Of a stretch of DNA of 64,000 bases, positions 1 through 64,000 are shown in pieces. Origin of the DNA: Candidatus Latescibacterota bacterium (GTDB lineage Bacteria; Latescibacterota; UBA2968; GCA-2709665); contig OZ240239.1 of assembly GCA_965198095.1 (NCBI GenBank), positions 118,641-182,640 of the forward strand. Reading direction: 5' to 3'. The notes under the pieces are model-generated. The model did not search any database and was not told the DNA's origin. It saw only the letters and a list, made by a program, of their open reading frames with translations. Position 1 is the stretch's first letter, and each line of letters opens with the position of its first letter. A program made the translations under genes and the position numbers.

Positions 1-1040
1 AGCTGACCGAGGAGCTCGGCGCCGTCCACGTTGCAGGTCGGGTTGTGGTTGAAATTGAAGATGTAGATGCCGTCCACGCCCTGGTGCCAGGCGTTGCAAG
101 CGGCACCGCGCAGGGCCTCCTTCGACGCGGGCACATACTGCGGACCGGGGCCGATTTGTTCAGACGGACAGGCGTAGACGTGACAGTCCTTGCCTCGGGC
201 CATCTCCACGAACCGGTCGAAGGGCGCGTCCGTGGCCGTATCCCAGTAGACGGAGGGCGAGATGCAGGTCACGGACCGCTGTTCGAGGACCGCCTCCAGG
301 TCCAAACCCATTTCGTGCGTGGCCTCCGGCGTCGCGGCCGTGCGGATCCCGAAACCGAGCGGCCGGCCCCTTTTTTCACCGATTCGGTCGAGCGCCGCGC
401 GGCAGTCGGCCAGGAATTCGGTCAGGATGGGACGGCCTGCTTCGATGTCGGTGAAGCTGACCATCGGCTCCCGCATCAGGTCCAGCTCGAATCCATCCAC
501 GTCATACCGGGTGCAGACCTCTTCCATCAGCCTGATCTTCCAGGCGCGGACCTCGGGCAACGCGTAATTCAGGCCCCGTGGCCCACCGGCCACGCCGTAT
601 CTGCCCTCGGTGCAGTCTTTCGGGATGTTGTATTCCGGGTGGCGCGTTCGCCATTCGGTCAGCCAGGCGAACCGCTCGCCGTGCCGGTCGTTGAAGCGGG
701 TCCCCGGCCAGAACTCCATCCCGGCGTCGTGCGCTGCCTGGACGGCCATCTCCCAGACATCCACGTCCAGGGACCAGAGGTGATGCAGGTTCTCCTGGAC
801 CCGATATTCCTGAAGATTGGTGTAGGTCGTGTTCCTGGGCGGCCTCGCCTCCGGGATCTCCGTCTTGTACCACGGCAGCGCGTCGCCAAGTCCGAACAGG
901 TTGCAGATCACCCGACCCACCTGCGTGCCGATCACCCGCCCGACGGCCTCGTAGACAAACTCATCCGGGCTCATCGGCGGCGCTGTTTGGAGCAGGAAGC
1001 TCCCGTCGTTGTTGTAGATCAGTCGCGGCGCTTCAGACAT
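1..1040 (-). CDS. TIM-barrel glycoside-hydrolase-like protein, subfamily B (N-terminal part; gene runs off the window start)
   Basis: Absent from the ORF track because it has no stop in the window. Reverse complement from ATG 1040-1038 reads MSEAPRLIYNNDGSFLLQTAPPMSPDEFVYEAVGRVIGTQV...YDVDGFELDLMREP...WHQGVDGIYIFNF with no stop down to nt 3. Collinear with the products of 17702-19255 and 19949-21517. Confidence 0.85.
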   Translation of the reverse strand, partial: MSEAPRLIYNNDGSFLLQTAPPMSPDEFVYEAVGRVIGTQVGRVICNLFGLGDALPWYKTEIPEARPPRNTTYTNLQEYRVQENLHHLWSLDVDVWEMAVQAAHDAGMEFWPGTRFNDRHGERFAWLTEWRTRHPEYNIPKDCTEGRYGVAGGPRGLNYALPEVRAWKIRLMEEVCTRYDVDGFELDLMREPMVSFTDIEAGRPILTEFLADCRAALDRIGEKRGRPLGFGIRTAATPEATHEMGLDLEAVLEQRSVTCISPSVYWDTATDAPFDRFVEMARGKDCHVYACPSEQIGPGPQYVPASKEALRGAACNAWHQGVDGIYIFNFNHNPTCNVDGAELLGQ

Positions 1041-1090
1041 CGAGGTTGCAGGCATCTTTCCTCCCGGGCTCTGTTCAGAACGCTGTCGGT

Positions 1091-1912
1091 CTATGCGCCT
1101 CCTGGACCGACCATGGTGTAAGGTGCAGCTTCGTGGATATAGGTGAATTCGATATCGAGAAAGGATCTGTCGAGGTGGTTGTAGAGCGATTCGATCGAGG
1201 CGCACTCACTCACCCCGTGGTTGACGTGGACGAGCCCCATACCCGTGTCGAGGGCATAGCCAGCCATCTCCCACCAGCAGAACTCTGTTGCTACGAAGGC
1301 GTCCGCGCCGTAGCGATCTCTGGCCTCCACCAGACACTCCGGATTGCTGCCCCAGGCGCCGACGTTCGTCGCCAGGCGTTGCACAGGCATATCCGTGCTG
1401 CCCACGACGGCCACGTACTGCTGGCCTAAATCAGCGGTCTTCTCAGCGATCAGAATGCCGATCTCCCCAAGCGTCGTTCCTGCTGCCATCCGGCAGAGGG
1501 CAAAAATCGTTCCCGCCTCGTAGCGTTCGACCGTGTAGTCCGTCAGCCCAAGCGACTTCGGCCACCACTCGCATACGCCCAGCTCTGGATACCGGTCCCA
1601 GAGGTCGTGACACCTGATCGCCGTGATGCCGAGTTCATCCAGGAGCTCACGCTTGGCGTCAGAGCGTGTCCGGTCGAACGATTCCTCGTCGCGATCCTTC
1701 CTCTGCCAGATGATCGGCTCGTGAACGATCACGAGCTGACACTCTTGTTCAGCGGCTTTTCGGATCGCGCGCGTCGTGCCCATCCAGGTCACCGCCGCTT
1801 TCATCACCTCCCGATCGGCAGGCCCGTGTGTGATCCGATCGACCGTGGACTCCGGATCGACCCATCCCTTGCCCATCGCGTGGAGCTGTTGCAGAATCTC
1901 TTTCGCTGTCAA
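1091..1912 (-). CDS. NIF3-family (DUF34 / YbgI-like) dinuclear-metal protein
   Basis: 273 aa. N-terminal VIVHEP and C-terminal DAFVATE...VNHGVSE match the NIF3 metal-ligand pattern (HHP ... TGE ... GHxxSE). Confidence 0.7.
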   Translation of the reverse strand: MTAKEILQQLHAMGKGWVDPESTVDRITHGPADREVMKAAVTWMGTTRAIRKAAEQECQLVIVHEPIIWQRKDRDEESFDRTRSDAKRELLDELGITAIRCHDLWDRYPELGVCEWWPKSLGLTDYTVERYEAGTIFALCRMAAGTTLGEIGILIAEKTADLGQQYVAVVGSTDMPVQRLATNVGAWGSNPECLVEARDRYGADAFVATEFCWWEMAGYALDTGMGLVHVNHGVSECASIESLYNHLDRSFLDIEFTYIHEAAPYTMVGPGGA

Positions 1913-1954
1913 GGCAGAATCCTCGCCAAATGTTGTTGGACCAGCGTGGGACGC

Positions 1955-2947
1955 TCAAACCCAGACCGTTTCAAACAGTCGCATCAGATTCCCTCCCATG
2001 ATCTTCTTCGCGTCGGATTCCGAGTAACCCCTCTTCAGAATGGCACGCGTGACATTGGGAAATTCCGCCGATGACCGAATGCCCTCGGGATTGACGATCG
2101 GAAAATCTACCTTTGCGATCGGACCTTTCCGGCTTTTGCCGATCAGGAGCCAGTCGAAGAACGATTCGGGCCGGCCTTCCGTGAAATCGGTCCCGATCGA
2201 CACGTGATCGATCCCCACGACCTTCACCAGGTAACCGATCACATCCACGAAATCCTCGAGGGTAGACTTGGACCCCGCCGCCAGGAACGGGGGAAAGATG
2301 TTGGCCCCGACGAGTCCCCCCTTCTTGACCAGGGCGAGGAGCTGTTCATCCGTCTTGTTGCGGGGATGATCACACAGAGCGCGCGGATTGGCGTGGGTGA
2401 ACGCGACCGGTTGGGACGATGCCTCAATCGCCTCCATCGTCGTCTGATAACCGACGTGAGAGAGATCGATCAGCAGACCGAGCCGGTTCATCTCTTCGAT
2501 CACCTCCAGACCGAATCGGCTCAGTCCCACATCGGTCCGCTCCAGACACCCGTCCCCCACGTAGTTTCGCTCCATATACGTAAGCTGAATCACGCGCACG
2601 CCGAGCGTCTTGAACGTGGAGAGCAGACGCGAGTCGTGTTCGATCGGCGCGGTATCCTGAAAGCCGAAGATGATACCGACCTTTCCCGCCGACTTGGCCG
2701 CTCTGATGTCGTCCGTGGTCCTCACCGGCATGATCAGGGAGCCGTGGGCCTCGAACATCTCGTTCCATCTCTCGATCTTCTCCACGGTCTCCTGGAAATT
2801 TTCGTGCACCGCGACCGTCGCGTTGATCGCCGTCAGCCCTCCCTGGACGAGAGAACGGAATACCGGTTCACCCCATCGGCTGACCTGCAATCCGTCGATG
2901 ATAATCGAGGCCTCGTGCAAACCCGATGCCCGATCTTCCGCCATCAC
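1955..2947 (-). CDS. Membrane (renal-type) dipeptidase, peptidase family M19
   Basis: 330 aa with IIDG...LIDLSHVG...FTHANPRAL.DHPRNKTDEQL...GGLVG...SIGTDFTEG...IMGGNLMRLF, the typical M19 strand-end motifs. The first His-x-Asp is replaced by DGLQ. Confidence 0.8.
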   Translation of the reverse strand: MMAEDRASGLHEASIIIDGLQVSRWGEPVFRSLVQGGLTAINATVAVHENFQETVEKIERWNEMFEAHGSLIMPVRTTDDIRAAKSAGKVGIIFGFQDTAPIEHDSRLLSTFKTLGVRVIQLTYMERNYVGDGCLERTDVGLSRFGLEVIEEMNRLGLLIDLSHVGYQTTMEAIEASSQPVAFTHANPRALCDHPRNKTDEQLLALVKKGGLVGANIFPPFLAAGSKSTLEDFVDVIGYLVKVVGIDHVSIGTDFTEGRPESFFDWLLIGKSRKGPIAKVDFPIVNPEGIRSSAEFPNVTRAILKRGYSESDAKKIMGGNLMRLFETVWV

Positions 2948-2969
2948 GCCCCACCTTCGGTGACGTCAG

Positions 2970-4091
2970 CTACTTTCGGACGGACACGCTTTCAAGCTTT
3001 GCTTTGTCCAGCTCGACCCCGATGCCTGGCCCTTCGGCCGGCACACTCGCAAATCCATCCCTGACACGCAGAGGCTCACGGGTGATGTCTGCGGCGAGCC
3101 ATCCGTCCGAGCCAAGCGGAAAATCGCCGCCAATCACATTCCAGGTTGCGGCGTAGAAGTGAGCGGCCGTCGCGGCACCCACGCTCGTGGAAGGCTGTCC
3201 TCCAGCATACAGAGGAATGCCTGCCGCATCCGCGATGGCGGCGATCTTTCGAGCCGTGTAGATACCGCCAATCTTCGCCAACTTGATGTCGATGATGGAT
3301 GCCGACTTCTGCTTTACCAGGTCCGTCACCGCGTGGATCGAATTCGCACTCTCGTCTGCCATAATCGGCACCGAGAGCGCCTCTGAGAGACGGGCCATAC
3401 CGTCCAGATCCCAGATGGCCAAGGGTTGCTCCACGAACTCCAGGCCGTAAGGCTCGACCATACGCTTCAGCCTCGAAAGGGCCTCGCTGTATCGCATTCC
3501 TGCGTTTCCATCCACGCGAAACGCGACATCGGGACCCAGGGCCTCTCTCACGGCTGCCGTGTTTCGGACATCGGTCTCCGCATCGGGCGCCCCGATCTTG
3601 CACTTCAGAAGGAAATAGCCTCGATCGGCCTGTCGTTTGGCTTCATCCGCCATCTCGCTTGCCGGTTTCATCCCGATCGACCAGACACAGGAAATCTTGT
3701 CCCGGAAGCACCCCCCAAGCAGGTTGTAGAGCGGCACGTCGAGTGCTCGGGCAGCCAGGTCGTAGACGGCGTCGCTCACCGAGGTCCGGGCGTAGCTGCC
3801 CCCGTTCACCGCTCGCTCCATGTCCTGGTTCAGCTTTTCGATGTCGAAAGGGCTGCGCCCCAGGATCAGCGGCGTGTAAACGTTGCGGATCAGCGACAGG
3901 ATCGTGTCCTGCGTCTCACCGCAGCCCTGAAAGCACGGGATCGGCTGTGTCTCTCCAAGCCCGATCGTTCCGTCATCCGCCGTGACGCGCACGAGGACGT
4001 TCTCCTGCACCTCCAGCGTCCCCGTGGCGATCACCACAGGGATCTTGTAGGGGATGTCGATCGCAATCGCTTCGATCTTCGCGATCTTCAT
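2970..4091 (-). CDS. Enolase-superfamily enzyme, muconate-lactonizing subgroup (dipeptide epimerase or cycloisomerase-like)
   Basis: 373 aa with KCKIG (KxK), FRVDGN, FVEQP, IMADES and IDIKLAKIGG, the MLE-subgroup ligand and base pattern. Lies directly upstream of the M19 dipeptidase. Confidence 0.8.
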   Translation of the reverse strand: MKIAKIEAIAIDIPYKIPVVIATGTLEVQENVLVRVTADDGTIGLGETQPIPCFQGCGETQDTILSLIRNVYTPLILGRSPFDIEKLNQDMERAVNGGSYARTSVSDAVYDLAARALDVPLYNLLGGCFRDKISCVWSIGMKPASEMADEAKRQADRGYFLLKCKIGAPDAETDVRNTAAVREALGPDVAFRVDGNAGMRYSEALSRLKRMVEPYGLEFVEQPLAIWDLDGMARLSEALSVPIMADESANSIHAVTDLVKQKSASIIDIKLAKIGGIYTARKIAAIADAAGIPLYAGGQPSTSVGAATAAHFYAATWNVIGGDFPLGSDGWLAADITREPLRVRDGFASVPAEGPGIGVELDKAKLESVSVRK

Positions 4092-4158
4092 CTCGCCATC
4101 ACCATAGGACTCAAGCAGTTGATTGCGCGAAACTCCGTCGCGAGAATGACCGTTTTAC

Positions 4159-4187
4159 GGTACCCGTGTTTTGGTTGCCCGGTACCC
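4159..4187. repeat. GGTACC-box copy 1 (GGTACCCGTGTTTTGGTTGCCCGGTACCC)
   Basis: Two GGTACC palindromes 22 nt apart. Ends 5 nt after the stop of the 4193-5146 gene and 68 nt before the start of 2970-4091. Confidence 0.8.
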
Positions 4188-4192
4188 ATCGT

Positions 4193-5146
4193 TCAAAATC
4201 CGGCGCCCTTGTCACAGACGTAGAGAAACGGCTCTCCGGCCAGATACCTTCTCAGATTCTCTTTCAACCCATCGGCCCGTCCTCTCCACAGCCGGTCTGA
4301 CACCGAAGAGACGTGCGCCGTGAGGAGCACGTTCTCCATGTCCCAGAGCGGGTTGTCCGGAGGAAGGGGTTCTTGCGCCGTCACATCCAGCCCCGCGCCT
4401 CGAATCCGACCTGAACGCAGCCCGTCGATCAGCGCGGGCTCGTCCACAATGCCTCCACGGGAAATCACGATGACGTATCCGCCCGCCTTCAGCTTCCCCA
4501 GCTTCTCCCGATCGATCAAACCGCGCGTCTCCGGCGTCAACGGGGCCGTGACGACAAACCAGTCGGAAATCTGAAGCAGATCGTCCAGCCGATCCAGGCC
4601 CCACACCGCCTTGACCTCGGCCGGAGGATCGAACGGCCGGACGTCGACGGCAACCACCTCCATCCCGAATCCGTGTGCGCGGCGAGCCACGGCCCTCCCG
4701 ATGTCTCCCAGGGCCAGGATGCCCATGGTCGCCTCGTTCAACTCCACGAACCGGTTGTCGTAGTGCCGCCAGTCCCAGCGGTGCGCCGCCTGATCGGCCC
4801 AGAGGTCGCGTCCGCGGTGGGCAAGCGTCAGCATGAACAGGAAGACGTGATCGGCCATCGGGTTGGCGTGCGGACCCCGGACGTTCGTGAGCACGACGTC
4901 GCTCTCGACCAGTTCCGGGATGGCGGTCACCCGATCCACCCCGGTCCCCAGGATCTGAACCCACTTCAGTTTTTCGGCCGCCAGGAAAGATTCCCGTGAA
5001 AGCTCTCCAAACAAGGCGTCCGCATCCCGAACCTGCTCGATCTCCTCTTCAGGTGTGGCCGCAGGCACAAAATCGATCTCCGGAAACTCCTCGCGAAGCT
5101 CGCCCAGAAACTTGTCCCGCACGTGGCCGGTGACGACAATCTTCAT
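4193..5146 (-). CDS. D-isomer-specific 2-hydroxyacid dehydrogenase family (NAD-binding)
   Basis: Track ORF 4193-5212 trimmed to MKIVVTGHV at 5146, which has GGGAGGAG 7 nt upstream and lies 1 nt after the upstream stop. Motifs GILALGDIGRAVARRA, ISRGGIVDE and HVSS. Confidence 0.85.
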   Translation of the reverse strand: MKIVVTGHVRDKFLGELREEFPEIDFVPAATPEEEIEQVRDADALFGELSRESFLAAEKLKWVQILGTGVDRVTAIPELVESDVVLTNVRGPHANPMADHVFLFMLTLAHRGRDLWADQAAHRWDWRHYDNRFVELNEATMGILALGDIGRAVARRAHGFGMEVVAVDVRPFDPPAEVKAVWGLDRLDDLLQISDWFVVTAPLTPETRGLIDREKLGKLKAGGYVIVISRGGIVDEPALIDGLRSGRIRGAGLDVTAQEPLPPDNPLWDMENVLLTAHVSSVSDRLWRGRADGLKENLRRYLAGEPFLYVCDKGAGF

Positions 5147-5147
5147 C

Positions 5148-6458
5148 TCACGCTCCTCCCTGTTCGTTGTCCGACGTGAACCTGACCTGCCTGAATCGAT
5201 TCGCCAGGTCACGCACCCTTCTTCTGACCTGCTCAGGATCCTCCTCTTTTAGAGCATCCACGATACAGTCCGCGACCTCGGGCACGTCCGCCGCCGTCAT
5301 CCCGGTCCGCGTGAGCTCCTGGACACCCATGCGTATGCCATGGCTTCCGACCTCCCGAGGAATCGCCATCGCCCCCGCGATGATGTTGCACGCCTCAAGC
5401 CTGTCCGCGACCGCCTTGCCCTCGCCGAACGCATCCACGACCAGAAGCAACGTGTGCGTCTCCGTGTAACCCAACGCTTCTCCGATGAGGGGAACCCCGC
5501 GTTCGTGCAGCGCGGCACCCAGCGCCTTCGCATTGCCGATGACCGCGCTCGCGTGCGCTTCGCCGAACTCGATCCACTCCAGGAAGGTGGCTGCGAGGGC
5601 CGGGATGCGTCCGAGATGGTGATTGCTCTCCAGGAGCGGCGCAATCGCAGGGCCGATCTGCTCCGCCAGCGACTCGTCATTCGTCAGGACCAGACCCCCC
5701 TGAGGGCCGGCCAGCGTCTTGTGGGTACTGGAGATCACCACGTCGGCCCCCTCCTCCAGCGGGGATGGGAACCGCTTTCCGGCAATCAGGCCGATGACGT
5801 GGGCCGCGTCGAAGATCAGGCAGGCATCCGGAACATACCGGTCCATGGCCTCTCTGATCGCCCTCACCGGCTGCCGAAACAGGAAGACCCCCGACCCGAT
5901 CGTCACCAGCCTGGGTCTCTCCCTTTCGATGAGCGAGACCGTCTTTTCGAGATCGATGTTGTATCGCGGCCCGTCCCACGGAATCGAGATCGACTTGAGG
6001 TCGATCTCGAGCGGCGTCTCGGACAGCTTCTTGGCGTATTCGTGTCCGTTGAACACCTCCAGGGCCGTGTCCCCGGGTCTGGCGAGTGCGAAGGTCGTTG
6101 CAATACCGGCCAGGTTTCCCGACAGGGGACGCAGGTCGACGTAGGCCGCTCCGAAAAGCTCCTTCGCCAGCTCGTGCGCCAGCGCCTCGATCTCCGCGAT
6201 GTACCGATTTCCCTGGTAATGCCGGTGAAACAGGTCGATGCCGATGTAGTTGCCATACCGGTGATTCAGCTCGTGAGCGAACAGCCGATCCACGAGCGCG
6301 CTCGGGTGATTCTCGGAGGCGATGAGATTCAGGCTGTTCTCCCTGAATTCGCTGTGTCGATCGATCAGGGCATCAATCTGTTGGACTCTCGATTCGAAGT
6401 TCACGTCTCTCCTCGCTGGTAAAAATGTCCTGGTTGTCTTCTGGCCTGAATCATTCAT
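5148..6458 (-). CDS. Serine hydroxymethyltransferase-fold PLP enzyme (divergent SHMT-like)
   Basis: 436 aa with NLIASENHPS, RYGNY..., SSTHKTLAGPQGGLVLT (PLP lysine motif) and HHLGRIPALA. Diverges from canonical GlyA in the folate and substrate loops. Confidence 0.7.
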   Translation of the reverse strand: MNDSGQKTTRTFLPARRDVNFESRVQQIDALIDRHSEFRENSLNLIASENHPSALVDRLFAHELNHRYGNYIGIDLFHRHYQGNRYIAEIEALAHELAKELFGAAYVDLRPLSGNLAGIATTFALARPGDTALEVFNGHEYAKKLSETPLEIDLKSISIPWDGPRYNIDLEKTVSLIERERPRLVTIGSGVFLFRQPVRAIREAMDRYVPDACLIFDAAHVIGLIAGKRFPSPLEEGADVVISSTHKTLAGPQGGLVLTNDESLAEQIGPAIAPLLESNHHLGRIPALAATFLEWIEFGEAHASAVIGNAKALGAALHERGVPLIGEALGYTETHTLLLVVDAFGEGKAVADRLEACNIIAGAMAIPREVGSHGIRMGVQELTRTGMTAADVPEVADCIVDALKEEDPEQVRRRVRDLANRFRQVRFTSDNEQGGA

Positions 6459-6552
6459 GAATTGTCACGGATAGCTGCTTTATTCGCGAATCAATCAACT
6501 CCACCTCGGCACAATGGCTTGTCGAGCGGTTGAGGAAGCGTGTGTGAAGGTG

Positions 6553-6574
6553 GGGCAGACATTCCTGTCTGCCC
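6553..6574. repeat. Perfect 9-bp hairpin GGGCAGACA-TTCC-TGTCTGCCC with an outer GTGAAGG/CCTTCAC extension
   Basis: Read directly. Lies in the 238-nt spacer between the AKR stop (6697) and the SHMT-like start (6458). No U-tract follows on either strand. Confidence 0.5.
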
Positions 6575-6696
6575 TTCACATTGTCCTTCTGCCGGAATGC
6601 ACACAGAAGAAAGGCTTGCGCCGCCCTTATAGAGCCAATACTCGTCGTCGGACGAGAGTTGTATCGAGGGGTCGGTTTTCGCAATGTGCCTCGGAT

Positions 6697-7680
6697 CTAT
6701 CCAATCCAGCCCGGTGTCGTGATCGTATCTGCGATCTCGAAGACACGCTTCAGTTCCTCATCGGAGAGTGACGCCACATCACATACCGCCACGTTCTCCT
6801 CGATCTGTCCGCGGGTCTTCGCACCCGCGATCACGCACGACACCCCCGGGTGGTCCAGAACGAACCGGAGCGCCGCCTGCGCCATCGTCCGACCCGGACG
6901 GGCGATAAAGTCGAGTTGAGGAAGCTTCTTCAGCGCGTCGACCGATTCCGGCCGGTTGAATCGCTCGAACCGCACGTCTTCTTTCGTGAGGGTCTTGGCG
7001 TCCGGGCCGTGGTAGTTTCCGCTCAGCCACCCCTTGGCAAGGGGGACTCGAATCAGCGTCCCGATCTCCTGCGCCTTTGCCCAGTGGAGCAGCGCATCGG
7101 CATCCCGCTCGATCAGGTTATAGCCAATCTGCAGGACGTCGATCGGCCCCAAAGCCCGCAGCTTGTCAATGGCCTCCCGATCGTTGATCGAAATCCCGTA
7201 CCATCTCACCTTCCCCTCCCGCTTGAGCGCCTCCAGCGTCTCCATCACCGCCGGCATGGCCCATTCGTGAGGCACGGCGTGGAGCTGATACAGGTCGATC
7301 CAATCTGTTTTCAACCGCTCCAGGCTGCCTTCACACGCCTCACGGATCCGCCTTCGGACCGACGCTTCGTCCACCTGCCCCTCTTCGATCCCCTGATTGG
7401 GCGCAACCTTCGTGGCGATGATCCATTTCTCCCTTCGGCCCTTCAGGGCCCTTCCGGCCAGGACCTCGCTGTGTCCGCCTCCGTAGCCTTCCGCCGAATC
7501 GATCAGGTTCACGCCCAGCTCCTCGGCCCGGTGAAGAAGCGCGATCGACTCCTCGTCATTCGTTCCCGTCCACCCGTAGAACGATCCATCCTCCCGCTTG
7601 CGCAGTCCCGCGATCGGGAAGGCCCCGAGGCCGATCTCCGACACCTGCAGTCCGGTCTTTCCGAATGTCCGATATTTCAT
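6697..7680 (-). CDS. Aldo/keto reductase
   Basis: MKYRTFGKTGLQVSEIGLGA...DSAEGYGGGHSE...YQLH are typical AKR motifs. Start chosen at the canonical MxYR; the track start at 7701 is also possible. Confidence 0.85.
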   Translation of the reverse strand: MKYRTFGKTGLQVSEIGLGAFPIAGLRKREDGSFYGWTGTNDEESIALLHRAEELGVNLIDSAEGYGGGHSEVLAGRALKGRREKWIIATKVAPNQGIEEGQVDEASVRRRIREACEGSLERLKTDWIDLYQLHAVPHEWAMPAVMETLEALKREGKVRWYGISINDREAIDKLRALGPIDVLQIGYNLIERDADALLHWAKAQEIGTLIRVPLAKGWLSGNYHGPDAKTLTKEDVRFERFNRPESVDALKKLPQLDFIARPGRTMAQAALRFVLDHPGVSCVIAGAKTRGQIEENVAVCDVASLSDEELKRVFEIADTITTPGWIG

Positions 7681-7704
7681 ACGCCAGCACTTCGATGACA
7701 TCGG

Positions 7705-9288
7705 TTATCCGCGATTGTCCTCACCTGAACAAGAGATACGCACGTGCACGTTCTTCACGACGATACCCCTGTTGGAAGGGTCCCGGTTGATCATCCTGAT
7801 CCTGTTCGACCCCTTCAGAATCTGCTCCGGCTCGACGCTGAAGCTGACCCATTCGCCATTCAGCGAGCCGCCCGAAACATCGCGGTCGTTCAGCCTCACC
7901 TCCACGCCCTCCGCAACGCTCAGTCCGTCGGCCTGAATGCTGAGCGTCACATCAGGTCTTTGACCCCGCCGATCGCCCGACGGATCCTCGCCGATCGTCA
8001 TGGTCACCGTGAAAGGCCGTGTGGGCTCGAGCTTCGCGGGACATTCCGGGTCCAGCACGGTGGGCAGCTCACAAAAACGAAGGAGATCTCGAATCTCTCG
8101 CCCCAGGAGAAACCGAAAATGCCCGTCCGAGAAATAGTCCTTGTCGAGCCGTGACAGGAAATCGGGGTCCCCCATCTCTCGCCACCCCGAGCTTTCGGGA
8201 TCGTCCGGCTGGCGTCTCTGTCCTCTCATTCCCGGTCGATTGGGGACGAGGTCGAAGTAGTTGAAGGTATAGACCCCGTCGGCGCCCGAGTGCCAGACAT
8301 TCATAGCGCGAGCGCGGAAATTTCTCATCGGAAGGCCGTCCTGAACGTCGGCCGGTCCCTCACGCCGTTTGGACCCGGACCAGCTCAGGCAGGGATAAAC
8401 CGTCACGCCGTGGCTGCGGCCCAGCGCCACCCACGCATCCCAGGGCGCCAACTCCCACTCGCCCGGAATCAGCAGGTCCACGAGCCCCTGTTCCAGCCAC
8501 GCCCTCACGTCCAGGCCGATCGCCTCGCAGCACGAAACCGAAGCGGGAATCCGCACCGCGACGAGGATCGGGCGCCTCCGCTCCAGGCCGATCCGTTCCG
8601 TCATGTCCCGAACCCGGCGAAGCAGGTCGGTCATCACATCCCGCTCCGCCTGCGTGCAGTCCTTCCCGTTCGCGTTGCACCTGAAGTGAGGCGGGTGGCG
8701 CATCCAGTCCATCTCGATCCCGTCCACGTCGTACCGCTTGCAGACATCCTCCTGCATCCCGAACGCTTTCTCCCGGACCTCCGCCTCGTCGTAGGCCGCC
8801 CCGGACCAGAATCCGAAGGCAGGAGGATCCTCGAGAGACCCGAACAGGAGCTGAGGGTTGTCCCCCTTGAACTGAGACCCCAGCATGTGCCACAGCGGGT
8901 AGGCGTCGTGGATGTCGTTCATCCGCATCGACCAGAAGACCTCGATCCCGTTCGCCCTGCAGAAGTCGACCATGATCTCCAGCGGGTCCAGACCGGCCTC
9001 GTGAAACGCCTTCGTCCGGTTCGCCTCGAACACGCCCTCTCTGGAAACGAACGGCTCGGAGACGTCGCTCATATGGGTCGCCATCCCCAGGCCGGCGCTC
9101 GTGCAGTAGAAGATCGAATCCACGTGCGTGCCGAGGAGGGGCGTCGTTCGGTCGGCCAGGAGCGCCTCGCGACTGATATCCTTGTCGCCAAGCCTATACA
9201 TAATAGTATTGCCGTCGTTATTGAAGATCACGCGCCGCCTGCGATGGGTGGCCTGCTCACGTCTCCTTCTGAGTTCGTCGAGTTGCAC
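7705..9288 (-). CDS. TIM-barrel glycoside-hydrolase-like protein, subfamily A
   Basis: 527 aa with a GTG start. VIFNNDGN...GIEVFWSMRMNDIHD...YDVDGIEMDWMRHPPHF...W.SGADGVYTFNYF. Tandem paralog of 9310-10821. No signal peptide. Family assignment is by pattern only. Confidence 0.8.
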   Translation of the reverse strand: MQLDELRRRREQATHRRRRVIFNNDGNTIMYRLGDKDISREALLADRTTPLLGTHVDSIFYCTSAGLGMATHMSDVSEPFVSREGVFEANRTKAFHEAGLDPLEIMVDFCRANGIEVFWSMRMNDIHDAYPLWHMLGSQFKGDNPQLLFGSLEDPPAFGFWSGAAYDEAEVREKAFGMQEDVCKRYDVDGIEMDWMRHPPHFRCNANGKDCTQAERDVMTDLLRRVRDMTERIGLERRRPILVAVRIPASVSCCEAIGLDVRAWLEQGLVDLLIPGEWELAPWDAWVALGRSHGVTVYPCLSWSGSKRREGPADVQDGLPMRNFRARAMNVWHSGADGVYTFNYFDLVPNRPGMRGQRRQPDDPESSGWREMGDPDFLSRLDKDYFSDGHFRFLLGREIRDLLRFCELPTVLDPECPAKLEPTRPFTVTMTIGEDPSGDRRGQRPDVTLSIQADGLSVAEGVEVRLNDRDVSGGSLNGEWVSFSVEPEQILKGSNRIRMINRDPSNRGIVVKNVHVRISCSGEDNRG

Positions 9289-9309
9289 GTCCCGAATCTC
9301 CGTGAAGGA

Positions 9310-10821
9310 TCAACCCGAATGGGCAATTCGCACGTGAACGTCCTTCAGAAGGACTTTGTTCGACGGATCCCGGTTGATCACCTTGATGGTGTTCGCCCCT
9401 TTTCGGATCCGCTCCGGCTCGACGCCGTAGCTGACCCATTCCTCCTGGAGATCGCCGTTCGAAAGAGCGCGGTCGTTCAGCCTGACTTCCAGACGGTCCG
9501 CTTCGGTCAGACCGTCGACGCGGACGCTCAGCGTCACGCTGGGATTGGATCCCGAGTCCTTTCCGGGCAGGTCTTCGCCAATCGTCACAATCGCCGTGTG
9601 AGGCCGGGTCGGTAAGAGCATCACGGGACTTCCCGGGTCCAGCGCAGTCGGATACTCGTAAAACCGAAGCAGGCCTTTGATCTCCCGCCCCAGCAGAAAC
9701 CGAAAATGACCGTCCGGGAAGTAGTCCTTGTCCAGTCCGGCCAGGAGCTCGGGGTCGCCCACCTCCCGCCAGGCCGCGCTCGATGGGTCGAACAGATTGT
9801 AGGTGTGGATCCCGTCCGCACCCGCGTGCCAGACGTACATCGCCCTGGCGCGGAAGTTCCTGAGCGCGATCCCGTCCTGCACGTCGGGCGGCCCCTGACG
9901 CCGCCTGGATCCTGACCAGGTCAGATCCGGATAGACCGGCACGCCGTGCTCCCGGCCCAGCTTTACCCAGGTCTCCCACGGCGCCAGCTCCATCTCCCCG
10001 GGGACCAGCAGATCCACGAGATCCTCCTTCAGCCACGCCCTCACGTCCAGGCCCATCACTTCGCAGCACCCGACAGAGGCGGGAAGGCGCTCCGCCACGA
10101 GCATCGGGCGGCCGCGCTCCAACCCGACCTGCTCCGTCATCTCGCGAATACGGCGGTGCAGGCCCGTCATGATCTCCCGCTCCACCTGCGTGCAGTCCTC
10201 CCCATTCGTGCCGCATTTGAAATGAGGCGGGTGGCGAAGCCAGTCCAGCTCGATGCCGTCCACGTCGTACCGCTTGCAGACATCCGCAAGCAGCTCGAAC
10301 GCCCGTTCCTGAACCTCCGGTTCGTCGTAATTCAGTCCTGACCACATTCCGTACTCGGATGGGTCTTCCAGCGATCCGTGCAGAACCTCGGGGTGGTCCT
10401 TCTTGAACTGAGGAATCATCTCAGACCACCGCGGCTGGCCGTCGTGGGTATCGTTCATCCGCATAGACATGAAAATCTCGATCCCGTTCTCCCTGCAGAA
10501 GTCGATCATAATCTGAAGAGGGTCCAGACCCGCCTCGTGGAACGCCTCGATCATGTTCGGCGCGAACACACGCGTCTTCGCGAGGAACGGTTCCGCGACA
10601 TCGCTGATGTAGGACACGTGACCCAGCCCTGCGCTCCAGGGGCAGTAGAAGATCGAGTCGACGTGCGATCCGATCAGCCCTGTCGTGCGGTCCGCAAGGA
10701 GAGCTTCGCGGCTCACCTCCTTGAGGTTGTAGACAATATCGCAGCCGTCGTTGTTGAAAATGATCCGACGTTTTCGGTGTTTGGCCTGCTCTCGCTGTTC
10801 CCTCAGTCGTTTCAATTCCAT
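9310..10821 (-). CDS. TIM-barrel glycoside-hydrolase-like protein, subfamily A (tandem paralog)
   Basis: Track ORF trimmed to MELKRLREQ at 10821, which has GAGGAG 9 nt upstream and aligns with the start of the paralog. IIFNNDGC...YDVDGIELDWLRHPPHF. Confidence 0.8.
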   Translation of the reverse strand: MELKRLREQREQAKHRKRRIIFNNDGCDIVYNLKEVSREALLADRTTGLIGSHVDSIFYCPWSAGLGHVSYISDVAEPFLAKTRVFAPNMIEAFHEAGLDPLQIMIDFCRENGIEIFMSMRMNDTHDGQPRWSEMIPQFKKDHPEVLHGSLEDPSEYGMWSGLNYDEPEVQERAFELLADVCKRYDVDGIELDWLRHPPHFKCGTNGEDCTQVEREIMTGLHRRIREMTEQVGLERGRPMLVAERLPASVGCCEVMGLDVRAWLKEDLVDLLVPGEMELAPWETWVKLGREHGVPVYPDLTWSGSRRRQGPPDVQDGIALRNFRARAMYVWHAGADGIHTYNLFDPSSAAWREVGDPELLAGLDKDYFPDGHFRFLLGREIKGLLRFYEYPTALDPGSPVMLLPTRPHTAIVTIGEDLPGKDSGSNPSVTLSVRVDGLTEADRLEVRLNDRALSNGDLQEEWVSYGVEPERIRKGANTIKVINRDPSNKVLLKDVHVRIAHSG

Positions 10822-10856
10822 ATCGCGAAACTCCTCATCTAACGCGTGCGCGAAAC

Positions 10857-10997
10857 AAATCCCCCCTGCCCCTCCCTCGACTCGCAAGCTCGCTCGGGAC
10901 AGGCCTTTGCTAAAGGGGGGAGACTACTCGTACCGACATACTACCCATCAAGAAACGGAATCCTCCCCCTTTGGAAAAGGGGGACTGAGGGGGATTT
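10857..10997. repeat. 141-nt element bounded by imperfect inverted repeats (AAATCCCCCCTGCCCC ... GGGGACTGAGGGGGATTT), MITE-like
   Basis: Terminal IRs read directly. Internal palindrome CCCCCTTT-GGA-AAAGGGGG (10965-10983). The left half recurs at 19704-19742. Confidence 0.55.
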
Positions 10998-11038
10998 CGT
11001 TCGGAATAAAGCATTCTGGTCAGGAACTCATACCGCAA

Positions 11039-13063
11039 TCACACCGCCGTATAAGAAAAATACCGCGCGTCGTTCGCGTCCAGCTCCACCGGAAGACCCT
11101 TCGCCATCAAATCCTTTCCAGAGTACTCGTCCGCCTCGCCCGACTTCTCGTTGGTCACACGATAGGTGCTCCCCGAATCGAGCGACCTCATCCGAATCTC
11201 CAGCCGATCCGTTGTGCCGTAATACCGGAAGACAAGCACGATCCCCTCTTTCGTCCCGTCACGGAACTGTCCGGCGTCCCAATCCGCCTCGTCCTGCGGC
11301 TGCGGCGTCAGGTGATGGTAGTCCTTCATCAGCAGATGCCGAAACCGCTTGTAGACCCCGATCCAGTGCTTCAGGTTCGCCAGCGGCACCGCCTCGATCT
11401 CGTCCATCCTGGCGCTGATGAAGAGCATCCCCGCCATACGGCTGATGCAGGACAGGTCCGAGATCTCCTCGTCCATCCCGATGTGACCCTTCAGCGGCTT
11501 GGGCGCCAGGATCGTCCCGAGGTGACTCGCGGGCAGGAAGGTGTTCCCGCTCAGCTGCATCCGCCGGCAGCGATGAGGATCGCCGCTGAACTCGTTGGCC
11601 CAGCATCCGTGGGACCGCCTCACCACGCCCAGATCGAGTCGGTGCGCCCCGACGGAATTGTTTTGAATGAAGACGTCAGGGTGCCGCTCGAGCAGCCGCT
11701 CCCACACCGAATACAGCCCCTCGTAATACGCGAACTGGATCTTCCCCGTCGGGTCCACGGCCTGCCACGTCGGCAAAGGTCCCTGGTCGCACTCCCAGTG
11801 GATGTATCTCAGCTTCAGTCGCTCGATCACGCCACTGACCAGTTCGAACACATAGTCGCACGCCTCGCGAAGCGCATAGTTCATCAGGCGATATCTGATT
11901 ACCACGAATTTCCAATCGCTCGCACCCTTCGGTGCGTCCGGGAAGAGCAGGTGGGGTTTCTCGTTCCAGATCTTCGTCCCCTCGGAGATCACTTCCAGGT
12001 CGAGGAACAACCCCATACCGATCTCCCTGGAGCGGAGATGTTCCGCCAACGCCTCCATGCCGCGAGGCCACTTCTGCGGGTCTTCAGGCCAGTTCCCAAA
12101 ACCCGTCGCGTGGAGACCCTTGAACCACATGACCACCAAGTCCGCCATCTCTACACCCAGTTCGGCGTTCACATCCGCGTGCAGAAAGAGCTCGTCCTCT
12201 TCAAAGGGCTCCCGGTTTCCCGGCCAGTAGGAATAGGTCACAGGAGGGAGCGCGGCGCCATGGAGCGGAGGGATCAGATGACCCGCGATATACCTTCGCA
12301 GGGCGTTGCTGCCCGCGTCGATGTCGCCCTCGAAGAAGCCGACGTGAACACGCGGAAGCTTCAGGCGCTCGCCCGGCTCCAGGACCAGTCCGTCCACTCC
12401 CGGACCGAGCTTCAGACTCAGGCCAGGTTCAAAGCCCGTGTAAGGCCGTTTCTCATCCGTCCGTTCCTCCGCCTGGACCCGATTCAAGACCTTGAAGTGA
12501 CCGTGCCACAGCCCCGACCACTCGAGGCCGAGAAAGAGTCCGGGTGCGTCCGACCGGGCGCCCGCCGTGGCCAGAAAGATCGGCAGATCCTGGTCCGAGG
12601 AAACGCCGTCTGCCGGCCCGTGGCTGAACTCCGGACCGAACCCCGCCATCGGCATATCCGTGCGCACCCAGTAGACCTCCCTACCCGGATAGCCCAGAAG
12701 CTTCCCGTAGGCACCACCAGAGCTGCTCACGATCTTCGGTATGCCTTCGAACCCGAACAGCGTCATGCTCAGCGCCCACAGGTCTGAAATCGGCTTGGAG
12801 CGCTCCGACGAGGTGTTCGTCAGCGAGAGCTGGTACTCCACCGCACCATAGTCAGGAACAACCTCCACGTGGCAGATCGCATCCAGGCCGGCGTCGCTGC
12901 CGAACCCGAGCTCCCAGCTGTCTTCCGACACCTGCTCGACCCCGTCCTCTGCCCACGTAACAGCGGCATCTTCCATCACGACCGAGAACAGCTCGGTTCG
13001 TTCGATGAACCGGGCCAGTGAAGGCGGGGCCGGCTTCAAGAATGCGTCGAATGTGGCTTGCAT
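11039..13063 (-). CDS. GH36-like (clan GH-D, alpha-galactosidase-like) glycoside hydrolase
   Basis: Start set at MQATFDAF to match the paralog start. Architecture is an N-terminal beta-sandwich followed by a barrel. IHWECDQ sits in the place of the GH36 KWD nucleophile motif, and NSVGAHRLDLG in the place of GGGRxD. Family call is tentative. Confidence 0.75.
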   Translation of the reverse strand: MQATFDAFLKPAPPSLARFIERTELFSVVMEDAAVTWAEDGVEQVSEDSWELGFGSDAGLDAICHVEVVPDYGAVEYQLSLTNTSSERSKPISDLWALSMTLFGFEGIPKIVSSSGGAYGKLLGYPGREVYWVRTDMPMAGFGPEFSHGPADGVSSDQDLPIFLATAGARSDAPGLFLGLEWSGLWHGHFKVLNRVQAEERTDEKRPYTGFEPGLSLKLGPGVDGLVLEPGERLKLPRVHVGFFEGDIDAGSNALRRYIAGHLIPPLHGAALPPVTYSYWPGNREPFEEDELFLHADVNAELGVEMADLVVMWFKGLHATGFGNWPEDPQKWPRGMEALAEHLRSREIGMGLFLDLEVISEGTKIWNEKPHLLFPDAPKGASDWKFVVIRYRLMNYALREACDYVFELVSGVIERLKLRYIHWECDQGPLPTWQAVDPTGKIQFAYYEGLYSVWERLLERHPDVFIQNNSVGAHRLDLGVVRRSHGCWANEFSGDPHRCRRMQLSGNTFLPASHLGTILAPKPLKGHIGMDEEISDLSCISRMAGMLFISARMDEIEAVPLANLKHWIGVYKRFRHLLMKDYHHLTPQPQDEADWDAGQFRDGTKEGIVLVFRYYGTTDRLEIRMRSLDSGSTYRVTNEKSGEADEYSGKDLMAKGLPVELDANDARYFSYTAV

Positions 13064-13116
13064 TTCAGCTCCCGCTTCCTGCAGCAACTACGTCACCATA
13101 CACTTCAGATGCGCAT

Positions 13117-13277
13117 GTCATTCCGAGGAGCCTCTGCAGAGTCAGATCACGCTTTGCCAAAAACTTGGCGTATTTGCGGCGACGAGGAATCTCAAAAGGG
13201 CATTACTCATTGACTATCTCTTGAAGTATCAGCTGCTGCGTAGACTGTTGCGATTCCTGGCTCACGCTCGGAATGAC
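13117..13277 (-). repeat. 161-nt nested inverted-repeat element in the leader of the GH36-like gene
   Basis: Outer arms GTCATTCCGAG (13117-13127) and CTCGGAATGAC (13267-13277) are perfect complements. An inner GAGGAATC / GATTCCTG pair is also present. Homologous to 15379-15541. Confidence 0.7.
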
Positions 13278-13312
13278 AGATTAGGTTGCGAGGTTCCTGT
13301 CGAAAAAGGTGA

Positions 13313-15337
13313 TCACAACTTTTTGTAGGAGAAAAACCTGGCATCATTGGCCTCCAGCTCCGCCGCAAGGCCCTGCGCCATCAAGTCCTTACCCGAACAC
13401 TCCTCCGCTTCGCCCGATTTCTCGTTCGTCACACGATACTGGCTCTTCGGATCGAGCGATCTCATCCTTATCTCCTGCCGTCCTGTCCTGCCGTAAAACC
13501 GGAAGACCAGCACGATTCCCTCCTTCGTCCCGTCACAGAACTGCCCGGCGTCCCAGTCCGCCTCGTCCTGCGGCTGCGGCGTCAGGTGATAGTAGTCCTT
13601 CATCAGCAGATGCCGGGACCGCTTGAAGACCCCGATCCAGTGCTTCAGGTTTGCCAGGGGCGCCGCCTCGATCTCGTCCATCCTGGCGCTTACAAAAAGC
13701 ATCCCCGCCATTCGGCTGATGCAGGACAGATCCGAGATCTCCTCGTCCATCCCGATATGGCCCTTCATCGGCTTGGGCGCCAGGATCGTCCCGAGGTGAC
13801 TCGCGGGCAGGAAGGTGTTCCCGCTCAGCTGCAACCTGCGGCACCGGTGTGGATCGCTCATGAACTCGGTGGCCCATCCGCCGTGGGAACGCTTGATCAC
13901 TCCCAGGTCGAGCCGGTGCGCCCCGACCAGGTTGTTCTGAATGAAGACGTCGGGGTGCCGCTCCAGCAGCCGCTCCCACACCGAGTACAGCCCCTCATAG
14001 AACGCGAACTGGATCTTCCCGGTCGGATCGACGGCCTGCCACGTCGGCAGGGGTGCCTGGTCACACTCCCAGTGGATATACCTCAGCTTCAGGCGCTCGA
14101 TCAGTCCGCTGACCATCTCCAAGACCGTATCGCACGTTTCCGGAAGCGCATAGTTCATCAGGCGGTATCTGAATCCCGCGAACTTGAAGTCGTGCGCCCC
14201 CTTCTTTGGATCCGGGAAGAGCAGGTGCGGTTTTTCGTTCCAGAAATCCGTCCCCTCGGCAACCACCTCCATTTCGATGAACAGCCCCAAACCGATCCCC
14301 TTCGCGCGGGCGTGTTCCGCGAAGGCCTCGATCCCGCTCGGCCACTTCTCCGGATCTTCCGGCCAGTTTCCGTGACTCCTGGGATGGTGACCCCTGACCC
14401 AGGCGACGTCCACGTTTGCCGTCTCGATACCGAGTTCCGCGCTCACGTCCATGTGTTGGCACAACTCATCCTCTGTAAATGGATCCCGGTTCCCCGGCCA
14501 GTAGGAATAGGTCACCTGAGGGAGCGCCATCCCCTCGAGTGGAGGGATCAGATAACCTGAAATGTAGCGGCGAAGGGCGTTGCTGCCGGCGTCGATGTCC
14601 CCCTCGAAGAAGCCGACGTGAACGCGCGGAAGCTTCAGGCGCTCGCCCGGTTCCAGGACCAGTCCATCCACTCCGGGGCCGAGCTTCAGACTGAGGCCGG
14701 GTTCAAAGCGCGTATAACGCCGTTTTTCGTCCGTCCGTTCCTCCGCCTGGCCCAGGTTTAGCGTCTTGAAGTGCGCGTGCCACAGCCCGGACCACTCCAG
14801 GCCCAGAAAGAGTCCCGGTGCGTCCGACTGGGCGCCGGCCGTGGCCAGAAAGATCGGCAGGTCCTGGTCTGAAGACACGCCGTCCGCCGGCCCGTGGCTG
14901 AACTCCGGTCCGAACCCCGACATCGGCATATCCGTCCGCACCCAGTACACCTCCCTACCCGGATAGCCCAGAACCTTCCCGTAGGCACCGCCGGAGCTGC
15001 TCACGATCTTTGGAAGACCTTCGAACCCGGACAGCGTCAGGCTCAGCGCCCACAGGTCCGAAATCGGCTTGCAGCGCTCCGACGAGGTGTTCGTCAGAGT
15101 GACCTGATACTCTACGGCACCATACTCTGCAACAACCTCCACGTGGCAGATCGCATCCAGCCCGGCGTCGCTGCTGAACCCGAGCTCCCAGGTATGCTCC
15201 GATACCTGCTCGACCTGGTCCTCCGTCCACGAAACGGCCGATGCTTCCATCATCACCGAAAACAGCTCCGTTCGCTCGATGAACTCGGCCAGTGAAGGTG
15301 GAGCCGGCTTCAGGAATGCATCGAATGTGGCCTTCAT
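13313..15337 (-). CDS. GH36-like glycoside hydrolase (tandem paralog of 11039-13063)
   Basis: 674 aa, alignable end to end with the neighbouring paralog and highly similar by eye. Same IHWECDQ and LVGAHRLDLG motifs. Confidence 0.8.
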   Translation of the reverse strand: MKATFDAFLKPAPPSLAEFIERTELFSVMMEASAVSWTEDQVEQVSEHTWELGFSSDAGLDAICHVEVVAEYGAVEYQVTLTNTSSERCKPISDLWALSLTLSGFEGLPKIVSSSGGAYGKVLGYPGREVYWVRTDMPMSGFGPEFSHGPADGVSSDQDLPIFLATAGAQSDAPGLFLGLEWSGLWHAHFKTLNLGQAEERTDEKRRYTRFEPGLSLKLGPGVDGLVLEPGERLKLPRVHVGFFEGDIDAGSNALRRYISGYLIPPLEGMALPQVTYSYWPGNRDPFTEDELCQHMDVSAELGIETANVDVAWVRGHHPRSHGNWPEDPEKWPSGIEAFAEHARAKGIGLGLFIEMEVVAEGTDFWNEKPHLLFPDPKKGAHDFKFAGFRYRLMNYALPETCDTVLEMVSGLIERLKLRYIHWECDQAPLPTWQAVDPTGKIQFAFYEGLYSVWERLLERHPDVFIQNNLVGAHRLDLGVIKRSHGGWATEFMSDPHRCRRLQLSGNTFLPASHLGTILAPKPMKGHIGMDEEISDLSCISRMAGMLFVSARMDEIEAAPLANLKHWIGVFKRSRHLLMKDYYHLTPQPQDEADWDAGQFCDGTKEGIVLVFRFYGRTGRQEIRMRSLDPKSQYRVTNEKSGEAEECSGKDLMAQGLAAELEANDARFFSYKKL

Positions 15338-15378
15338 CTCAGCCCCGTTCTACATCACGATACACTTTGCAGGAACCT

Positions 15379-15541
15379 GTCATCCCGAGGAGCCTTTACG
15401 GAGTCAAATCATGCCTTTCTTAAAAACCCTGGCGAATTACGGCGACGAGGAATCTCAGGAAGAAAGTATTCACTTAACAATATCTTGAAGACGTAGCTGC
15501 TCCGTCATGTGTTGAGATTCCTCGCTCGCGCTCGGAATGAC
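15379..15541 (-). repeat. 163-nt nested inverted-repeat element in the leader of the second GH36-like gene
   Basis: Sense strand reads GTCATTCCGAGCGCGAGCGAGGAATCTC ...57 nt... GAGATTCCTCGTCGCC ... GGCTCCTCGGGATGAC. The inner helix is 10 bp and perfect (15447-15456 with 15514-15523). The outer helix has one U-G position. Confidence 0.7.
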
Positions 15542-15595
15542 AAATCGGGTTGTGGACCTTGGTGATACACGCCCATCCGAAAGCCAAATACGTCA

Positions 15596-16783
15596 TCACC
15601 AGCTGGCGATGAATTCCTCCACGTCGAAATCTTCCGGCAAGTCCTGGCAGACGTACTCCATCGGCCCGGACTGGAAGCCCGGAACAAACTGCTCTTCATC
15701 AGATCTGAGCCTCGCGTCCAGCGCAGAGAAACGCTGCCACAGGGTATCGATCTCTTTCTGCGAAAATCGAGGGCCGACAACCTCGTGCTGAGTCCAATCA
15801 CGGAGATAGTTTCTTTGCTTCGGGTGAGAATCGAACCGGAGCTTGTAGACCAGTTTCGAGATGAGGATCAGACAGACGATCCGCGCAGGTTCGGCTGGGT
15901 GAAGCCTTGCAAGTGCATCCTGAAAAGGCTCAACATCCTTGTCCAAAACGGCGCGGAGCAGCGACGTGATCGTATCGCACTCCTCCGCATAAAACGCCGC
16001 GAGTCGATCGTAGACCCGGCGGCCGGATTCCGACAGATATCGGGTGAATCCGAGATCTCGAACAAACCCGGGGACGTACGGAAAGACCGGGCCTCCGAAT
16101 GAACGGTAGCCCAGATGGACTGTCCTGCGCAGCTTGGTCCCGTAGTTGCTGCCCCAGTGGAGAATCGTATTCGTATACACCACCCCGTCGCCCGCTTTCA
16201 ACTCCACCTGAAGGCCATTGGGGAGGGGGACACAGGGGTCCTCGTCCAGCAGGCAGTTCTCCTCGTCGGTATTCGATCGACGGTGACTTCCGGGAATGAC
16301 CCACAGCACGTCGTCGTCGTAGAGCGGGATGTTCCACTGCAGATAGCCCGGAGCGTTTTCCAGCAGGTCGATCTGCAGGCCGCGAAGCGGCCCTTCGTCC
16401 ATCGGATGGATGTCGCGATGCCACTTCGCCGGCCCGTGGTCGCGCACCGGGTTGCACATCATGAAGATGCCTGTGTTCGACGCTTCCTCAGCTTGCATCA
16501 ATTGGCGGTTGACGCCCCTCGTGTTTTCGTGAAGGCAGAACTCCATCGTGTCGGCAGTCGTTTCGTCGATCAGGTTCTGCCATCCCCTCAGCCGGGGCTG
16601 GGGATCGGCCTCCCACACCCCGCCCGGCGGGTCTCCCGGTTCGCGGTCACGGGCCCAGATCTCCCGCTGCCGATCGACAAGCGTCTCGAAATTTTTCCTC
16701 AGCCCCTCGAGTTGATCCGGCGGAATCACCTCACGCAGGATGATGAACCCATCTTTTTTCAGTTGCCCGAGGTCTACATTCAT
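15596..16783 (-). CDS. Phytanoyl-CoA dioxygenase (PhyH) family Fe(II)/2-oxoglutarate oxygenase
   Basis: 395 aa with WHRD (HxD), VIPGSHR and ILHWGSNY (distal His), plus the KDGFIILREV N-terminus typical of PhyH. Confidence 0.75.
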   Translation of the reverse strand: MNVDLGQLKKDGFIILREVIPPDQLEGLRKNFETLVDRQREIWARDREPGDPPGGVWEADPQPRLRGWQNLIDETTADTMEFCLHENTRGVNRQLMQAEEASNTGIFMMCNPVRDHGPAKWHRDIHPMDEGPLRGLQIDLLENAPGYLQWNIPLYDDDVLWVIPGSHRRSNTDEENCLLDEDPCVPLPNGLQVELKAGDGVVYTNTILHWGSNYGTKLRRTVHLGYRSFGGPVFPYVPGFVRDLGFTRYLSESGRRVYDRLAAFYAEECDTITSLLRAVLDKDVEPFQDALARLHPAEPARIVCLILISKLVYKLRFDSHPKQRNYLRDWTQHEVVGPRFSQKEIDTLWQRFSALDARLRSDEEQFVPGFQSGPMEYVCQDLPEDFDVEEFIASW

Positions 16784-16801
16784 CTACAGCAGTCCTGTTC
16801 T

Positions 16802-16825
16802 CCCCCTTCCCTTTAGCGAAGGGGG
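16802..16825. repeat. Perfect 8-bp G/C hairpin CCCCCTTC-N8-GAAGGGGG
   Basis: Read directly. Lies 19 nt upstream of the PhyH start (16783) and 21 nt after the isochorismatase-like stop (16846). Confidence 0.55.
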
Positions 16826-16845
16826 CTGGGGGGTTAGGTCCGTTT

Positions 16846-17517
16846 TCACGCCTTCAGTATGGCCGAAAGCTGCTCCGTCCTCACCAGATCCGCCCAACGC
16901 GATCCGATCAGACAGGGCATGATGTCCTTCGTCCCCTGCGTCTGGAAGAGCACCGCGTCTTCCACCCAGCTGTTTTTGTAACCGTATTCCCGGCTCTGGA
17001 TCAGCGTATAGAACACGCAGGCGTCCCCGAACTGGCCGCAGAGCACGTTGTGCTCGATCCCCGCGTTGCGCAGCATGAAGTCCAGCCCGGTCCCCGTAAA
17101 CGAGGAGCTCGTCGGCTTCTGAATCACGATCTCGCCCTCGATCGGCGCCAGCTCATCGATCACCGACATCGGTTTGCTGCCCACGAGGTCGTAATCCCGG
17201 CCTTTCATGTAGGGCACCATGTCCCGCCCGTCTTTCGTTCGCCTCGCCATTTCCATAAACACCACCGTCCCGCCCGCTTTGCGAAAGACATCCAGCACCA
17301 GCCTGATCCTCGGGATGATCTCCGCCAGCTCCTTCTCGAAGAACGCCCGCCGCTCCTCCAGCGCTTCGGCTTTCAGCCCGGTCTGTCCCGTGACCCACCA
17401 GTCCGGGTCACAGAATCGATTCATCATGTCCACGATAATCAGCGCCGTCCGATCTGGCGGAAGTTGGTCCGCCTCACTCAACCGCGACACCGTGAACTGG
17501 TCCAAATCCACGAGCAT
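16846..17517 (-). CDS. Isochorismatase-family cysteine hydrolase
   Basis: 223 aa with TALIIVDMMNRF and GQFGDACVFYT, the catalytic Asp and Cys motifs. Confidence 0.8.
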   Translation of the reverse strand: MLVDLDQFTVSRLSEADQLPPDRTALIIVDMMNRFCDPDWWVTGQTGLKAEALEERRAFFEKELAEIIPRIRLVLDVFRKAGGTVVFMEMARRTKDGRDMVPYMKGRDYDLVGSKPMSVIDELAPIEGEIVIQKPTSSSFTGTGLDFMLRNAGIEHNVLCGQFGDACVFYTLIQSREYGYKNSWVEDAVLFQTQGTKDIMPCLIGSRWADLVRTEQLSAILKA

Positions 17518-17630
17518 CGGTCTCTCCTTTGCTTTTCGTTTTTCTCAATCTTCTCTGCGACCTCTGCGCCTCGGATCACAATCCTTTGGGGGCAGGCGGT
17601 GATTCTTGGTTCTTGATTTTCCCGATCCCC

Positions 17631-17659
17631 GGTACCCGTGTTTTGCTTTCCCGGTACCC
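17631..17659. repeat. GGTACC-box copy 2 (GGTACCCGTGTTTTGCTTTCCCGGTACCC)
   Basis: Lies 42 nt after the stop at 17702 and 114 nt before the start at 17517. Confidence 0.8.
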
Positions 17660-17701
17660 GGATTTCCATTCCGCAATCCCAAATTCGCAATCCGCAATTG
17701 G

Positions 17702-19255
17702 CTAGCCTCTCATCGGCAGAATCCGGTAATTGATCTCCAGGTTCACGTCGTGGAGCACGAATTCCGTCTCCACCCGCGGATTCCGTTTCCTCAGCACCGC
17801 TTCCACCTCATTCCATCCCTGCTTGATCCAGCCCCCCGCCCTTACATCATATCGAAGCGCATAGTTCCCCTGAAAGGCATTGGGGCCGGGACCTACGGTG
17901 TATTTCTGCGGAACGTCCAGCGGGACGGTCTGCGGCAGGGCTTTTCCATTCAGCTTGAACTCGTATTCGTCCTCCGAGGTCACGCCCACGAGGATCAGCT
18001 CGAGGGTCACTGCATCCACGATCCCCCGCTCACCGGCCTTCTCCAGATCGTCGCTCACCAGAAAACGGATCGTCTCTCCGGAATTCTCCTCCAGCGCAAA
18101 CGGAAGCGGATAGTCACAGCCCTCATAAGCTTCTGGCGAAGGCCACGAGCGGACAGAGCCGAAGGCGGGTGTGACCACATAAAGCTTGTCCCTGAACTCA
18201 AGCGTGGCCGGATCCCCGAGCTGCGACAGGATCTCGCGGTCATCCATCTTCGCCATCGTCTGGTGATGGAAGTTGAACAGGTAGATGCCGTCCACGCCCT
18301 GCCGCCAGGCGTTGAGCGCCCCGGCCCGCAGGGCCGCTTTCGGCGGGCGGCTGTGGCCCCCGGGCCCCACTTGCTCGGAGGTACTGCCCAGGATGCGGCA
18401 GTCCGTGCCCTCGGCCATTTCCAGGAACGACTCGAACGGAAGGTAGGTCACGGTATCCCAGTAGCATGAGGGTGAGACGAAGTCGACGAGCCCCTCCTTG
18501 ATCCATGTCCCTACCTCCAGACCGAGCTCGTGACATTTCTCCGGTGTACCGGCAACGCGAACGCCGAACCCTACAGGACGGCCCCGCGCCTCGCCGATAC
18601 GATTCAGCAGCGCCCGCGCCTCTCGCATGTATTCGGTAAGCATCGGCCGGGCTTCGTCCATGTCGGGATAGTGGTAGCCGGGGTGACGGATGAAGTCCCA
18701 CTCGAACCCGTCCGTGTCGTAGCGCGTGCATGCCTCCTCCACCAGCGCCAGACGATGGGCGCGTACCTCCGGAATCGCAAAGTTCAGACCGGTACTCTGT
18801 TTGTCTGAACGGGGCATCGGGGCGGCGGCCTTGTCGCCCAGCTCGTACTCCGGATGGCTGACCCGCCATTCACTCTTCCACTGGTAACGGGAGCCGTGCA
18901 GGTCGTTGAACCGGTTCGCGATCCAGTACTCCATCCCGGCCTCGTGGGCCGCCTCCAGCGCCACCTTCCAGGGGTCTACCCCTTCCGCCCAGAGCCTCAG
19001 CATAATCTCCTGCTGCCGCCACTCGCTCACATAGCCGACCGTCTCCATGTCGATGCCCTTGGCGCCGGGTACCTCGGTCGGCCACAGCGGAACCGCGTCG
19101 CCGAACCCGAACTGGTGGCAGACCACCGCGTCCACCTGTGTGCCGATAAACCTGCCTACCGACTCGTAGACGAACTCCTCCGGCGTCATCGGCGGTGCGC
19201 AGTAGAGCAGAAAGCTTCCGTCATTGTGGTAGAAAAATTTCGGTGGCTTGGCCAT
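17702..19255 (-). CDS. TIM-barrel glycoside-hydrolase-like protein, subfamily B
   Basis: 517 aa. MAKPPKFFYHNDGSFLLYCAPPMTPEEFVY...YDTDGFEWDFIRHPGY...WRQGVDGIYLFNF. AGGAGGGAG lies just upstream of the ATG. No signal peptide. Confidence 0.85.
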   Translation of the reverse strand: MAKPPKFFYHNDGSFLLYCAPPMTPEEFVYESVGRFIGTQVDAVVCHQFGFGDAVPLWPTEVPGAKGIDMETVGYVSEWRQQEIMLRLWAEGVDPWKVALEAAHEAGMEYWIANRFNDLHGSRYQWKSEWRVSHPEYELGDKAAAPMPRSDKQSTGLNFAIPEVRAHRLALVEEACTRYDTDGFEWDFIRHPGYHYPDMDEARPMLTEYMREARALLNRIGEARGRPVGFGVRVAGTPEKCHELGLEVGTWIKEGLVDFVSPSCYWDTVTYLPFESFLEMAEGTDCRILGSTSEQVGPGGHSRPPKAALRAGALNAWRQGVDGIYLFNFHHQTMAKMDDREILSQLGDPATLEFRDKLYVVTPAFGSVRSWPSPEAYEGCDYPLPFALEENSGETIRFLVSDDLEKAGERGIVDAVTLELILVGVTSEDEYEFKLNGKALPQTVPLDVPQKYTVGPGPNAFQGNYALRYDVRAGGWIKQGWNEVEAVLRKRNPRVETEFVLHDVNLEINYRILPMRG

Positions 19256-19306
19256 GCTCCCTCCTGTATTTGGCTTGGTTTCGATTTCCAGACTACCCTT
19301 TGACGG

Positions 19307-19530
19307 CTAAAGCGCCGCGTAGTCTGGATACAGCTTTCTCAGTTTGATCCGAGCATCGTTTGTCGTGAACCGCCAATGGACAGCCTTGCTTTTGTTGTTG
19401 CGATCGTTCGACCAGGCGGAAGTCTGCTCTTTGAGTCGTACGGCCGCTGATAGACGTCCAAGACATCCTCTATAGCGGCGACAAACGCGGCGTTCTGCTT
19501 GGGCGGAATCACCCAGCACGTTCTCAGGTG
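19307..19530 (-). pseudogene. IS630-family transposase remnant with the catalytic core deleted
   Basis: One frame reads WVIPPKQNAAFVAAIEDVLDVYQRPYDSK, a mid-protein IS630 motif. The adjacent frame reads ...NDRNNKSKAVHWRFTTNDARIKLRKLYPD, the IS630 C-terminus. The DDE domain that should separate them is missing. Confidence 0.6.
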
Positions 19531-19538
19531 AGCTTACG

Positions 19539-19639
19539 TTCGCCAGCAGGAGCTGGCTCCTACCTTATGAACGGCTTGTGAATATTACCTGATTCCAAAC
19601 GCCGGTAAATCCGGTAGGAGCCGCCTCCCGGCGGCGAAC
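19539..19639. repeat. REPIN (inverted REP doublet), stems GCCAGC/GCTGGC and GCCGCC/GGCGGC
   Basis: TTCGCCAGCAGGAGCTGGCTCCTACC ...46 nt... CCGGTAGGAGCCGCCTCCCGGCGGCGAAC. Same unit as the array at 42353-42967. Confidence 0.85.
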
Positions 19640-19703
19640 ACTTCACCCCGATACTCTCAACCGACGGCCTAGAGCACCCGGATACTTGAGGCTTGGTGCT
19701 GTG

Positions 19704-19742
19704 AAATCCCCTCAATCCCTCCCTCGACGCGCAGGCTCGCTC
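19704..19742. repeat. Partial copy of the left half of the 10857-10997 element
   Basis: AAATCCCCTCAATCCCTCCCTCGACGCGCAGGCTCGCTC compared with AAATCCCCCCTGCCCCTCCCTCGACTCGCAAGCTCGCTC. Confidence 0.55.
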
Positions 19743-19913
19743 ACCTCGGTACGGCCGGGAGCCTACGCGGTGCAGGCGGGAAGGGCCTTTTTCAAAGGGG
19801 AAGGTTGCCTATTTGCTTTACGAACGACGAACAACGATCCACGATTTACTCCGCGCCTCTGCGGCGGACTATGCCTTTTCGAATCCGCAATTGAGTGGCG
19901 TTACCGGCTCTGC

Positions 19914-19941
19914 GGTACCCGTGTTTTGCTTTCCCGGTACC
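19914..19941. repeat. GGTACC-box copy 3
   Basis: GGTACCCGTGTTTTGCTTTCCCGGTACC, ending 7 nt after the stop at 19949. Confidence 0.8.
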
Positions 19942-19948
19942 AGGCCCT

Positions 19949-21517
19949 TCATCCTCGCATGGGTAGAATCCGGTAGTTGATCTCGAGGCTCAGGTCGTGG
20001 AACACGAAGTCGGTCTCGATCCCGGAATTCCGCTTCTTGAGCATCGCCTCCACCTGGTTCCAGCCCTGACGGACCCAGTCGCCTACCCTGACATCGTACC
20101 GGAGGGCATAGTTCCCGTGATAGGCATTCGGGCCGGGGCCCACCCGGTAGTGTCGGTTCAGAGCGACGAGGGCCGTCTCGGGCAGCGCCCTGCCGTTCAG
20201 CTTGAACTCGAACTCATCCTCCGAGGTCAGAGAGACCACGATCAGCTCCAGCGTTACGGCATCCAGAATGCCTCTTCTGGCAGCGGTCTCCAGGTCATCG
20301 GCCACCCGGAAACGGACCGTGGTTCCCGATCCCTCCTGCAGCGTCACCGGCAGCTGATGCTCCCATCCCGCGAAAATCGACGTCTCGTGAGGGACCCGCT
20401 TCAAGGCATCAAAAGTACCGGCGATCACATAAAGTTTGTCCTTGAACGCCAGCGTCTCCAGATCTCCGAGTTGTGACAGCACATCCGAATCATCCACGTT
20501 GTAGGTGGTCTGGTGATGGAAGTTGAACACGTAGACGCCGTCCACCCCCTGCTGCCAGGCGTTCATCGCTCCGGCGCGCAGGGCGCCCGCGGGTGGGAGG
20601 GGATGCTGGCCGGGCCCGACCTGCTCCGACGTACAGCCCAGAACGCGGCATTCCGAGTCTTTCGCGATGTCCACAAATTCCTCGAACGGCGAATCGGTCG
20701 CGCTGTCCCAGTGGGGCGCAGGGGAGATGTAGTCCACGAGCCCCTCCGCGATCCACGTCTCCAGCTCCAGACCGATGGCGTGACACTTCTCCAGGGTGAC
20801 TGGACAACGCACACCGAAACCGAGCGGGCGGGCCCGACGGTCGCCGATACCGTTCAGCTTTGTTCTGGCCTCGCGCACGTAGGCGGTCAGGATCGAACCG
20901 TTTTCAGGGAGGTTGGGCACGCTGTGTCCTGGTTCCCGCTGAAAGTCCCACTCGAACCCGTCCACGTCATAGCGCTCGCAGGCCTCCAGCACGATCGCCA
21001 GACGATGAGCGCGCACTTCAGGGATCGCATAGTTCAGACCTGTACACCGCTCGCCGTAAACGCTTCCAGGGCCGTGCAGCCCCGAACCGCACTCATCGCC
21101 CAGCTCATACTCGGGATGCTGCGCGCGAAACTCGCTCCGCCACTCGTAGCGCGGGCCGTGCAGGTCGTTGAACCGCTTCCCAACCCAGTACTGCATCCCC
21201 GCCTCGTGGGCCGCCTCCAACGCCAGCTTCCACGGATCGATCCCCTCCGCCCACAGCCGCTTCATAATCTGCTGCTGCCGCCACTCGCTCACGAAGCCGA
21301 CCTTCTCCCGCTCGATTCCCTTGGCGCCCGGGACCTCCGAAGGCCAGAGCGGCACCGCGTCGCCGAAGCCGTACATGTGACAGACCACGGCGTCCACCTG
21401 GGTGCCGATGAAGCGCCCGACCGCTTCGTAGACGAACTCCTCGGGCGTCATCGGCGGGGCGCAGTAGAGCAGAAAGCTCCCGTCGTTGTTGTAGAAGAAC
21501 TTCGGAAAGGCCACCAT
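19949..21517 (-). CDS. TIM-barrel glycoside-hydrolase-like protein, subfamily B (paralog)
   Basis: 522 aa. MVAFPKFFYNNDGSFLLYCAPPMTPEEFVY...YDVDGFEWDFQREPGH...WQQGVDGVYVFNF. Collinear with 17702-19255. Confidence 0.85.
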   Translation of the reverse strand: MVAFPKFFYNNDGSFLLYCAPPMTPEEFVYEAVGRFIGTQVDAVVCHMYGFGDAVPLWPSEVPGAKGIEREKVGFVSEWRQQQIMKRLWAEGIDPWKLALEAAHEAGMQYWVGKRFNDLHGPRYEWRSEFRAQHPEYELGDECGSGLHGPGSVYGERCTGLNYAIPEVRAHRLAIVLEACERYDVDGFEWDFQREPGHSVPNLPENGSILTAYVREARTKLNGIGDRRARPLGFGVRCPVTLEKCHAIGLELETWIAEGLVDYISPAPHWDSATDSPFEEFVDIAKDSECRVLGCTSEQVGPGQHPLPPAGALRAGAMNAWQQGVDGVYVFNFHHQTTYNVDDSDVLSQLGDLETLAFKDKLYVIAGTFDALKRVPHETSIFAGWEHQLPVTLQEGSGTTVRFRVADDLETAARRGILDAVTLELIVVSLTSEDEFEFKLNGRALPETALVALNRHYRVGPGPNAYHGNYALRYDVRVGDWVRQGWNQVEAMLKKRNSGIETDFVFHDLSLEINYRILPMRG

Positions 21518-21534
21518 TTCCTCCCAAGGTAAAT

Positions 21535-21615
21535 TTCGCCGTCCGGAGACGGCTTTCGGTTGACAGAGACGGCCGCCGTGATCGGATTCGTCGCCGTCTG
21601 GAGACGGATCCTACC
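21535..21615. repeat. Two REP-like hairpins with stem GCCGTC/GACGG(C) in direct orientation
   Basis: TTCGCCGTCCGGAGACGGC (21535-21553) and TCGCCGTCTGGAGACGGATCCTACC (21591-21615). Confidence 0.6.
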
Positions 21616-21722
21616 ATATGAATAGACGTCTGAAACGGTTCAACAACGAACCCACGGTACTCCTGTTCTGATTCCCGGGTGCTCGCCTTCACGATCCACG
21701 AACAACGGTTTTTACGATCCCC

Positions 21723-21751
21723 GGTACCCGTGTTTTGCTTTCCCGGTACCC
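21723..21751. repeat. GGTACC-box copy 4
   Basis: GGTACCCGTGTTTTGCTTTCCCGGTACCC, 17 nt after the stop at 21769. Preceded by CACGATCCACGAACAACGGTTTTTACGATCC. Confidence 0.8.
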
Positions 21752-21768
21752 GAACTAAGCCCTGCTTC

Positions 21769-24243
21769 TCACGATGCCACCCTGAACGCGTATAGCCTCG
21801 CCCCTTCCAGCACCACCTTCAGCCGGACCACCCGCCGGTATACTTCCTCCAGCCGCACCCGCTTCCATCGCACCTCGTGGGCCACGCGGTCTCCCGAGAA
21901 TGGAATACAGTCATCCAGACCCAGCTCCGGAAACAGATTGCCCTCCGCATCCTGCACCTCCACGCGGATGCTGCCGCCCGGGTCGGTCTGTCCGTTCAGG
22001 AGCAGGCGACTCCCTTCCACGACGAGGGGCAGCGTCGTGAACGTTCCTTTGGATCGGATCGGTTCCACGTGCGCGAGCCTGCCCGCCTTGCACTTCGCCA
22101 GGCCGGGCACGACACGGTGCCGCTTCGTCTCCTCGAAAAAGTCCTCCCAGCTCGTGAAAAAGGGCGCGAGCTCGAAGTAGGGGAGCTTGGCCTTGAACGC
22201 TTCCAGCGTGTCGGCAGTGAGATACCCGCCCAGCATATAACGCGTATTTGTCCCCCCGAAGGGGAACCACCACTCCTCTTCCCCGTCGGCGTTCGTGATC
22301 GGCGTGTATTCATTCAGACCGCTGGAGCTGGTATTCCAGCTCCCTATGGGTCCGTTTTCCAGAAGGGGCTTTCGATTCGCCCCGAACTTGCTCCAGTGGA
22401 TCAGGTCCCGGCTCCACAGCAGGTGCTGCCGGTTCTGCTGTGTCGAAAAGTCCCAGTTCAGCAGCGCACCCAGATAGAGCTGGCCGTCCGTGTCGCTCAG
22501 TTCCTTCCCCTCCGGCCTCAGAAACCCGAACCCGTAGAGGGTCGTACCGGGTGGATCGTGTTCGTCCGGTACCGTCTGGTGACGCCGTTCCCAGTTGAAC
22601 CCGTCCCGCGTCCACATCACGGCGCGCGTGCGGATGGCCGCCACGCTGTGCCAGAGGTAAAAGGGCAGCCCCGTGGGCGGATAGGCCGGCGCGTCCGGCC
22701 GGTAGTAATAGAAGAAGGTCTTGCTCTTCCGATCGTAAAACGTGGCCGTGGACCGGCCGCCGGCCTGGAAGAGCGCAAACGGTTCTCCCTCGAACGGATA
22801 GGTGGACGCTCGCTCGTTCGTAGACGTGAGCCTCATGCCGCGCGCGCCGGTCAGGACGGGCCGTCTCGTCAGGGCAAGGAAGGTGTCTCCCCGCCGCTCG
22901 AAGCCCCAGAACTCCCGGTGCTTCGGTTTGAATCCACCCAGGAACTGCTTCGCCGCCTCCATGTTGGCCTTCAGGAAGACCCGGAACACGAAGTTGTCCA
23001 TATCTATCGGTCCGTCCTTCTTGGGATCGTAGAACCGGTAGCGGTACTTCCTCGGAAACGGACGCTCCTTCACGAACGCCGGAAAGCTGTCGAACTCTCC
23101 CGACAACAGGAAATCTTCACCAGACTTGTCCCTCAGAATATTGTTGTTCTTGGATCCCTTGTAGTCCACGATGCCCAGGTCCGGCTTCTCCCACGTCACC
23201 CCATCGTTCGAAACCGTGAGACACAGATACCGGATCGAATACGCCGTGATCGTCGATCGCACACCCATCTTCCACAGCCGTTCGTCCTCGGTAAGCGGAC
23301 CGGCGTAATAGGTGGCGCGAAATTGTCTCGCTTCTTTGTCATACGAGAAAGAGTTGATCTGCAGCTGATCAGGCCCCTCCTCCCAGGGGCGGTCGAGCAC
23401 CGCGATCGGCCCGTCCGACAGGACCTCCAGCTGGTCGGGCGCGTGCTGGAGCCCGGAGGAGGATCCGCAGATCCAGCCGTCCACCATGTACTGGGGCATC
23501 TGCCCGACTCTCAGCGGATTCAACGGGCGCTTCGGCTTGTTGGGCGTCTCCAGGTTGATCTGGCGCACCATGTAGGGCCCCACCGCCTTGCCGCCCTGCT
23601 GGGCCCTCACGCGAAGCCAGAACTCCCCGCGTCCCCATCCCGCCCCGTCGAACGTACACCGCCGTACCTGGCCGTTCAGTTTCAAATCCAGAGGGCCCGC
23701 GAGGCGCTTGTGTCCCTTCGGGTCCACCACATCCACCTTCACCGAGCAGGTCTCTACGCGATCGGGCAGCGTCCGGATCGTGAAGGCCACCTCGGTCTTG
23801 TCGATAAACGCGGCCCGCTCCGGACAACACTCGATGAACTGCCGGAGCGAGTCCACCTGCCCCAGCTTCATCCCGCCGATATCCCCGAAGAAATCGTTCG
23901 CGTCCAGCCTCAGGACGCCCGATCCCACCCGCCTCCCGCCCGCCCTCAGCGTGAGGTCGAACCTGTAGCCACCCAGCGCCCACATCGCTCTCCCCTCGGA
24001 ATCGGTGGCCAGGCTCGGACCATACCGCCCTTCGTCCACGAGCGGATACGTGATCACGACCTCACCGCGGTCGCCCACCCGTTCGGCGTTACCGGTCAGC
24101 TCCTGTTCGAACCCATAGGGCTGCGTCACCTGGACGGTGGCTCGAACAGCCCCCGATTTGAGCCCTGAAGGCCAGCGAAACGTCAGCGCCTGCCTGAAGT
24201 AGCCCCTGTGCTCGAGCTTCAGCCTCAATCTTGACCCATTCAT
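21769..24243 (-). CDS. Large beta-propeller glycoside-hydrolase-like protein with an extra ~290-aa N-terminal region
   Basis: 824 aa. The central and C-terminal part aligns with 51668-53194 and 61192-62712, with repeated S.DG..W blades and a C-terminal ...VRLKVVLEGARLYAFRVAS sandwich. GGAGGAGG lies upstream of the ATG. No signal peptide. Confidence 0.75.
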   Translation of the reverse strand: MNGSRLRLKLEHRGYFRQALTFRWPSGLKSGAVRATVQVTQPYGFEQELTGNAERVGDRGEVVITYPLVDEGRYGPSLATDSEGRAMWALGGYRFDLTLRAGGRRVGSGVLRLDANDFFGDIGGMKLGQVDSLRQFIECCPERAAFIDKTEVAFTIRTLPDRVETCSVKVDVVDPKGHKRLAGPLDLKLNGQVRRCTFDGAGWGRGEFWLRVRAQQGGKAVGPYMVRQINLETPNKPKRPLNPLRVGQMPQYMVDGWICGSSSGLQHAPDQLEVLSDGPIAVLDRPWEEGPDQLQINSFSYDKEARQFRATYYAGPLTEDERLWKMGVRSTITAYSIRYLCLTVSNDGVTWEKPDLGIVDYKGSKNNNILRDKSGEDFLLSGEFDSFPAFVKERPFPRKYRYRFYDPKKDGPIDMDNFVFRVFLKANMEAAKQFLGGFKPKHREFWGFERRGDTFLALTRRPVLTGARGMRLTSTNERASTYPFEGEPFALFQAGGRSTATFYDRKSKTFFYYYRPDAPAYPPTGLPFYLWHSVAAIRTRAVMWTRDGFNWERRHQTVPDEHDPPGTTLYGFGFLRPEGKELSDTDGQLYLGALLNWDFSTQQNRQHLLWSRDLIHWSKFGANRKPLLENGPIGSWNTSSSGLNEYTPITNADGEEEWWFPFGGTNTRYMLGGYLTADTLEAFKAKLPYFELAPFFTSWEDFFEETKRHRVVPGLAKCKAGRLAHVEPIRSKGTFTTLPLVVEGSRLLLNGQTDPGGSIRVEVQDAEGNLFPELGLDDCIPFSGDRVAHEVRWKRVRLEEVYRRVVRLKVVLEGARLYAFRVAS

Positions 24244-24743
24244 GACGCTTTCTTCCTCCTCCTTGCGCCGTCGCGATGACGCCGTGGGCGTACAAACAGG
24301 TGATGAGATTCGGTCCTTACGATCCGAGATTCACCGGGGTGAACGACGCCCGCCGTGACTCCTGCAGGAGTTTCAGGACTTGCCTCTCCCTCCACAGCAC
24401 CTGTACATATTGAGAGCCGCGCTGCTTATGCAGGCGGCTCGCCATAGACCGCTCCTCCGCCGTTGGATCGCGCCGTTTGCGGCTGCCGGCGAGGGCCAAG
24501 ATACGGTCTGAAAATCAGGCCGTCAACCGAAAAAATTGCGCCGGATGACCCCTCCCCCGGCCACGCCCGGCCCTCAGCGCGAGAATGAAATGTCCGTGCC
24601 GAGAGAATCGGGACGTCCCGCTCTGTCGGACTCGTCTACAGACTCATCCGATGCAAGCCAACAAATCGACTCGTCTTTCGGGTGCCGCTGTCGTCGGCTA
24701 CGCTTTCCTAAAGTCACGTTACGGGACTTCGCGCAGTTTCGTA

Positions 24744-24782
24744 ATATAAGACAAGCCGCCCGGAGCAATTGCTCCGGGCGGC
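24744..24782 (-). terminator. Rho-independent terminator after the PorV-like gene
   Basis: 12-bp stem GCCGCCCGGAGC / GCTCCGGGCGGC with loop AATT, followed on the minus strand by TTGTCTTATATT. Confidence 0.7.
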
Positions 24783-24841
24783 CGCCTTATCCTTCGACTT
24801 CGACGCACCCGATCTCTCACCGGGTGCCTGCTCTGTCCGCT

Positions 24842-25888
24842 TTAGAAGGACCCGCTCACCGTAAACCGGATCGGCTTGTGGTCGAGCAGTTCATCCAGCT
24901 CAGAATACGACACGTCGGCCATGATGCTCCGACTACCGCCGAACGTGCCCTTGACACCCGCGCCCACGCTCCAGCTCTGAGCATCATACTTGAACCGGTT
25001 CCCGGCGCGCAGGGCGAGCATGTTGTTGAACCACAGCTCCGCGCCCACGTGATACCGCTGCCAGGAGTCTGTGTGATAGGCGCCCTCGAAGGCCACCGTC
25101 ACATACGTCGGGTCGCCTATGTTGCCCATCACCTCCCCGGCCAGGCCGAGGTTGAAGATCACGGGCTGAGACGACTCGAAGATGTCGATCGCGCTGACGT
25201 CGTTCCCCAGGTTCTTGATGCCCATGCCGATCCTCAGACTCTCGAACCCCGTGTGCATCAGCGTGCCCGCGCTCAGCAGCACCGCGGTGACCTCTTCGTC
25301 CAGACCCAGCTCGGACTTCACGTAACGCAGCTGGACGCCCGCCCCCAACTTGTCGGTCATCTGATAGGCATAGTGAAAACCGATGCCCGTGTCGCCCAGA
25401 TCCAGCATCTGACCCGTGCCTTCCGGGGCCAGGGACGTGGTCTGCTCGACGTCCGGAAAGCTCAGCGTGATCACCGAAAGCCCGACCACGCCGATCGGGG
25501 TGTTGACCGCAACGGCGCCCGTGCGGTAATCCATCTCGCCGAACCACCGCATCCCGCCGAACGACCACCCGAAGTTCTCGATGCCGGCGATCCCGGCCGG
25601 GTTGTAGTAGATCGCGTCCATCCCGTCCGCCACCGCCGTGAAGGCCTCACCCATCGACTCCAGTCGGGCCGTGGGCGCGATCTTCAGGAAGTGGAACGTG
25701 GACGGATTCTGCTTCGTAAAGCGATCGAAGTCCGACAACGTCTCGTCCGAGAGCGACGCCTTCGGATCGAAGGGGATGTCCTGGAAGTCTGTCGTTACGA
25801 TTTCGGCCTGGGCCCATGCCGGGGCAGATGCAAACGGGAGAGCCGCAGCCAGCGCCAGGACGGTTAGCGTGCATACAATCCATTTCAT
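24842..25888 (-). CDS. Outer-membrane beta-barrel protein, PorV/PorQ-like
   Basis: 348 aa. Signal peptide MKWIVCTLTVLALAAALPFASAPAWA. LKIAPTARLESMGEAFTAVADGMDAIYYNPAGIA motif. Alternating beta-strand pattern and a C-terminal ...FTVSGSF ending in Phe. Confidence 0.6.
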   Translation of the reverse strand: MKWIVCTLTVLALAAALPFASAPAWAQAEIVTTDFQDIPFDPKASLSDETLSDFDRFTKQNPSTFHFLKIAPTARLESMGEAFTAVADGMDAIYYNPAGIAGIENFGWSFGGMRWFGEMDYRTGAVAVNTPIGVVGLSVITLSFPDVEQTTSLAPEGTGQMLDLGDTGIGFHYAYQMTDKLGAGVQLRYVKSELGLDEEVTAVLLSAGTLMHTGFESLRIGMGIKNLGNDVSAIDIFESSQPVIFNLGLAGEVMGNIGDPTYVTVAFEGAYHTDSWQRYHVGAELWFNNMLALRAGNRFKYDAQSWSVGAGVKGTFGGSRSIMADVSYSELDELLDHKPIRFTVSGSF

Positions 25889-25928
25889 AGCGTGTTTCCC
25901 TTTATGAATGAGGTTGTTCTCGTCCGTC

Positions 25929-28280
25929 CTACCTGTGGATGACCAGGTAACCGCTCTGCGTCTTCCCGCGGTTTGAGGGAAGCAGGCTCTCCACCACCCA
26001 GTAGTAGACCCCCGTCATCAGCTCGCTGGTGAGTGTAGCGTTCTTCAGCGTGAATTTGGCCTCGCCGGAGGTGCTATTTCTGTGGTAGAGCGTCGAGACC
26101 AGGTCGCCGCCCACGCTGAAGATCGAGATCTTGGCCTGGGTGGGAACGCCCACGAACCGCATCTTGAGCGCCCCGGCGTAGCTCTGGTCGTCCGCCCGGA
26201 TGTTCAGCGGGTTGGGGACCACGCGGATCTGAGTCTCCAGCGCGTCGGCGGCCGCCGTCGGAGGCTGGCTCGGCACAAAATCTTTCAGCGTCCTCTGCTC
26301 GGGTGCCGAATAGCCGCCCTCCATCCCGCCGGTCACGTGAGACGACATCTGCGCGGGCAGATCCGCAAGGGTCTTTGACCCCTCGCTCCAGTCCGACTTC
26401 GCAGAGGCCACGGCCCGCACGTTGTAGAAGTTGGCGAACCCGGCCAGGGACTCCGAATCCGTCCAGGCGTAGGAGGTGCCCGCCCCGGTGGCCGCGACCT
26501 CCTCCTTCAGGATCCAGGGTCCATATTCCGCATAGACCGACTGGTAGACCCGGTAGGCCGTCACGTCGGTCGTCCCGTAGTCAGGATTGATCGCGCTTTC
26601 AGGCGCGCCGGTCCATTCGACCAGGTTTTGAGCCGAATCGCTGTTCTTCACCGTGAAATCGACATCGGGCGGTGTGTTGGGGATCTGCCACTCGTTCGAG
26701 TAGGCGAACAGCGCGTGGCTGATGTTCGTCCACAGCCCTTCGTGGCCCTTGGCCAGCTCGGCATTGCGGAACGCGTCGTCCGTCCCCTTCGACCCGACCG
26801 TGTTCATCGCCCAGCCTGTCGGGTCTATAGGATATCCCGTCTGGGAGTTGATCGTGACGTGGGAGCCGGTGCCCACCACATTCGCCATCACCAGCTTCAC
26901 CTGGTCCCCCGGGTCCATCGTGTAGGGCCCATACAGCAGGTCGACGAAGCCCAGCTCCACTTGCGAAGGCGGCGCGTGGGAAGCCGCCGTCCAGGCGTCG
27001 TAGCGGTCGGCGTTTGAGACCGGGCCTAATCCATCCGCCGGGTCCACGACATCGTTCCCGGACTCTTGCTTCCAGAAGTGCCAGAGCGGCTCTCCCGCGG
27101 GCTCCACATACCCCGCGGCCGCGTCCGCCGCGTTCCAGGCCCCGGTGCCGCTGCTCCTCCAGGCCAGGGCGCCGTACCCGACGTAGTCCGGAGAAAGCGG
27201 CATGCCGTTCGGCCGTAGGCTCGCGTTCAGCCAGCTCGGGTCGACGCAGGCAGCAAGGATGCAGACCTCCGCAATGAACGGGTCGCCCGTGTCGTCGTCA
27301 GGCGTCAACGGGAGGTCCCCGTCCCACTGCACGTGCCAGTTCCGCCCGACAAGATTGGCGTTGCCTTTGAACCCGGCGGCCTCGGAGTAGTCGATCCACT
27401 CGTCCGAATCATCGTCTCTGAAATAGTGCCGGCCGCCGTGGTAGCCGAAGCGGGAGGTGTTGCCGGTCTGGTTGATGTTGAAGCCGTTGATTCCCCCGAA
27501 GTAGGCCCCCGTGATCTGCGAGTCGGAGGTGTTCGTCCAGACCAGCTCGTGGACGAGCATGTCGTCCAGGTCCTGGTTGCTCCAGGCCAGCACTCTCCGC
27601 TTGGCCGTGAGCACGTTGGACCCGCCGTGCTCGTTCGACTCCCACTCCGAGATCATGATCGTCTCGGCCGTATTCTGCAAAGGCGAGTAGATCCCGTAGT
27701 CGTAGTTGTGGATCTCATACGGGTGCTGGGTCGTCGGATCGCCGGATAGCGGCACCGCCCCCGGCCACCAGTTGGACGTGCTCTCTCCGGGTTTCTTAGC
27801 ATCGGATTTACTCGACTTCGTGTTGATGCCCCAGGTCGCCTCGGGGCTGTTCTCGATATCGTAGGTGTGGGGGAGGACCTCCGGGGTGGTCTGCCGCGGC
27901 CCCGTAAAGGAGGCATACTTTTCGCCCCCCACCTGTGTCAGCGAGATCAGGCCCTCGCTCACAGAAAACATCGTGCCCTCGTAGGCCCCGCAGTGCCCCG
28001 TTGGCTTGACACTCCAGTACCAGTCCACCTGAGGGGCCGCGCACGAGCTCGCCGGGGTGCCCGGGAAGCTCAGCATCCACATCCCCCGGTTGCCCTTCCC
28101 TGGGAAGGCCGAGCTGGTGACGCCGTTGTTCGCGAACCCGTTCCAGACGTTTGCCCGGTCCAGGTTGCGCCTCGAGGTCATCATGTTGATCTGGGCGGAG
28201 GCGCTGAACGTGTCTGCGGCAAGCAACGCAGCCGCAGCCAAGCCGAGCACCGCCCATCTCTTCAACTGATTACCGAACAT
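25929..28280 (-). CDS. Secreted protein with an FN3-like domain and a T9SS-type C-terminal sorting domain; function unknown
   Basis: Trimmed to MFGNQLKRWAVLGLAAAALLAADTFSASAQ, a signal peptide with AAGGAG 9 nt upstream. FN3-like PPDVDFTVKNS...VEWTG...YRVYQS. C-terminus VVPNPLN...ISIFSVGGDLV...GVYYWVVE...GYLVIHR. Confidence 0.75.
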   Translation of the reverse strand: MFGNQLKRWAVLGLAAAALLAADTFSASAQINMMTSRRNLDRANVWNGFANNGVTSSAFPGKGNRGMWMLSFPGTPASSCAAPQVDWYWSVKPTGHCGAYEGTMFSVSEGLISLTQVGGEKYASFTGPRQTTPEVLPHTYDIENSPEATWGINTKSSKSDAKKPGESTSNWWPGAVPLSGDPTTQHPYEIHNYDYGIYSPLQNTAETIMISEWESNEHGGSNVLTAKRRVLAWSNQDLDDMLVHELVWTNTSDSQITGAYFGGINGFNINQTGNTSRFGYHGGRHYFRDDDSDEWIDYSEAAGFKGNANLVGRNWHVQWDGDLPLTPDDDTGDPFIAEVCILAACVDPSWLNASLRPNGMPLSPDYVGYGALAWRSSGTGAWNAADAAAGYVEPAGEPLWHFWKQESGNDVVDPADGLGPVSNADRYDAWTAASHAPPSQVELGFVDLLYGPYTMDPGDQVKLVMANVVGTGSHVTINSQTGYPIDPTGWAMNTVGSKGTDDAFRNAELAKGHEGLWTNISHALFAYSNEWQIPNTPPDVDFTVKNSDSAQNLVEWTGAPESAINPDYGTTDVTAYRVYQSVYAEYGPWILKEEVAATGAGTSYAWTDSESLAGFANFYNVRAVASAKSDWSEGSKTLADLPAQMSSHVTGGMEGGYSAPEQRTLKDFVPSQPPTAAADALETQIRVVPNPLNIRADDQSYAGALKMRFVGVPTQAKISIFSVGGDLVSTLYHRNSTSGEAKFTLKNATLTSELMTGVYYWVVESLLPSNRGKTQSGYLVIHR

Positions 28281-28314
28281 GGGTAAGACTCCTTCTGTGT
28301 GAATGCGCTGCCAT

Positions 28315-31300
28315 TTAGAACGACAGGCGTGCACCGAGGACGAACAGGCGCGGCTGTTCCCCTACGCCACCGCCGGTAGGCGCGCCGTAGGACTCTGCCT
28401 GCCCGAGTGAATACCGGGTCATGTCGCGGTAGTCCCCGTACTTCAGGAAGTTCGCGTCGTCGGGCTCAAACGCCGACAGCCCGTAGAGGACGTAGTTGGA
28501 CGTCGTCGGCAGCTCGTCCTTCTGGTTGAACAGGTTCCGGATCTCGACGAAGGCCGTGGCCGTCCCGGACTGGCCGAAGCTGAAGTCCTTCTCCACGTTC
28601 AGGTCGGTCACCGTGTTGATCGGCGAGTTGCGAAGCTGCGTCGGTGCGTCAGGCGGCGTGTAATTATAGGGCGTGCCGCCCTGGACCCGGTAGAGCATCG
28701 TCACACGGCTCCCGGCCAGGGCCTTCATTTTGTAATCGGCCGGGGCCGAGAACAGGAACTGAAGCGCCGCGTAGTTGCGCCGGTCGATCCCGTTCGTCGG
28801 CTTCGGGAGCCGGTAGACATTCCGGTGGCTCGCAAACGTCTGGTCATACCCCTCGACCCGCAACGGCTGCAGCACGTAGCCCTGGGGCCCGTTGTCCGCG
28901 CCCACACCGGCGAGGTGTGCGTCGTAATTCGCCTGTGCGCGAGCCTTGTAGTCGGCCCGTTCCGCGGCCGTCGGGACCCTGGGCGTCTCCGTTCCGTCGG
29001 AATTCGAGTCTACGCCCAGGAAAAAGTCCGGGCCATCCACGAAGGACGGGTCGTGGAAGAAGACCACCGTCCACGTCCCCTGACCCGCCTTCAGCCACTG
29101 CGTGTTCCAGGACAGGTTGAACGAGGTCATCTGGCTGAACATCTTCTTGAATGAGAGCTCGAACCCGCGGGAGGTCTTCACCGTCGAGATGTTGCCCGAC
29201 CGGAAGGAGTTGTCCTTCGTCACGCCGTCCGGCCACAAGTCGGTGTTGGCCACCCAGTAATACCGCCGCTGCATGATCTGCCCCTCCAGGTCCTTGAAGT
29301 AGGCCGTGGAGCTGAGCACGTAGTCGCCGGCGAAGTTCCAGTCTATCCCGGCTTCGAACGTGACCGTGCGCTGGGGGTCGAGGTCCGTCGTGGCATACCG
29401 CTGGTTGTGCGGCTGCTCGAGCGAGTTGCCGAGTTCCGTCTGGTCGATCTGCCCGTTGTCGTTCACATCGGTGTCCACGGTGCGCGACCTGAACCCGCGG
29501 TCGTAGAGGAACTGCTTGGAGGGCATCTCGTGAAGCACGCCGCTGTAGAACCGGATCGTGGAGCGCTCCGTAATCGGGTGCGAGATGCCGAGCCGCGGGC
29601 TCACGTTCGTGATCCAGTCGGTCGACCGGAACGGCACGTTCTCGAAGCGCCGCATCCGCCACCAGTGCCACCACTGCTGGCCGTCCTGCACCCAGATGTC
29701 GCCCGCGTGCAGGGCGTCCGCCCGGAGGCCCGCGTTGATCACCAGGCCCTCGAACTCCATCTTGGTCTGGACGTAGCCCCCGACCTGCTTCGGGTTGAAG
29801 GACTCCCAGCCATCGTATATGTTGCCCTTGCCGGCCATGCGGATCCGCCGCTCATTCCCACCCGGCCTCAGGTCGTGATATTCAAACGCCAGCAGGTCAT
29901 AACGGTAGGCCTCCAGCCCGGCCTTAGCCAGGATCTGCTTGGCCACCTGGCTCGTCACGTCCGCCTTTAACGAGATGCGTTTGCGATCGTGATCCATAAG
30001 CGCATAGACACTGTATTGCTGGGTAAACCCGTAGTCATCCCTCGATTTGGACTCCGACGAGCCCTCCGCAGCGGCAACGTCGGTAGTGGTCCTCGAATTC
30101 TGCCAGGAGACCCGGATGTCGTAGAAGGTCGTCGGCGAGATCGTATGCGTGGCGGTCAAATAGGCGGCACTCTCCTTGAAGGTATGCACGCCGTGGGAAG
30201 CAAACCCCTCCGGCAGGAACATGGCGGAGGCATCCGTGGCGTTTGTCCCCCCCCCAAAATAAAAACGTTTACCAATGAAGGGACCCCGACGGAAATAGCC
30301 CAACTGGTCCCCATCATACTGGTCGCGGGTGGAATGAATACCGCCCACCTTGAACTTCATTGTGCCGCCCGAGCGGAAGGTGAAGCTCCCCATCCCCGAG
30401 AAGTTGCCCGGCGGACCCATGTTGGCGTTGGGGGTGACGGGCGCCGTCCGGTCGGTCTTGGCATTCACGAAGAACCCGGCGTTGTCAGACAGCGGGCCGT
30501 GAACCGAACCTTCGATCCAGTGACCTGTCTTTTCGTCGTAGTCGGTCCGGCTGTGGGACGATGTAAAGTCCGAATCGGACCAGGGGTTGGCCAGCCCGAT
30601 GTAACGCTTGAGCCAGCCGCTGTCGTAGATGTTGGGCCCGAAGTGCTTCACCCCCGGCGGCTCAAACCGGTACTCCAGCTGGCCACCGAATCGGGATCCG
30701 GACTCCCTGGTGACCATGCTGATCACGCCGCCAGAGGCGCCGCCATACTCGGCGTCCATCCCGCCTACGGTCACCACCACCTCCTGCAGTGCGCCCTTGT
30801 TCAGCGGGATCCACTGCTCGTAGTCGAGGTAGGTGTCGTCGTTGAGCATCTTGACGCCGTCCACCTCGTAATACTGCTGAGGCGCGGAGTTGGTCTCTGC
30901 GGTGTCGCTGCCCCGGAGGCGCACGTTGCCGTCCACCGACACCCCGGGCTGCAGCTCGAGCAGGTCATCGGTGTCCCGCGCCAGCGGCACGCTCTGAATG
31001 TCGAAGATGTCGACGACGTAACGGCTCGTCGTCTTGTCGGGTTCCACCGGAGGACGCCGTGCCGTCACCACCATCTCGGCGGCCTCCAGCGTAGCTTCCG
31101 TCATCGTGAAATTCAGTCTGGTCGTGAAGTCCGACTGCACCGACACTTCCTCCTGAGTCGAGGTGACATACCCCACCATCGACGCCGTTACCCGAACGAG
31201 GCCGGGGTCTACCGCAAGGATCAGGTAGTAACCCTCGGCATCGGTCGTGGCGCCGCGCCGGGTGCCCTCGATCACGACGTTGGCCCCCGGAAGCGGATTG

Positions 31301-31422
31301 CCGTCCGCGTCGGCGACCACGCCCTGGACCTTCCCGTACGTGCTGGCCATCACGCTGTCCGGACTGAACACCACCAGCAGCCCGGTCAACAGAAAGCAGA
31401 CGAAACTGAGTAGATATCTCAT
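28315..31422 (-). CDS. TonB-dependent-receptor-like outer-membrane barrel with an N-terminal carboxypeptidase-regulatory-like domain
   Basis: 1035 aa. Signal peptide. GKVQGVVADADGNPLPGANVVIEGT..GATTDAEGYY (CarboxypepD_reg). Plug-like LLELQPGVSV...RLRGS...EVDGV. Terminal ...GARLSF. AGGAGGAG lies 5 nt upstream of the ATG. Confidence 0.8.
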   Translation of the reverse strand: MRYLLSFVCFLLTGLLVVFSPDSVMASTYGKVQGVVADADGNPLPGANVVIEGTRRGATTDAEGYYLILAVDPGLVRVTASMVGYVTSTQEEVSVQSDFTTRLNFTMTEATLEAAEMVVTARRPPVEPDKTTSRYVVDIFDIQSVPLARDTDDLLELQPGVSVDGNVRLRGSDTAETNSAPQQYYEVDGVKMLNDDTYLDYEQWIPLNKGALQEVVVTVGGMDAEYGGASGGVISMVTRESGSRFGGQLEYRFEPPGVKHFGPNIYDSGWLKRYIGLANPWSDSDFTSSHSRTDYDEKTGHWIEGSVHGPLSDNAGFFVNAKTDRTAPVTPNANMGPPGNFSGMGSFTFRSGGTMKFKVGGIHSTRDQYDGDQLGYFRRGPFIGKRFYFGGGTNATDASAMFLPEGFASHGVHTFKESAAYLTATHTISPTTFYDIRVSWQNSRTTTDVAAAEGSSESKSRDDYGFTQQYSVYALMDHDRKRISLKADVTSQVAKQILAKAGLEAYRYDLLAFEYHDLRPGGNERRIRMAGKGNIYDGWESFNPKQVGGYVQTKMEFEGLVINAGLRADALHAGDIWVQDGQQWWHWWRMRRFENVPFRSTDWITNVSPRLGISHPITERSTIRFYSGVLHEMPSKQFLYDRGFRSRTVDTDVNDNGQIDQTELGNSLEQPHNQRYATTDLDPQRTVTFEAGIDWNFAGDYVLSSTAYFKDLEGQIMQRRYYWVANTDLWPDGVTKDNSFRSGNISTVKTSRGFELSFKKMFSQMTSFNLSWNTQWLKAGQGTWTVVFFHDPSFVDGPDFFLGVDSNSDGTETPRVPTAAERADYKARAQANYDAHLAGVGADNGPQGYVLQPLRVEGYDQTFASHRNVYRLPKPTNGIDRRNYAALQFLFSAPADYKMKALAGSRVTMLYRVQGGTPYNYTPPDAPTQLRNSPINTVTDLNVEKDFSFGQSGTATAFVEIRNLFNQKDELPTTSNYVLYGLSAFEPDDANFLKYGDYRDMTRYSLGQAESYGAPTGGGVGEQPRLFVLGARLSF

Positions 31423-31980
31423 CTATTCTCCTCCTAATGCTATCTCGCGAGAAAACTGCGCGGCAGTTGCGACATGGCCTCGTCGATTTGATGATGGCCT
31501 AACGCCGAAGCAATTTGCAACAACGGTGTTGCCGTGCTTACCGTAGAAACGTTAAACGCCATTCAGACAAGGCACCACCTCCTTGAACCTGAAGCGATAA
31601 CAAAAACTGTGAAATACACCCGCGGATTTAGAACTAGATAAACTACGCAGTATACGCTCGGCGTGTCAAGAAAATTCTCAGCTTCAAAAACAGACAGGTT
31701 GGGTAGCCTATTTTTCACGAACGACGCGTTGACTCTTCTCCGGCCCCGACGCGCGGGATGATTGAATTCCCGCGCTCAGAGAAACGGACCGTCTTCCTGC
31801 GTCGGACGCGCGTCTATGAACCTATCCGATGCAACATCAAAGGCCAACACATCGACTCTGTCTTTCCGGTTGTCGTTGTCACAGGCGAGGCTTTTCTGAA
31901 GGCGCGCCAACTCACGTTGCAAACTTCGTGACATGAAACAAGCCGCCCGGAGCAGGATGCGCGGCGTGACATCCGATCTC

Positions 31981-33258
31981 TCACCAGGTGCCGGCTCTGC
32001 CCGCTTCAGAAGGGCCCCTATAGACGGGCTCGAACGTGTCGTCGTCGTCCGCGCCGAACCCCGTGGGCGGATGCACGACGCGCGACGCGCGTTGCAGGAC
32101 ATAGACCACCTTGAGGCTTGAATTCCGAATCACAACCCAGGCAAGCTGGGCGTCATCCCGGGGTCTCAAGGCCACGCCGCGATTGGGGATGGCTCCGGTC
32201 GTCCATCCGTTCACGAGGGCACGATCCAGGGGGAGGCCCACAGTGCCGGTTTGGTCGATGGACGTAAACCGGCTGCTGTCGTAGGTCGTGTAGTGCAACC
32301 GCCCGGATTCTGCACTTGCATCTACGCGGTCGATCTGAAAGGGAAAGACATCGAAAAAGGAAAGGTCCGGATCGACCTCGACCTCCAGCTCAGCGGAATA
32401 GACGGTCCGCCGGGTCAGGTTCGGGACGTCGAATCGGAGGAGCGACCCATACCGGATGCCGGAGGCCACCATCAGCTGATCGGTCTCCGGACGGTCGTCC
32501 GTGCGCGCTCCCCAGTAGGTGTCGTCAACCGCACCGGTCTCAAATCGGTGTGCCTCTCCGCCAAGGGTAAACAGGAACTCGAGCTTGGGGCGCCGCCCCT
32601 CTGTTCCCGGCCTCGAGGCATCCCCCGACGTGAGCACGGTGAGAAACTCCGATCCGGCCGCCGGATGCAGCATCACCTCCAGAAACGGCGCGGCGGCGTC
32701 GGCATCCAGCGCGTCGTCCAGAATCAGTCCGGGAAGGTCGACCGTCAGGCGGCCGGCGCCATCGTCCGTGACAGTGGCGCCGGGTAACGCCGAAGCCGGA
32801 AGGTCGACGTGTGCGGCAGGATCCCGTCTGCTCACGAACGTGCTCGTTTCATCCCAAACCCCCTCCGGGCGGCTGATTTGCAGGTCCGGGATGCCGCGAC
32901 CGCCACCATCCGCGTGCGTCCGGAGATGCATCCGGAGCGATATCATGACAAGGTCGCGAGCGCTGTTGCCGCCCGCCGCGCGAGCCATGGAATCGGCAGG
33001 CATCCGGAAGCGAAGCAAAGACCTCAACACGATCCCGTTCATCCGCCCAACCCGCAACTCGTCAGACTTCCCGTGGACGAGTGGCACGATGCCCTCGAAC
33101 GTCGACTTACCCTCCGAAAGGGCGAGTGGATCCAGTTCTGTCAGGAGCGGCTCGGACGAGACCTCCGACAGCCTTACGACGTCGCCGGACTTCCCGCAAG
33201 AGACGATGGATGCGAACGCCAGAAGAGGCAGTGCGAGGAGGGATTTTGAGAAGGTCAT
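31981..33258 (-). CDS. Lipoprotein of unknown function with two ..SLLRF(R/D)(M/V)P.. beta-sandwich-like repeats
   Basis: Trimmed to MTFSKSLLALPLLAFASIVSCGK, a lipobox with Cys. The last ~10 codons lie inside the duplicated 3' module, so the true stop is uncertain. Confidence 0.65.
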   Translation of the reverse strand: MTFSKSLLALPLLAFASIVSCGKSGDVVRLSEVSSEPLLTELDPLALSEGKSTFEGIVPLVHGKSDELRVGRMNGIVLRSLLRFRMPADSMARAAGGNSARDLVMISLRMHLRTHADGGGRGIPDLQISRPEGVWDETSTFVSRRDPAAHVDLPASALPGATVTDDGAGRLTVDLPGLILDDALDADAAAPFLEVMLHPAAGSEFLTVLTSGDASRPGTEGRRPKLEFLFTLGGEAHRFETGAVDDTYWGARTDDRPETDQLMVASGIRYGSLLRFDVPNLTRRTVYSAELEVEVDPDLSFFDVFPFQIDRVDASAESGRLHYTTYDSSRFTSIDQTGTVGLPLDRALVNGWTTGAIPNRGVALRPRDDAQLAWVVIRNSSLKVVYVLQRASRVVHPPTGFGADDDDTFEPVYRGPSEAGRAGTW

Positions 33259-33403
33259 GGGTCTTCCGGTGCTGCCGCGTCTTCCGTGAACCTTGAATTC
33301 CCTTCGTAAAGCTACGGAAAAGTGGGAAAAAGTAAAGCCTTCCAGGGGTGGTTCTCCAAACGGAATCGGCATTGGGATGGCATACACACACGTCGTCATC
33401 CGC

Positions 33404-34238
33404 GGCTTCGCCAACAGAGTTGGCGATTGGATTGGCGCACCCTAAGTCGCCGTCTGTGGCTTCGCCAACAGAGTTGGCCATAGGATTGGCACATCTTAAA
33501 TCGCAATCTGTGGCTTCGCCAACAGAGTTGGCGATTGGATTCGTGCACCCTAAATCGCAATCTGTGGCTTCGCCAACAGAGTTGGCTCCTACCGGATTTG
33601 GGACGTTATGACATCGGTGAATCCAATAGGCCCAATAATCCGGTAGGAGCCGTCTCCCGACGGCGAACCATCTGATCGCAGTGTGGTGCCTCTGCTGAAC
33701 CTATGGGTGGCGATTGGATTCGTGCACCCTACGTCGCCGTCTGTGGCTTCGCCAACAGAGTTGGCTCCTACCGGATTCGGGACGTTTTGATATCGGTGAA
33801 TTCAATTCACCGGAAAATACGGTAGGAGCCGTCTCCCGACGGCGAACCATCTGATCGCGGTGTGGTGCCTCTGCTGAACCTATGGGTGGCGATTGGATTG
33901 GCGCACCCTAAGTCGCCGTCCATGGCTTCGCCAACAGAGTTGGCAATTGGATTGGCGCACCCTAAGTCGCCGTCCATGGCTTCGCCAACAGAGTTGGCTC
34001 CTACCGGATTCGGGACGTTTTGATATCGGTGAATTCAATTCACCGGAAAATACGGTAGGAGCCGTCTCCCGACGGCGAACCATCTGATCGCGGTGTGCGC
34101 CTCTGCTGAACCTATGGGTGGCCATAGGATTGGCGCACCCTAAATCGCAATCTGTGGCTTCGCCAACAGAGTTGGCCATGGGATTGGCGCACCCTAAATC
34201 GCAATCTGTGGCTTCGCCAACAGAGTTGGCTCCTACCG
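33404..34238. repeat. Hierarchical repeat array: 9 copies of a 54-nt sub-repeat interleaved with 3.5 REPINs (stems GCCAAC/GTTGGC and GCCGTC/GACGGC)
   Basis: TTCGCCAACAGAGTTGGC occurs at 33407, 33461, 33515, 33569, 33748, 33927, 33981, 34159 and 34213. Full 100-nt REPINs are at 33569-33668, 33748-33847 and 33981-34080. A half REPIN is at 34213-34238. Confidence 0.9.
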
Positions 34239-34341
34239 GATTTGTGGCGTTATGACATTGGCGCTACGGAGCGCAAAATACGTGCCGCCAGCAGCTCGGC
34301 TGCCCGCGGCGTTGCGCGCTTCTTCGTGTCACTCCGCGATA

Positions 34342-34380
34342 CGAAAAACAAGCCGCCCGGAGCGCCTGCTCCGGGCGGCT
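34342..34380 (-). terminator. Rho-independent terminator after the SDR gene
   Basis: 13-bp stem AGCCGCCCGGAGC / GCTCCGGGCGGCT with loop GCCT, followed on the minus strand by TGTTTTTCG. Confidence 0.75.
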
Positions 34381-34418
34381 GCTCATTGCCGCGATATGAT
34401 TTCGCCATTTGGAACCGA

Positions 34419-35192
34419 TCAAACCTGGGTCGTGCCGGCCATGGATCCGCCATCAACCGCGATGGTCTGACCGCTGACGTATCGGGATTCGTCAGAGGCC
34501 AGGTAGACCGCCAACTCGGCGATATCTTCGGGCCGACCGAGCCGCCCCAGGGGGACGGCCGCCGCGTTCACGCTCCGTTTCGCCTCGCCGTCTTCGGTCG
34601 ACGCGTAGTAGCGCGCGAGCATGGGCGTATCGGTCGCGATCGGGCAGATCGCGTTGGCGCGAATGGCCTCCTTCGCGAAGTCGATTGCGAGGGACCGGGT
34701 GAGGGCGGTCACGGCCCCCTTCGAGGCGGCGTACAAGGGCATATCGGGCCGGACCCGCAGCGCGGTGAGCGAGGCGATATTGATGATCGAGCCGCCTCCG
34801 CTCTCGATCATCAGCGGAATAGCCTGTTTGCACACGAGCAGGACCGCCAGGACGTTCAGATTCATCGTGCGATGGAAATCGGCCTCGGCCGTCTCCAGCA
34901 GGGGCTTGAGCTCGCAGATCCCGGCGTTGTTGTCCAGGACGTCCAGTCTTCCATACTCGGACCGAATGGCCGCCACTGACTGCCGCACATCGGCCTCGGA
35001 GGTCACGTCCGCCTCCAAGGCCAAGGCGGTTCCGCCCTGGCTCCGGATCCGGTCCGCGACCTTCGACCCGTTCTGCGCATCGATGTCCACGACCACCACC
35101 TTGGCCCCTTCTCTGGCGAAGGCCAGCGCAGTGGCCTGTCCGATGCCGGCTCCGCCGCCGGTGATCAGCGCAACCTTATTCCGTAAACGCAT
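34419..35192 (-). CDS. Short-chain dehydrogenase/reductase (SDR)
   Basis: [18 protein letters not shown]...NNAG...YAASKGAV, the classical SDR motifs. Start trimmed to the canonical position. Confidence 0.9.
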
Positions 35193-35323
35193 AGCCTTGT
35201 CTCGCGGATGATGCATTTGTAGGGGCGAACACGAGGTCCACCCCTACCGATCTGTCTTCCGAATACCATCATTCGATCCGGTCCCCGATAAGACGAACGA
35301 CGATCCAAGGTTTTAAAGTCCGC

Positions 35324-35352
35324 GGTACCCGTGTTTTGATTTCCCGGTACCC
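35324..35352. repeat. GGTACC-box copy 5 (GGTACCCGTGTTTTGATTTCCCGGTACCC)
   Basis: Ends 5 nt after the stop at 35358. Preceded by GACGAACGACGATCCAAGGTTTTAAAG. Confidence 0.8.
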
Positions 35353-35357
35353 GATGC

Positions 35358-36296
35358 TCACGTTTCTCTATAGATCGGCACGTTGGCGACGGCCGCTTCG
35401 ATCTGATCGGGACCGTAGGTCGCCTGATCCGAGCTCGGTACCAGCCGGCTGTCCATACCGGTCATCTCCGCCCGCAGGCCCGTTCTCGCCGCCTTGATCT
35501 CCCGCATTCGAGCCAGCCATCGCGCCCGCGTGAGATGCCCGTCGGGGTTCGAATGCCAGCTGCCAGGGAAGACATCGGGATCGTCCCACGGCGCCGTCTC
35601 TTTCGGTTCGTTGATGATCAACTGCCAGCGGGTGGCCTCCATCTCCGCTTCGGTTTCCGGATACTTGTAGAACCCGACGCGACACATTCTGCGGTCCACG
35701 AAGCCGCCCCAACTGGCGTGCCACAGCCGAACGTCGAAGGCCACGACGTCGCCCGGATCCGCCTCGCAGGCGTAGGCGGGGACGTGCTCCACGCCCCCGA
35801 GCGCCCGCTTGATCGGGTGCGATCCGCCCAGCTTCTGTTTGGCCCTCACGTCGCGCAGCACATCGTGAAACGGATTCTGGTGTGAGCCCGAAATCACCCG
35901 AAGCGCGCCCCTGTCCGCCCGGACCGGCTGGAGATAGAAGAGAAAGCTCACGCCGGACTGGTTGATGTTCACCGTGTCGGGGTGCCATTTGGTGCCTGGG
36001 TTCACGAAGCGCATTACGCTGCACGGCCCGATCGCGAAGACGTCTTCGCCGAACATCCGCTCCGCCGTCCCGACGAACCTCGGGTCTTCGGTCAGCCCGG
36101 AAAGAAACGGCCCGTCCTGGACCCTGAAATAGAAGCCCTGCCGCTTGCTGCCGTCGAACGCGTCATACCGAGAAACGCGCTCGGCCGCGCGCTCGAACTC
36201 GGCGTTGATTGCCTCCACCTCGTCCCGCGTGAACAGGCTTTTCAGGATTACGAATCCGAACGTCCTGAAGTGCGAAAGCTGCTCCTGGGTCAACAT
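35358..36296 (-). CDS. Phytanoyl-CoA dioxygenase (PhyH) family oxygenase
   Basis: Trimmed to MLTQEQLSHFRTFGFVILKS, with AAGGAGGG 8 nt upstream. WHPD, ALRVISGSHQ and RLWHAS. Confidence 0.75.
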   Translation of the reverse strand: MLTQEQLSHFRTFGFVILKSLFTRDEVEAINAEFERAAERVSRYDAFDGSKRQGFYFRVQDGPFLSGLTEDPRFVGTAERMFGEDVFAIGPCSVMRFVNPGTKWHPDTVNINQSGVSFLFYLQPVRADRGALRVISGSHQNPFHDVLRDVRAKQKLGGSHPIKRALGGVEHVPAYACEADPGDVVAFDVRLWHASWGGFVDRRMCRVGFYKYPETEAEMEATRWQLIINEPKETAPWDDPDVFPGSWHSNPDGHLTRARWLARMREIKAARTGLRAEMTGMDSRLVPSSDQATYGPDQIEAAVANVPIYRET

Positions 36297-36351
36297 GAGC
36301 CTTCCCTCCTTTTGCAGCGTCCCCCGTCCCCGCAAAAGACATGCCGTGTGG

Positions 36352-36439
36352 CACCGGCAGCAAGCTGCCGGTGGATCATGATGAGCCTGTTGTGTTTCTT
36401 AGCGTGAGGAATCTTGCACGGGCAGACAAGCTGCCCGTG
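36352..36439. repeat. Doublet of perfect hairpins CACCGGCAGC-AA-GCTGCCGGTG and CACGGGCAG-ACAAG-CTGCCCGTG
   Basis: Hairpins at 36352-36373 and 36417-36439 with mirrored flanks GTGTGGCA.. and ..TGGCACAC. They lie 56 and 121 nt upstream of the PhyH start at 36296. Confidence 0.7.
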
Positions 36440-36517
36440 GCACACGTGACTGGATTCGCGATCTCACGCGCAGAACCACCGGCGATCCGATTCAGTCTTT
36501 CGAACGACGGTTTTTTC

Positions 36518-36543
36518 GGGACACCTGTTTTGATTTCCGCTAC
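36518..36543. repeat. GGTACC-box copy 6 (degenerate: GGGACACCTGTTTTGATTTCCGCTAC)
   Basis: The central TGTTTTGATTTCC is retained but both GGTACC arms are mutated. Ends 4 nt after the stop at 36548. Preceded by TCGAACGACGGTTTTTT. Confidence 0.55.
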
Positions 36544-36547
36544 TCTC

Positions 36548-38164
36548 TCATGCGGTAATTTTCTGCAGCCCCAGCTTTACCGGCACCTCGATCAGCGTCG
36601 GCTTTTCACTCTCAAGCGCCGCCTCGATCGCCGGGCCTATCCCATCAAGCCGCTCCACCCGGACCGCGTCCGCACCAAACGCCTTTCCCAGGGCTACGAA
36701 GTCGGGGTTCACGAGATCCACCTCGCTCCTTTGGCCGAAACGATCGTCCTGTTGAATCCGAAGGATGCCGTAACCCCGGTCGTCAAAGACCAGAATCACG
36801 ACCGGGAGGCCGTACTGTACCGCAGTCGCCAGTTCCTGACAGGTCAGCATGAAGCCCCCGTCTCCGCAGATGGCGACCACCGGCCGGTCCGGATGGGCAA
36901 CCTTGGCCCCCAGGGCAGCGGGAAGGCCGTAGCCCAGCGTGCATCCGCCCATCGGGTAAAGATAGGTGCGCGGCGCATAGATATCCAGCATCTGCCAGCC
37001 CAGGTTGGTGCACACCGTCACATCCATGGCAAAGATCGTTTCCCTCGGGAGCGCGGAACGGACGTCCTGGATCATCCGGGTTTCAACGGGAAGCGCCTCC
37101 TGCCAGAGGCTCCGGACCTCCGCCTTCAGGTCGGCCACCTCGGCTTGACGGCCTTGCCGCGGCAATGAATCTGTCGAAAGCTGACCCAGGATCGCTTCGA
37201 GCGTCGCCGCCGCATCCCCCGCGAGAGGCAGGGCTGCCGGATAGTTTTTTCCGATCATCTCCGGATCGATATCGATATGGATGACCGTCTCCGGAAGCTG
37301 CAGCGTCCACTTATCGGTGGCCAGGTAAGAAAATCGCGTCCCGACGGCCAGCAGCAGGTCGCAGCCCTTGAGATAGTCGCGCACGGGTCGCTGCCCGAGG
37401 AGGTAACCCAGGTGCAGGGGATGATCGGCCGGCAGTGCGCCCTTGCCCAGATTCGTCGTCAGCACAGGGGCCTGGAGCGTTTCGGCGAGCTGTGCAAGCT
37501 CGGCACAGGCCCCGCCGCTCACGACGCCGCCGCCCGCCCAGAGGATCGGGCGCTTCGACTGTTCGATCAGGTCAACCGCTTTCTCGATTCCATCCCGGCT
37601 CGGTGCCGGTCGCGACGGTTGCGAGGCTGCCGGGATCGCCACTTCGTCCGCGGCGTCCAGGACATCTACGGGCAGTTCCAGTGCAACAGGCCTTGGACGA
37701 CCCGACAAAGCGCTGCGAATCGCCGCCCGTAGTTCGGGAACGATCTCCGCGACGCCCGACGCCCTCGCGCTGAAGCCAGTCACTCGCTCCAGCATCCCCA
37801 GCTGGTCGGGCACTTCGTGATAGACGCCTTTGCCGGCGTCGATGTACGCCGAGGGGATCTGCGTGCACAATAGCAGGACGGGGCACGAGTCGCCGTAAGA
37901 TGTAGCAAGCGCCCCGAGCGTATTCAGCGCGGCCGGTCCCGTCGTGGTCAGACAGACGCCGAGCCTGCCCGTCGACCGGGCGTAGCCGTCGGCCATGAAT
38001 GCGGCGCCCTGCTCGTGGCGAACCAGGACGTGACGAATCTCCGGCACGTCCAGCAGCGCGTCATAGATCGACAGGGAGTGGCTGCCCGGGATGCCGAAGA
38101 CGGTATCCACCCCTTCCGCCAGGAGCGTTTGGACAACCGCCTGCCCCCCGGTTAGACGCGGCAT
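36548..38164 (-). CDS. Thiamine-diphosphate-dependent enzyme (acetolactate-synthase large-subunit-like fold)
   Basis: 538 aa with LTGGQAVVQTLLAEGVDTVFGIPG, HEQGAAFMADGYAR and GDGGFM...N (ThDP motif). Confidence 0.85.
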   Translation of the reverse strand: MPRLTGGQAVVQTLLAEGVDTVFGIPGSHSLSIYDALLDVPEIRHVLVRHEQGAAFMADGYARSTGRLGVCLTTTGPAALNTLGALATSYGDSCPVLLLCTQIPSAYIDAGKGVYHEVPDQLGMLERVTGFSARASGVAEIVPELRAAIRSALSGRPRPVALELPVDVLDAADEVAIPAASQPSRPAPSRDGIEKAVDLIEQSKRPILWAGGGVVSGGACAELAQLAETLQAPVLTTNLGKGALPADHPLHLGYLLGQRPVRDYLKGCDLLLAVGTRFSYLATDKWTLQLPETVIHIDIDPEMIGKNYPAALPLAGDAAATLEAILGQLSTDSLPRQGRQAEVADLKAEVRSLWQEALPVETRMIQDVRSALPRETIFAMDVTVCTNLGWQMLDIYAPRTYLYPMGGCTLGYGLPAALGAKVAHPDRPVVAICGDGGFMLTCQELATAVQYGLPVVILVFDDRGYGILRIQQDDRFGQRSEVDLVNPDFVALGKAFGADAVRVERLDGIGPAIEAALESEKPTLIEVPVKLGLQKITA

Positions 38165-38167
38165 GTG

Positions 38168-38956
38168 TCATTCCGCCGTGGGCGGCGTGGGAAAGGGACG
38201 GCCGATCGGGTTGCCCGCAATCAACCCGCCGTCGACGCACAAGACGTGTCCGGTGATGTAGCTGGATTCGTCGGAGGCCAGGAACAGGACCGCATTCGCC
38301 ACTTCGCGGGGCAATCCCCATCGCCCCATCGGGACCAGGTAATTCCCCAGGGCATACTGGTCGCCCCCGACGCGCCAGGAGGTCATCTCGGTCTCGGTCA
38401 TTCCCGGCGCCACGGCGTTCACGCGTATGTTCCGGTCCGCCAGATCGATCGCCAGCGTACGGGTGAGCGCGACGGCGCCGCCCTTGCTCGCCATATACGG
38501 CTCGCGAAGGTGGGATGACTGGATGGCGCCGATCGAGGCGATGTTCACGATGTTGCCCTGCCCGCGCTCCAGGAAATGATCCAGCACGTAGCGGCAGGTG
38601 AACCAGACGCCGTTCAGGTTGACGCCGATCACCTTGTGCCAGTCTTCGTCCGTGAATTCGTTCGGAAATTTGTAGAGGTTGATCCCGGCGTTGTTGACCA
38701 CGATGTCGATCTGACCGAACGTCTCCAGCGTCTTCGCGATGGCAGCCTGCACCGCCTCCGACCGTGAGACATCCGTCTGGGTAACGAGCGCCCGACGTTT
38801 CAGCTCCCGGATCGACTCAGCCGTCTTGTGGGCCCCTTCCTGATCGATCTCGAAGATGGCGACGTCCGCCCCCTCTTCGGCGAATCGGATCGCAGTCGCC
38901 CGGCCGATCCCGCTCCCCGCGCCGGTCACGATGGCCACCTTCTCTTGCAGTCTCAC
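38168..38956 (-). CDS. Short-chain dehydrogenase/reductase (SDR)
   Basis: 262 aa with KVAIVTGAGSGIG, NNAG and YMASKGGV. GTG start overlaps the upstream stop (GTGA). Confidence 0.9.
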   Translation of the reverse strand: MRLQEKVAIVTGAGSGIGRATAIRFAEEGADVAIFEIDQEGAHKTAESIRELKRRALVTQTDVSRSEAVQAAIAKTLETFGQIDIVVNNAGINLYKFPNEFTDEDWHKVIGVNLNGVWFTCRYVLDHFLERGQGNIVNIASIGAIQSSHLREPYMASKGGAVALTRTLAIDLADRNIRVNAVAPGMTETEMTSWRVGGDQYALGNYLVPMGRWGLPREVANAVLFLASDESSYITGHVLCVDGGLIAGNPIGRPFPTPPTAE

Positions 38957-39885
38957 GGGGACCGATGCCCCTTCCGCACGACGCGATTCCGAAGCACGCC
39001 GATCCGTTCGATCTCCAGCTCCACGACGTCCCCCGGCTGCAGCCAGCGATCCAGCTCCAGACCGCAGCCGCCCCCCACGGTGCCGCTCCCGAAAAGCTCC
39101 CCGGGATGGATCGTCTCCCCCATCGAAACGTGGGCGACGAGCTGCCCGAATGTCCAGTAGGATGTACCGGAGCGGTTGTCCGACCAGGTCTCGCCGTTGA
39201 TCCTGGCCGTCATGCGCAGGTCGTAGGGATCCACCTCGTCAGCCGTCACGATGCACGGTCCGATCGACGTCGCGAAGTCCTTCCCTTTGGCCGGCCCGAG
39301 CTTGCACGCCATCTCCCTGCGCTGAATGTCCCGCGCGCTCCAGTCGTTCAACACGGTGTAGCCGAAGATGTGATCCTCGCCCCGCTCCGCCGGGATATCC
39401 CGACCTCCCTTTCCGATGATGATCCCCATCTCCAGCTCGTAGTCCAGCTTCTCGGTGTAGGAGGGCCAAACCAGGTCTTCCTCCGGGCCGATCATCGCCA
39501 GTGCATTCCCCTTGTAATAGGTCGGCATCTCGCGCCAGATCTCGGGCAGCGGTTCCCCGCGAAGCTTCCAGGCGGTCCGCACGTGCTGTTCGAAGATCCA
39601 GAAGTCACGGAACGATCTCGGCCGAGGAAGGGGCGGCAGTAGTTTCACTTCATCCGGTTCGTGCCAGTAGCACGGGTCGTTGTTCGCCAGGGCAGAGTCG
39701 AAGGCCGATCTGGCCGCATCGAGGCCGGCCTCTCCGGCGTCGATCAACGCCAGCATATCCTGGGCGAAGTCTCCCCGGCCCGCATCAGACGCCGCCGCGG
39801 CTGCCAGGTCGAGCACCCGCCCGGCATCGTCCAGCGCCCCCAGGCAAGTCCGGGACGCGCCATCTGTGAAGGTCACGAGCTTCAC
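38953..39885 (-). CDS. Fumarylacetoacetate hydrolase (FAH) family protein
   Basis: 310 aa with FGYTVLNDWSARDIQ and GPAKGKDFATSIGP. GTGA overlap with the upstream gene. Confidence 0.85.
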   Translation of the reverse strand: MKLVTFTDGASRTCLGALDDAGRVLDLAAAAASDAGRGDFAQDMLALIDAGEAGLDAARSAFDSALANNDPCYWHEPDEVKLLPPLPRPRSFRDFWIFEQHVRTAWKLRGEPLPEIWREMPTYYKGNALAMIGPEEDLVWPSYTEKLDYELEMGIIIGKGGRDIPAERGEDHIFGYTVLNDWSARDIQRREMACKLGPAKGKDFATSIGPCIVTADEVDPYDLRMTARINGETWSDNRSGTSYWTFGQLVAHVSMGETIHPGELFGSGTVGGGCGLELDRWLQPGDVVELEIERIGVLRNRVVRKGHRSP

Positions 39886-40838
39886 GTCCGATCCAACCCT
39901 CCGCCGGCCGTCTGCTTGAAGATCTTCAGAAGGGCCAGATCCCGCGCTTTGAGGATCTGCCGCGGTGTCTTGCCGTCGTAATCGTAAAAGCCTTTCCCGG
40001 TCTTGACCCCCATATGTCCCGCATCCACCAACCTCTGCATCGTGCTGTAGGCGGGCATAGCCGAAAGCCGTTTGGCCATCTCCTTCTGGATCGCCAGACT
40101 CACGTCCAGGCCGGTAAAGTCGTAACGTTGCGCCACCCCCACAACGACCATTCGTGGGGCCAGCGAGGCCTTCACCGCCTCATCCAGCTGTTCGGGCGTG
40201 GCCAATCCCCTGTCCAGAAGGTCGTTGACCTCCCGGCCGATCGCCACCTGAAGCCGGTTCACCAGGTAGCCCTGAATAAACCGATCGAGCACCACCGGCT
40301 TCTTGCCCAGGCGCGTCAGAAGTCGGGCGACACGGTCCGCCGTGTCGTCGGACGTCTCGGGGCCTTTGACCACGTCGACGAGCGGAATGATGTAGGGCGG
40401 CGCATACCAGTGCGCGATGCAGAACCGTTCGGGGTTGCGGATGCGTACGATCTCGAACAGGTTCAGGCTGGACGTGTTGGAAAGCAGAATCGTATCCGCC
40501 GGGCAGGCCTCGGCCAGGCGGACGAACAGATCCCGCTTGACTTCCGGGTCTTCAGGAACGGCCTCGAGCGCGAGGTCAACGTCACGGGCCGAAGCCTCCA
40601 GGTCTGTGCTCGTCCCGATGCGTTCGAGGATCGGATCGATCTCCGTGCGGTCCAGCGCCTCCGCTTCGGCCATCATCTCCAGATTGGACCGGATCTGCCT
40701 GAGCGCGCGCCCCAGGATCGACGCGCTCACGTCGACCAGCTGGACGTCGTACCCCCCCGAAGCAAACACCTGGGCCAGACCGTGGCCCATCGTTCCAGCC
40801 CCGACCACGAGCACCCTGTCGCGTTCGGAAGAGGCCAC
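39882..40838 (-). CDS. 3-hydroxyacyl-CoA (3-hydroxybutyryl-CoA) dehydrogenase family
   Basis: VLVVGAGTMGHGLAQVFA Rossmann motif plus the C-terminal dimerisation domain. Start placed at GTG 40838, 1 nt after the upstream TAG. The track start at 40886 would overlap the upstream gene by 47 nt. Confidence 0.8.
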   Translation of the reverse strand: MASSERDRVLVVGAGTMGHGLAQVFASGGYDVQLVDVSASILGRALRQIRSNLEMMAEAEALDRTEIDPILERIGTSTDLEASARDVDLALEAVPEDPEVKRDLFVRLAEACPADTILLSNTSSLNLFEIVRIRNPERFCIAHWYAPPYIIPLVDVVKGPETSDDTADRVARLLTRLGKKPVVLDRFIQGYLVNRLQVAIGREVNDLLDRGLATPEQLDEAVKASLAPRMVVVGVAQRYDFTGLDVSLAIQKEMAKRLSAMPAYSTMQRLVDAGHMGVKTGKGFYDYDGKTPRQILKARDLALLKIFKQTAGGGLDRT

Positions 40839-40839
40839 G

Positions 40840-41604
40840 CTACGCCTCGTCCACGATGGCCACGACTCTCGCGAGCGAACCGTCACCCATCCAGTAACGG
40901 ATCGGAAAGGCGGCGATCGTGACCCGCATCCCGGTCACCTCGTCGATATCTCCGCCCACGTTCTCGATCAGGCCGATGCCGTTCATCAGCATCTTGTTGT
41001 GGGCATACTCCTGAGAAGGGTGCTCCGGCGGGTCGAACTGTTTCGGAAAATCGTCCAACAGCTCCCGTCCCGTCACTTTCTTGTACTTGTCATACACCCA
41101 CGGCGTGCGGTCCGGACCCTTCGTGCACAAGAAGATATCGTTCGCCTGCGTGTCGTGGCCGACACATTTGACACCCTTCTCGACGAACCAGTCCGCGGCC
41201 TCTTTCCACATCCCCGGAGAGAACTGAAAGTATTTCGTGTTGTTTCCCCAGTACTGGTGCCAGCCCGTGTTGATGATGACGATGTCGTCCTTCTGGATCT
41301 CCGGCCTGGCGTGCTCGAGATCCTCGGCCGTGATCAGTTCCCAATCGTTCTTTGGAATGCTCACCACGACGCCTGTCCCATAGTATGTATCCAGCGGAAC
41401 CTCGTCCATGTCGCACCCGTTCTCGTTCACGTGAATCGGAGCGTCCACGTGGGTGCCCACGTGCATGGAGTGTTTGATCATCGTCGTCGTCTGGCCGTTA
41501 TGCTGGGGCATGGAGATCCGCTCGATGATGAGGTCGGGGCTGCCCGGCCAGACCGGCATGCCAAAACCGAACGGGTGCGACAGGTCAACCAGTCGTCTCG
41601 GCAT
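40840..41604 (-). CDS. Cyclase-family protein (kynurenine-formamidase-like)
   Basis: 254 aa with LSHPF...MPVWPG and HVGTHVDAPIH. AAGGAGGG lies 9 nt upstream. Confidence 0.85.
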   Translation of the reverse strand: MPRRLVDLSHPFGFGMPVWPGSPDLIIERISMPQHNGQTTTMIKHSMHVGTHVDAPIHVNENGCDMDEVPLDTYYGTGVVVSIPKNDWELITAEDLEHARPEIQKDDIVIINTGWHQYWGNNTKYFQFSPGMWKEAADWFVEKGVKCVGHDTQANDIFLCTKGPDRTPWVYDKYKKVTGRELLDDFPKQFDPPEHPSQEYAHNKMLMNGIGLIENVGGDIDEVTGMRVTIAAFPIRYWMGDGSLARVVAIVDEA

Positions 41605-41654
41605 CTTGATACGCCCTCCTTGTCCTGAAAGTCCGTCCGCCCATCGCGCTGAGA

Positions 41655-41805
41655 CAAGCCCGGCAAATCCGGTAGGAGCCTTACCTTCGCCAGCAGGAGC
41701 TGGCTCCTACCTTATGAACGGCTTGTGAGTATTACCTGATTGCAAGCCCGGTGAATCCGGTAGGAGCCGCCTCCCGGCGGCGATCCATTCACGCCGATAC
41801 TCGCC
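41655..41805. repeat. REPIN unit preceded by a truncated half unit, flanking the RAYT 3' side
   Basis: CAAGCCCGGCAAATCCGGTAGGAGCC is joined directly to TTACCTTCGCCAGCAGGAGCTGGCTCCTACC ... CCGGTAGGAGCCGCCTCCCGGCGGCGA. Relative to array units, 37 nt carrying one hairpin are missing at a GCC microhomology. Confidence 0.85.
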
Positions 41806-41888
41806 TTGCTTGATCTTACCAATCCGGGAAAAGACACGAGAACGGCCAATCTTCTGGGGTTGCAACATATCTTTTTCTCACCGGATTT

Positions 41889-42323
41889 TCATGGATGTAT
41901 CCGATTTTCATGGATGTATCCGAGATGTCGAGCAAACGCCTCTTTGTTACGAAGCTTATGATCATAGAACCCGCGCTGCCAGAACCTTCCCGTCCTGCAT
42001 TGTAGTCTGTTGATTCCTCTAGCTGTATGGCTTCCGAATGAAGCCATCACGCTGGAAAGATCCTGATCCTCTCCCAAGGCCACGATCAAATGCAAGTGAT
42101 CAGGCATCAGGACGTATCCTTCACATCTGAGACGCTCATTTTCATGAAGCCAGCGCAAACACCGAACGATGAGCTCCGGCACTTCAGATTCCTCTTTCGG
42201 ATTCATTGGGTCGCGAACCAGTGGACCTGTAGTATCGTCCACGCACTTTGTTATGGAGTAGATGGATCCGGGCAAGGAATTACGCCATTTCCTCAGAGCC
42301 GATTGATGGAACCCTCTTTCCAT
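41889..42323 (-). mobile_element. REP-associated tyrosine transposase (RAYT / TnpA_REP, IS200/IS605-type Y1 HUH family) with a frameshifted 3' end
   Basis: 144 aa. HUH motif YVLMPDHLHLIV and RFWQRGFYDH. The catalytic-Tyr motif GYIHEN is followed by a premature stop. Removing one copy of the 19-bp duplication (41884-41921) extends the frame to TAA at 41816, giving ...YIHENPVRKRYVATPEDWPFSCLFPDW. Visibly lower GC than the neighbouring genes. Confidence 0.85.
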
Positions 42324-42352
42324 TTTTTTACACGTATCAACCGACGGCCGAG

Positions 42353-42967
42353 CTTACCTTCGCCAGCAGGAGCTGGCTCCTACCTGATGAACGGCCTGTG
42401 AGTATTGCCTGATTGCAAGCCCGGTGAATCCGGTAGGAGCCGCCTCCCGGCGGCGAACACTTCACCTCGATCCTCGCCTTACCTTCGCCAGCAGGAGCTG
42501 GCTCCTACCTTTTGAACGGCTTGTGAGTATTGCCTGATTGCAAGCCCGGTAAATCCGGTAAGAGCCGCCTCCCGGCGGCGAACACTTCACCTCGATCCTC
42601 GCCTTACCTTCGCCAGCAGGAGCTGGCTCCTACCTCATGAACGGCTTGTGAGTATTACCTGATTTTTCAAACCCGGTAAATCCGGTAGGAGCCGCCTCCC
42701 GGCGGCGAACACTTCACCTTGATCCTCGCCTTACCTTCGCCAGCAGGAGCTGGCTCCTACCTCATGAACAGCTTGTGAGTATTACCTGATTTCAAACCCG
42801 GTAAATCCGGTAAGAGCCGCCTCCCGGCGGCGAACACTTCACCTCGATCCTCGCCTTACCTTCGCCAGCAGGAGCTGGCTCCTACCTCATGAACAGCTTG
42901 TGAGTATTACCTGATTGCAAGCCCGGTAAATCCGGTAGGAGCCGCCTCCCGGCGGCGAACACTTCAC
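42353..42967. repeat. Tandem array of five REPIN units (period 125-127 nt)
   Basis: Units start at 42353, 42478, 42603, 42730 and 42855. Each unit is TTCGCCAGCAGGAGCTGGCTCCTACC + 47-nt spacer + GGTA(G/A)GAGCCGCCTCCCGGCGGCGAAC + linker. The array starts 29 nt upstream of the RAYT ATG. Confidence 0.95.
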
Positions 42968-43186
42968 TTCGCAGAAAGCAAGTATTGGGTGTGCCGTTTT
43001 GTCGTCAAAAGCCGATCGGAGACTAAGTTGTTGAATTTCACGCACCTGAAGCGAGTCTCGTCGCGGGTGTGGATCGATCTGCAAAAACCGGTCTGGGAAG
43101 ATAGGTAGGTAGGGCTTGAACGCTAAAACGTTCTTGGAGGAAGGAGACAGGATCGGTCGGCTGGCGCGCCCACTCTTGCCTCAAGG

Positions 43187-44212
43187 TCAACTCGTGTCGA
43201 TCCGCTCCGCCATCTCCGACATCGTCTGCGCATCCACGGACCGACGGTGCAGGATCGTCTCGAGATTGCCCATATGATCCGAGTGTTCGGGAACCGCCTC
43301 CAGCGCTTCACGAACCTCTTCCCAGGTACATCCGATCTGCCGGGGCTTGTAGCGGGTGCCGCAGGCCTTGAGCATCTCCACGGCCTTCTCGAAGTGCGTC
43401 TCGCAGAGATGACAGGTGATCAGCGTCCCAAGGGCGACGATCTCGCCGTGCAGCGGTTGCTGACCGTGCACCCAGTAAAAGGCGGGGTCCATGGGATGAT
43501 CGATGCTGTGATTCACGTTCTGCTTCATCACCGGGAGGTCCCACCGCTCCCGGCTGATCTCCGCGCAGGTCCGAATGGCCGGGGGTCCGGGCCTTCCCTC
43601 GACGTCCAGATCGGAGGCGTAGCGTTCCACGCGCTCCGATATCCAGGTCTCTATCTCTTCCTGTGCGGCCGTATTCCAAGAATCGCCCGGCAGTCCCTGA
43701 TCCGTCCACCACTTCCAGGCGGCCGCTGCGGCCAGGAAGCAGACGCACTCGCCCATGCCGGCCGCGTTGAGGTAGGGCGGCGCGGCCCAGATCACGTCGG
43801 TGTCCAACAGCACACACTCGGGCACCAGCGTATCTATAATCGCGAGCTTGCCGTCCCGCCGAAGCGGATATGTCAGCTGAAAAATGGCACCGGTCGACAC
43901 GACGGTCGGGATCTGGATGAGCCTGGCCTTCTTCTTCAGGGCGACGTATTTGGCGGCGTCCAGGGCCCTCCCGCCTCCAATTCCGAGGACGTGGGACGTC
44001 TTCGGAAGTTTCTTCACGAGGTCGTTGGAATAGCCTTCCTCCTGGCTGGTCACATATGCCAGGCCCTTGGGCTCGCCCGGCAGCTTTTCCCGAACTGCCT
44101 CCCAGGCCGAGGGCGAGGTCAAAACGACATAACCCTTGAGATCCCGGCATCCGTCCTCGATCACGCGCGTTCCGTAATGGGTAACCCAATCTTTCAATGG
44201 TTTCGTGGCCAT
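43187..44212 (-). CDS. Iron-containing alcohol dehydrogenase / glycerol-1-phosphate dehydrogenase-like (DHQS-like superfamily)
   Basis: 341 aa with GIGGGRALDAAKYVA and IPTVVSTGAIF, followed by a His-rich metal region. Confidence 0.6.
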   Translation of the reverse strand: MATKPLKDWVTHYGTRVIEDGCRDLKGYVVLTSPSAWEAVREKLPGEPKGLAYVTSQEEGYSNDLVKKLPKTSHVLGIGGGRALDAAKYVALKKKARLIQIPTVVSTGAIFQLTYPLRRDGKLAIIDTLVPECVLLDTDVIWAAPPYLNAAGMGECVCFLAAAAAWKWWTDQGLPGDSWNTAAQEEIETWISERVERYASDLDVEGRPGPPAIRTCAEISRERWDLPVMKQNVNHSIDHPMDPAFYWVHGQQPLHGEIVALGTLITCHLCETHFEKAVEMLKACGTRYKPRQIGCTWEEVREALEAVPEHSDHMGNLETILHRRSVDAQTMSEMAERIDTS

Positions 44213-44408
44213 TTATGGCTCCAGTATCGAACGAAATGCGTGATTCCAGACCGGCAGGACAGCCGTAACGGAATGTTAATGCTATAGGATAGCGAATTCG
44301 CACAAAATCTCCAAGCCTTTTCGAGCCTTTGCCGGGGTCCAAACGAGCCGACTTCCGGAATGCCACCGGGAGGATCTGCGACCTTGGGTCCGCACGTTTT
44401 GGCTGACC

Positions 44409-46340
44409 CTACGAAGCACTCACCCACGTCAGAAAGGGTGAGGCGCCGCGATTTCCCCACGCATAGAAAGGGATCGCCGTCACCGGCGCGGCGGTCCCAC
44501 CCTCCCCGCGAAGGACAACGGTCTGGCCCAGGAGGCCTTCCTCCAGGTCGGTTTCGAACCCGGGCAGTTCCCCCACAGGCGCGTAGAGCCCCTCCCCTTG
44601 TCTTGAACGCGCCCCTGTCCCAACACAGATCTCCCACAGGTCGAGACCGGGATTGTCCGCCCCTTCGAAGCAGTAGACGAGGGGCCCCCGCATCAAGGCC
44701 AGTCTGCGTCGCAGGACCTTCACTCGGGGATCCGCCTGTACGCCGACGACCGGCATCGGCAGGTCCAGAATCACGCGGTCTCCCGGGCTCCACTCTCTGT
44801 GGATTCGGCAGTAGGATCCAGGTTCGACCCCACTGACAGCTGTACCGTTGACTTCAACCTTTGGGTTCGAACACCAACCGGGGATGCGCAGGTTCAGATC
44901 GAAGCTCGCGGGTTTCTGGGAAGAAACCTCGAGCTCTACGAGGCCCTCCCACGGATACTGCGTCTTTTGCGAAAGGGCGATCTCCGTACCATCCGGCAGG
45001 TGCCAATCTACGCGGCTGTTGTCGTAGAGGTGGACCCAGAAGCCACTTTCGGACGTGCTATAGATATAGCCGGGAACCGACGCGATCGTACAAAGCACGT
45101 TCGGGGGACAACAGCTGGGCGACAGAGACGCCCAGGTCGTTCTCGGAGGATGATCCCCGAGTGAAGCCAGGGGCACGAGGTAGGAGAAAGTGGTGTGGTC
45201 CAGCGAGACACCCGCCAGGATCCCGTTGTAGAGAATCCGCTCGAAAAGATCGGCATACACCGCCTCACCCGTCACGGCGAGCATCCGCCAGTTCCAGTAG
45301 GCGTTGCCGATCGTCGCGCAGGTCTCCATCCCGGTCGACCCGGTCCAGCCCCATACCCCCTGGGACAGGTCGAAGGCCTCTTCAACTGCCACTTCGGCTT
45401 CCCCGCGTTTGACCGCGATCGATCCAACAATATGCATCTTCCTCTTGGTGACGTCGTTCCAGATCGCGTCCAGCTTGTCCAGGTAGGCCTTATTTCCGGT
45501 TTCCGCGAAGGAGTCCGCGCCGCCGCACATCAGATAGGTCTGGCGAACGAGGTGTGCGGAACGACGGACGCCTACATTCGACCCGATCGCGACGCTCGGA
45601 CCGATTACGGGCGGCTGTCTGAGCAGAGGCGTCAGGAAATGCTCGGCGCCGCGCAGGTAGCGTTCATCGCCGGTCGAACGATACAACTCTACGAGCGCCA
45701 TCTCTATGGCGGGGTGCCCCGCGAACTCCTCGCCTCCGAATTTCGCGCAGACCCGGTCCGCAACGCCCATCGCGCATTCCAGGAATTTATCTTCACCGGT
45801 CGCGCGATGGTGGGCGATGGCCGTCTGGATCAGGTGGCCCGGAGTTGCGAGCCCATACGAGAGCTCGAAATTCTCGCCATAATAGATGTTGAAAAAATCT
45901 TCATTCTGATGTGCCGCGACGAAACCGGCCGCAAGGTCGTTGACCAGACCGCGGATCTCATCATCCTCACCCGACTGAAGCACGAACGCGCACGCTTCCA
46001 GCCACTTCGTCGCGTTCGCGCGCCATGTGTAGGACAGTCCGAGTTTGTTCTGGCCTCTATAGTTCTTGTCCAGAATCTCGAGGGCGGCCCCAATTTCCGG
46101 ACCGTCCGTAGACTGGGAGAATGTCCGGAACGGGCTGATCTGATCGTCCCTGTCGAGCCAGGAGAGGAAGGCCGGAATGCCCGCCCTGCGGCTGGCCTCC
46201 ATTCGCGGCCGCCAGAATCCCGCCTCCATCGTAACGGCCTGAATCGGGACCGGTCTTAGAATGGCGTGGGGGCTCTGAACGGTGGAAACGACGCCCGCCT
46301 CGTTCCAAGCCGGGAGGGTCTTACCTTCCTTGGTACTCAC
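44409..46340 (-). CDS. Glycoside hydrolase family 127 (beta-L-arabinofuranosidase-like, DUF1680)
   Basis: 643 aa with METCATIG (Glu-x-Cys) and SPSCCPPNV (Cys-Cys), matching the GH127 Zn and nucleophile motifs. Confidence 0.8.
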   Translation of the reverse strand: MSTKEGKTLPAWNEAGVVSTVQSPHAILRPVPIQAVTMEAGFWRPRMEASRRAGIPAFLSWLDRDDQISPFRTFSQSTDGPEIGAALEILDKNYRGQNKLGLSYTWRANATKWLEACAFVLQSGEDDEIRGLVNDLAAGFVAAHQNEDFFNIYYGENFELSYGLATPGHLIQTAIAHHRATGEDKFLECAMGVADRVCAKFGGEEFAGHPAIEMALVELYRSTGDERYLRGAEHFLTPLLRQPPVIGPSVAIGSNVGVRRSAHLVRQTYLMCGGADSFAETGNKAYLDKLDAIWNDVTKRKMHIVGSIAVKRGEAEVAVEEAFDLSQGVWGWTGSTGMETCATIGNAYWNWRMLAVTGEAVYADLFERILYNGILAGVSLDHTTFSYLVPLASLGDHPPRTTWASLSPSCCPPNVLCTIASVPGYIYSTSESGFWVHLYDNSRVDWHLPDGTEIALSQKTQYPWEGLVELEVSSQKPASFDLNLRIPGWCSNPKVEVNGTAVSGVEPGSYCRIHREWSPGDRVILDLPMPVVGVQADPRVKVLRRRLALMRGPLVYCFEGADNPGLDLWEICVGTGARSRQGEGLYAPVGELPGFETDLEEGLLGQTVVLRGEGGTAAPVTAIPFYAWGNRGASPFLTWVSAS

Positions 46341-46358
46341 TGGGTGACCTCCCCGACG

Positions 46359-47240
46359 TTATACCGGCATTGTGCGTTTGGTGTGGGCCCGCCCGATCTT
46401 GGCAGGCACTTCTCCCGCAGGCCCACAGGAGCCGATCATCAGGCCCTCGTCGATCATTTCAACCACGGTGTCCGGGAATACAAGATCGAGGAAAAAGACG
46501 TGCGCCTCCTGAAGGGCCGCCTTCACACGCTGGCGGGCCTGCGAGACCGCTTCGGGATAAGGAGGGTCGTGAGCGTCGGGATAACCGAACGACATCGCCA
46601 TGTCGCCGGCGCCCCACTCCCCACAGATGATGCCAGGCACCTTCGCAATCGACTCTGCGTTTTCCAGGGCACGTCTGTTTTCGATCTTGATTCCGAGCAT
46701 GATCTCGCCCACGGGATTCAGCGGCCAGACATCGGCCCGCTTCAAGTATTCCTGGACAGGAAGGCCCCACACTTCCGACGCGGATGCCTGCCCCTTATGA
46801 CCCCTGCGACCGGGATCCAGACCCTGTCCTACACCGAGCTGCTGGAAGGAGTAACGGCAGGATTCGACGAAGGCCTTGACGGCCTCCGGCGTTTCGGCAT
46901 GGGGCAGCGCGACGCCGTGGACCCCCTGCGCGAGGACCTGTTTGATCATCCAGGCGTTCGCCCGGACCACGGCTTCGCTCGTGCCGTCCGTCGGAATGGT
47001 CACGGACACGGCCGGCGTCCGGTGCCCGCTCCGGGTCGGACCGCCATCCACCAGGCCACGCATGAACTCGCCGATGGCGTGGACATCGAACGGATCGTGT
47101 TCCGTCTCGATCCTGATGTAGTCGGCCCACGTACCGGCCATCTCCCGGCCGGCTTCGTAAGAAACCTCCTGTGGATCGATATAGTAAATCGGCTGCCCCT
47201 GCTCGAGCAGTTCGATCGCCCTGTTGATCCGTTTCGGCAT
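46359..47240 (-). CDS. HpcH/HpaI aldolase / citrate-lyase-beta family
   Basis: 293 aa with DYIRIETEHDPFD and the (beta/alpha)8 aldolase pattern. Confidence 0.65.
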   Translation of the reverse strand: MPKRINRAIELLEQGQPIYYIDPQEVSYEAGREMAGTWADYIRIETEHDPFDVHAIGEFMRGLVDGGPTRSGHRTPAVSVTIPTDGTSEAVVRANAWMIKQVLAQGVHGVALPHAETPEAVKAFVESCRYSFQQLGVGQGLDPGRRGHKGQASASEVWGLPVQEYLKRADVWPLNPVGEIMLGIKIENRRALENAESIAKVPGIICGEWGAGDMAMSFGYPDAHDPPYPEAVSQARQRVKAALQEAHVFFLDLVFPDTVVEMIDEGLMIGSCGPAGEVPAKIGRAHTKRTMPV

Positions 47241-47265
47241 CTCTCACCTCCAAAAGATTCACGCT

Positions 47266-48330
47266 TTACACAATGCGCCACCGCGTGCCCATCAGGCAGG
47301 TCTTCTCGTCCAGTTGGTCCTTCTGGTAGTAGACTGTCCAGATCGATTCATCAGCCAACTGAACCGAGGCCGGGTAGCCCAGGTCTGCGTCGTGCGATGC
47401 GCAGACGAGCCCTTCGTTTCCGGCCTCCCAGCTCCTCCCCTCGTCCTTGCTGATACAGGCATACTCTCCGTACGGTGGCCTCCGCTTCCCGTAAACGACA
47501 AGCAGCCATCCGTTGTGCAATCGAATCAAGTGGGGAGGATAACCCCAGATCGAAGTCGGCGCCGCCACTGTCCAGGTCGCCCCGCCGTCCTCACTCAGCG
47601 ACTGCCGCAGAAAGTGCTGCGCTCGGTCTTGGGGTACGTAGCGAAACATCGCGACGAGGCGCCCGTCTTCCGTCTCGACGGCGTGGGGTTCGTGGTAGTG
47701 ATCGATCGATTCATCGGGAGGGATCTCGATCCGACCCAGAAGCACCCAGGAACGGCCGTCGTCCTCCGACTGCTCTACCAGGAGCGCCTCCTCGTCGTGA
47801 AAGATCGTCCTGCCCACGTAGAGGAGCCGTCCGTCACTCAATTCAATTGGACCGTGAGGCGCGCTCTCCTGCGTTCGAACCGGCGCCTCCCAGGTCTTTC
47901 CTCCGTCCCCCGACCGCCGCACCCAGTGCCCCAGCCAGTCACGCCTGTCTTCCTGTGTAAGCGAATCAATAGTCGCCTGCCACCGGTCTGCCGTCTCGTC
48001 GCCGTACTGCTCCCGGTATCTCAGCATCCGCGCTTCCGAAGCGACGCCGGTAAACCAGCTCACCACGATCGCGCCAGATCGAGTCACAATGATCCCCGCA
48101 TCCCGATCATCCACGGGCGTGTCGTTGATCGTCTCCGGGGTACTCCAGTTCGCGCCGCTGTCGGAGGACCGCACGAGCTGCGTCTTGCCGTAGGGACAGA
48201 CGTGTGAATCGCGGTCTCCTGAAAAGGCGACAAGCAATTCTTCTTGTGCCGTCTTCGCGATCGTCGGCCAACCGATGTAGCGACCGGGTTGTTTGCAGAT
48301 CACCTGCGTTGACAATACTTCGATTTCCAC
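47266..48330 (-). CDS. BNR/Asp-box repeat protein (sialidase-like, GH33-type beta-propeller)
   Basis: 354 aa with five Asp-boxes: SSDSGANWS, SGDGGKTWE, SEDDGRSWV, SEDGGATWT and SKDEGRSWE. Confidence 0.8.
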   Translation of the reverse strand: MEIEVLSTQVICKQPGRYIGWPTIAKTAQEELLVAFSGDRDSHVCPYGKTQLVRSSDSGANWSTPETINDTPVDDRDAGIIVTRSGAIVVSWFTGVASEARMLRYREQYGDETADRWQATIDSLTQEDRRDWLGHWVRRSGDGGKTWEAPVRTQESAPHGPIELSDGRLLYVGRTIFHDEEALLVEQSEDDGRSWVLLGRIEIPPDESIDHYHEPHAVETEDGRLVAMFRYVPQDRAQHFLRQSLSEDGGATWTVAAPTSIWGYPPHLIRLHNGWLLVVYGKRRPPYGEYACISKDEGRSWEAGNEGLVCASHDADLGYPASVQLADESIWTVYYQKDQLDEKTCLMGTRWRIV

Positions 48331-48367
48331 GAATTTCCTCCCGTAGAGACGCCCCTGCGGGGCGTCT

Positions 48368-49474
48368 CTACCCGACGCGATGTTCTTCCAGCAATTCGTA
48401 GTTCGGTTCCATCCCCAGGCCGGGCCGATCCGGCACGGTCACATACCCATCCTTGTCCAGGACGAGCGGATCCTTGAAGATGCGGCCGCGCAACGGGTCT
48501 ACCGTTTCGCGATAGAACTCCAGAATCAGACCGTTCGAAATCGCCGCAACGAGGTGGATGTGGACCTCCTGCGCACCGTGCGGGGCGATGCGCAGATCGT
48601 GGGCGGCCGCCAGGGCGGCGACCTGCATGAACTCGGTCACGCCTCCGAGGATCTGGGCATCCGCGTTGAAGATCGCGGCGCTGTCGTGGTCGATCAGGTC
48701 GCGGAATCCATAGCGCGTGTACTCATTCTCGCCCGTGGCAATCGGAATCACCGTCGCCTGCGCAACCTGCGCGTGTCCGCGGTAGTCATCCGGCGCCACA
48801 GGCTCCTCGAACCAGAACGGATCGTAGGGCTCCATCTTGCGGGCCATGTCGATCGCCTCGTAGGCCGCGTAGGCGTTGTTGGCATCCACGAGCAGCTTGA
48901 TGTTGGGCCCGATCGTCTCCCTCACGACACGTACCCGCTCCACGTCCTCGGGGATCGACACGCCGCCCACCTTCATCTTCACCGCTTTCGCCCCCAGGTC
49001 CAGATTTTCCTCCATTTCCCGGGCCAGTTCCTTCAACCCTTTGCCCCCTTCGTAGTAGCCGCCCGCGATATAGGTCGGGATGCGGTCCGTGTAGCCGCCG
49101 AGCAGCTTGTGCACGGATTTGCCCAGAATCTTGCCCATCAGGTCCCACAACGCGATGTCGATCCCACTGATCACCTGCGTCGACATTCCGCGGCGGCCCA
49201 CGATCTTGGGTGTCCACATCCGCTCCCAGATGCGCCGATAGGCGAACGGATCCTCGCCGATCAGGGCCTGCTTGAAATGGTCGACCAGGGCGCTTGTCAC
49301 CTCGCCCGGACGACCCGCCGCGGTGCCCCCGCCCCATCCGATCCCGGTAATGCCCTCGTCCGTCGCGATTCGGATCAGGTTCAGACCGACCGTCGTGTAC
49401 GTATACTTCCCGTTCCGAATCGGTCGGGGGCGCGGCCAGGCGTAGCGCTGCACGGTCACATCGGTAATCTTCAT
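48368..49474 (-). CDS. Enolase-superfamily enzyme, mandelate-racemase subgroup (acid-sugar dehydratase-like)
   Basis: 368 aa with VKMKVGG, LLVDANNAY, FWFEEP, IATGENE and IAPHG. Confidence 0.8.
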   Translation of the reverse strand: MKITDVTVQRYAWPRPRPIRNGKYTYTTVGLNLIRIATDEGITGIGWGGGTAAGRPGEVTSALVDHFKQALIGEDPFAYRRIWERMWTPKIVGRRGMSTQVISGIDIALWDLMGKILGKSVHKLLGGYTDRIPTYIAGGYYEGGKGLKELAREMEENLDLGAKAVKMKVGGVSIPEDVERVRVVRETIGPNIKLLVDANNAYAAYEAIDMARKMEPYDPFWFEEPVAPDDYRGHAQVAQATVIPIATGENEYTRYGFRDLIDHDSAAIFNADAQILGGVTEFMQVAALAAAHDLRIAPHGAQEVHIHLVAAISNGLILEFYRETVDPLRGRIFKDPLVLDKDGYVTVPDRPGLGMEPNYELLEEHRVG

Positions 49475-49565
49475 CCAAGAATCTCCTTACCGATTCTCTT
49501 CGTCAATGACGCAATCTATTGACTATCGTTTCCTTTCTCCGGGCGTTCCCGCCTCCGCCGTCATC

Positions 49566-49619
49566 TTTTGACTTCCCGGTACCCCGTGTCTTGTTCTCCC
49601 GGAACCCGGTACCCGGTAG
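49566..49619. repeat. GGTACC-box copy 7 (expanded)
   Basis: TTTTGACTTCCCGGTACCCCGTGTCTTGTTCTCCCGGAACCCGGTACCCGGTA, ending 8 nt after the stop at 49627. Confidence 0.7.
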
Positions 49620-49626
49620 CTCGCTG

Positions 49627-50547
49627 TTACGCCACGTCACCCAAGATCTGCGCGACGACATCCAGACCCACGAGCTCGCTCCACGCCTGCTGCAGCCTGC
49701 CGCACGCCGGTCCCGGCTTTCCGTTACCGATCGCCATGTTGTTGATCCGCGTCACCGGCCTGAGGCAGAATGGGGTCGAGCTCTCAAAGGCCTCGTCCGC
49801 GTTGCAGACGTCGAACACCTGGAAGTCTCTTTCCACGAACGGAATCTCGAGTCTGTCTGCCAACTCGATCACGGTCTGCCGGCTGATCCCCGGAAGGGCG
49901 TTGCGCAGCGTCGGGGAAACGATCGTTCCCTCCTGAACGATCAGCAGGTTCCCGCCGCTGAACTCGGCCACGTTCCCATCCAGGTCCAGCATCAGCACTG
50001 CTGCCTTCGGGTCGACCATCCTCGCCTCTTTCTCCGCCAGCCAGTAATGCATTCGGCTTCGATATTTCATCTTGGGGTCGATACACTGCGGTGGCACGTG
50101 ACGGGTGGACGGCGTTACCGCGTGCACGCCGTCCCGCACCCCCTCGGTCCAGAAGTGCAGGGGCAGAGCGAAGGTGTGAACACAGACCGTCGGTGCCATC
50201 TCCTGCGTCCCGGCGGAGGTGCCGGCGTAGACCGAAAACGATCCGGCCGTGACGAAGTGGATCACGCCCAGCTCCTTTTCCTTCGGAAGCAGCGCGGCGT
50301 TGTGGTCGATCACCTTCATGGTGATGTCGATCATCTCCTTCGGGCTGATCTCTGTCTGGAAACGGGCGTAGTTCATCGACCGGTAGAGCCGGTCCACGTG
50401 CTCGCCGAGCTTGAACGGCTTCTGGTTGAACGTCCGGGTCATCTCGGTGACCGTTGCGCCCAGCACGACACCGGCGTCGTAGACCGGCAACGCAGCCTCC
50501 GCGTAGGGTATGAATTTTCCCTTCAGGTAGGCGATGGGCTCTTTCAC
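49627..50547 (-). CDS. Class IV (branched-chain / D-amino-acid) aminotransferase
   Basis: 306 aa with LDLDGNVAEFSGGNLLIVQEGTIVSPTLRNALPGISRQTVIELA, typical of fold-type IV enzymes. Confidence 0.8.
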   Translation of the reverse strand: MKEPIAYLKGKFIPYAEAALPVYDAGVVLGATVTEMTRTFNQKPFKLGEHVDRLYRSMNYARFQTEISPKEMIDITMKVIDHNAALLPKEKELGVIHFVTAGSFSVYAGTSAGTQEMAPTVCVHTFALPLHFWTEGVRDGVHAVTPSTRHVPPQCIDPKMKYRSRMHYWLAEKEARMVDPKAAVLMLDLDGNVAEFSGGNLLIVQEGTIVSPTLRNALPGISRQTVIELADRLEIPFVERDFQVFDVCNADEAFESSTPFCLRPVTRINNMAIGNGKPGPACGRLQQAWSELVGLDVVAQILGDVA

Positions 50548-50782
50548 GTCCGATACCCTCCCGCGACGATCTACAAAATACAGCCGCTCATAGCCACATT
50601 ACGCGCGATTGTCCCATCTCAACATACGGAATGTTACACTCCGGCGCGACGCAAATCGGCCCTAGTGACGAATCCTCAGCCGATCGCGCTCTACGGATTC
50701 GAACCACGCCTCCCAGTCATCCTCCGAATGGCGATCCACGATCCGGTCGTCTCTTTTGGGACACGATCGACGAGCGACAGAT

Positions 50783-51553
50783 TTATCTTACGCAGCCCGG
50801 AAAGCACCGCCCCTTGACCCGAAAGTATTCAGGCCCGGGGCCTTCTCGCGTGTAGCGAGATTGGGCGCTCATGTAGGACAGGGCGCTGGCGCGGCGCCAC
50901 CGGTCGGAGCGGTTGGGCGACGTATAGTGGGGCAGCAACGAGTGAAAGAAGAGGCCCGCACCCGCAGGAATGGGGACAACCCTCAACTCGCCGAGTTCGG
51001 CCTGGATTTCATCGTCGATGACGAAATCGTCCGTCACCTGATGATGCGGGAGCGGACCCCGCTTGTGCCCTCCAGGAAGGACCTGCATACACCCGTTTTC
51101 TTCGTCGGTATCGTCAAAGGCGAACCAGCAAGAAACCAGGGCCATCGGTTCGATCGGCCAGTAGGGAGAATCCTGGTGAAACCCTTTGGCCGATCCCACG
51201 CCCGGCGGCTTGGCCAGCAGCGAATTTCGAAACATCTTGATATCAGGTCCCAAGATGCCCTCGACCTTGGAGACGATGGCGGGGTGGGTGCCAAGGCTGC
51301 GAAAGCGGTCATCCCCTTCCACGAGCCCGTCGACCTTCCGAATCCCGTCCCCCGGATGGTCGACGCCGATCTCGCCGCGGGCCACCCTGGGCTCTGTTTG
51401 GAAACGCACGTCGCCCCGGTCCCGGCCTCCGTGCGTGTACGCGCGGAACCGCTCCAGCAAACCTTCGATTTGTTCTCGAGGGAGCAGATGCTCGACAACG
51501 AAGAACCCGTCACGGTCATACGCCACGCGCTCTTTCTGTGTGAGACCCTGCAT
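50783..51553 (-). CDS. Phytanoyl-CoA dioxygenase (PhyH) family oxygenase
   Basis: Trimmed to MQGLTQKERVAYDRDGFFVVEHLL, with AAGGAG 7 nt upstream. FHQD, VLPGGHK and HSLLPHYT. Confidence 0.75.
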   Translation of the reverse strand: MQGLTQKERVAYDRDGFFVVEHLLPREQIEGLLERFRAYTHGGRDRGDVRFQTEPRVARGEIGVDHPGDGIRKVDGLVEGDDRFRSLGTHPAIVSKVEGILGPDIKMFRNSLLAKPPGVGSAKGFHQDSPYWPIEPMALVSCWFAFDDTDEENGCMQVLPGGHKRGPLPHHQVTDDFVIDDEIQAELGELRVVPIPAGAGLFFHSLLPHYTSPNRSDRWRRASALSYMSAQSRYTREGPGPEYFRVKGRCFPGCVR

Positions 51554-51584
51554 TTTCACTCCTTGTATATCGCCAGTCAGAATC

Positions 51585-51606
51585 CACCGGCAGCAAGCTG
51601 CCGGTG
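51585..51606. repeat. Perfect hairpin CACCGGCAGC-AA-GCTGCCGGTG (third copy)
   Basis: Identical core to 36352-36373, followed by CCACAC. Lies 32 nt upstream of the PhyH start at 51553. Confidence 0.7.
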
Positions 51607-51667
51607 CCACACCACACAACATCGATTACGAGACTATATCACCCGCGCCACGGGCACGCTCGAGGCT

Positions 51668-53194
51668 TCAAGATCCGACTCTGAAAGAATAGAGCTCAGC
51701 GTCCTTCATCACAAACCGAAGACGAATCGGCGCTCCTTCCAGTCCCTGTATCGCCCGACGCTCCTTCCACTGCACCTCGTGGTCGATCGCATCGCCTGCG
51801 AACGGAACGGCATCCTCGCGAGAGAAACCCGTGAGCGGCTCCGCGTATTCGTCCAGTACCTCCACCGCCACGCTTCCTCTCGCGGCGCGCGCATTCACGA
51901 ATACTTTCTTTCCTCTCCCCGGATCGAACGGCCGCGTCAACAGTTCTCCCCCGGCGTCCCCGGCGTTCACCGAAACAAACCCGTCCAGGCGAAGCGTGGC
52001 CAGGCCCACCGCCCCCGTGACCTCGCGGCCTTCCACGATCGTATCCCTCACGCGAGAGAGACGCTGTCCGTGGCCCCTGACCTTTCCGGAGTAATAGATC
52101 TTCAGCTCATCGCCGCGTTCGACCATGCCTGTCGGATAGATCTCCATTTCATCCCAGTCTCCGGCCTTCCCGCAGGCCATCAACAGCTGTCGGTCGCATA
52201 CCCGCGTCCAGGCGTGACCGTCCCGACTGAAGGCCAGCTGCGCGTCCATCAGCTTGTCGAGCCCCTCGGCGTCCGAAGGCCTGCCTCCGGTCTCCGGGTC
52301 GGTATTTCCGGTGTGCGTATAGTTGTAGTAGATCCACAGGAACCCGATGTAACAGTCCTCGTACTCGAAAAACGGCATGTTGTAGAACTCAATCCCCGTA
52401 TCATCCTGATCATCCGGCACGAGCACGACGTCATCCTGGGGCAGCGTCCAATGGATGAAGTCCGGACTCGTGCATCGGCCCAGGACCCGAATCCCGCGCG
52501 GCCCCCGCTCGGGGTAGACCAGCCAGGGCATCGGTCTGAAGTAGCCGACATAGGCGTTCAGCCGCGCATCCCAGATCACCCTTCCCGCGCCCAGACCCCG
52601 GTCGAGTACCGGATTTTCCGGGTGGTCGGTCCAGTGGAGCCCGTCTGGCGAGAAGGCAACCCCCACGCGCTGCGATCGGTCCCCCGTGCCGATCACCGCT
52701 TTGAACCGCTTCTGCGGATCCGCGTCGTGTGGATCATACATGGCCGGCTTGCGCGGACACAGATTCGTCTTCTCATCCGAACCGGGAAAGGGCGCCAGGC
52801 CCAAGGGCGGTTTCTCGAAGTGGACGCCGTCCGTCGATACGGCGTAACAGTGGGAATAGACGTTCAAGGGGCCACCCTTTCGCTGCCGAATGTCCAGCCC
52901 GGGCACCTCGACCGAATCGTTTCCGTGAACCCCGTCAACCTTTTCCAGATCCTCGAACCCGGGCAGAGAGTCGTGCACCTTGAAGCAGGTGTACCACAGC
53001 TTGTACAGCCCGTCGTTCTCGTCGTAGATCACCATGTGAGGCGAGGCACCCGTGCCTTCCCACGGATCTTCCGGAACCAGAATGGGATTCTCCGGGTGTT
53101 TTTCGGGCTGATGAAGCACCCGGTAGACATTATCCATCCGGCCGATCAGGTGGTCATCCAGGAAAAGCTGTCGCTTCAACCCGATCTCGATCAC
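51668..53194 (-). CDS. Five-bladed beta-propeller glycoside-hydrolase-like protein with a C-terminal beta-sandwich
   Basis: Start set at in-frame GTG 53194, with AAAGGAG 6 nt upstream. This aligns VIEIGLKRQLFLDDHLI with the paralog ...VGTRKQLFVDDHII. C-terminus ...IRLRFVMKDAELYSFRVGS. Confidence 0.75.
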   Translation of the reverse strand: MIEIGLKRQLFLDDHLIGRMDNVYRVLHQPEKHPENPILVPEDPWEGTGASPHMVIYDENDGLYKLWYTCFKVHDSLPGFEDLEKVDGVHGNDSVEVPGLDIRQRKGGPLNVYSHCYAVSTDGVHFEKPPLGLAPFPGSDEKTNLCPRKPAMYDPHDADPQKRFKAVIGTGDRSQRVGVAFSPDGLHWTDHPENPVLDRGLGAGRVIWDARLNAYVGYFRPMPWLVYPERGPRGIRVLGRCTSPDFIHWTLPQDDVVLVPDDQDDTGIEFYNMPFFEYEDCYIGFLWIYYNYTHTGNTDPETGGRPSDAEGLDKLMDAQLAFSRDGHAWTRVCDRQLLMACGKAGDWDEMEIYPTGMVERGDELKIYYSGKVRGHGQRLSRVRDTIVEGREVTGAVGLATLRLDGFVSVNAGDAGGELLTRPFDPGRGKKVFVNARAARGSVAVEVLDEYAEPLTGFSREDAVPFAGDAIDHEVQWKERRAIQGLEGAPIRLRFVMKDAELYSFRVGS

Positions 53195-53237
53195 ACGTCG
53201 CTCCTTTCGCCCCTTGACTCGAAACCCGAAACTGATG

Positions 53238-54773
53238 CTATCCGAACTGTTGCGGAATAATCCCCCCCGTGGCATCGGGCACGACGGAGAGCCAGCGTGC
53301 ATCGTAAAGGGCGCCCTCGGCATCGAAGACCCGTCCGTCGGGAAGCATGTACTGGTTCGGCGTCGTCGGCTTCTGTCCGGATTGGAATTCCGACGACCGG
53401 GCCCTGTCCGCGGCCATCTGCTGGTGGACCCGCTCCCAGCTGAATCCCTCGAAAAGGGCCTCGCGCATCTTCCGACATCGGGTGGCTTGATGGGGGCTTT
53501 CGGCCAGGTTCGTCTCCTCGTCCGGGTCGTTCACCATATCGAACAGCAGCCGGTCTCCCTTCTCGATATCCACGTACTTCCAGTCCCGGCTCCTCACGAC
53601 ACGCATGGCAGCCGCCGCTTCCTGCTTCGCCGTCTGTTTGTAGTTGATCCTCACGCCATAGTGACAATAGCCCGCGGTCACGTACTCCCGGGGCGCTTCC
53701 GCATCCTCAGGGTCCGCCAGCAGGCCGCTGAAGTCCTTTCCGTCCAGCCCTTCCGGAATCGGAAGACCGGCCAGACCGCAGGTCGTCGGATACAGGTCGA
53801 TGAGCGAAATCGGGTGCGGAACCGGGTGATGTCCTTCCCGTATTCCGGGGCCGCGGATCAGAAGCGGGACCCCGATCGAAGGATCGTAGTAGTTGCCCTT
53901 ACCCCAGAGACCGTGCAGGCCGGCCATCTCTCCGTGATCACTCGTGTAGATGACGACCGTATTCTCCAGCAGGCCGGCATCGCCCACACCCTTCAGGAGT
54001 TCGCCGATGCAGTCATCCGCGAAATCCACGCAGGCGTAGTAGCCTTCCCGTCCGCGCCGGGTTTCCTCAGGCGTAAACTCACGCCAGAGACGTCGCGCGA
54101 AAGGCTCCAGCTTCTCCGCAAAGCCGGAGGGCGGATCGATCGGCGGCAGTCGGTCTCGGTAATACCGGATGTAGCGACCCGGGGCCGTAAAGGGACTGTG
54201 AGGCCGGGAATAGGAGGCACACACGAACCAGGGCGTCTCCGGCTCGCGGCTCTGGTGCTCGAGCAAGAGGGCGATTGTCTCCCTCGTGACGACCACGTCC
54301 TGCAGAAGACTCTCGGGGATCTCGGTGATCCCCCCGCTTGTGGCCGAATGATACGAGGGAAACAGGTCGATCGGCTCGGGCTGATGGCTCAAGCCGTGCC
54401 GAAGATCGCCGTAGGGCCGGACCTGGAATCCCTGCATCTGGTCTCGACCGCCGAAGTGCATCTTGCCGACCAGGCCGGTGCGATACCCGTGCGCCGCGAA
54501 GTGGGCCGGCCAGGTTACGTGCTCGGGAAAAATGATCCAATGGTTGCTCCACGCCGCGCATCGGAAATCATCTTTGCCCGTGAGCAGGCACATCCTCGAG
54601 GGGGTGCAGACCGGCGACGCGCAGAAGGCGTTGTCGAACTGGACCGACCGGCCGGCCAGGTCGTCCAGATGCTGCGTGCGGACGTGCTCATCTCCCGAAA
54701 ACCCGGCTACCTTGGGCGCGTGTTCGTCGGTGAGGATAAGGAGAATGTTCGGTTTGTTTGAGTTTCCGCTCAT
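53238..54773 (-). CDS. Sulfatase (Cys-type, formylglycine-dependent), no signal peptide
   Basis: MSGNSNKPNILLILTDEH...CASPVCTPSRMCLLTGK... plus the downstream GKMHFG and TSDHGE motifs. Confidence 0.9.
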   Translation of the reverse strand: MSGNSNKPNILLILTDEHAPKVAGFSGDEHVRTQHLDDLAGRSVQFDNAFCASPVCTPSRMCLLTGKDDFRCAAWSNHWIIFPEHVTWPAHFAAHGYRTGLVGKMHFGGRDQMQGFQVRPYGDLRHGLSHQPEPIDLFPSYHSATSGGITEIPESLLQDVVVTRETIALLLEHQSREPETPWFVCASYSRPHSPFTAPGRYIRYYRDRLPPIDPPSGFAEKLEPFARRLWREFTPEETRRGREGYYACVDFADDCIGELLKGVGDAGLLENTVVIYTSDHGEMAGLHGLWGKGNYYDPSIGVPLLIRGPGIREGHHPVPHPISLIDLYPTTCGLAGLPIPEGLDGKDFSGLLADPEDAEAPREYVTAGYCHYGVRINYKQTAKQEAAAAMRVVRSRDWKYVDIEKGDRLLFDMVNDPDEETNLAESPHQATRCRKMREALFEGFSWERVHQQMAADRARSSEFQSGQKPTTPNQYMLPDGRVFDAEGALYDARWLSVVPDATGGIIPQQFG

Positions 54774-54902
54774 ATGACGACCTCGCCTTCAAAGACTGGA
54801 TACGAACAACCCGAGAAGCGCGATCCCGGTCGCGGCCAGCACACCCAGAATCAGCGGCCGACAATGTCAGTAACGCGACTGGCGATGCGGCCCTGCATAA
54901 GC

Positions 54903-55097
54903 TCACTCCTTCTCGCTCAGTTTCCGAACAACGCCTCGTCCGTTCTCAAATAGCGCCCTGCTGCATCCTCGTTGAGATCGATTTCCAATCCCGGTGTCTC
55001 CGGCACCTCCCTCCCTGGCCTGAGTGTTCGTGGGCCGCGAAAGGTAGAGCATGAAGCTTCCGTCGTTGTTGTAGAAAAACCGGGGCGGCTTCGCCAT
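54903..55097 (-). pseudogene. Remnant of a subfamily-B TIM-barrel hydrolase-like gene
   Basis: Retains GGGAGG + ATG + MAKPPRFFYNNDGSFMLY and then loses the frame. An EVPETPGLEIDLNE segment, equivalent to PTEVPGAKGIDME, appears in another frame. The rest of the ~520-aa gene is absent. Confidence 0.7.
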
Positions 55098-55214
55098 GCC
55101 TCCCTTTCCATTCGGTGATGAGAACGCCGTGATACGTAGCTCTTTCATCAGCAGAAAGACGCCGGCGGACAGGGTCGTTACCGGCGTCTTTCTGAACAGC
55201 TGGCTTCCGCTGCG

Positions 55215-55949
55215 CTATTTCTTCACTGAAAGGTCGATCATCCTGAACGCATAATCGGCCGGATATCGTGTAATATGGGTTCCCGGATCTTCGTAGTCCA
55301 GGCCTCCGCCGCGAATGACCACCTTGTAAGCGGTGTGCTCCGGACGTGTCGTGTCGCCGATTCTGAAGGTGGTCGTGTTTTCGTAGAGCCCGCTTATGAA
55401 ACTGCCTGGCACGTTGCACCCAGCCGTCATGTTGTAGAAGATGTTCTGAATTCGTTGGATGTGGTTTCGCGCCTCTTCAACCGTCTCGAAATCCGGGATC
55501 GCCTGAGTCAGCGCACTCTGGACAAAGGCATTGTGCTGCCCTTGCAGGTTGCCCACCCGCTGGCGCTTGATCAACTGCCCGGCGTGGGTCCGTCTCACCG
55601 TTTTGAGGCTTTCGCCCGGCCCCCACCAGTCCACCGTGTTGTAGTTGCTTCCAGAGCAGCCCGATCCGACGATCATAACCGAAACGATCGGTTTTTCTTC
55701 CTCAATCGTGATAGACCCGACCTCTCCCTCGATTTCCATCCCTTTGTGGTTGTATTCCAGCCAGTTTTCCACCTTCACATTCCTGTAATGAAACGGAAAC
55801 GTGTAGACGTGATGTTCCGTCTCGAACACTTCCACCTCCTGCAAGTCACCCATCTTGTCCGCGTCAGCTTCCGAGGAATAGCGGGCCAGGTTCTCTGAGA
55901 CCAGCGTGTAGTTGGGACTCCCATCTTCTCTTTCGTTCACCCAGTTCAT
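55215..55949 (-). CDS. Hypothetical protein with no family recognised
   Basis: Trimmed to MNWVNEREDGSPNY, with GAGGAG 8 nt upstream. 244 aa of non-repetitive, non-shadow composition. Visibly less GC-rich than the neighbours. Confidence 0.6.
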   Translation of the reverse strand: MNWVNEREDGSPNYTLVSENLARYSSEADADKMGDLQEVEVFETEHHVYTFPFHYRNVKVENWLEYNHKGMEIEGEVGSITIEEEKPIVSVMIVGSGCSGSNYNTVDWWGPGESLKTVRRTHAGQLIKRQRVGNLQGQHNAFVQSALTQAIPDFETVEEARNHIQRIQNIFYNMTAGCNVPGSFISGLYENTTTFRIGDTTRPEHTAYKVVIRGGGLDYEDPGTHITRYPADYAFRMIDLSVKK

Positions 55950-56094
55950 GCTGTCGCTCCTCTGTCTTCGGGTTGGAACAACGACCGAGTCTTTCTCGAA
56001 TGGTTCTCGTAAGATAGTATTGATGCTTCGAGGCGGGCCAAAAGTCAATCAGAATCCGAATTGATGGCACACTTTGGGTGACGATTCCACCGAT

Positions 56095-56985
56095 TCAACT
56101 CAGACACGCCTCGAGATATTCACGAGCCCGGTTGACCTCCACCGCCACCTCTGCTATGGGTTCCCGAATCGGAATCCCACGCGGCGCAGGATGCATGAAC
56201 ACCTCGGTCCAGCCCGCATATTCGATCTCCTTCAAGGCCGAAACAATCGGAGCGAAATCGAGCGGCCCACGGCCCGGCATCTGCAGCAAGATCTCCTCCG
56301 GCTTCAGCGCCCCGTGACTCCCTTTCCCGTGCTGCCAGGCATAGAAGAGAAACAGCTTGTCGTCGAGGTCGCGGATGAGCTGAGCGACCCGCTCAGGATC
56401 GTCCGGCAGATGATAGGGTGCGAGGGCAATGCCCAGGGGTCTCGACCCGGCGAACTCGGCCAGCCACCGCATCGAGTCGAGCGAGTCGACGATCCAGCTG
56501 GCGTGGTTCTCGATCCCGATCCGGACGCCGAGCGCCTCTGCCAGGTCCAACTGAGGCTGCTGGCGCGCCACAAACTGCTTTACGGCGCGCCTTAAGTCTT
56601 CGCCCTCCAGGTCGGCCGGTCCCCCGCTTCCGCAGACGACAAGCTCGGCATCGAATGCCCTCAAGAAACGGATCTCGTCGTCAAGACCGAAAGGGCCCAG
56701 GTCAAACCGGGTAGAGACGCCCAGCTTGACGCCGTGCGTTTCCAGCATCTCCAAAAATGCATCGTGGCCCATGGCTTCGGCCTGCTCCCGCTGGTTCCCG
56801 TGTACGCGAGGCCAAATGTCCAGATGTTTCGCCCCGACCTTTGGAACCTCGGGAAGGACCCGCGCGAGAGGGGTCGTGCCGTACAGCGAGGACGCGAGCA
56901 GATACCGGAATTGGAAGGGCGGGTCACAACCCATCTTTTTTCCCGTCGAATCGCCGGCGGTGAGGGTCAAACAGAAGGGCGGCAC
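56095..56985 (-). CDS. Sugar-phosphate isomerase/epimerase (xylose-isomerase-like TIM barrel)
   Basis: HLDIW...GVKLGV...IGIENH...EVFMHP pattern. The track start at 56985 is GTG. ATG at 56934 (MGCDPPFQFRYLLASS) is an alternative start. Confidence 0.7.
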   Translation of the reverse strand: MPPFCLTLTAGDSTGKKMGCDPPFQFRYLLASSLYGTTPLARVLPEVPKVGAKHLDIWPRVHGNQREQAEAMGHDAFLEMLETHGVKLGVSTRFDLGPFGLDDEIRFLRAFDAELVVCGSGGPADLEGEDLRRAVKQFVARQQPQLDLAEALGVRIGIENHASWIVDSLDSMRWLAEFAGSRPLGIALAPYHLPDDPERVAQLIRDLDDKLFLFYAWQHGKGSHGALKPEEILLQMPGRGPLDFAPIVSALKEIEYAGWTEVFMHPAPRGIPIREPIAEVAVEVNRAREYLEACLS

Positions 56986-57036
56986 GCGCGCCGCCCTTGA
57001 ACGGATCTTTGAACGAAATCGTGTTCGAGTCCCGCG

Positions 57037-57747
57037 TCAACCGGGCGCCGCCGGATATTCGCCGCACAGATAGCGGGTTCTTGCGACGTCCTCGTCCAGC
57101 TCGGGAAACCGGGTCATCGGTTCAAGAAAAAAATTGTCTGCCAGGTCATCGCAGACGCTGCTGACTTCCCCGCTCACGGTGTATTGCACGCCATCGACTT
57201 CGAGGCCGGTGCCCTCTTCGCCCCAGAACTGGTGAATGGTCCGCGCAGGAAGGCAGACGCTTCGGCCGGGCTCCAGGCAGACCCGGTCTCCCGGATTCAA
57301 CGCAACCGTCTGACCGTCTACCTGCAACGTAAAGGGTTCGTCCGATCGCTTCCCGTCGTCCGTCGCCTTGCAGACCTCCACGAGGATATTGCCGCCGCTC
57401 CGGTTGATGATATCCTCCCGCTTCGAAAGGTGGAAATGTGCCGGGGCGCGCTGGTTTTCAGGGTCCAGAATGAGTTTTTCCGCATAGGTCTTCGGATAGT
57501 TCGCGTTCTTGGCCGACCCGTTCCGGAGCGTCAGCAGCGTCCGACCGATTTCCTTGAACCGCCCGCTTCCGAAATCGGTCACGTCCCAGCCCAACATGCA
57601 GTCGCGAATCTCGTCGGCTTCGGGACCCTTCTTCTGCCAGTCCTCCACGTTCCAGAACGCGAACGGCGGCAGATGAAACCCGAAGTGTTGGAAGACCTGT
57701 ATCGCGGTCTCGACAGATCGCTCTATTTCAGACCGCTTTAATAGCAT
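57037..57747 (-). CDS. D-lyxose/D-mannose isomerase-like cupin
   Basis: 236 aa with KTYAEKLILDPENQRAPAHFHLSKREDIINRSGGNILVEV, the D-lyxose ketol-isomerase signature. Confidence 0.7.
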   Translation of the reverse strand: MLLKRSEIERSVETAIQVFQHFGFHLPPFAFWNVEDWQKKGPEADEIRDCMLGWDVTDFGSGRFKEIGRTLLTLRNGSAKNANYPKTYAEKLILDPENQRAPAHFHLSKREDIINRSGGNILVEVCKATDDGKRSDEPFTLQVDGQTVALNPGDRVCLEPGRSVCLPARTIHQFWGEEGTGLEVDGVQYTVSGEVSSVCDDLADNFFLEPMTRFPELDEDVARTRYLCGEYPAAPG

Positions 57748-57764
57748 TCTCTACCTCCATCGCT

Positions 57765-59270
57765 CTAGCTTTCTTTCGTCTCTCGCCTTTTAACGATCTC
57801 CGACCACGGAACGCCCTTTTCGATGTCCCTGATTTCCCGGGAGAAGGCCTCGTGGTGATAACCCGGCACGGAGGCGAACCTCACCCCTTCGGGCAGCGCT
57901 CCGTGCAGCAGCGGCGGACAAGACCGGTAGCGCAAGAGGTCCATCAGCAGGGCCTCCCGAATCTCCCGGTAGTCGGGGTCGTGCCACCTGTTGTAAATCT
58001 CTCCCGGATCCGTCCGGTGGTCGTAGATCTCGCTCTCGTCCCCTGTCAAATCGAAGGTGATGCGGAAGTCTTCTGTCCGCATCGACATGTGGTGATAGTC
58101 CTTCACGTGTTCGCATAGGACCGCCCGTTTGTTCCACTCCTCCTTGCCCAGAATCGCTGGGACGAGGCTCCGTCCCTGAACCGTGTTCGGCGTCTCAAGG
58201 CCGAGCAGTTCAGTTAGCGTCGGATAGAGATCCACAGACTCCACGAACTTGCCGAACTCCTCTCCCGAAGGCAGCCCACTCGGGTAGCGAATAATCAGGG
58301 GAACCTTGTGAACGCATTCGTAAAACCCGAGGTTCTTCCAGATCAGTCCGTGCTCACCCGCGAAGTCTCCGTGGTCGGAGGCGTAGATGACGATCGTATC
58401 TTCCAGGATGCCCTGGGCCTCCAGCTCCGCAAGCATCCTTCCGATCTGCTCATCGATCAGGGTGACGAGCGCGTAGTAGTAAGCGATACACTGTCTCAGG
58501 TGCGCGTCGTCCCTCGGCCGGTAGGGGTACCAGAGTTCGCCACGCATCGACTGCTGTTGCCGCTCTGACTTGCCCTCAAACGGGTCTTCGGCATTCGCAG
58601 GGACCGTTACCTCATCCGGATCGTAGAGGCGGTCATACGGCTCGGGCACGGTGAGCGGATCGTGAGGCCGTTCGAAACAGACGTAGGCGAAGAACGGCTT
58701 GCCTTTGTCTCGCTCGCGGAGGTATTTCACTGCCTCGTCTCCGCACCAGACCTCCATCGAGTGTTCCAGTGGCAAGGGCGACGTGACCGCGCAGTCGGGG
58801 TGCTGCTTCCATTTGCTCGTATTGTCGTAATCGTCCGCCACCCCTGCGTCAACCAGGCTTCGGAAGTAGTCGCACGTGAGCGGGTCGTCCGGCAGCGCAT
58901 CGGTGTTCGTGCTGAAACAGGTAGTGTCGAACTCTCGTCGGGGCCAGTGCACCCCGATATGTCCCTTTCCGATGAGCGCCGTCTCGTATCCGGCCTGCCT
59001 CAGGGTCGCCGTGATCGGATTCAGGTGGTCTGGCGGCTCATCGATGTTGCCGTGACGCCGATGCCAGTGTTCGTAGATCCCGGTCAGGTAAGAGATGCGC
59101 GATGGGCCGCAGTGCGCGCTGTTGGCGTAGGCCCTGGCGAATCGAATGCCCTCCCGCGCGAGCCGGTCCATGTGGGGCGTCTGGAGCAGAGGCTCGCCCG
59201 CGCAGGACATACAGCGCGCATTATGCTGGTCGCTCAGTACAAAGAGGATGTTGGGCTGTCCGGAAGCCAT
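57765..59270 (-). CDS. Sulfatase (Cys-type), no signal peptide
   Basis: MASGQPNILFVLSDQH...NSAHCGPSRISYLTG...GKGHIG...ASDHGD. Confidence 0.9.
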   Translation of the reverse strand: MASGQPNILFVLSDQHNARCMSCAGEPLLQTPHMDRLAREGIRFARAYANSAHCGPSRISYLTGIYEHWHRRHGNIDEPPDHLNPITATLRQAGYETALIGKGHIGVHWPRREFDTTCFSTNTDALPDDPLTCDYFRSLVDAGVADDYDNTSKWKQHPDCAVTSPLPLEHSMEVWCGDEAVKYLRERDKGKPFFAYVCFERPHDPLTVPEPYDRLYDPDEVTVPANAEDPFEGKSERQQQSMRGELWYPYRPRDDAHLRQCIAYYYALVTLIDEQIGRMLAELEAQGILEDTIVIYASDHGDFAGEHGLIWKNLGFYECVHKVPLIIRYPSGLPSGEEFGKFVESVDLYPTLTELLGLETPNTVQGRSLVPAILGKEEWNKRAVLCEHVKDYHHMSMRTEDFRITFDLTGDESEIYDHRTDPGEIYNRWHDPDYREIREALLMDLLRYRSCPPLLHGALPEGVRFASVPGYHHEAFSREIRDIEKGVPWSEIVKRRETKES

Positions 59271-59355
59271 GTTCGATAAAATCTCGCAGATGACACGGAG
59301 AGACGACCGATTCCATTACTAAGGAATCAGGTTTCACTGTCAAGCAGTAATTCGA

Positions 59356-59805
59356 TCATCGCTCGACTTGGACCCTCCTTGACGTGCCTTTTCTCGGAGT
59401 GACACGGACGACGCCCCGGTCCGCATCCACCACCACCCGATCCCCCGTCGCGATGGTCGAAAACGGGTCACGCTCCAGGTCCGTCATCATCGGGATGCCG
59501 TTCACGATGCACCCGAGGGCGGCCAGGCTGTCGACCTCCACGTTCACGAACGCCACCGGGGCATTTCCTTCCAGCCGGGCCAGGTTCAGCGTCATCGGCG
59601 TCCCGGAAGATCCCTTGGTCGAGCGGATCACGAGCACCCGATCCCTCAGTGATTCACCCTCCAGCGGATGTCCGGAGCCGATCACTTTCCCGGTAATCGC
59701 ATCCACCTCGCCCCAGAAAGAGAGCGTGGCGTCCGCCACCAGCGCCGTCCCCTCGGCCCTTCCCATCACCACCCCTCTGCCCTTGATTTCGATCGTCTCA
59801 GCCAT
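59356..59805 (-). CDS. Aconitase X swivel-domain subunit (DUF126)
   Basis: GRAEGTALVADATLSFWGEVDAITGKVIG..HPLEGESLRDRVLVIRSTKGSSG...APVAFVN. ATG 59805 overlaps the large-subunit stop by 8 nt (ATGGCTGA). Confidence 0.8.
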   Translation of the reverse strand: MAETIEIKGRGVVMGRAEGTALVADATLSFWGEVDAITGKVIGSGHPLEGESLRDRVLVIRSTKGSSGTPMTLNLARLEGNAPVAFVNVEVDSLAALGCIVNGIPMMTDLERDPFSTIATGDRVVVDADRGVVRVTPRKGTSRRVQVER

Positions 59806-61051
59806 CTCCCATCCACTTCCCGGCAACGGCCGCCCGAATGCACGGTTCGGTCTCCGCGATAATCATTTCTGCCCCCAGCATCCCCCGGGCATAATGCGCC
59901 TGTTTGAACCCGTGGGTTACGATGCGCTTGGCCGGGATCCGCATGTTCGTTGGGCAAGTGTCGCACAGGATCCGGCCGCCCGCAGCCTCGATCGCCTCCG
60001 TGTATCCCATCGCGTCCGCGTTCCCCTTGGTTCCCCGGGCCGTATCCACCCAGAGCCTCACCCCCTGGGCGATCTTTTTCCCCCTCAGTAGGCCAGCAAT
60101 CTCAGAAATTTCCTGGATAGACGCGTGAGGACAGCCAAGGATCACGGCGTCGATTTCGTCTCCGGTGTGGGTCCGAAGCGATTCATAGGTCTCCCTCAAG
60201 GCGGCATCGTCAAACACCGTCTCGGGCTCGGGCACATCGCCCTGAAACGCGGCCTCCAGTGTGGGAGCCTCGGGCGTCACGCCCGCGATGTGACACATCG
60301 TCACGCCCCCTGACGTCGCGAGCGCGGCGCACAGCTGCTTCGCCTCATCCTGTGACGGGCGTTCCACGCCGTTGAACACCGGAATACCCAAACCAGCCAA
60401 CTTTCCCGAATAGTAACCGAGCGCCCCCCAGTCCGTCGGGCTGTCCAGGTCTGCGGTCACGTCGATCCGCAGCGTCCCCTTCCGGTTCTCGTCCAGTAGG
60501 ACACCGAACTCGGGTACCAGTCCTAGAAGCGACGCCGCGATCGCGCTCTCCGTCCCGTGCCGCACGGTTCTCGCCCCCAGGATCGAGTTGGCGTAGACCA
60601 CCGCTGAAGACTCGGTCCAGGCGCAGACCTCCCCCTTCAGCGGAACGTTTCCGACGAGATACGGCGCGCACGTGAACGTCGGGATGAATCCGGCCTCAGC
60701 CGCCATGTCTGCCAGTTCCTTCTGCATCCGCACCTGCTCCGGATCGTTTTCAGGCACATCCTGATGGCCCTCCAGTGTGACGAAAGCGGCGTGGACTGTG
60801 CAGGTGCATCCCGGGTGCGTCTGGTGCGCGCAGGCCTCCTTCAGATCTTCCATATACCGGTCGAGTGTTTCCCGGGAAGCCCCTCTGGCCATCAGGTTGG
60901 GAACCGGCAGCAGCGCGTGCGTGTTCTCCACGCGCACCAGCCGCTGCGCACCCATCGCCTCGCCCCACGCGACCAGCCAGCGCATGCACTTGGCCAGGTA
61001 GTCGCCCTTGGCGCCGTCCAGAATGGCCTGCTGTTCTTCAGTAAGATCCAT
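59798..61051 (-). CDS. Aconitase X catalytic subunit (DUF521); the family includes cis-3-hydroxy-L-proline dehydratase
   Basis: 417 aa with N-terminus LTEEQQAILDGAKGDYLAKCMRWLVAWGEAMGA..LV.V...H and conserved Cys positions. Paired with the DUF126 gene. Confidence 0.7.
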   Translation of the reverse strand: MDLTEEQQAILDGAKGDYLAKCMRWLVAWGEAMGAQRLVRVENTHALLPVPNLMARGASRETLDRYMEDLKEACAHQTHPGCTCTVHAAFVTLEGHQDVPENDPEQVRMQKELADMAAEAGFIPTFTCAPYLVGNVPLKGEVCAWTESSAVVYANSILGARTVRHGTESAIAASLLGLVPEFGVLLDENRKGTLRIDVTADLDSPTDWGALGYYSGKLAGLGIPVFNGVERPSQDEAKQLCAALATSGGVTMCHIAGVTPEAPTLEAAFQGDVPEPETVFDDAALRETYESLRTHTGDEIDAVILGCPHASIQEISEIAGLLRGKKIAQGVRLWVDTARGTKGNADAMGYTEAIEAAGGRILCDTCPTNMRIPAKRIVTHGFKQAHYARGMLGAEMIIAETEPCIRAAVAGKWMGDG

Positions 61052-61084
61052 ACGACTCTAATTTTCTTATCACCAGAGTAACAA

Positions 61085-61157
61085 TCGCCGCCGGGAGGCG
61101 GCTCCTACCGGATCAATGAGTGCGATGTATCTGGTAGGAGCCAACTCCCGTTGGCGA
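61085..61157. repeat. Short-spacer REPIN with mixed stems (GCCGCC/GGCGGC and GCCAAC/GTTGGC)
   Basis: TCGCCGCCGGGAGGCGGCTCCTACC ...23 nt... GGTAGGAGCCAACTCCCGTTGGCGA. Confidence 0.85.
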
Positions 61158-61191
61158 CGAAATGACTCACGGTGATTGCATACGGTTTTCC

Positions 61192-62712
61192 TTACTGTTT
61201 AGGAATCTGCAACGCATAAAGCTTCGCGTTGTCCATGGTAAAACGAACTCTGACCGGGAGATGCGCTCCGATATCCGAGTTTCCCCTCCACGTGAACGTA
61301 TGCGCCAGGCTGTCCCCCTTGAAGGTATCACAGTCCTCTCTGGAAAAGCCATCAACAACGTATCCATCCGAGGTTAGAAGTTCGGCGTCAATATAACCTC
61401 CGGACGCAACGGCGTTGACGACAAGTCGATTGCCCGGCGATTGAAGCGGTTTCGTCAACAGTGTAGGCGGGTAATTATTCTTGGTGCTTCTGTGCGAATT
61501 GTCGATCGCGTCGATGGAGACGAATCCGTCCAGCCGCAGCTTGGCCAGCCCGAGCTTTGTGTTACCACCCGCGTCGTGGCGGTTGTCCGTCCCGGTATAG
61601 TAAACCCAGTGCTCATCCCCGACCCGCATCGGGGCCTGTAACATTGCGCACATGCCCCACTCCCAGCTTCCATCCGGACCGAGGGGCAGAAAAGGCCCGG
61701 TTCTCAGCCGTTCCCAGTGGAAACTGTCCCTGCTGTGCGAAAGGTACATATCCATCGTGTCGTGCGCCGTGTGATGTGTCCTCACGAAGCCGAGGTAGAT
61801 GCTCTCGTAGTAGAACGCCTCCATGCCGTAGAAGTCCGTATCGAACGGATCCAGCGCGTCCTTGTCGATCACGGGCGCAGACATCGACCAGTGGATCAGG
61901 TCGTTGCTCTGCATCCTCTGGATCGATCGCTCCGTCCTGTGCACCAGCATCGGACTTGGATAGGGATTTCGACAAAATCCAAGGTACTTCTTGCTCACGG
62001 GATCATACATGATACTAAGCGTCTCGTCTCCTCGCCCGGCACTGATCGGCCCCGGGTCCGGCGTCCAGTGGATCCCGTCGGGGGAATGGAAGACCGCCGG
62101 CTGTCCTCCTCCGTGACCCATCTTGTAGCGTCTGGACGGATCGGCCTCAGGATCCTTCACGACGTATTGACACTTGGTCTCGTAAACGATGTTCGTGTCG
62201 CTGCCATCGGTGTGTTTCACCACGCCCAGCGGCGGCGTTTCCCACTTGATGCCGTCCTCCGAGGTGGCATACAGGATCCTATAGTTATAGCTTCGCACGG
62301 GCACACCTTCTACCGTCAGGCCGTTGTACCACATCTTCCAGATCCCGTCTTCTTCGTCGTAGAGGATCCTTGCCGGCCACGGCGCAGACCTGCCCTCCCA
62401 GTCGTGCGACCGCTGCATGATCGGATTGCCTTCGTACCGCACGGGCTGATTCACCGTCCGCGTCACGAAGGCGGTCGCCCTGAGCAGATGCCCTGGTACG
62501 TCCGCTTCGATCTTGTCGGTTGCCTCGCTCCATCCGTCCAGGTTCGTTCGCTCCTCGGCTGACGCCGGTATCCGCGGCTGTACCCATCGGGCCGTCTCCG
62601 CGAGACGAGGAGAAATCCAGCGCGTCGTCTCGATAATGTGGTCGTCCACAAAAAGCTGCTTGCGTGTACCGACATCAACGATCAGTTCTGATCCTGGAAC
62701 CTGTAACCTCAT
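61192..62712 (-). CDS. Five-bladed beta-propeller glycoside-hydrolase-like protein with a C-terminal beta-sandwich
   Basis: 506 aa. AAGGAGG lies 7 nt upstream. Repeated S.DG..W blades. LAKLRLDGFVSIDA. C-terminus ...VRVRFTMDNAKLYALQIPKQ. Confidence 0.8.
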   Translation of the reverse strand: MRLQVPGSELIVDVGTRKQLFVDDHIIETTRWISPRLAETARWVQPRIPASAEERTNLDGWSEATDKIEADVPGHLLRATAFVTRTVNQPVRYEGNPIMQRSHDWEGRSAPWPARILYDEEDGIWKMWYNGLTVEGVPVRSYNYRILYATSEDGIKWETPPLGVVKHTDGSDTNIVYETKCQYVVKDPEADPSRRYKMGHGGGQPAVFHSPDGIHWTPDPGPISAGRGDETLSIMYDPVSKKYLGFCRNPYPSPMLVHRTERSIQRMQSNDLIHWSMSAPVIDKDALDPFDTDFYGMEAFYYESIYLGFVRTHHTAHDTMDMYLSHSRDSFHWERLRTGPFLPLGPDGSWEWGMCAMLQAPMRVGDEHWVYYTGTDNRHDAGGNTKLGLAKLRLDGFVSIDAIDNSHRSTKNNYPPTLLTKPLQSPGNRLVVNAVASGGYIDAELLTSDGYVVDGFSREDCDTFKGDSLAHTFTWRGNSDIGAHLPVRVRFTMDNAKLYALQIPKQ

Positions 62713-62753
62713 TGATAAGCCTCCTTATCTCGATCCACGATTAGCGGGTTTGC

Positions 62754-62787
62754 GGTACCCGGTACCCGTATTTGACTTCCCAGTACC
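62754..62787. repeat. GGTACC-box copy 8 (GGTACCCGGTACCCGTATTTGACTTCCCAGTACCC)
   Basis: The left arm is duplicated and the right arm reads AGTACC. Ends 6 nt after the stop at 62794 and 42 nt before the start at 62712. Confidence 0.7.
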
Positions 62788-62793
62788 CGGTCT

Positions 62794-64000
62794 CTACTCT
62801 TGCGGAATTTGCAGGGCGAAGAGTCTCGCGTTATCCATGTAAAACCGAACTCTGATGGGAATGCAGCCACCTATATCCGCGTTTCCTTTCCAGGTGAACG
62901 TATGCGCCAGACTGTCCCCGTTGAACGTATCGCAGTCTTCCCTGGAATGCCCGTCGATCACGTTTCCATCTGTTGTCAACAACTCGGCGTCGAGATATCC
63001 CCCGGAAGCGACCGCGTTCACGACGAGCCGGTTTCCCGGCGATTGTAGCGGTTTGGTCAACAGCGTCGGCGGGTAGTTCCTTCCCGCGCGTCGGTGCGCG
63101 TTGTCGATCGCGTCGATCGACACGAACCCGTCCAGGCGAAGCTTCGCCAGCCCCAGACCCGCAGCATCACCATCCCCACCATCGTGCAGTCCCGCTACGC
63201 CCGTATAGTAGAACCAGAGCTCATCACCGACCCTCATCGGGGCCTGAAACATCTGGGCCATGCCCCATTCCCAACTCCCGTCTGATCCTCGAGGCAGAAA
63301 AGGTCCGGTCCGTATCCGCTCCCAGTGGAAACTGTCTCTGCTGTGGGACAGCCACACCTCCATGTGATCAGGGCCCGTTCGGTGAATGTTCACAAATCCC
63401 AGATACATACTCTCATAGTACATCCCCTGCAAACCGTAAAAGTCGGTGTCGAAAGGATCCAGCGGGTCCTTGTCGATGATGGGGGCCGATATCGACCAGT
63501 GGATCAGATCATTGCTCTGCAGCCTCTGGGTCGATCGCTCCGTCCGGTGGGTCAGCCACGGTTCAGGATAGACGTTTCGGCAGAACCCGAGATATTTCTT
63601 GCTCACGGGGTCATACATGATGGACAGGGTCTCGTCCCCTCGGTCGCTCTGGGTCGGACCCGGGTCGGGCGTCCAGTGGATTCCGTCGGGGGAATGGTAG
63701 ACCGAGGCATCGATCGGGGGGTCCCAGTGGAGCAACGGACCGTGACCCATCTTGTAACGCCTGGAAGGGTCTGCGTCTTTGTCCTTCACAACGTACTGAC
63801 TCTTGCATTCGTTCACGATATTCGTGTCGTTCCCATCTCTGTCTTTCGCGACCCCCAGCGTCGGTCTTTCCCACGTGATGCCGTCTTCAGACGTGGCATA
63901 CATCGTGTTGTACACGATCTTCCGTTCAGGGAACTCGTCGACGGTCACGCCGAGGTACCACATCTTCCAGATCCCGTCTTCCTCATCGTACATAATGTCC
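62794..64000 (-). CDS. Beta-propeller glycoside-hydrolase-like protein (tandem paralog; N-terminus beyond the window end)
   Basis: The frame stays open upstream of the track Met (..DIMYDEEDGIWKMWY aligns with internal ..RILYDEEDGIWKMWY of 61192-62712). Collinear to the C-terminus ...IRVRFYMDNARLFALQIPQE. Confidence 0.85.
   Translation of the reverse strand, partial: DIMYDEEDGIWKMWYLGVTVDEFPERKIVYNTMYATSEDGITWERPTLGVAKDRDGNDTNIVNECKSQYVVKDKDADPSRRYKMGHGPLLHWDPPIDASVYHSPDGIHWTPDPGPTQSDRGDETLSIMYDPVSKKYLGFCRNVYPEPWLTHRTERSTQRLQSNDLIHWSISAPIIDKDPLDPFDTDFYGLQGMYYESMYLGFVNIHRTGPDHMEVWLSHSRDSFHWERIRTGPFLPRGSDGSWEWGMAQMFQAPMRVGDELWFYYTGVAGLHDGGDGDAAGLGLAKLRLDGFVSIDAIDNAHRRAGRNYPPTLLTKPLQSPGNRLVVNAVASGGYLDAELLTTDGNVIDGHSREDCDTFNGDSLAHTFTWKGNADIGGCIPIRVRFYMDNARLFALQIPQE

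Follow-up and report, generated by a model that had tools for sequence, protein, structure and literature searches.

A catabolic island of a Candidatus Latescibacterota genome that may finish the breakdown of small sulfated or acidic saccharides, with an AcnX not of the cis-3-hydroxy-L-proline type

The range 43187-61051 of the window (the whole 64 kb stretch, from the genome of an uncultured Candidatus Latescibacterota bacterium, analysed here) is best explained, with a probability of roughly 0.55, as a lineage-specific mosaic of cytoplasmic modules in a large catabolic island, which would complete the degradation of small saccharides, sulfated and/or acidic, that probably enter via a TonB-dependent system encoded upstream. 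Judged by its residue pattern, the AcnX of this range is not of the cis-3-hydroxy-L-proline (C3LHyp) type. A preliminary description had proposed catabolism of hydroxyproline-rich arabinosylated glycoproteins, and its generic half is borne out: the region is densely set with genes for the catabolism of glycosides and sulfate esters, with two intact CxPxR sulfatases, an intact GH127, a sialidase-like propeller, further GH-like proteins and an acid-sugar dehydratase close to a class II aldolase. The hydroxyproline half does not hold. All families that it named were recovered with Pfam where it had placed them, including the class IV aminotransferase, lyxose-isomerase cupin, two-subunit AcnX, GH36-like pair and M19 with an MLE-type enzyme (Table 1). 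Not on its list were the PhyH dioxygenase, the xylose-isomerase-like TIM barrel and three proteins without a Pfam match (51668-53323, 55215-56048, 61192-62712). The listed genes of the range all lie on the minus strand. Family calls are from Pfam and equivalog-level calls were made against NCBIfam cut-offs; no protein tested reaches an equivalog cut-off, and assignments are therefore at family level only.

Table 1. Coordinates of the features in the window
Position	Strand	Feature	Basis
1955-2947	-	Peptidase_M19 dipeptidase	Pfam
2970-4091	-	MLE-subgroup enolase-superfamily enzyme (MR_MLE)	Pfam
11039-13087, 13313-15337	-	two GH36-like paralogues	Pfam Melibiase, 93-94 bits
24842-31422	-	TonB-dependent-receptor-like protein (28315-31422) and two secreted proteins	N-terminal sequences
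38168-39885	-	SDR and FAH-family hydrolase pair	Pfam
41615-43041		REP-like repeat array, bounds GH127 block	repeat families, inverted arms
41889-42323	-	RAYT-type Y1 transposase ORF within the array	ORF translation
43187-44212	-	Fe-ADH_2/glycerol-1-phosphate-dehydrogenase-like oxidoreductase	Pfam Fe-ADH_2, 60 bits, partial match
44409-46340	-	GH127 glycosidase, cytoplasmic	all three GH127 Pfam domains, 189/94/64 bits
46359-47240	-	divergent HpcH/HpaI-type class II pyruvate aldolase	Pfam HpcH_HpaI, 56 bits
47266-48330	-	sialidase-like six-bladed propeller, no signal peptide	Pfam BNR_2, 75 bits
48368-49474	-	enolase-superfamily acid-sugar dehydratase or cycloisomerase	Pfam MR_MLE_N, MR_MLE_C
49627-50547	-	class IV (BCAT/D-amino-acid type) aminotransferase	Pfam Aminotran_4, 126 bits
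50783-51622	-	PhyH-family Fe(II)/2-oxoglutarate dioxygenase	Pfam PhyH, 127 bits
51668-53323	-	probable GH32/43/130-like beta-propeller protein, paralogue of 61192-62712	31% identity to 61192-62712
53238-54773	-	cytoplasmic Cys-type sulfatase 1, 511 aa, choline-sulfatase-like	Pfam Sulfatase, SGSH_C
55215-56048	-	conserved protein without assigned function, called as 244 aa in relatives	no Pfam match
56095-56985	-	xylose-isomerase-like TIM barrel (sugar isomerase/epimerase/dehydratase fold)	Pfam AP_endonuc_2, 55 bits
57037-57747	-	D-lyxose/D-mannose-isomerase-type cupin	Pfam Lyx_isomer, 272 bits, full length
57765-59270	-	cytoplasmic Cys-type sulfatase 2, 501 aa	Pfam Sulfatase, SGSH_C
59356-59826	-	AcnX small (swivel) subunit, AcnX-S	Pfam AcnX_swivel_put, 87 bits
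59798-61051	-	AcnX large subunit, AcnX-L, 417 aa, Type-II subclass without characterised member	Pfam AcnX, 408 bits
61192-62712	-	five-bladed beta-propeller and beta-sandwich protein (GH32/43/130-like), no known family	AF2 model, pLDDT 85
62794-64000	-	second propeller-family paralogue, truncated at window end	73% identity to 61192-62712

As the first step, the two cytoplasmic formylglycine sulfatases would remove sulfate esters. Exo-acting glycosidases would then free monosaccharides, namely GH127 (Cys nucleophile, Zn site) and the sialidase-like propeller, possibly with three to four GH32/43/130-like propellers and GH36-like and GHL10-like proteins, and the lyxose/mannose-isomerase cupin and the TIM barrel would interconvert the sugars. 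The oxidoreductase and the enolase-superfamily dehydratase/cycloisomerase may yield a 2-keto-3-deoxy acid, which the adjacent HpcH aldolase would split to pyruvate and an aldehyde. This putative route is non-phosphorylative, of the same kind as YfaW/YfaU of E. coli, where, as in bacterial L-rhamnose, L-fucose and pentonate routes, a dehydratase is combined with a 2-keto-3-deoxy-acid aldolase. Here too an acid-sugar dehydratase adjoins an HpcH-family aldolase, and the window holds an SDR and FAH pair elsewhere, presumably of the kind used in diketo-hydrolase branches of such routes. In contrast to those systems, scores are far below cut-offs (rhamnonate dehydratase 142 against 393 bits, KDR aldolase 38 against 441 bits; the aldolase reaches 49 bits with the HpaI model, also far below its cut-off), and neither a dedicated sugar dehydrogenase nor a lactonase was identified in the window. 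Gaps of 19-38 nt between the enolase-superfamily, BNR, HpcH and GH127 genes, and of 18-86 nt between the AcnX-S, sulfatase, cupin and TIM barrel genes, indicate operon structure. The range 43187-61051 itself yielded no gene for a kinase, a sugar transporter or a regulator, which weighs against the saccharide model. As to the polymer, carrageenan-like, ulosonic-acid and deoxy-sugar readings fit about equally well.

The two AcnX genes overlap by 29 nt. Catalytic and ligand residues of AcnX-L are kept (C128, E147-S148, C307, C366, K383, Y387), as are W38 and the catalytic S73 of AcnX-S, so that the catalytic Ser, Glu, Lys and Tyr and three Cys ligands are conserved in the alignment. AcnX-L scores 159-164 bits against AtAcnX (29% identity), which is of the same fold family and whose Ser70, Glu292, Ser293, Lys530, Tyr534, Cys273, Cys508 and Trp35 all have equivalents here. 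However, the window protein lacks Asp203 (now Pro) and Thr72 (Gly), the ligands of the proline nitrogen, and has His for Asn233 and Ser for Asn294, i.e. P/H/S at positions 203/233/294 where C3LHyp dehydratases have D/N/N; all four residues are kept in the 11 of 11 C3LHyp-type sequences of the same alignment. It also differs in having S74-G75 directly after S73 of AcnX-S, where C3LHyp types have C/S then T/S, in carrying Cys449 and lacking Cys510, and in gene order (large then small, against small then large or fused). The third cysteine (GCPHAS) is that of the archaeal [4Fe-4S] type. The best PDB match of AcnX-L (211 bits, 36% identity) is TkAcnX of Thermococcus kodakarensis (TK1249/TK1248, 7cnr), a Type-IIb mevalonate-5-phosphate dehydratase. 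Both have two subunits, three Cys ligands (TFTC, GCPHAS, DxC), E-S-S after Trp, and the catalytic Ser (small subunit), Lys and Tyr. Unlike in TkAcnX, the phosphate-binding A47-G48-V49-S50 is replaced by P-N-L-M, Asn79 by His and Leu27(S) by Trp, the H45 loop has a 4-residue insertion, and the host is bacterial, with no mevalonate-pathway genes nearby in the window. From the sequence, the two-subunit enzyme is an alpha,beta-dehydratase with an Fe-S cluster (three-Cys, [4Fe-4S]-type) and falls in a Type-II subclass without characterised member, in accordance with the status of subclasses IIc to IIf, which are without these landmarks and uncharacterised (Watanabe et al. 2021, PMC8184944). Its substrate is most likely a 3-hydroxy acid without ring nitrogen, rather than C3LHyp.

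The surroundings of AcnX point the same way. The preliminary description had suggested a comparison with known Hyp catabolic clusters, whose Lhp-type families (Pro_racemase, DAO, Ldh_2, OCD, DHDPS in Pfam; Hyp epimerase, D-Hyp dehydrogenase, Pyr2C reductase and Pyr4H2C deaminase by function) are absent from the 64 kb window and from the neighbourhoods of the AcnX orthologues examined, except for one DHDPS in a sister genome that also has a second BNR gene. As a positive comparison, the landmark-bearing C3LHyp-type (Type-I) AcnX of Pelagibacterium lies between DAO, proline racemase and Ldh_2. Orthologues of the window's AcnX, at identities of 59-92%, occur in Latescibacterota, Acidobacteriota, Planctomycetota and Gemmatimonadota, and their recurrent neighbours are PhyH, sulfatase, GH29, PL6-like, GH4 and GHL10-like genes. 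PhyH recurs in Latescibacterota and in marine Gemmatimonadota-labelled loci, a 75% orthologue of sulfatase 2 directly follows AcnX-S in three cases (L011, L016, L033), and in L007 AcnX is followed by an Aminotran_3 gene. The orthologues of Bryobacteraceae and Pirellulaceae have unrelated or housekeeping genes around them (Lhr, DnaB, sigma-70). A cross-phylum identity of 70-92% is so high as to be unusual for an enzyme of peripheral catabolism, therefore a link to glycans may be absent. The housekeeping setting in some phyla and the position of every enzyme below its equivalog cut-off also tell against the saccharide reading. Only two close relatives (AcnX identity 90-92%) share the co-location of GH127 and AcnX; GH127 was not found within 10 kb flanks at ~45 other AcnX-orthologue loci, which is weak evidence because the two genes are ~13.5 kb apart here.

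Rather unlikely, in our estimate, is that AcnX, the PhyH oxygenases and the choline-sulfatase-like enzyme convert small metabolites other than carbohydrates, for instance organosulfates or hydroxylated amino or quaternary-amine compounds, and are mere neighbours of the glycosidases. The PhyH, sulfatase and Aminotran_3 neighbours and the housekeeping settings just described would suit this, and hydroxylation by PhyH followed by dehydration by AcnX would be a chemically sensible pair. Of the sulfatases, both with intact CxPxR motifs, sulfatase 1 (CTPSR) is closest in PDB to choline sulfatases (173-182 bits; 255 bits with the NCBIfam model chol_sulfatase, whose cut-off is 433 bits), while sulfatase 2 (CGPSR) best matches the GlcNAc-6-sulfatase 5g2v (199 bits). 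Against it, GH-like propellers and sugar isomerases surround AcnX in the window, neither a transporter nor a regulator for compounds of this kind was identified, and the literature searched held no characterised precedent. Choline-sulfatase-like cytoplasmic sulfatases could nevertheless act on small organosulfates instead of sugars, which speaks against the saccharide model.

The flanking propellers are themselves GH-like. In a Foldseek search of PDB the model of 61192-62712 matches enzymes of GH130, GH32 and GH43 and also a GalNAc deacetylase with E of ~1e-9, and its homologues P0262 and P0266 exceed the Pfam Glyco_hydro_32N cut-off. The same fold is predicted for 51668-53323 from the model of this paralogue, and the truncated copy aligns to residues 111-510 of a 510-aa orthologue in the relative L001.

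It is quite improbable that the substrate is a ulosonic or nonulosonic acid (Kdn, Kdo or sialic-acid-like, possibly sulfated or O-acetylated), with the BNR propeller freeing a keto-deoxy acid, the class II aldolase cleaving it to pyruvate and an aldose, e.g. mannose, and the isomerase giving the ketose. The BNR_2 and HpcH genes are 26 nt apart, and the best NCBIfam model of the cupin is LyManIsom, the D-lyxose/D-mannose isomerase (222 bits, below the 350-bit cut-off). In the sister genome the block has inserted BNR_2, DHDPS (the family of NanA-type aldolases), GDSL esterase, PALP and putative sulfate exporter genes. On the other hand, no characterised sialidase is significantly similar to the BNR protein, whose sole significant PDB match is Dfer_1899 (5hx0) of unassigned function, the aldolase is highly divergent, and the argument is of the same family-level kind as that of the preliminary description.

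Very unlikely, too, is a red-algal galactan (carrageenan- or agar-like) route. Here the sulfatases would desulfate imported oligosaccharides, GH127 would be an exo-3,6-anhydro-D-galactosidase, the enolase-superfamily enzyme would convert 3,6-anhydrogalactonate to 2-keto-3-deoxygalactonate, and the HpcH aldolase would cleave this without phosphorylation. The two best PDB matches of the enolase-superfamily enzyme are DauB, the cycloisomerase of 3,6-anhydro-D-galactonate (5olc, 205 bits), and a 3,6-anhydro-L-galactonate cycloisomerase (5xd7, 195 bits), but unrelated acid-sugar dehydratases come close to these scores with 184-191 bits (184 bits for talarate/galactarate dehydratase). GH127, the enolase gene and the aldolase form one tight block, and in carrageenan PULs the conserved anhydrogalactosidase is a GH127 whose gene clusters with those of sulfatases and DauB (PMC5698469). 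The PUL of Zobellia galactanivorans (dagA GH127, cgs sulfatases, dauA-D) likewise clusters GH127, S1 sulfatases and the DauB enzyme and has a TonB-dependent receptor, which here lies elsewhere in the island. Unlike that PUL, the window has no Pfam counterpart of dauA (aldehyde dehydrogenase), dauC (kinase) or dauD (KDPG-type aldolase), with an HpcH in place of a KDPG-type aldolase, and all enzymes of the range are cytoplasmic. GH16, GH82 and GH117 were not found, and the relatives are uncultured MAGs.

The catalytic centre of GH127 (Zn/Cys/Glu) is intact by alignment, with the acid/base Glu, ETC and CCPPN motifs matching those of solved GH127 enzymes. Like HypBA1 of Bifidobacterium longum, which is intracellular and has the same motifs, it is cytoplasmic. 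Yet HypBA1 is its least similar solved relative (183 bits, against 251-279 bits for three others), the NCBIfam model that fits it best is aceric-acid hydrolase (348 bits, against a cut-off of 950), and its orthologues (50-55%) adjoin GH67 and ABC permeases. The GH121-like, HypAA-like and arabino-oligosaccharide ABC-transporter partners of the HypBA1/HypBA2 (GH121) extensin-arabinoside system were not recognised in the window. The GH36-like paralogues, 83% identical to each other, have in the alignment Glu at both catalytic Asp positions of AgaB and are thus non-canonical, which leaves the proposed action on alpha-Gal-Ser without support. No enzyme in 43187-61051 has a signal peptide, therefore a direct attack on wall glycoprotein is not possible: the longest possible ORFs of GH127, both sulfatases and the BNR protein open directly with the catalytic domain, and sulfatase 2 lacks a signal peptide because its domain begins at residue 6 of that ORF. 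HRGP degradation through GH127 was already predicted for Latescibacteria in the in-silico metabolism of WS3, which also linked sulfatases to sulfated algal polysaccharides and M19 to dipeptides (Youssef et al. 2015, PMC4454575); it concerns the same phylum and uses the same family-level inference, but AcnX and hydroxyproline catabolism were not part of it, and what is new here is that the Hyp link is tested and rejected. The dismantling of hydroxyproline-rich arabinosylated or galactosylated wall glycoproteins (extensins, AGPs, algal HRGPs), with GH127 on beta-L-Araf of Hyp-arabinosides, the GH36-like enzymes on Ser-linked galactose and AcnX on cis-3-hydroxyproline, is hence highly doubtful: C3LHyp dehydratases do belong to the AcnX family (PMC5144071) and Trp38 of AcnX-S corresponds to AtAcnX Trp35, which packs on the pyrrolidine ring, but the residue and neighbourhood patterns given above stand against it, and neither a secreted protease nor a GH121-type enzyme was detected.

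Elsewhere in the window, the proteins of 24842-31422 are the only ones seen with signal peptides, and the receptor-like 28315-31422 has a CarboxypepD_reg domain and a weak SusC/RagA match; its link to import is presumed. The MLE-subgroup enzyme scores 249 bits with the muconate-cycloisomerase subfamily (cut-off 335) and 117 bits with the enolase-type C3LHyp dehydratase model (cut-off 500). The genes for the class IV aminotransferase (below the cut-offs of all NCBIfam equivalogs), PhyH and M19 and the SHMT-like genes suggest a chemistry of amino compounds that lies outside the saccharide model, and count against it. The REP/RAYT array divides sub-blocks of the island, which, like the genes inserted in the sister genome, fits its mosaic character. 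Around it, the relative L091 has a Y1_Tnp gene at the same place, the SDR and FAH pair, and a 78% orthologue of 43187-44212 at the same position, while orthologues of 55215-56048, 83-99% identical, keep their position in L001 and L006.

The region is best explained as an island specific to its lineage, made up of cytoplasmic modules that process sulfated and/or acidic sugars. Exo-sulfatases and exo-glycosidases would work there together with isomerases and a non-phosphorylative dehydratase/aldolase route, and the island would also carry an orphan AcnX (aconitase X) dehydratase. The genes do not single out one target polymer: readings as carrageenan-like, ulosonic-acid or sulfated deoxy-sugar catabolism each match some of the genes as well as the breakdown of hydroxyproline-rich glycoproteins does, and each disagrees with other parts of the gene content. 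A 2015 study (PMC4454575) had already suggested GH127-based degradation of such glycoproteins for this phylum, and the preliminary description of this stretch had read the same catabolism from its GH127, GH36-like and AcnX families. The glycan and sulfate catabolism of that reading stands while the hydroxyproline-rich glycoprotein does not, AcnX, its most specific support, having been lost. Family membership alone does not give "AcnX means hydroxyproline" or "GH127 means extensin", and a check of residues and gene neighbourhoods removes the link.

Pfam scans of 44 ORFs in the window (G+C content approximately 61%, nearly all genes on the minus strand) confirmed every family named in the preliminary description at its position; the features are collected in the table together with several that had not been listed. 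None of the 20 window proteins scanned passed an NCBIfam equivalog cut-off, so all functions are assigned at the family level only, and scanning the window for Rfam families and tRNA genes gave no matches. A pseudogene at 62794-63993 was ruled out, the gene being merely cut by the window end. The proteins at 2970-4091 and 48368-49474 were also rejected as enolase-type cis-3-hydroxy-L-proline (C3LHyp) dehydratase or Hyp-betaine epimerase, scoring 117 and 74 bits where the cut-off is 500.

Features of the window, with positions, strand where reported, and basis of assignment
Feature	Position	Strand	Basis	Remark
M19 dipeptidase and MLE-type enzyme	1955-4091		Pfam	
GHL10-like paralogues (four)	7705-10887 and 17702-21517			Not in preliminary description
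GH36-like proteins (two)	11039-15337		Pfam	
PhyH dioxygenases (three)	15596-16783, 35358-36335, 50783-51622			Not in preliminary description
Propeller family (3-4 copies)	51668-53323, 61192-62712, 62794-64000, C-terminus of 21769-24243			Not in preliminary description
TonB-dependent-receptor-like protein and two secreted neighbours	24842-31422			Not in preliminary description
GH127	44409-46340	-	Pfam	PF07944, PF20736, PF20737, all above cut-off
HpcH/HpaI aldolase	46359-47240		Pfam	
BNR_2 propeller	47266-48330		Pfam	
Enolase-superfamily enzyme	48368-49474		Pfam	
Class IV aminotransferase	49627-50547		Pfam	
Sulfatase 1	53238-54773		Pfam	
Xylose-isomerase-like TIM barrel	56095-56985			Not in preliminary description
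Lyx_isomer cupin	57037-57747		Pfam	
Sulfatase 2	57765-59270		Pfam	
AcnX small subunit	59356-59826		Pfam	
AcnX large subunit	59798-61051		Pfam	

Even when the longest possible ORF of each is taken, neither sulfatase has a signal peptide, nor do GH127, the BNR protein and the propeller proteins, which implies that the enzymes in this range act on already imported molecules and not directly on wall glycoproteins. Short intergenic distances define two sub-blocks, one of AcnX large subunit, AcnX small subunit, sulfatase, LyxI, TIM barrel and an unknown gene, the other of enolase, BNR, HpcH and GH127 (with an Fe-ADH-like gene). The Candidatus Latescibacterota MAG chromosome OZ252100.1, which we call the sister genome, has extra genes within the same frame, namely BNR_2, DHDPS, PALP, a PF03601 putative sulfate exporter and a GDSL esterase. 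A REP/BIME-like array at 41615-43041, built of five to six copies of a tandem unit of approximately 125 nt with 26-nt GC-rich inverted arms, surrounds an ORF for a RAYT-type Y1 transposase (41889-42323, minus strand), and a Y1_Tnp gene occupies the same spot in the sister genome. The array bounds the GH127 block and separates it from the cyclase/3HCDH/FAH/SDR/TPP block. On the basis of the sister-genome insertions and the REP/RAYT array, the region is a mosaic under ongoing reshuffling. The block beyond the array (36548-41604) encodes a TPP enzyme, an SDR, a FAH-family hydrolase, a 3-hydroxyacyl-CoA-dehydrogenase-like protein and a putative cyclase, and it is also found in the sister genome; its SDR and FAH members look like the pair of the diketo-hydrolase branch in non-phosphorylative sugar-acid pathways.

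Within the AcnX family, C3LHyp dehydratases are known as Type-I and Type-IIa only (PMC8184944, PMC5144071), and the residues that bind C3LHyp are completely conserved in both; Type-IIb is the archaeal mevalonate-5-phosphate dehydratase, and the uncharacterised subclasses IIc to IIf are without the landmark residues of either activity (PMC8184944). A literature search found no characterisation of Type-IIc to IIf. We aligned the window protein with AtAcnX (a C3LHyp dehydratase, whose numbering is used below), the Thermococcus kodakarensis enzyme TkAcnX (PDB 7cnr) and 24 sequences from genome loci; the C3LHyp-type set in the alignment comprised 11 sequences, five fused Type-I and six split. The large subunit scored 211 bits (36% identity) with TkAcnX and 159-164 bits (29% identity) with AtAcnX. 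The AcnX fold is kept, and so are all catalytic residues expected of a C3LHyp dehydratase (small-domain Ser, Glu292, Ser293, Lys530 and Tyr534), present as S73 of the small and E147, S148, K383 and Y387 of the large subunit and invariant in the orthologues. The chemistry of alpha-proton abstraction and beta-hydroxyl elimination on an Fe-S cluster is therefore probably retained.

Judging from the same alignment, the ligands of the proline nitrogen are gone. Asp203 (in H-I-Asp203), Asn233 and a Thr or Ser at position 72 are present in 11 of 11 C3LHyp-type sequences and E-S-Asn294 in ten of them (the one at locus L078 has Ser), while all 11 lack Cys449 and have a small domain reading S-(C/S)-(T/S). 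The window enzyme and its orthologues read H-(ALLP)-V-Pro, with His at 233, E-S-Ser and, in the small subunit, S73-S74-Gly75; the positions of Asp203, Thr72, Asn233 and Asn294 are occupied in the window enzyme by Pro, Gly, His87 and Ser, respectively, and its H45-G57 loop has no acidic residue. The Fe-S ligands expected of the C3LHyp type (Cys273 and Cys508, optionally also Cys510, but no Cys449) are not matched either, the window enzyme and its orthologues having a Cys at 449 (GCPHAS) and none at 510, which is the TkAcnX pattern. Trp38 of the small subunit is kept here and in the orthologues. With the ligands Asp203/Thr72 and Asn233/Asn294 replaced and the cysteine pattern that of the other type, the suggested activity on C3LHyp is unlikely.

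A mevalonate-5-phosphate dehydratase is approached more closely, in that large and small subunits come from separate, overlapping genes, as in Type-IIb, and that C128, C307 and C366 align with the three Cys ligands of the [4Fe-4S] cluster in TkAcnX. However, the phosphate-binding residues of TkAcnX (Gly48-Val49-Ser50 backbone, Asn53, Asn79) are not conserved, the backbone triplet being N-L-M and Asn79 being His, and Leu27 and Val64 of its small subunit are replaced by Trp38 and Gly75. Moreover, the host is a bacterium of the Latescibacterota and not an archaeon with the modified mevalonate pathway, and no mevalonate-pathway Pfam family was found in the 64 kb window. It is tentatively proposed, at roughly three chances in ten, that the two-subunit AcnX (59356-61051) has a third specificity in the family, as a [4Fe-4S]-type alpha,beta-dehydratase of a 3-hydroxy acid that has neither ring nitrogen nor phosphate, such as a sugar acid or what a PhyH hydroxylation would yield. 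If this is true, the locus would give genomic access to a hitherto unknown step by which sulfated organic matter is turned over. The large subunit is 92% identical to the protein of locus L001, where the gene order is the same, and 90% to that of OZ252100.1, and conservation at 59-92% identity extends over Latescibacterota, Acidobacteriota, Planctomycetota and Gemmatimonadota. This uncharacterised cross-phylum subclass, abundant and highly conserved, is the most interesting element of the region, and its existence was noted in 2021 (PMC8184944).

The neighbourhoods of AcnX orthologues were compared with those of known hydroxyproline genes. The positive control, a landmark-bearing Type-I AcnX of Pelagibacterium luteolum (L081), lies together with an amino-acid ABC transporter (SBP_bac_3), DAO, Pro_racemase and Ldh_2, which is a canonical hydroxyproline cluster. 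Pfam found no Pro_racemase, DAO, Ldh_2, OCD or DHDPS in the 64 kb window, nor beside the examined orthologues from Latescibacterota, Gemmatimonadota, Acidobacteriota and Planctomycetota, except for the sister-genome DHDPS, which adjoins a second BNR gene, a PALP enzyme and the putative sulfate exporter. The comparison with such clusters thus speaks against the preliminary description. What recurs instead are PhyH dioxygenases directly upstream and a 75% identical orthologue of sulfatase 2 directly downstream of AcnX, besides further sulfatases and GHL10-like proteins; a PL6-like lyase and a class III aminotransferase are also among the neighbours. In both Latescibacterota and Gemmatimonadota, AcnX is linked with sulfatases, with PhyH oxygenases and with unknown GH-like families. 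In one neighbourhood GH29 occurs with glycyl-radical enzymes, which were considered as possible hydroxyproline dehydratases, but the adjoining GH29 fucosidase fits propanediol/fucose metabolism as well or better. The sole invariable partner of the large subunit in the neighbourhoods examined is the small subunit. The AcnX pair lies between an Lhr helicase and DnaB in Bryobacteraceae (L017) and adjoins an OYE-type flavoenzyme in Pirellulaceae (L034), these orthologues (62-81% identity) being situated amid housekeeping or unrelated genes, including sigma-70. In view of such settings and of the very high cross-phylum conservation, AcnX may have a role outside glycan catabolism.

PhyH-family 2-oxoglutarate dioxygenases are strikingly common in themselves: the window has three, marine Gemmatimonadota-labelled contigs have as many as five within 20 kb of an AcnX orthologue, and further ones occur near GH127 orthologues (loci L002-L005, L088, L090 and L091 in all). 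A literature search on a link between PhyH, sulfatases and polysaccharides gave no relevant result. The D-2-hydroxyacid dehydrogenase of the window (4193-5212) has 51-53% identical homologues in Acidobacteriota (L044-L047, L054), directly upstream of a paralogous AcnX pair approximately 47% identical to that of the window, an adjacency suggestive of 2-oxo acids as the AcnX products in this clade. The sister genome (L043) has a second AcnX pair as well, 47% identical and approximately 110 kb from the AcnX orthologue, adjoining homologues both of the TonB-dependent receptor found in the window (43%) and of that receptor's two secreted neighbours (34% and 52%).

GH127 has its catalytic, middle and C-terminal domains, and the Glu within VEEAF and the motifs ETC and CCPPN have their aligned equivalents in 4qjy, 5mqo and 6ex6. 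From the HypBA1 literature we take these to be the acid/base Glu, the Zn-binding Glu-x-Cys and the Cys-Cys nucleophile/Zn pair, and the enzyme is, by its motifs, probably active. Its scores with 4qjy (279 bits), 5mqo (269), 6ex6 (251) and HypBA1 (3wkw/3wre, only 183) span a range that does not tell a beta-L-arabinofuranosidase for Hyp-linked or beta-1,2-linked Araf from other specificities; among NCBIfam models aceric-acid hydrolase scores best (348 bits, cut-off 950), and the family also holds 3,6-anhydro-D-galactosidases besides aceric-acid hydrolase. Orthologues at 53-55% identity adjoin GH67, ABC permeases, ThuA and GFO/ADH oxidoreductases, and one at 50% adjoins unrelated genes. In loci taken with 10 kb flanks, the two genes being 13.5 kb apart in the window, the one GH127 found close to an AcnX orthologue besides those of two close relatives has 29% identity and is hence a different GH127. 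The partners expected in a HypBA-type extensin arabinoside system, namely GH121 beta-L-arabinobiosidase, GH43 HypAA and oligosaccharide uptake, had no Pfam match in the window, in which several large proteins match nothing, and Pfam may not cover GH121.

The sulfatases, of the formylglycine-dependent S1 type, carry the maturation motif C/S-x-P-x-R as CTPSR (sulfatase 1) and CGPSR (sulfatase 2). Both are without the export signal typical of polysaccharide sulfatases, their domains starting as early as residues 6-8 even in the longest ORFs that can be drawn; the first is nearest to choline sulfatases and the second to a GlcNAc-6-sulfatase. The enolase-superfamily enzyme has DauB as its best PDB match (205 bits, other acid-sugar dehydratases 184-195 bits), the top matches being 3,6-anhydro-D- and 3,6-anhydro-L-galactonate cycloisomerases, closely followed by talarate/galactarate dehydratase. 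Of the core system for carrageenan and 3,6-anhydro-D-galactose (PMC5698469), the window has the families to which dagA (GH127) and the S1 sulfatases belong, but by Pfam no aldehyde-dehydrogenase (dauA), PfkB kinase (dauC) or KDPG-aldolase (dauD) family.

To our knowledge Latescibacterota have no cultured representative. The finding itself opens no long-standing question, and the AcnX subclass, the sulfatases and the glycosidase-like families are reasonable enzyme-discovery targets for sulfated glycan or organosulfate turnover, the locus offering cytoplasmic sulfatases and at least two unclassified families, GH32/43/130-like propellers and GHL10-like barrels. The GH36-like paralogues (11039-13087 and 13313-15337) lie in tandem, are 83% identical and have no signal peptides. 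In a single phmmer pairwise alignment (85 bits) the catalytic nucleophile Asp (KWD motif) and the acid/base Asp of AgaB (4fnq) both fall on Glu (HWECD; TEFMSD), which points with moderate confidence to non-canonical catalytic positions; the pair may not be ordinary alpha-galactosidases, and its proposed use on alpha-galactosyl-Ser linkages would lose its ground. A PDB sequence search with the 506-aa protein of the propeller family gave nothing significant, and its fold was seen only in a model built on 31 homologues (pLDDT 85), a five-bladed propeller with a beta-sandwich which matches GH130, GH32 and GH43 enzymes. More distant homologues exceed the Glyco_hydro_32N cut-off, and by this model the family is probably an unclassified one of glycosidases or phosphorylases. 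The GHL10-like family (approximately 520 aa, four paralogues in the window) scores only 22-32 bits with Pfam GHL10, and an AF2 model from the four paralogues (pLDDT 56) was too poor to classify it. In seven other Latescibacterota loci, homologues of this family are found no more than 10 kb from an AcnX orthologue.
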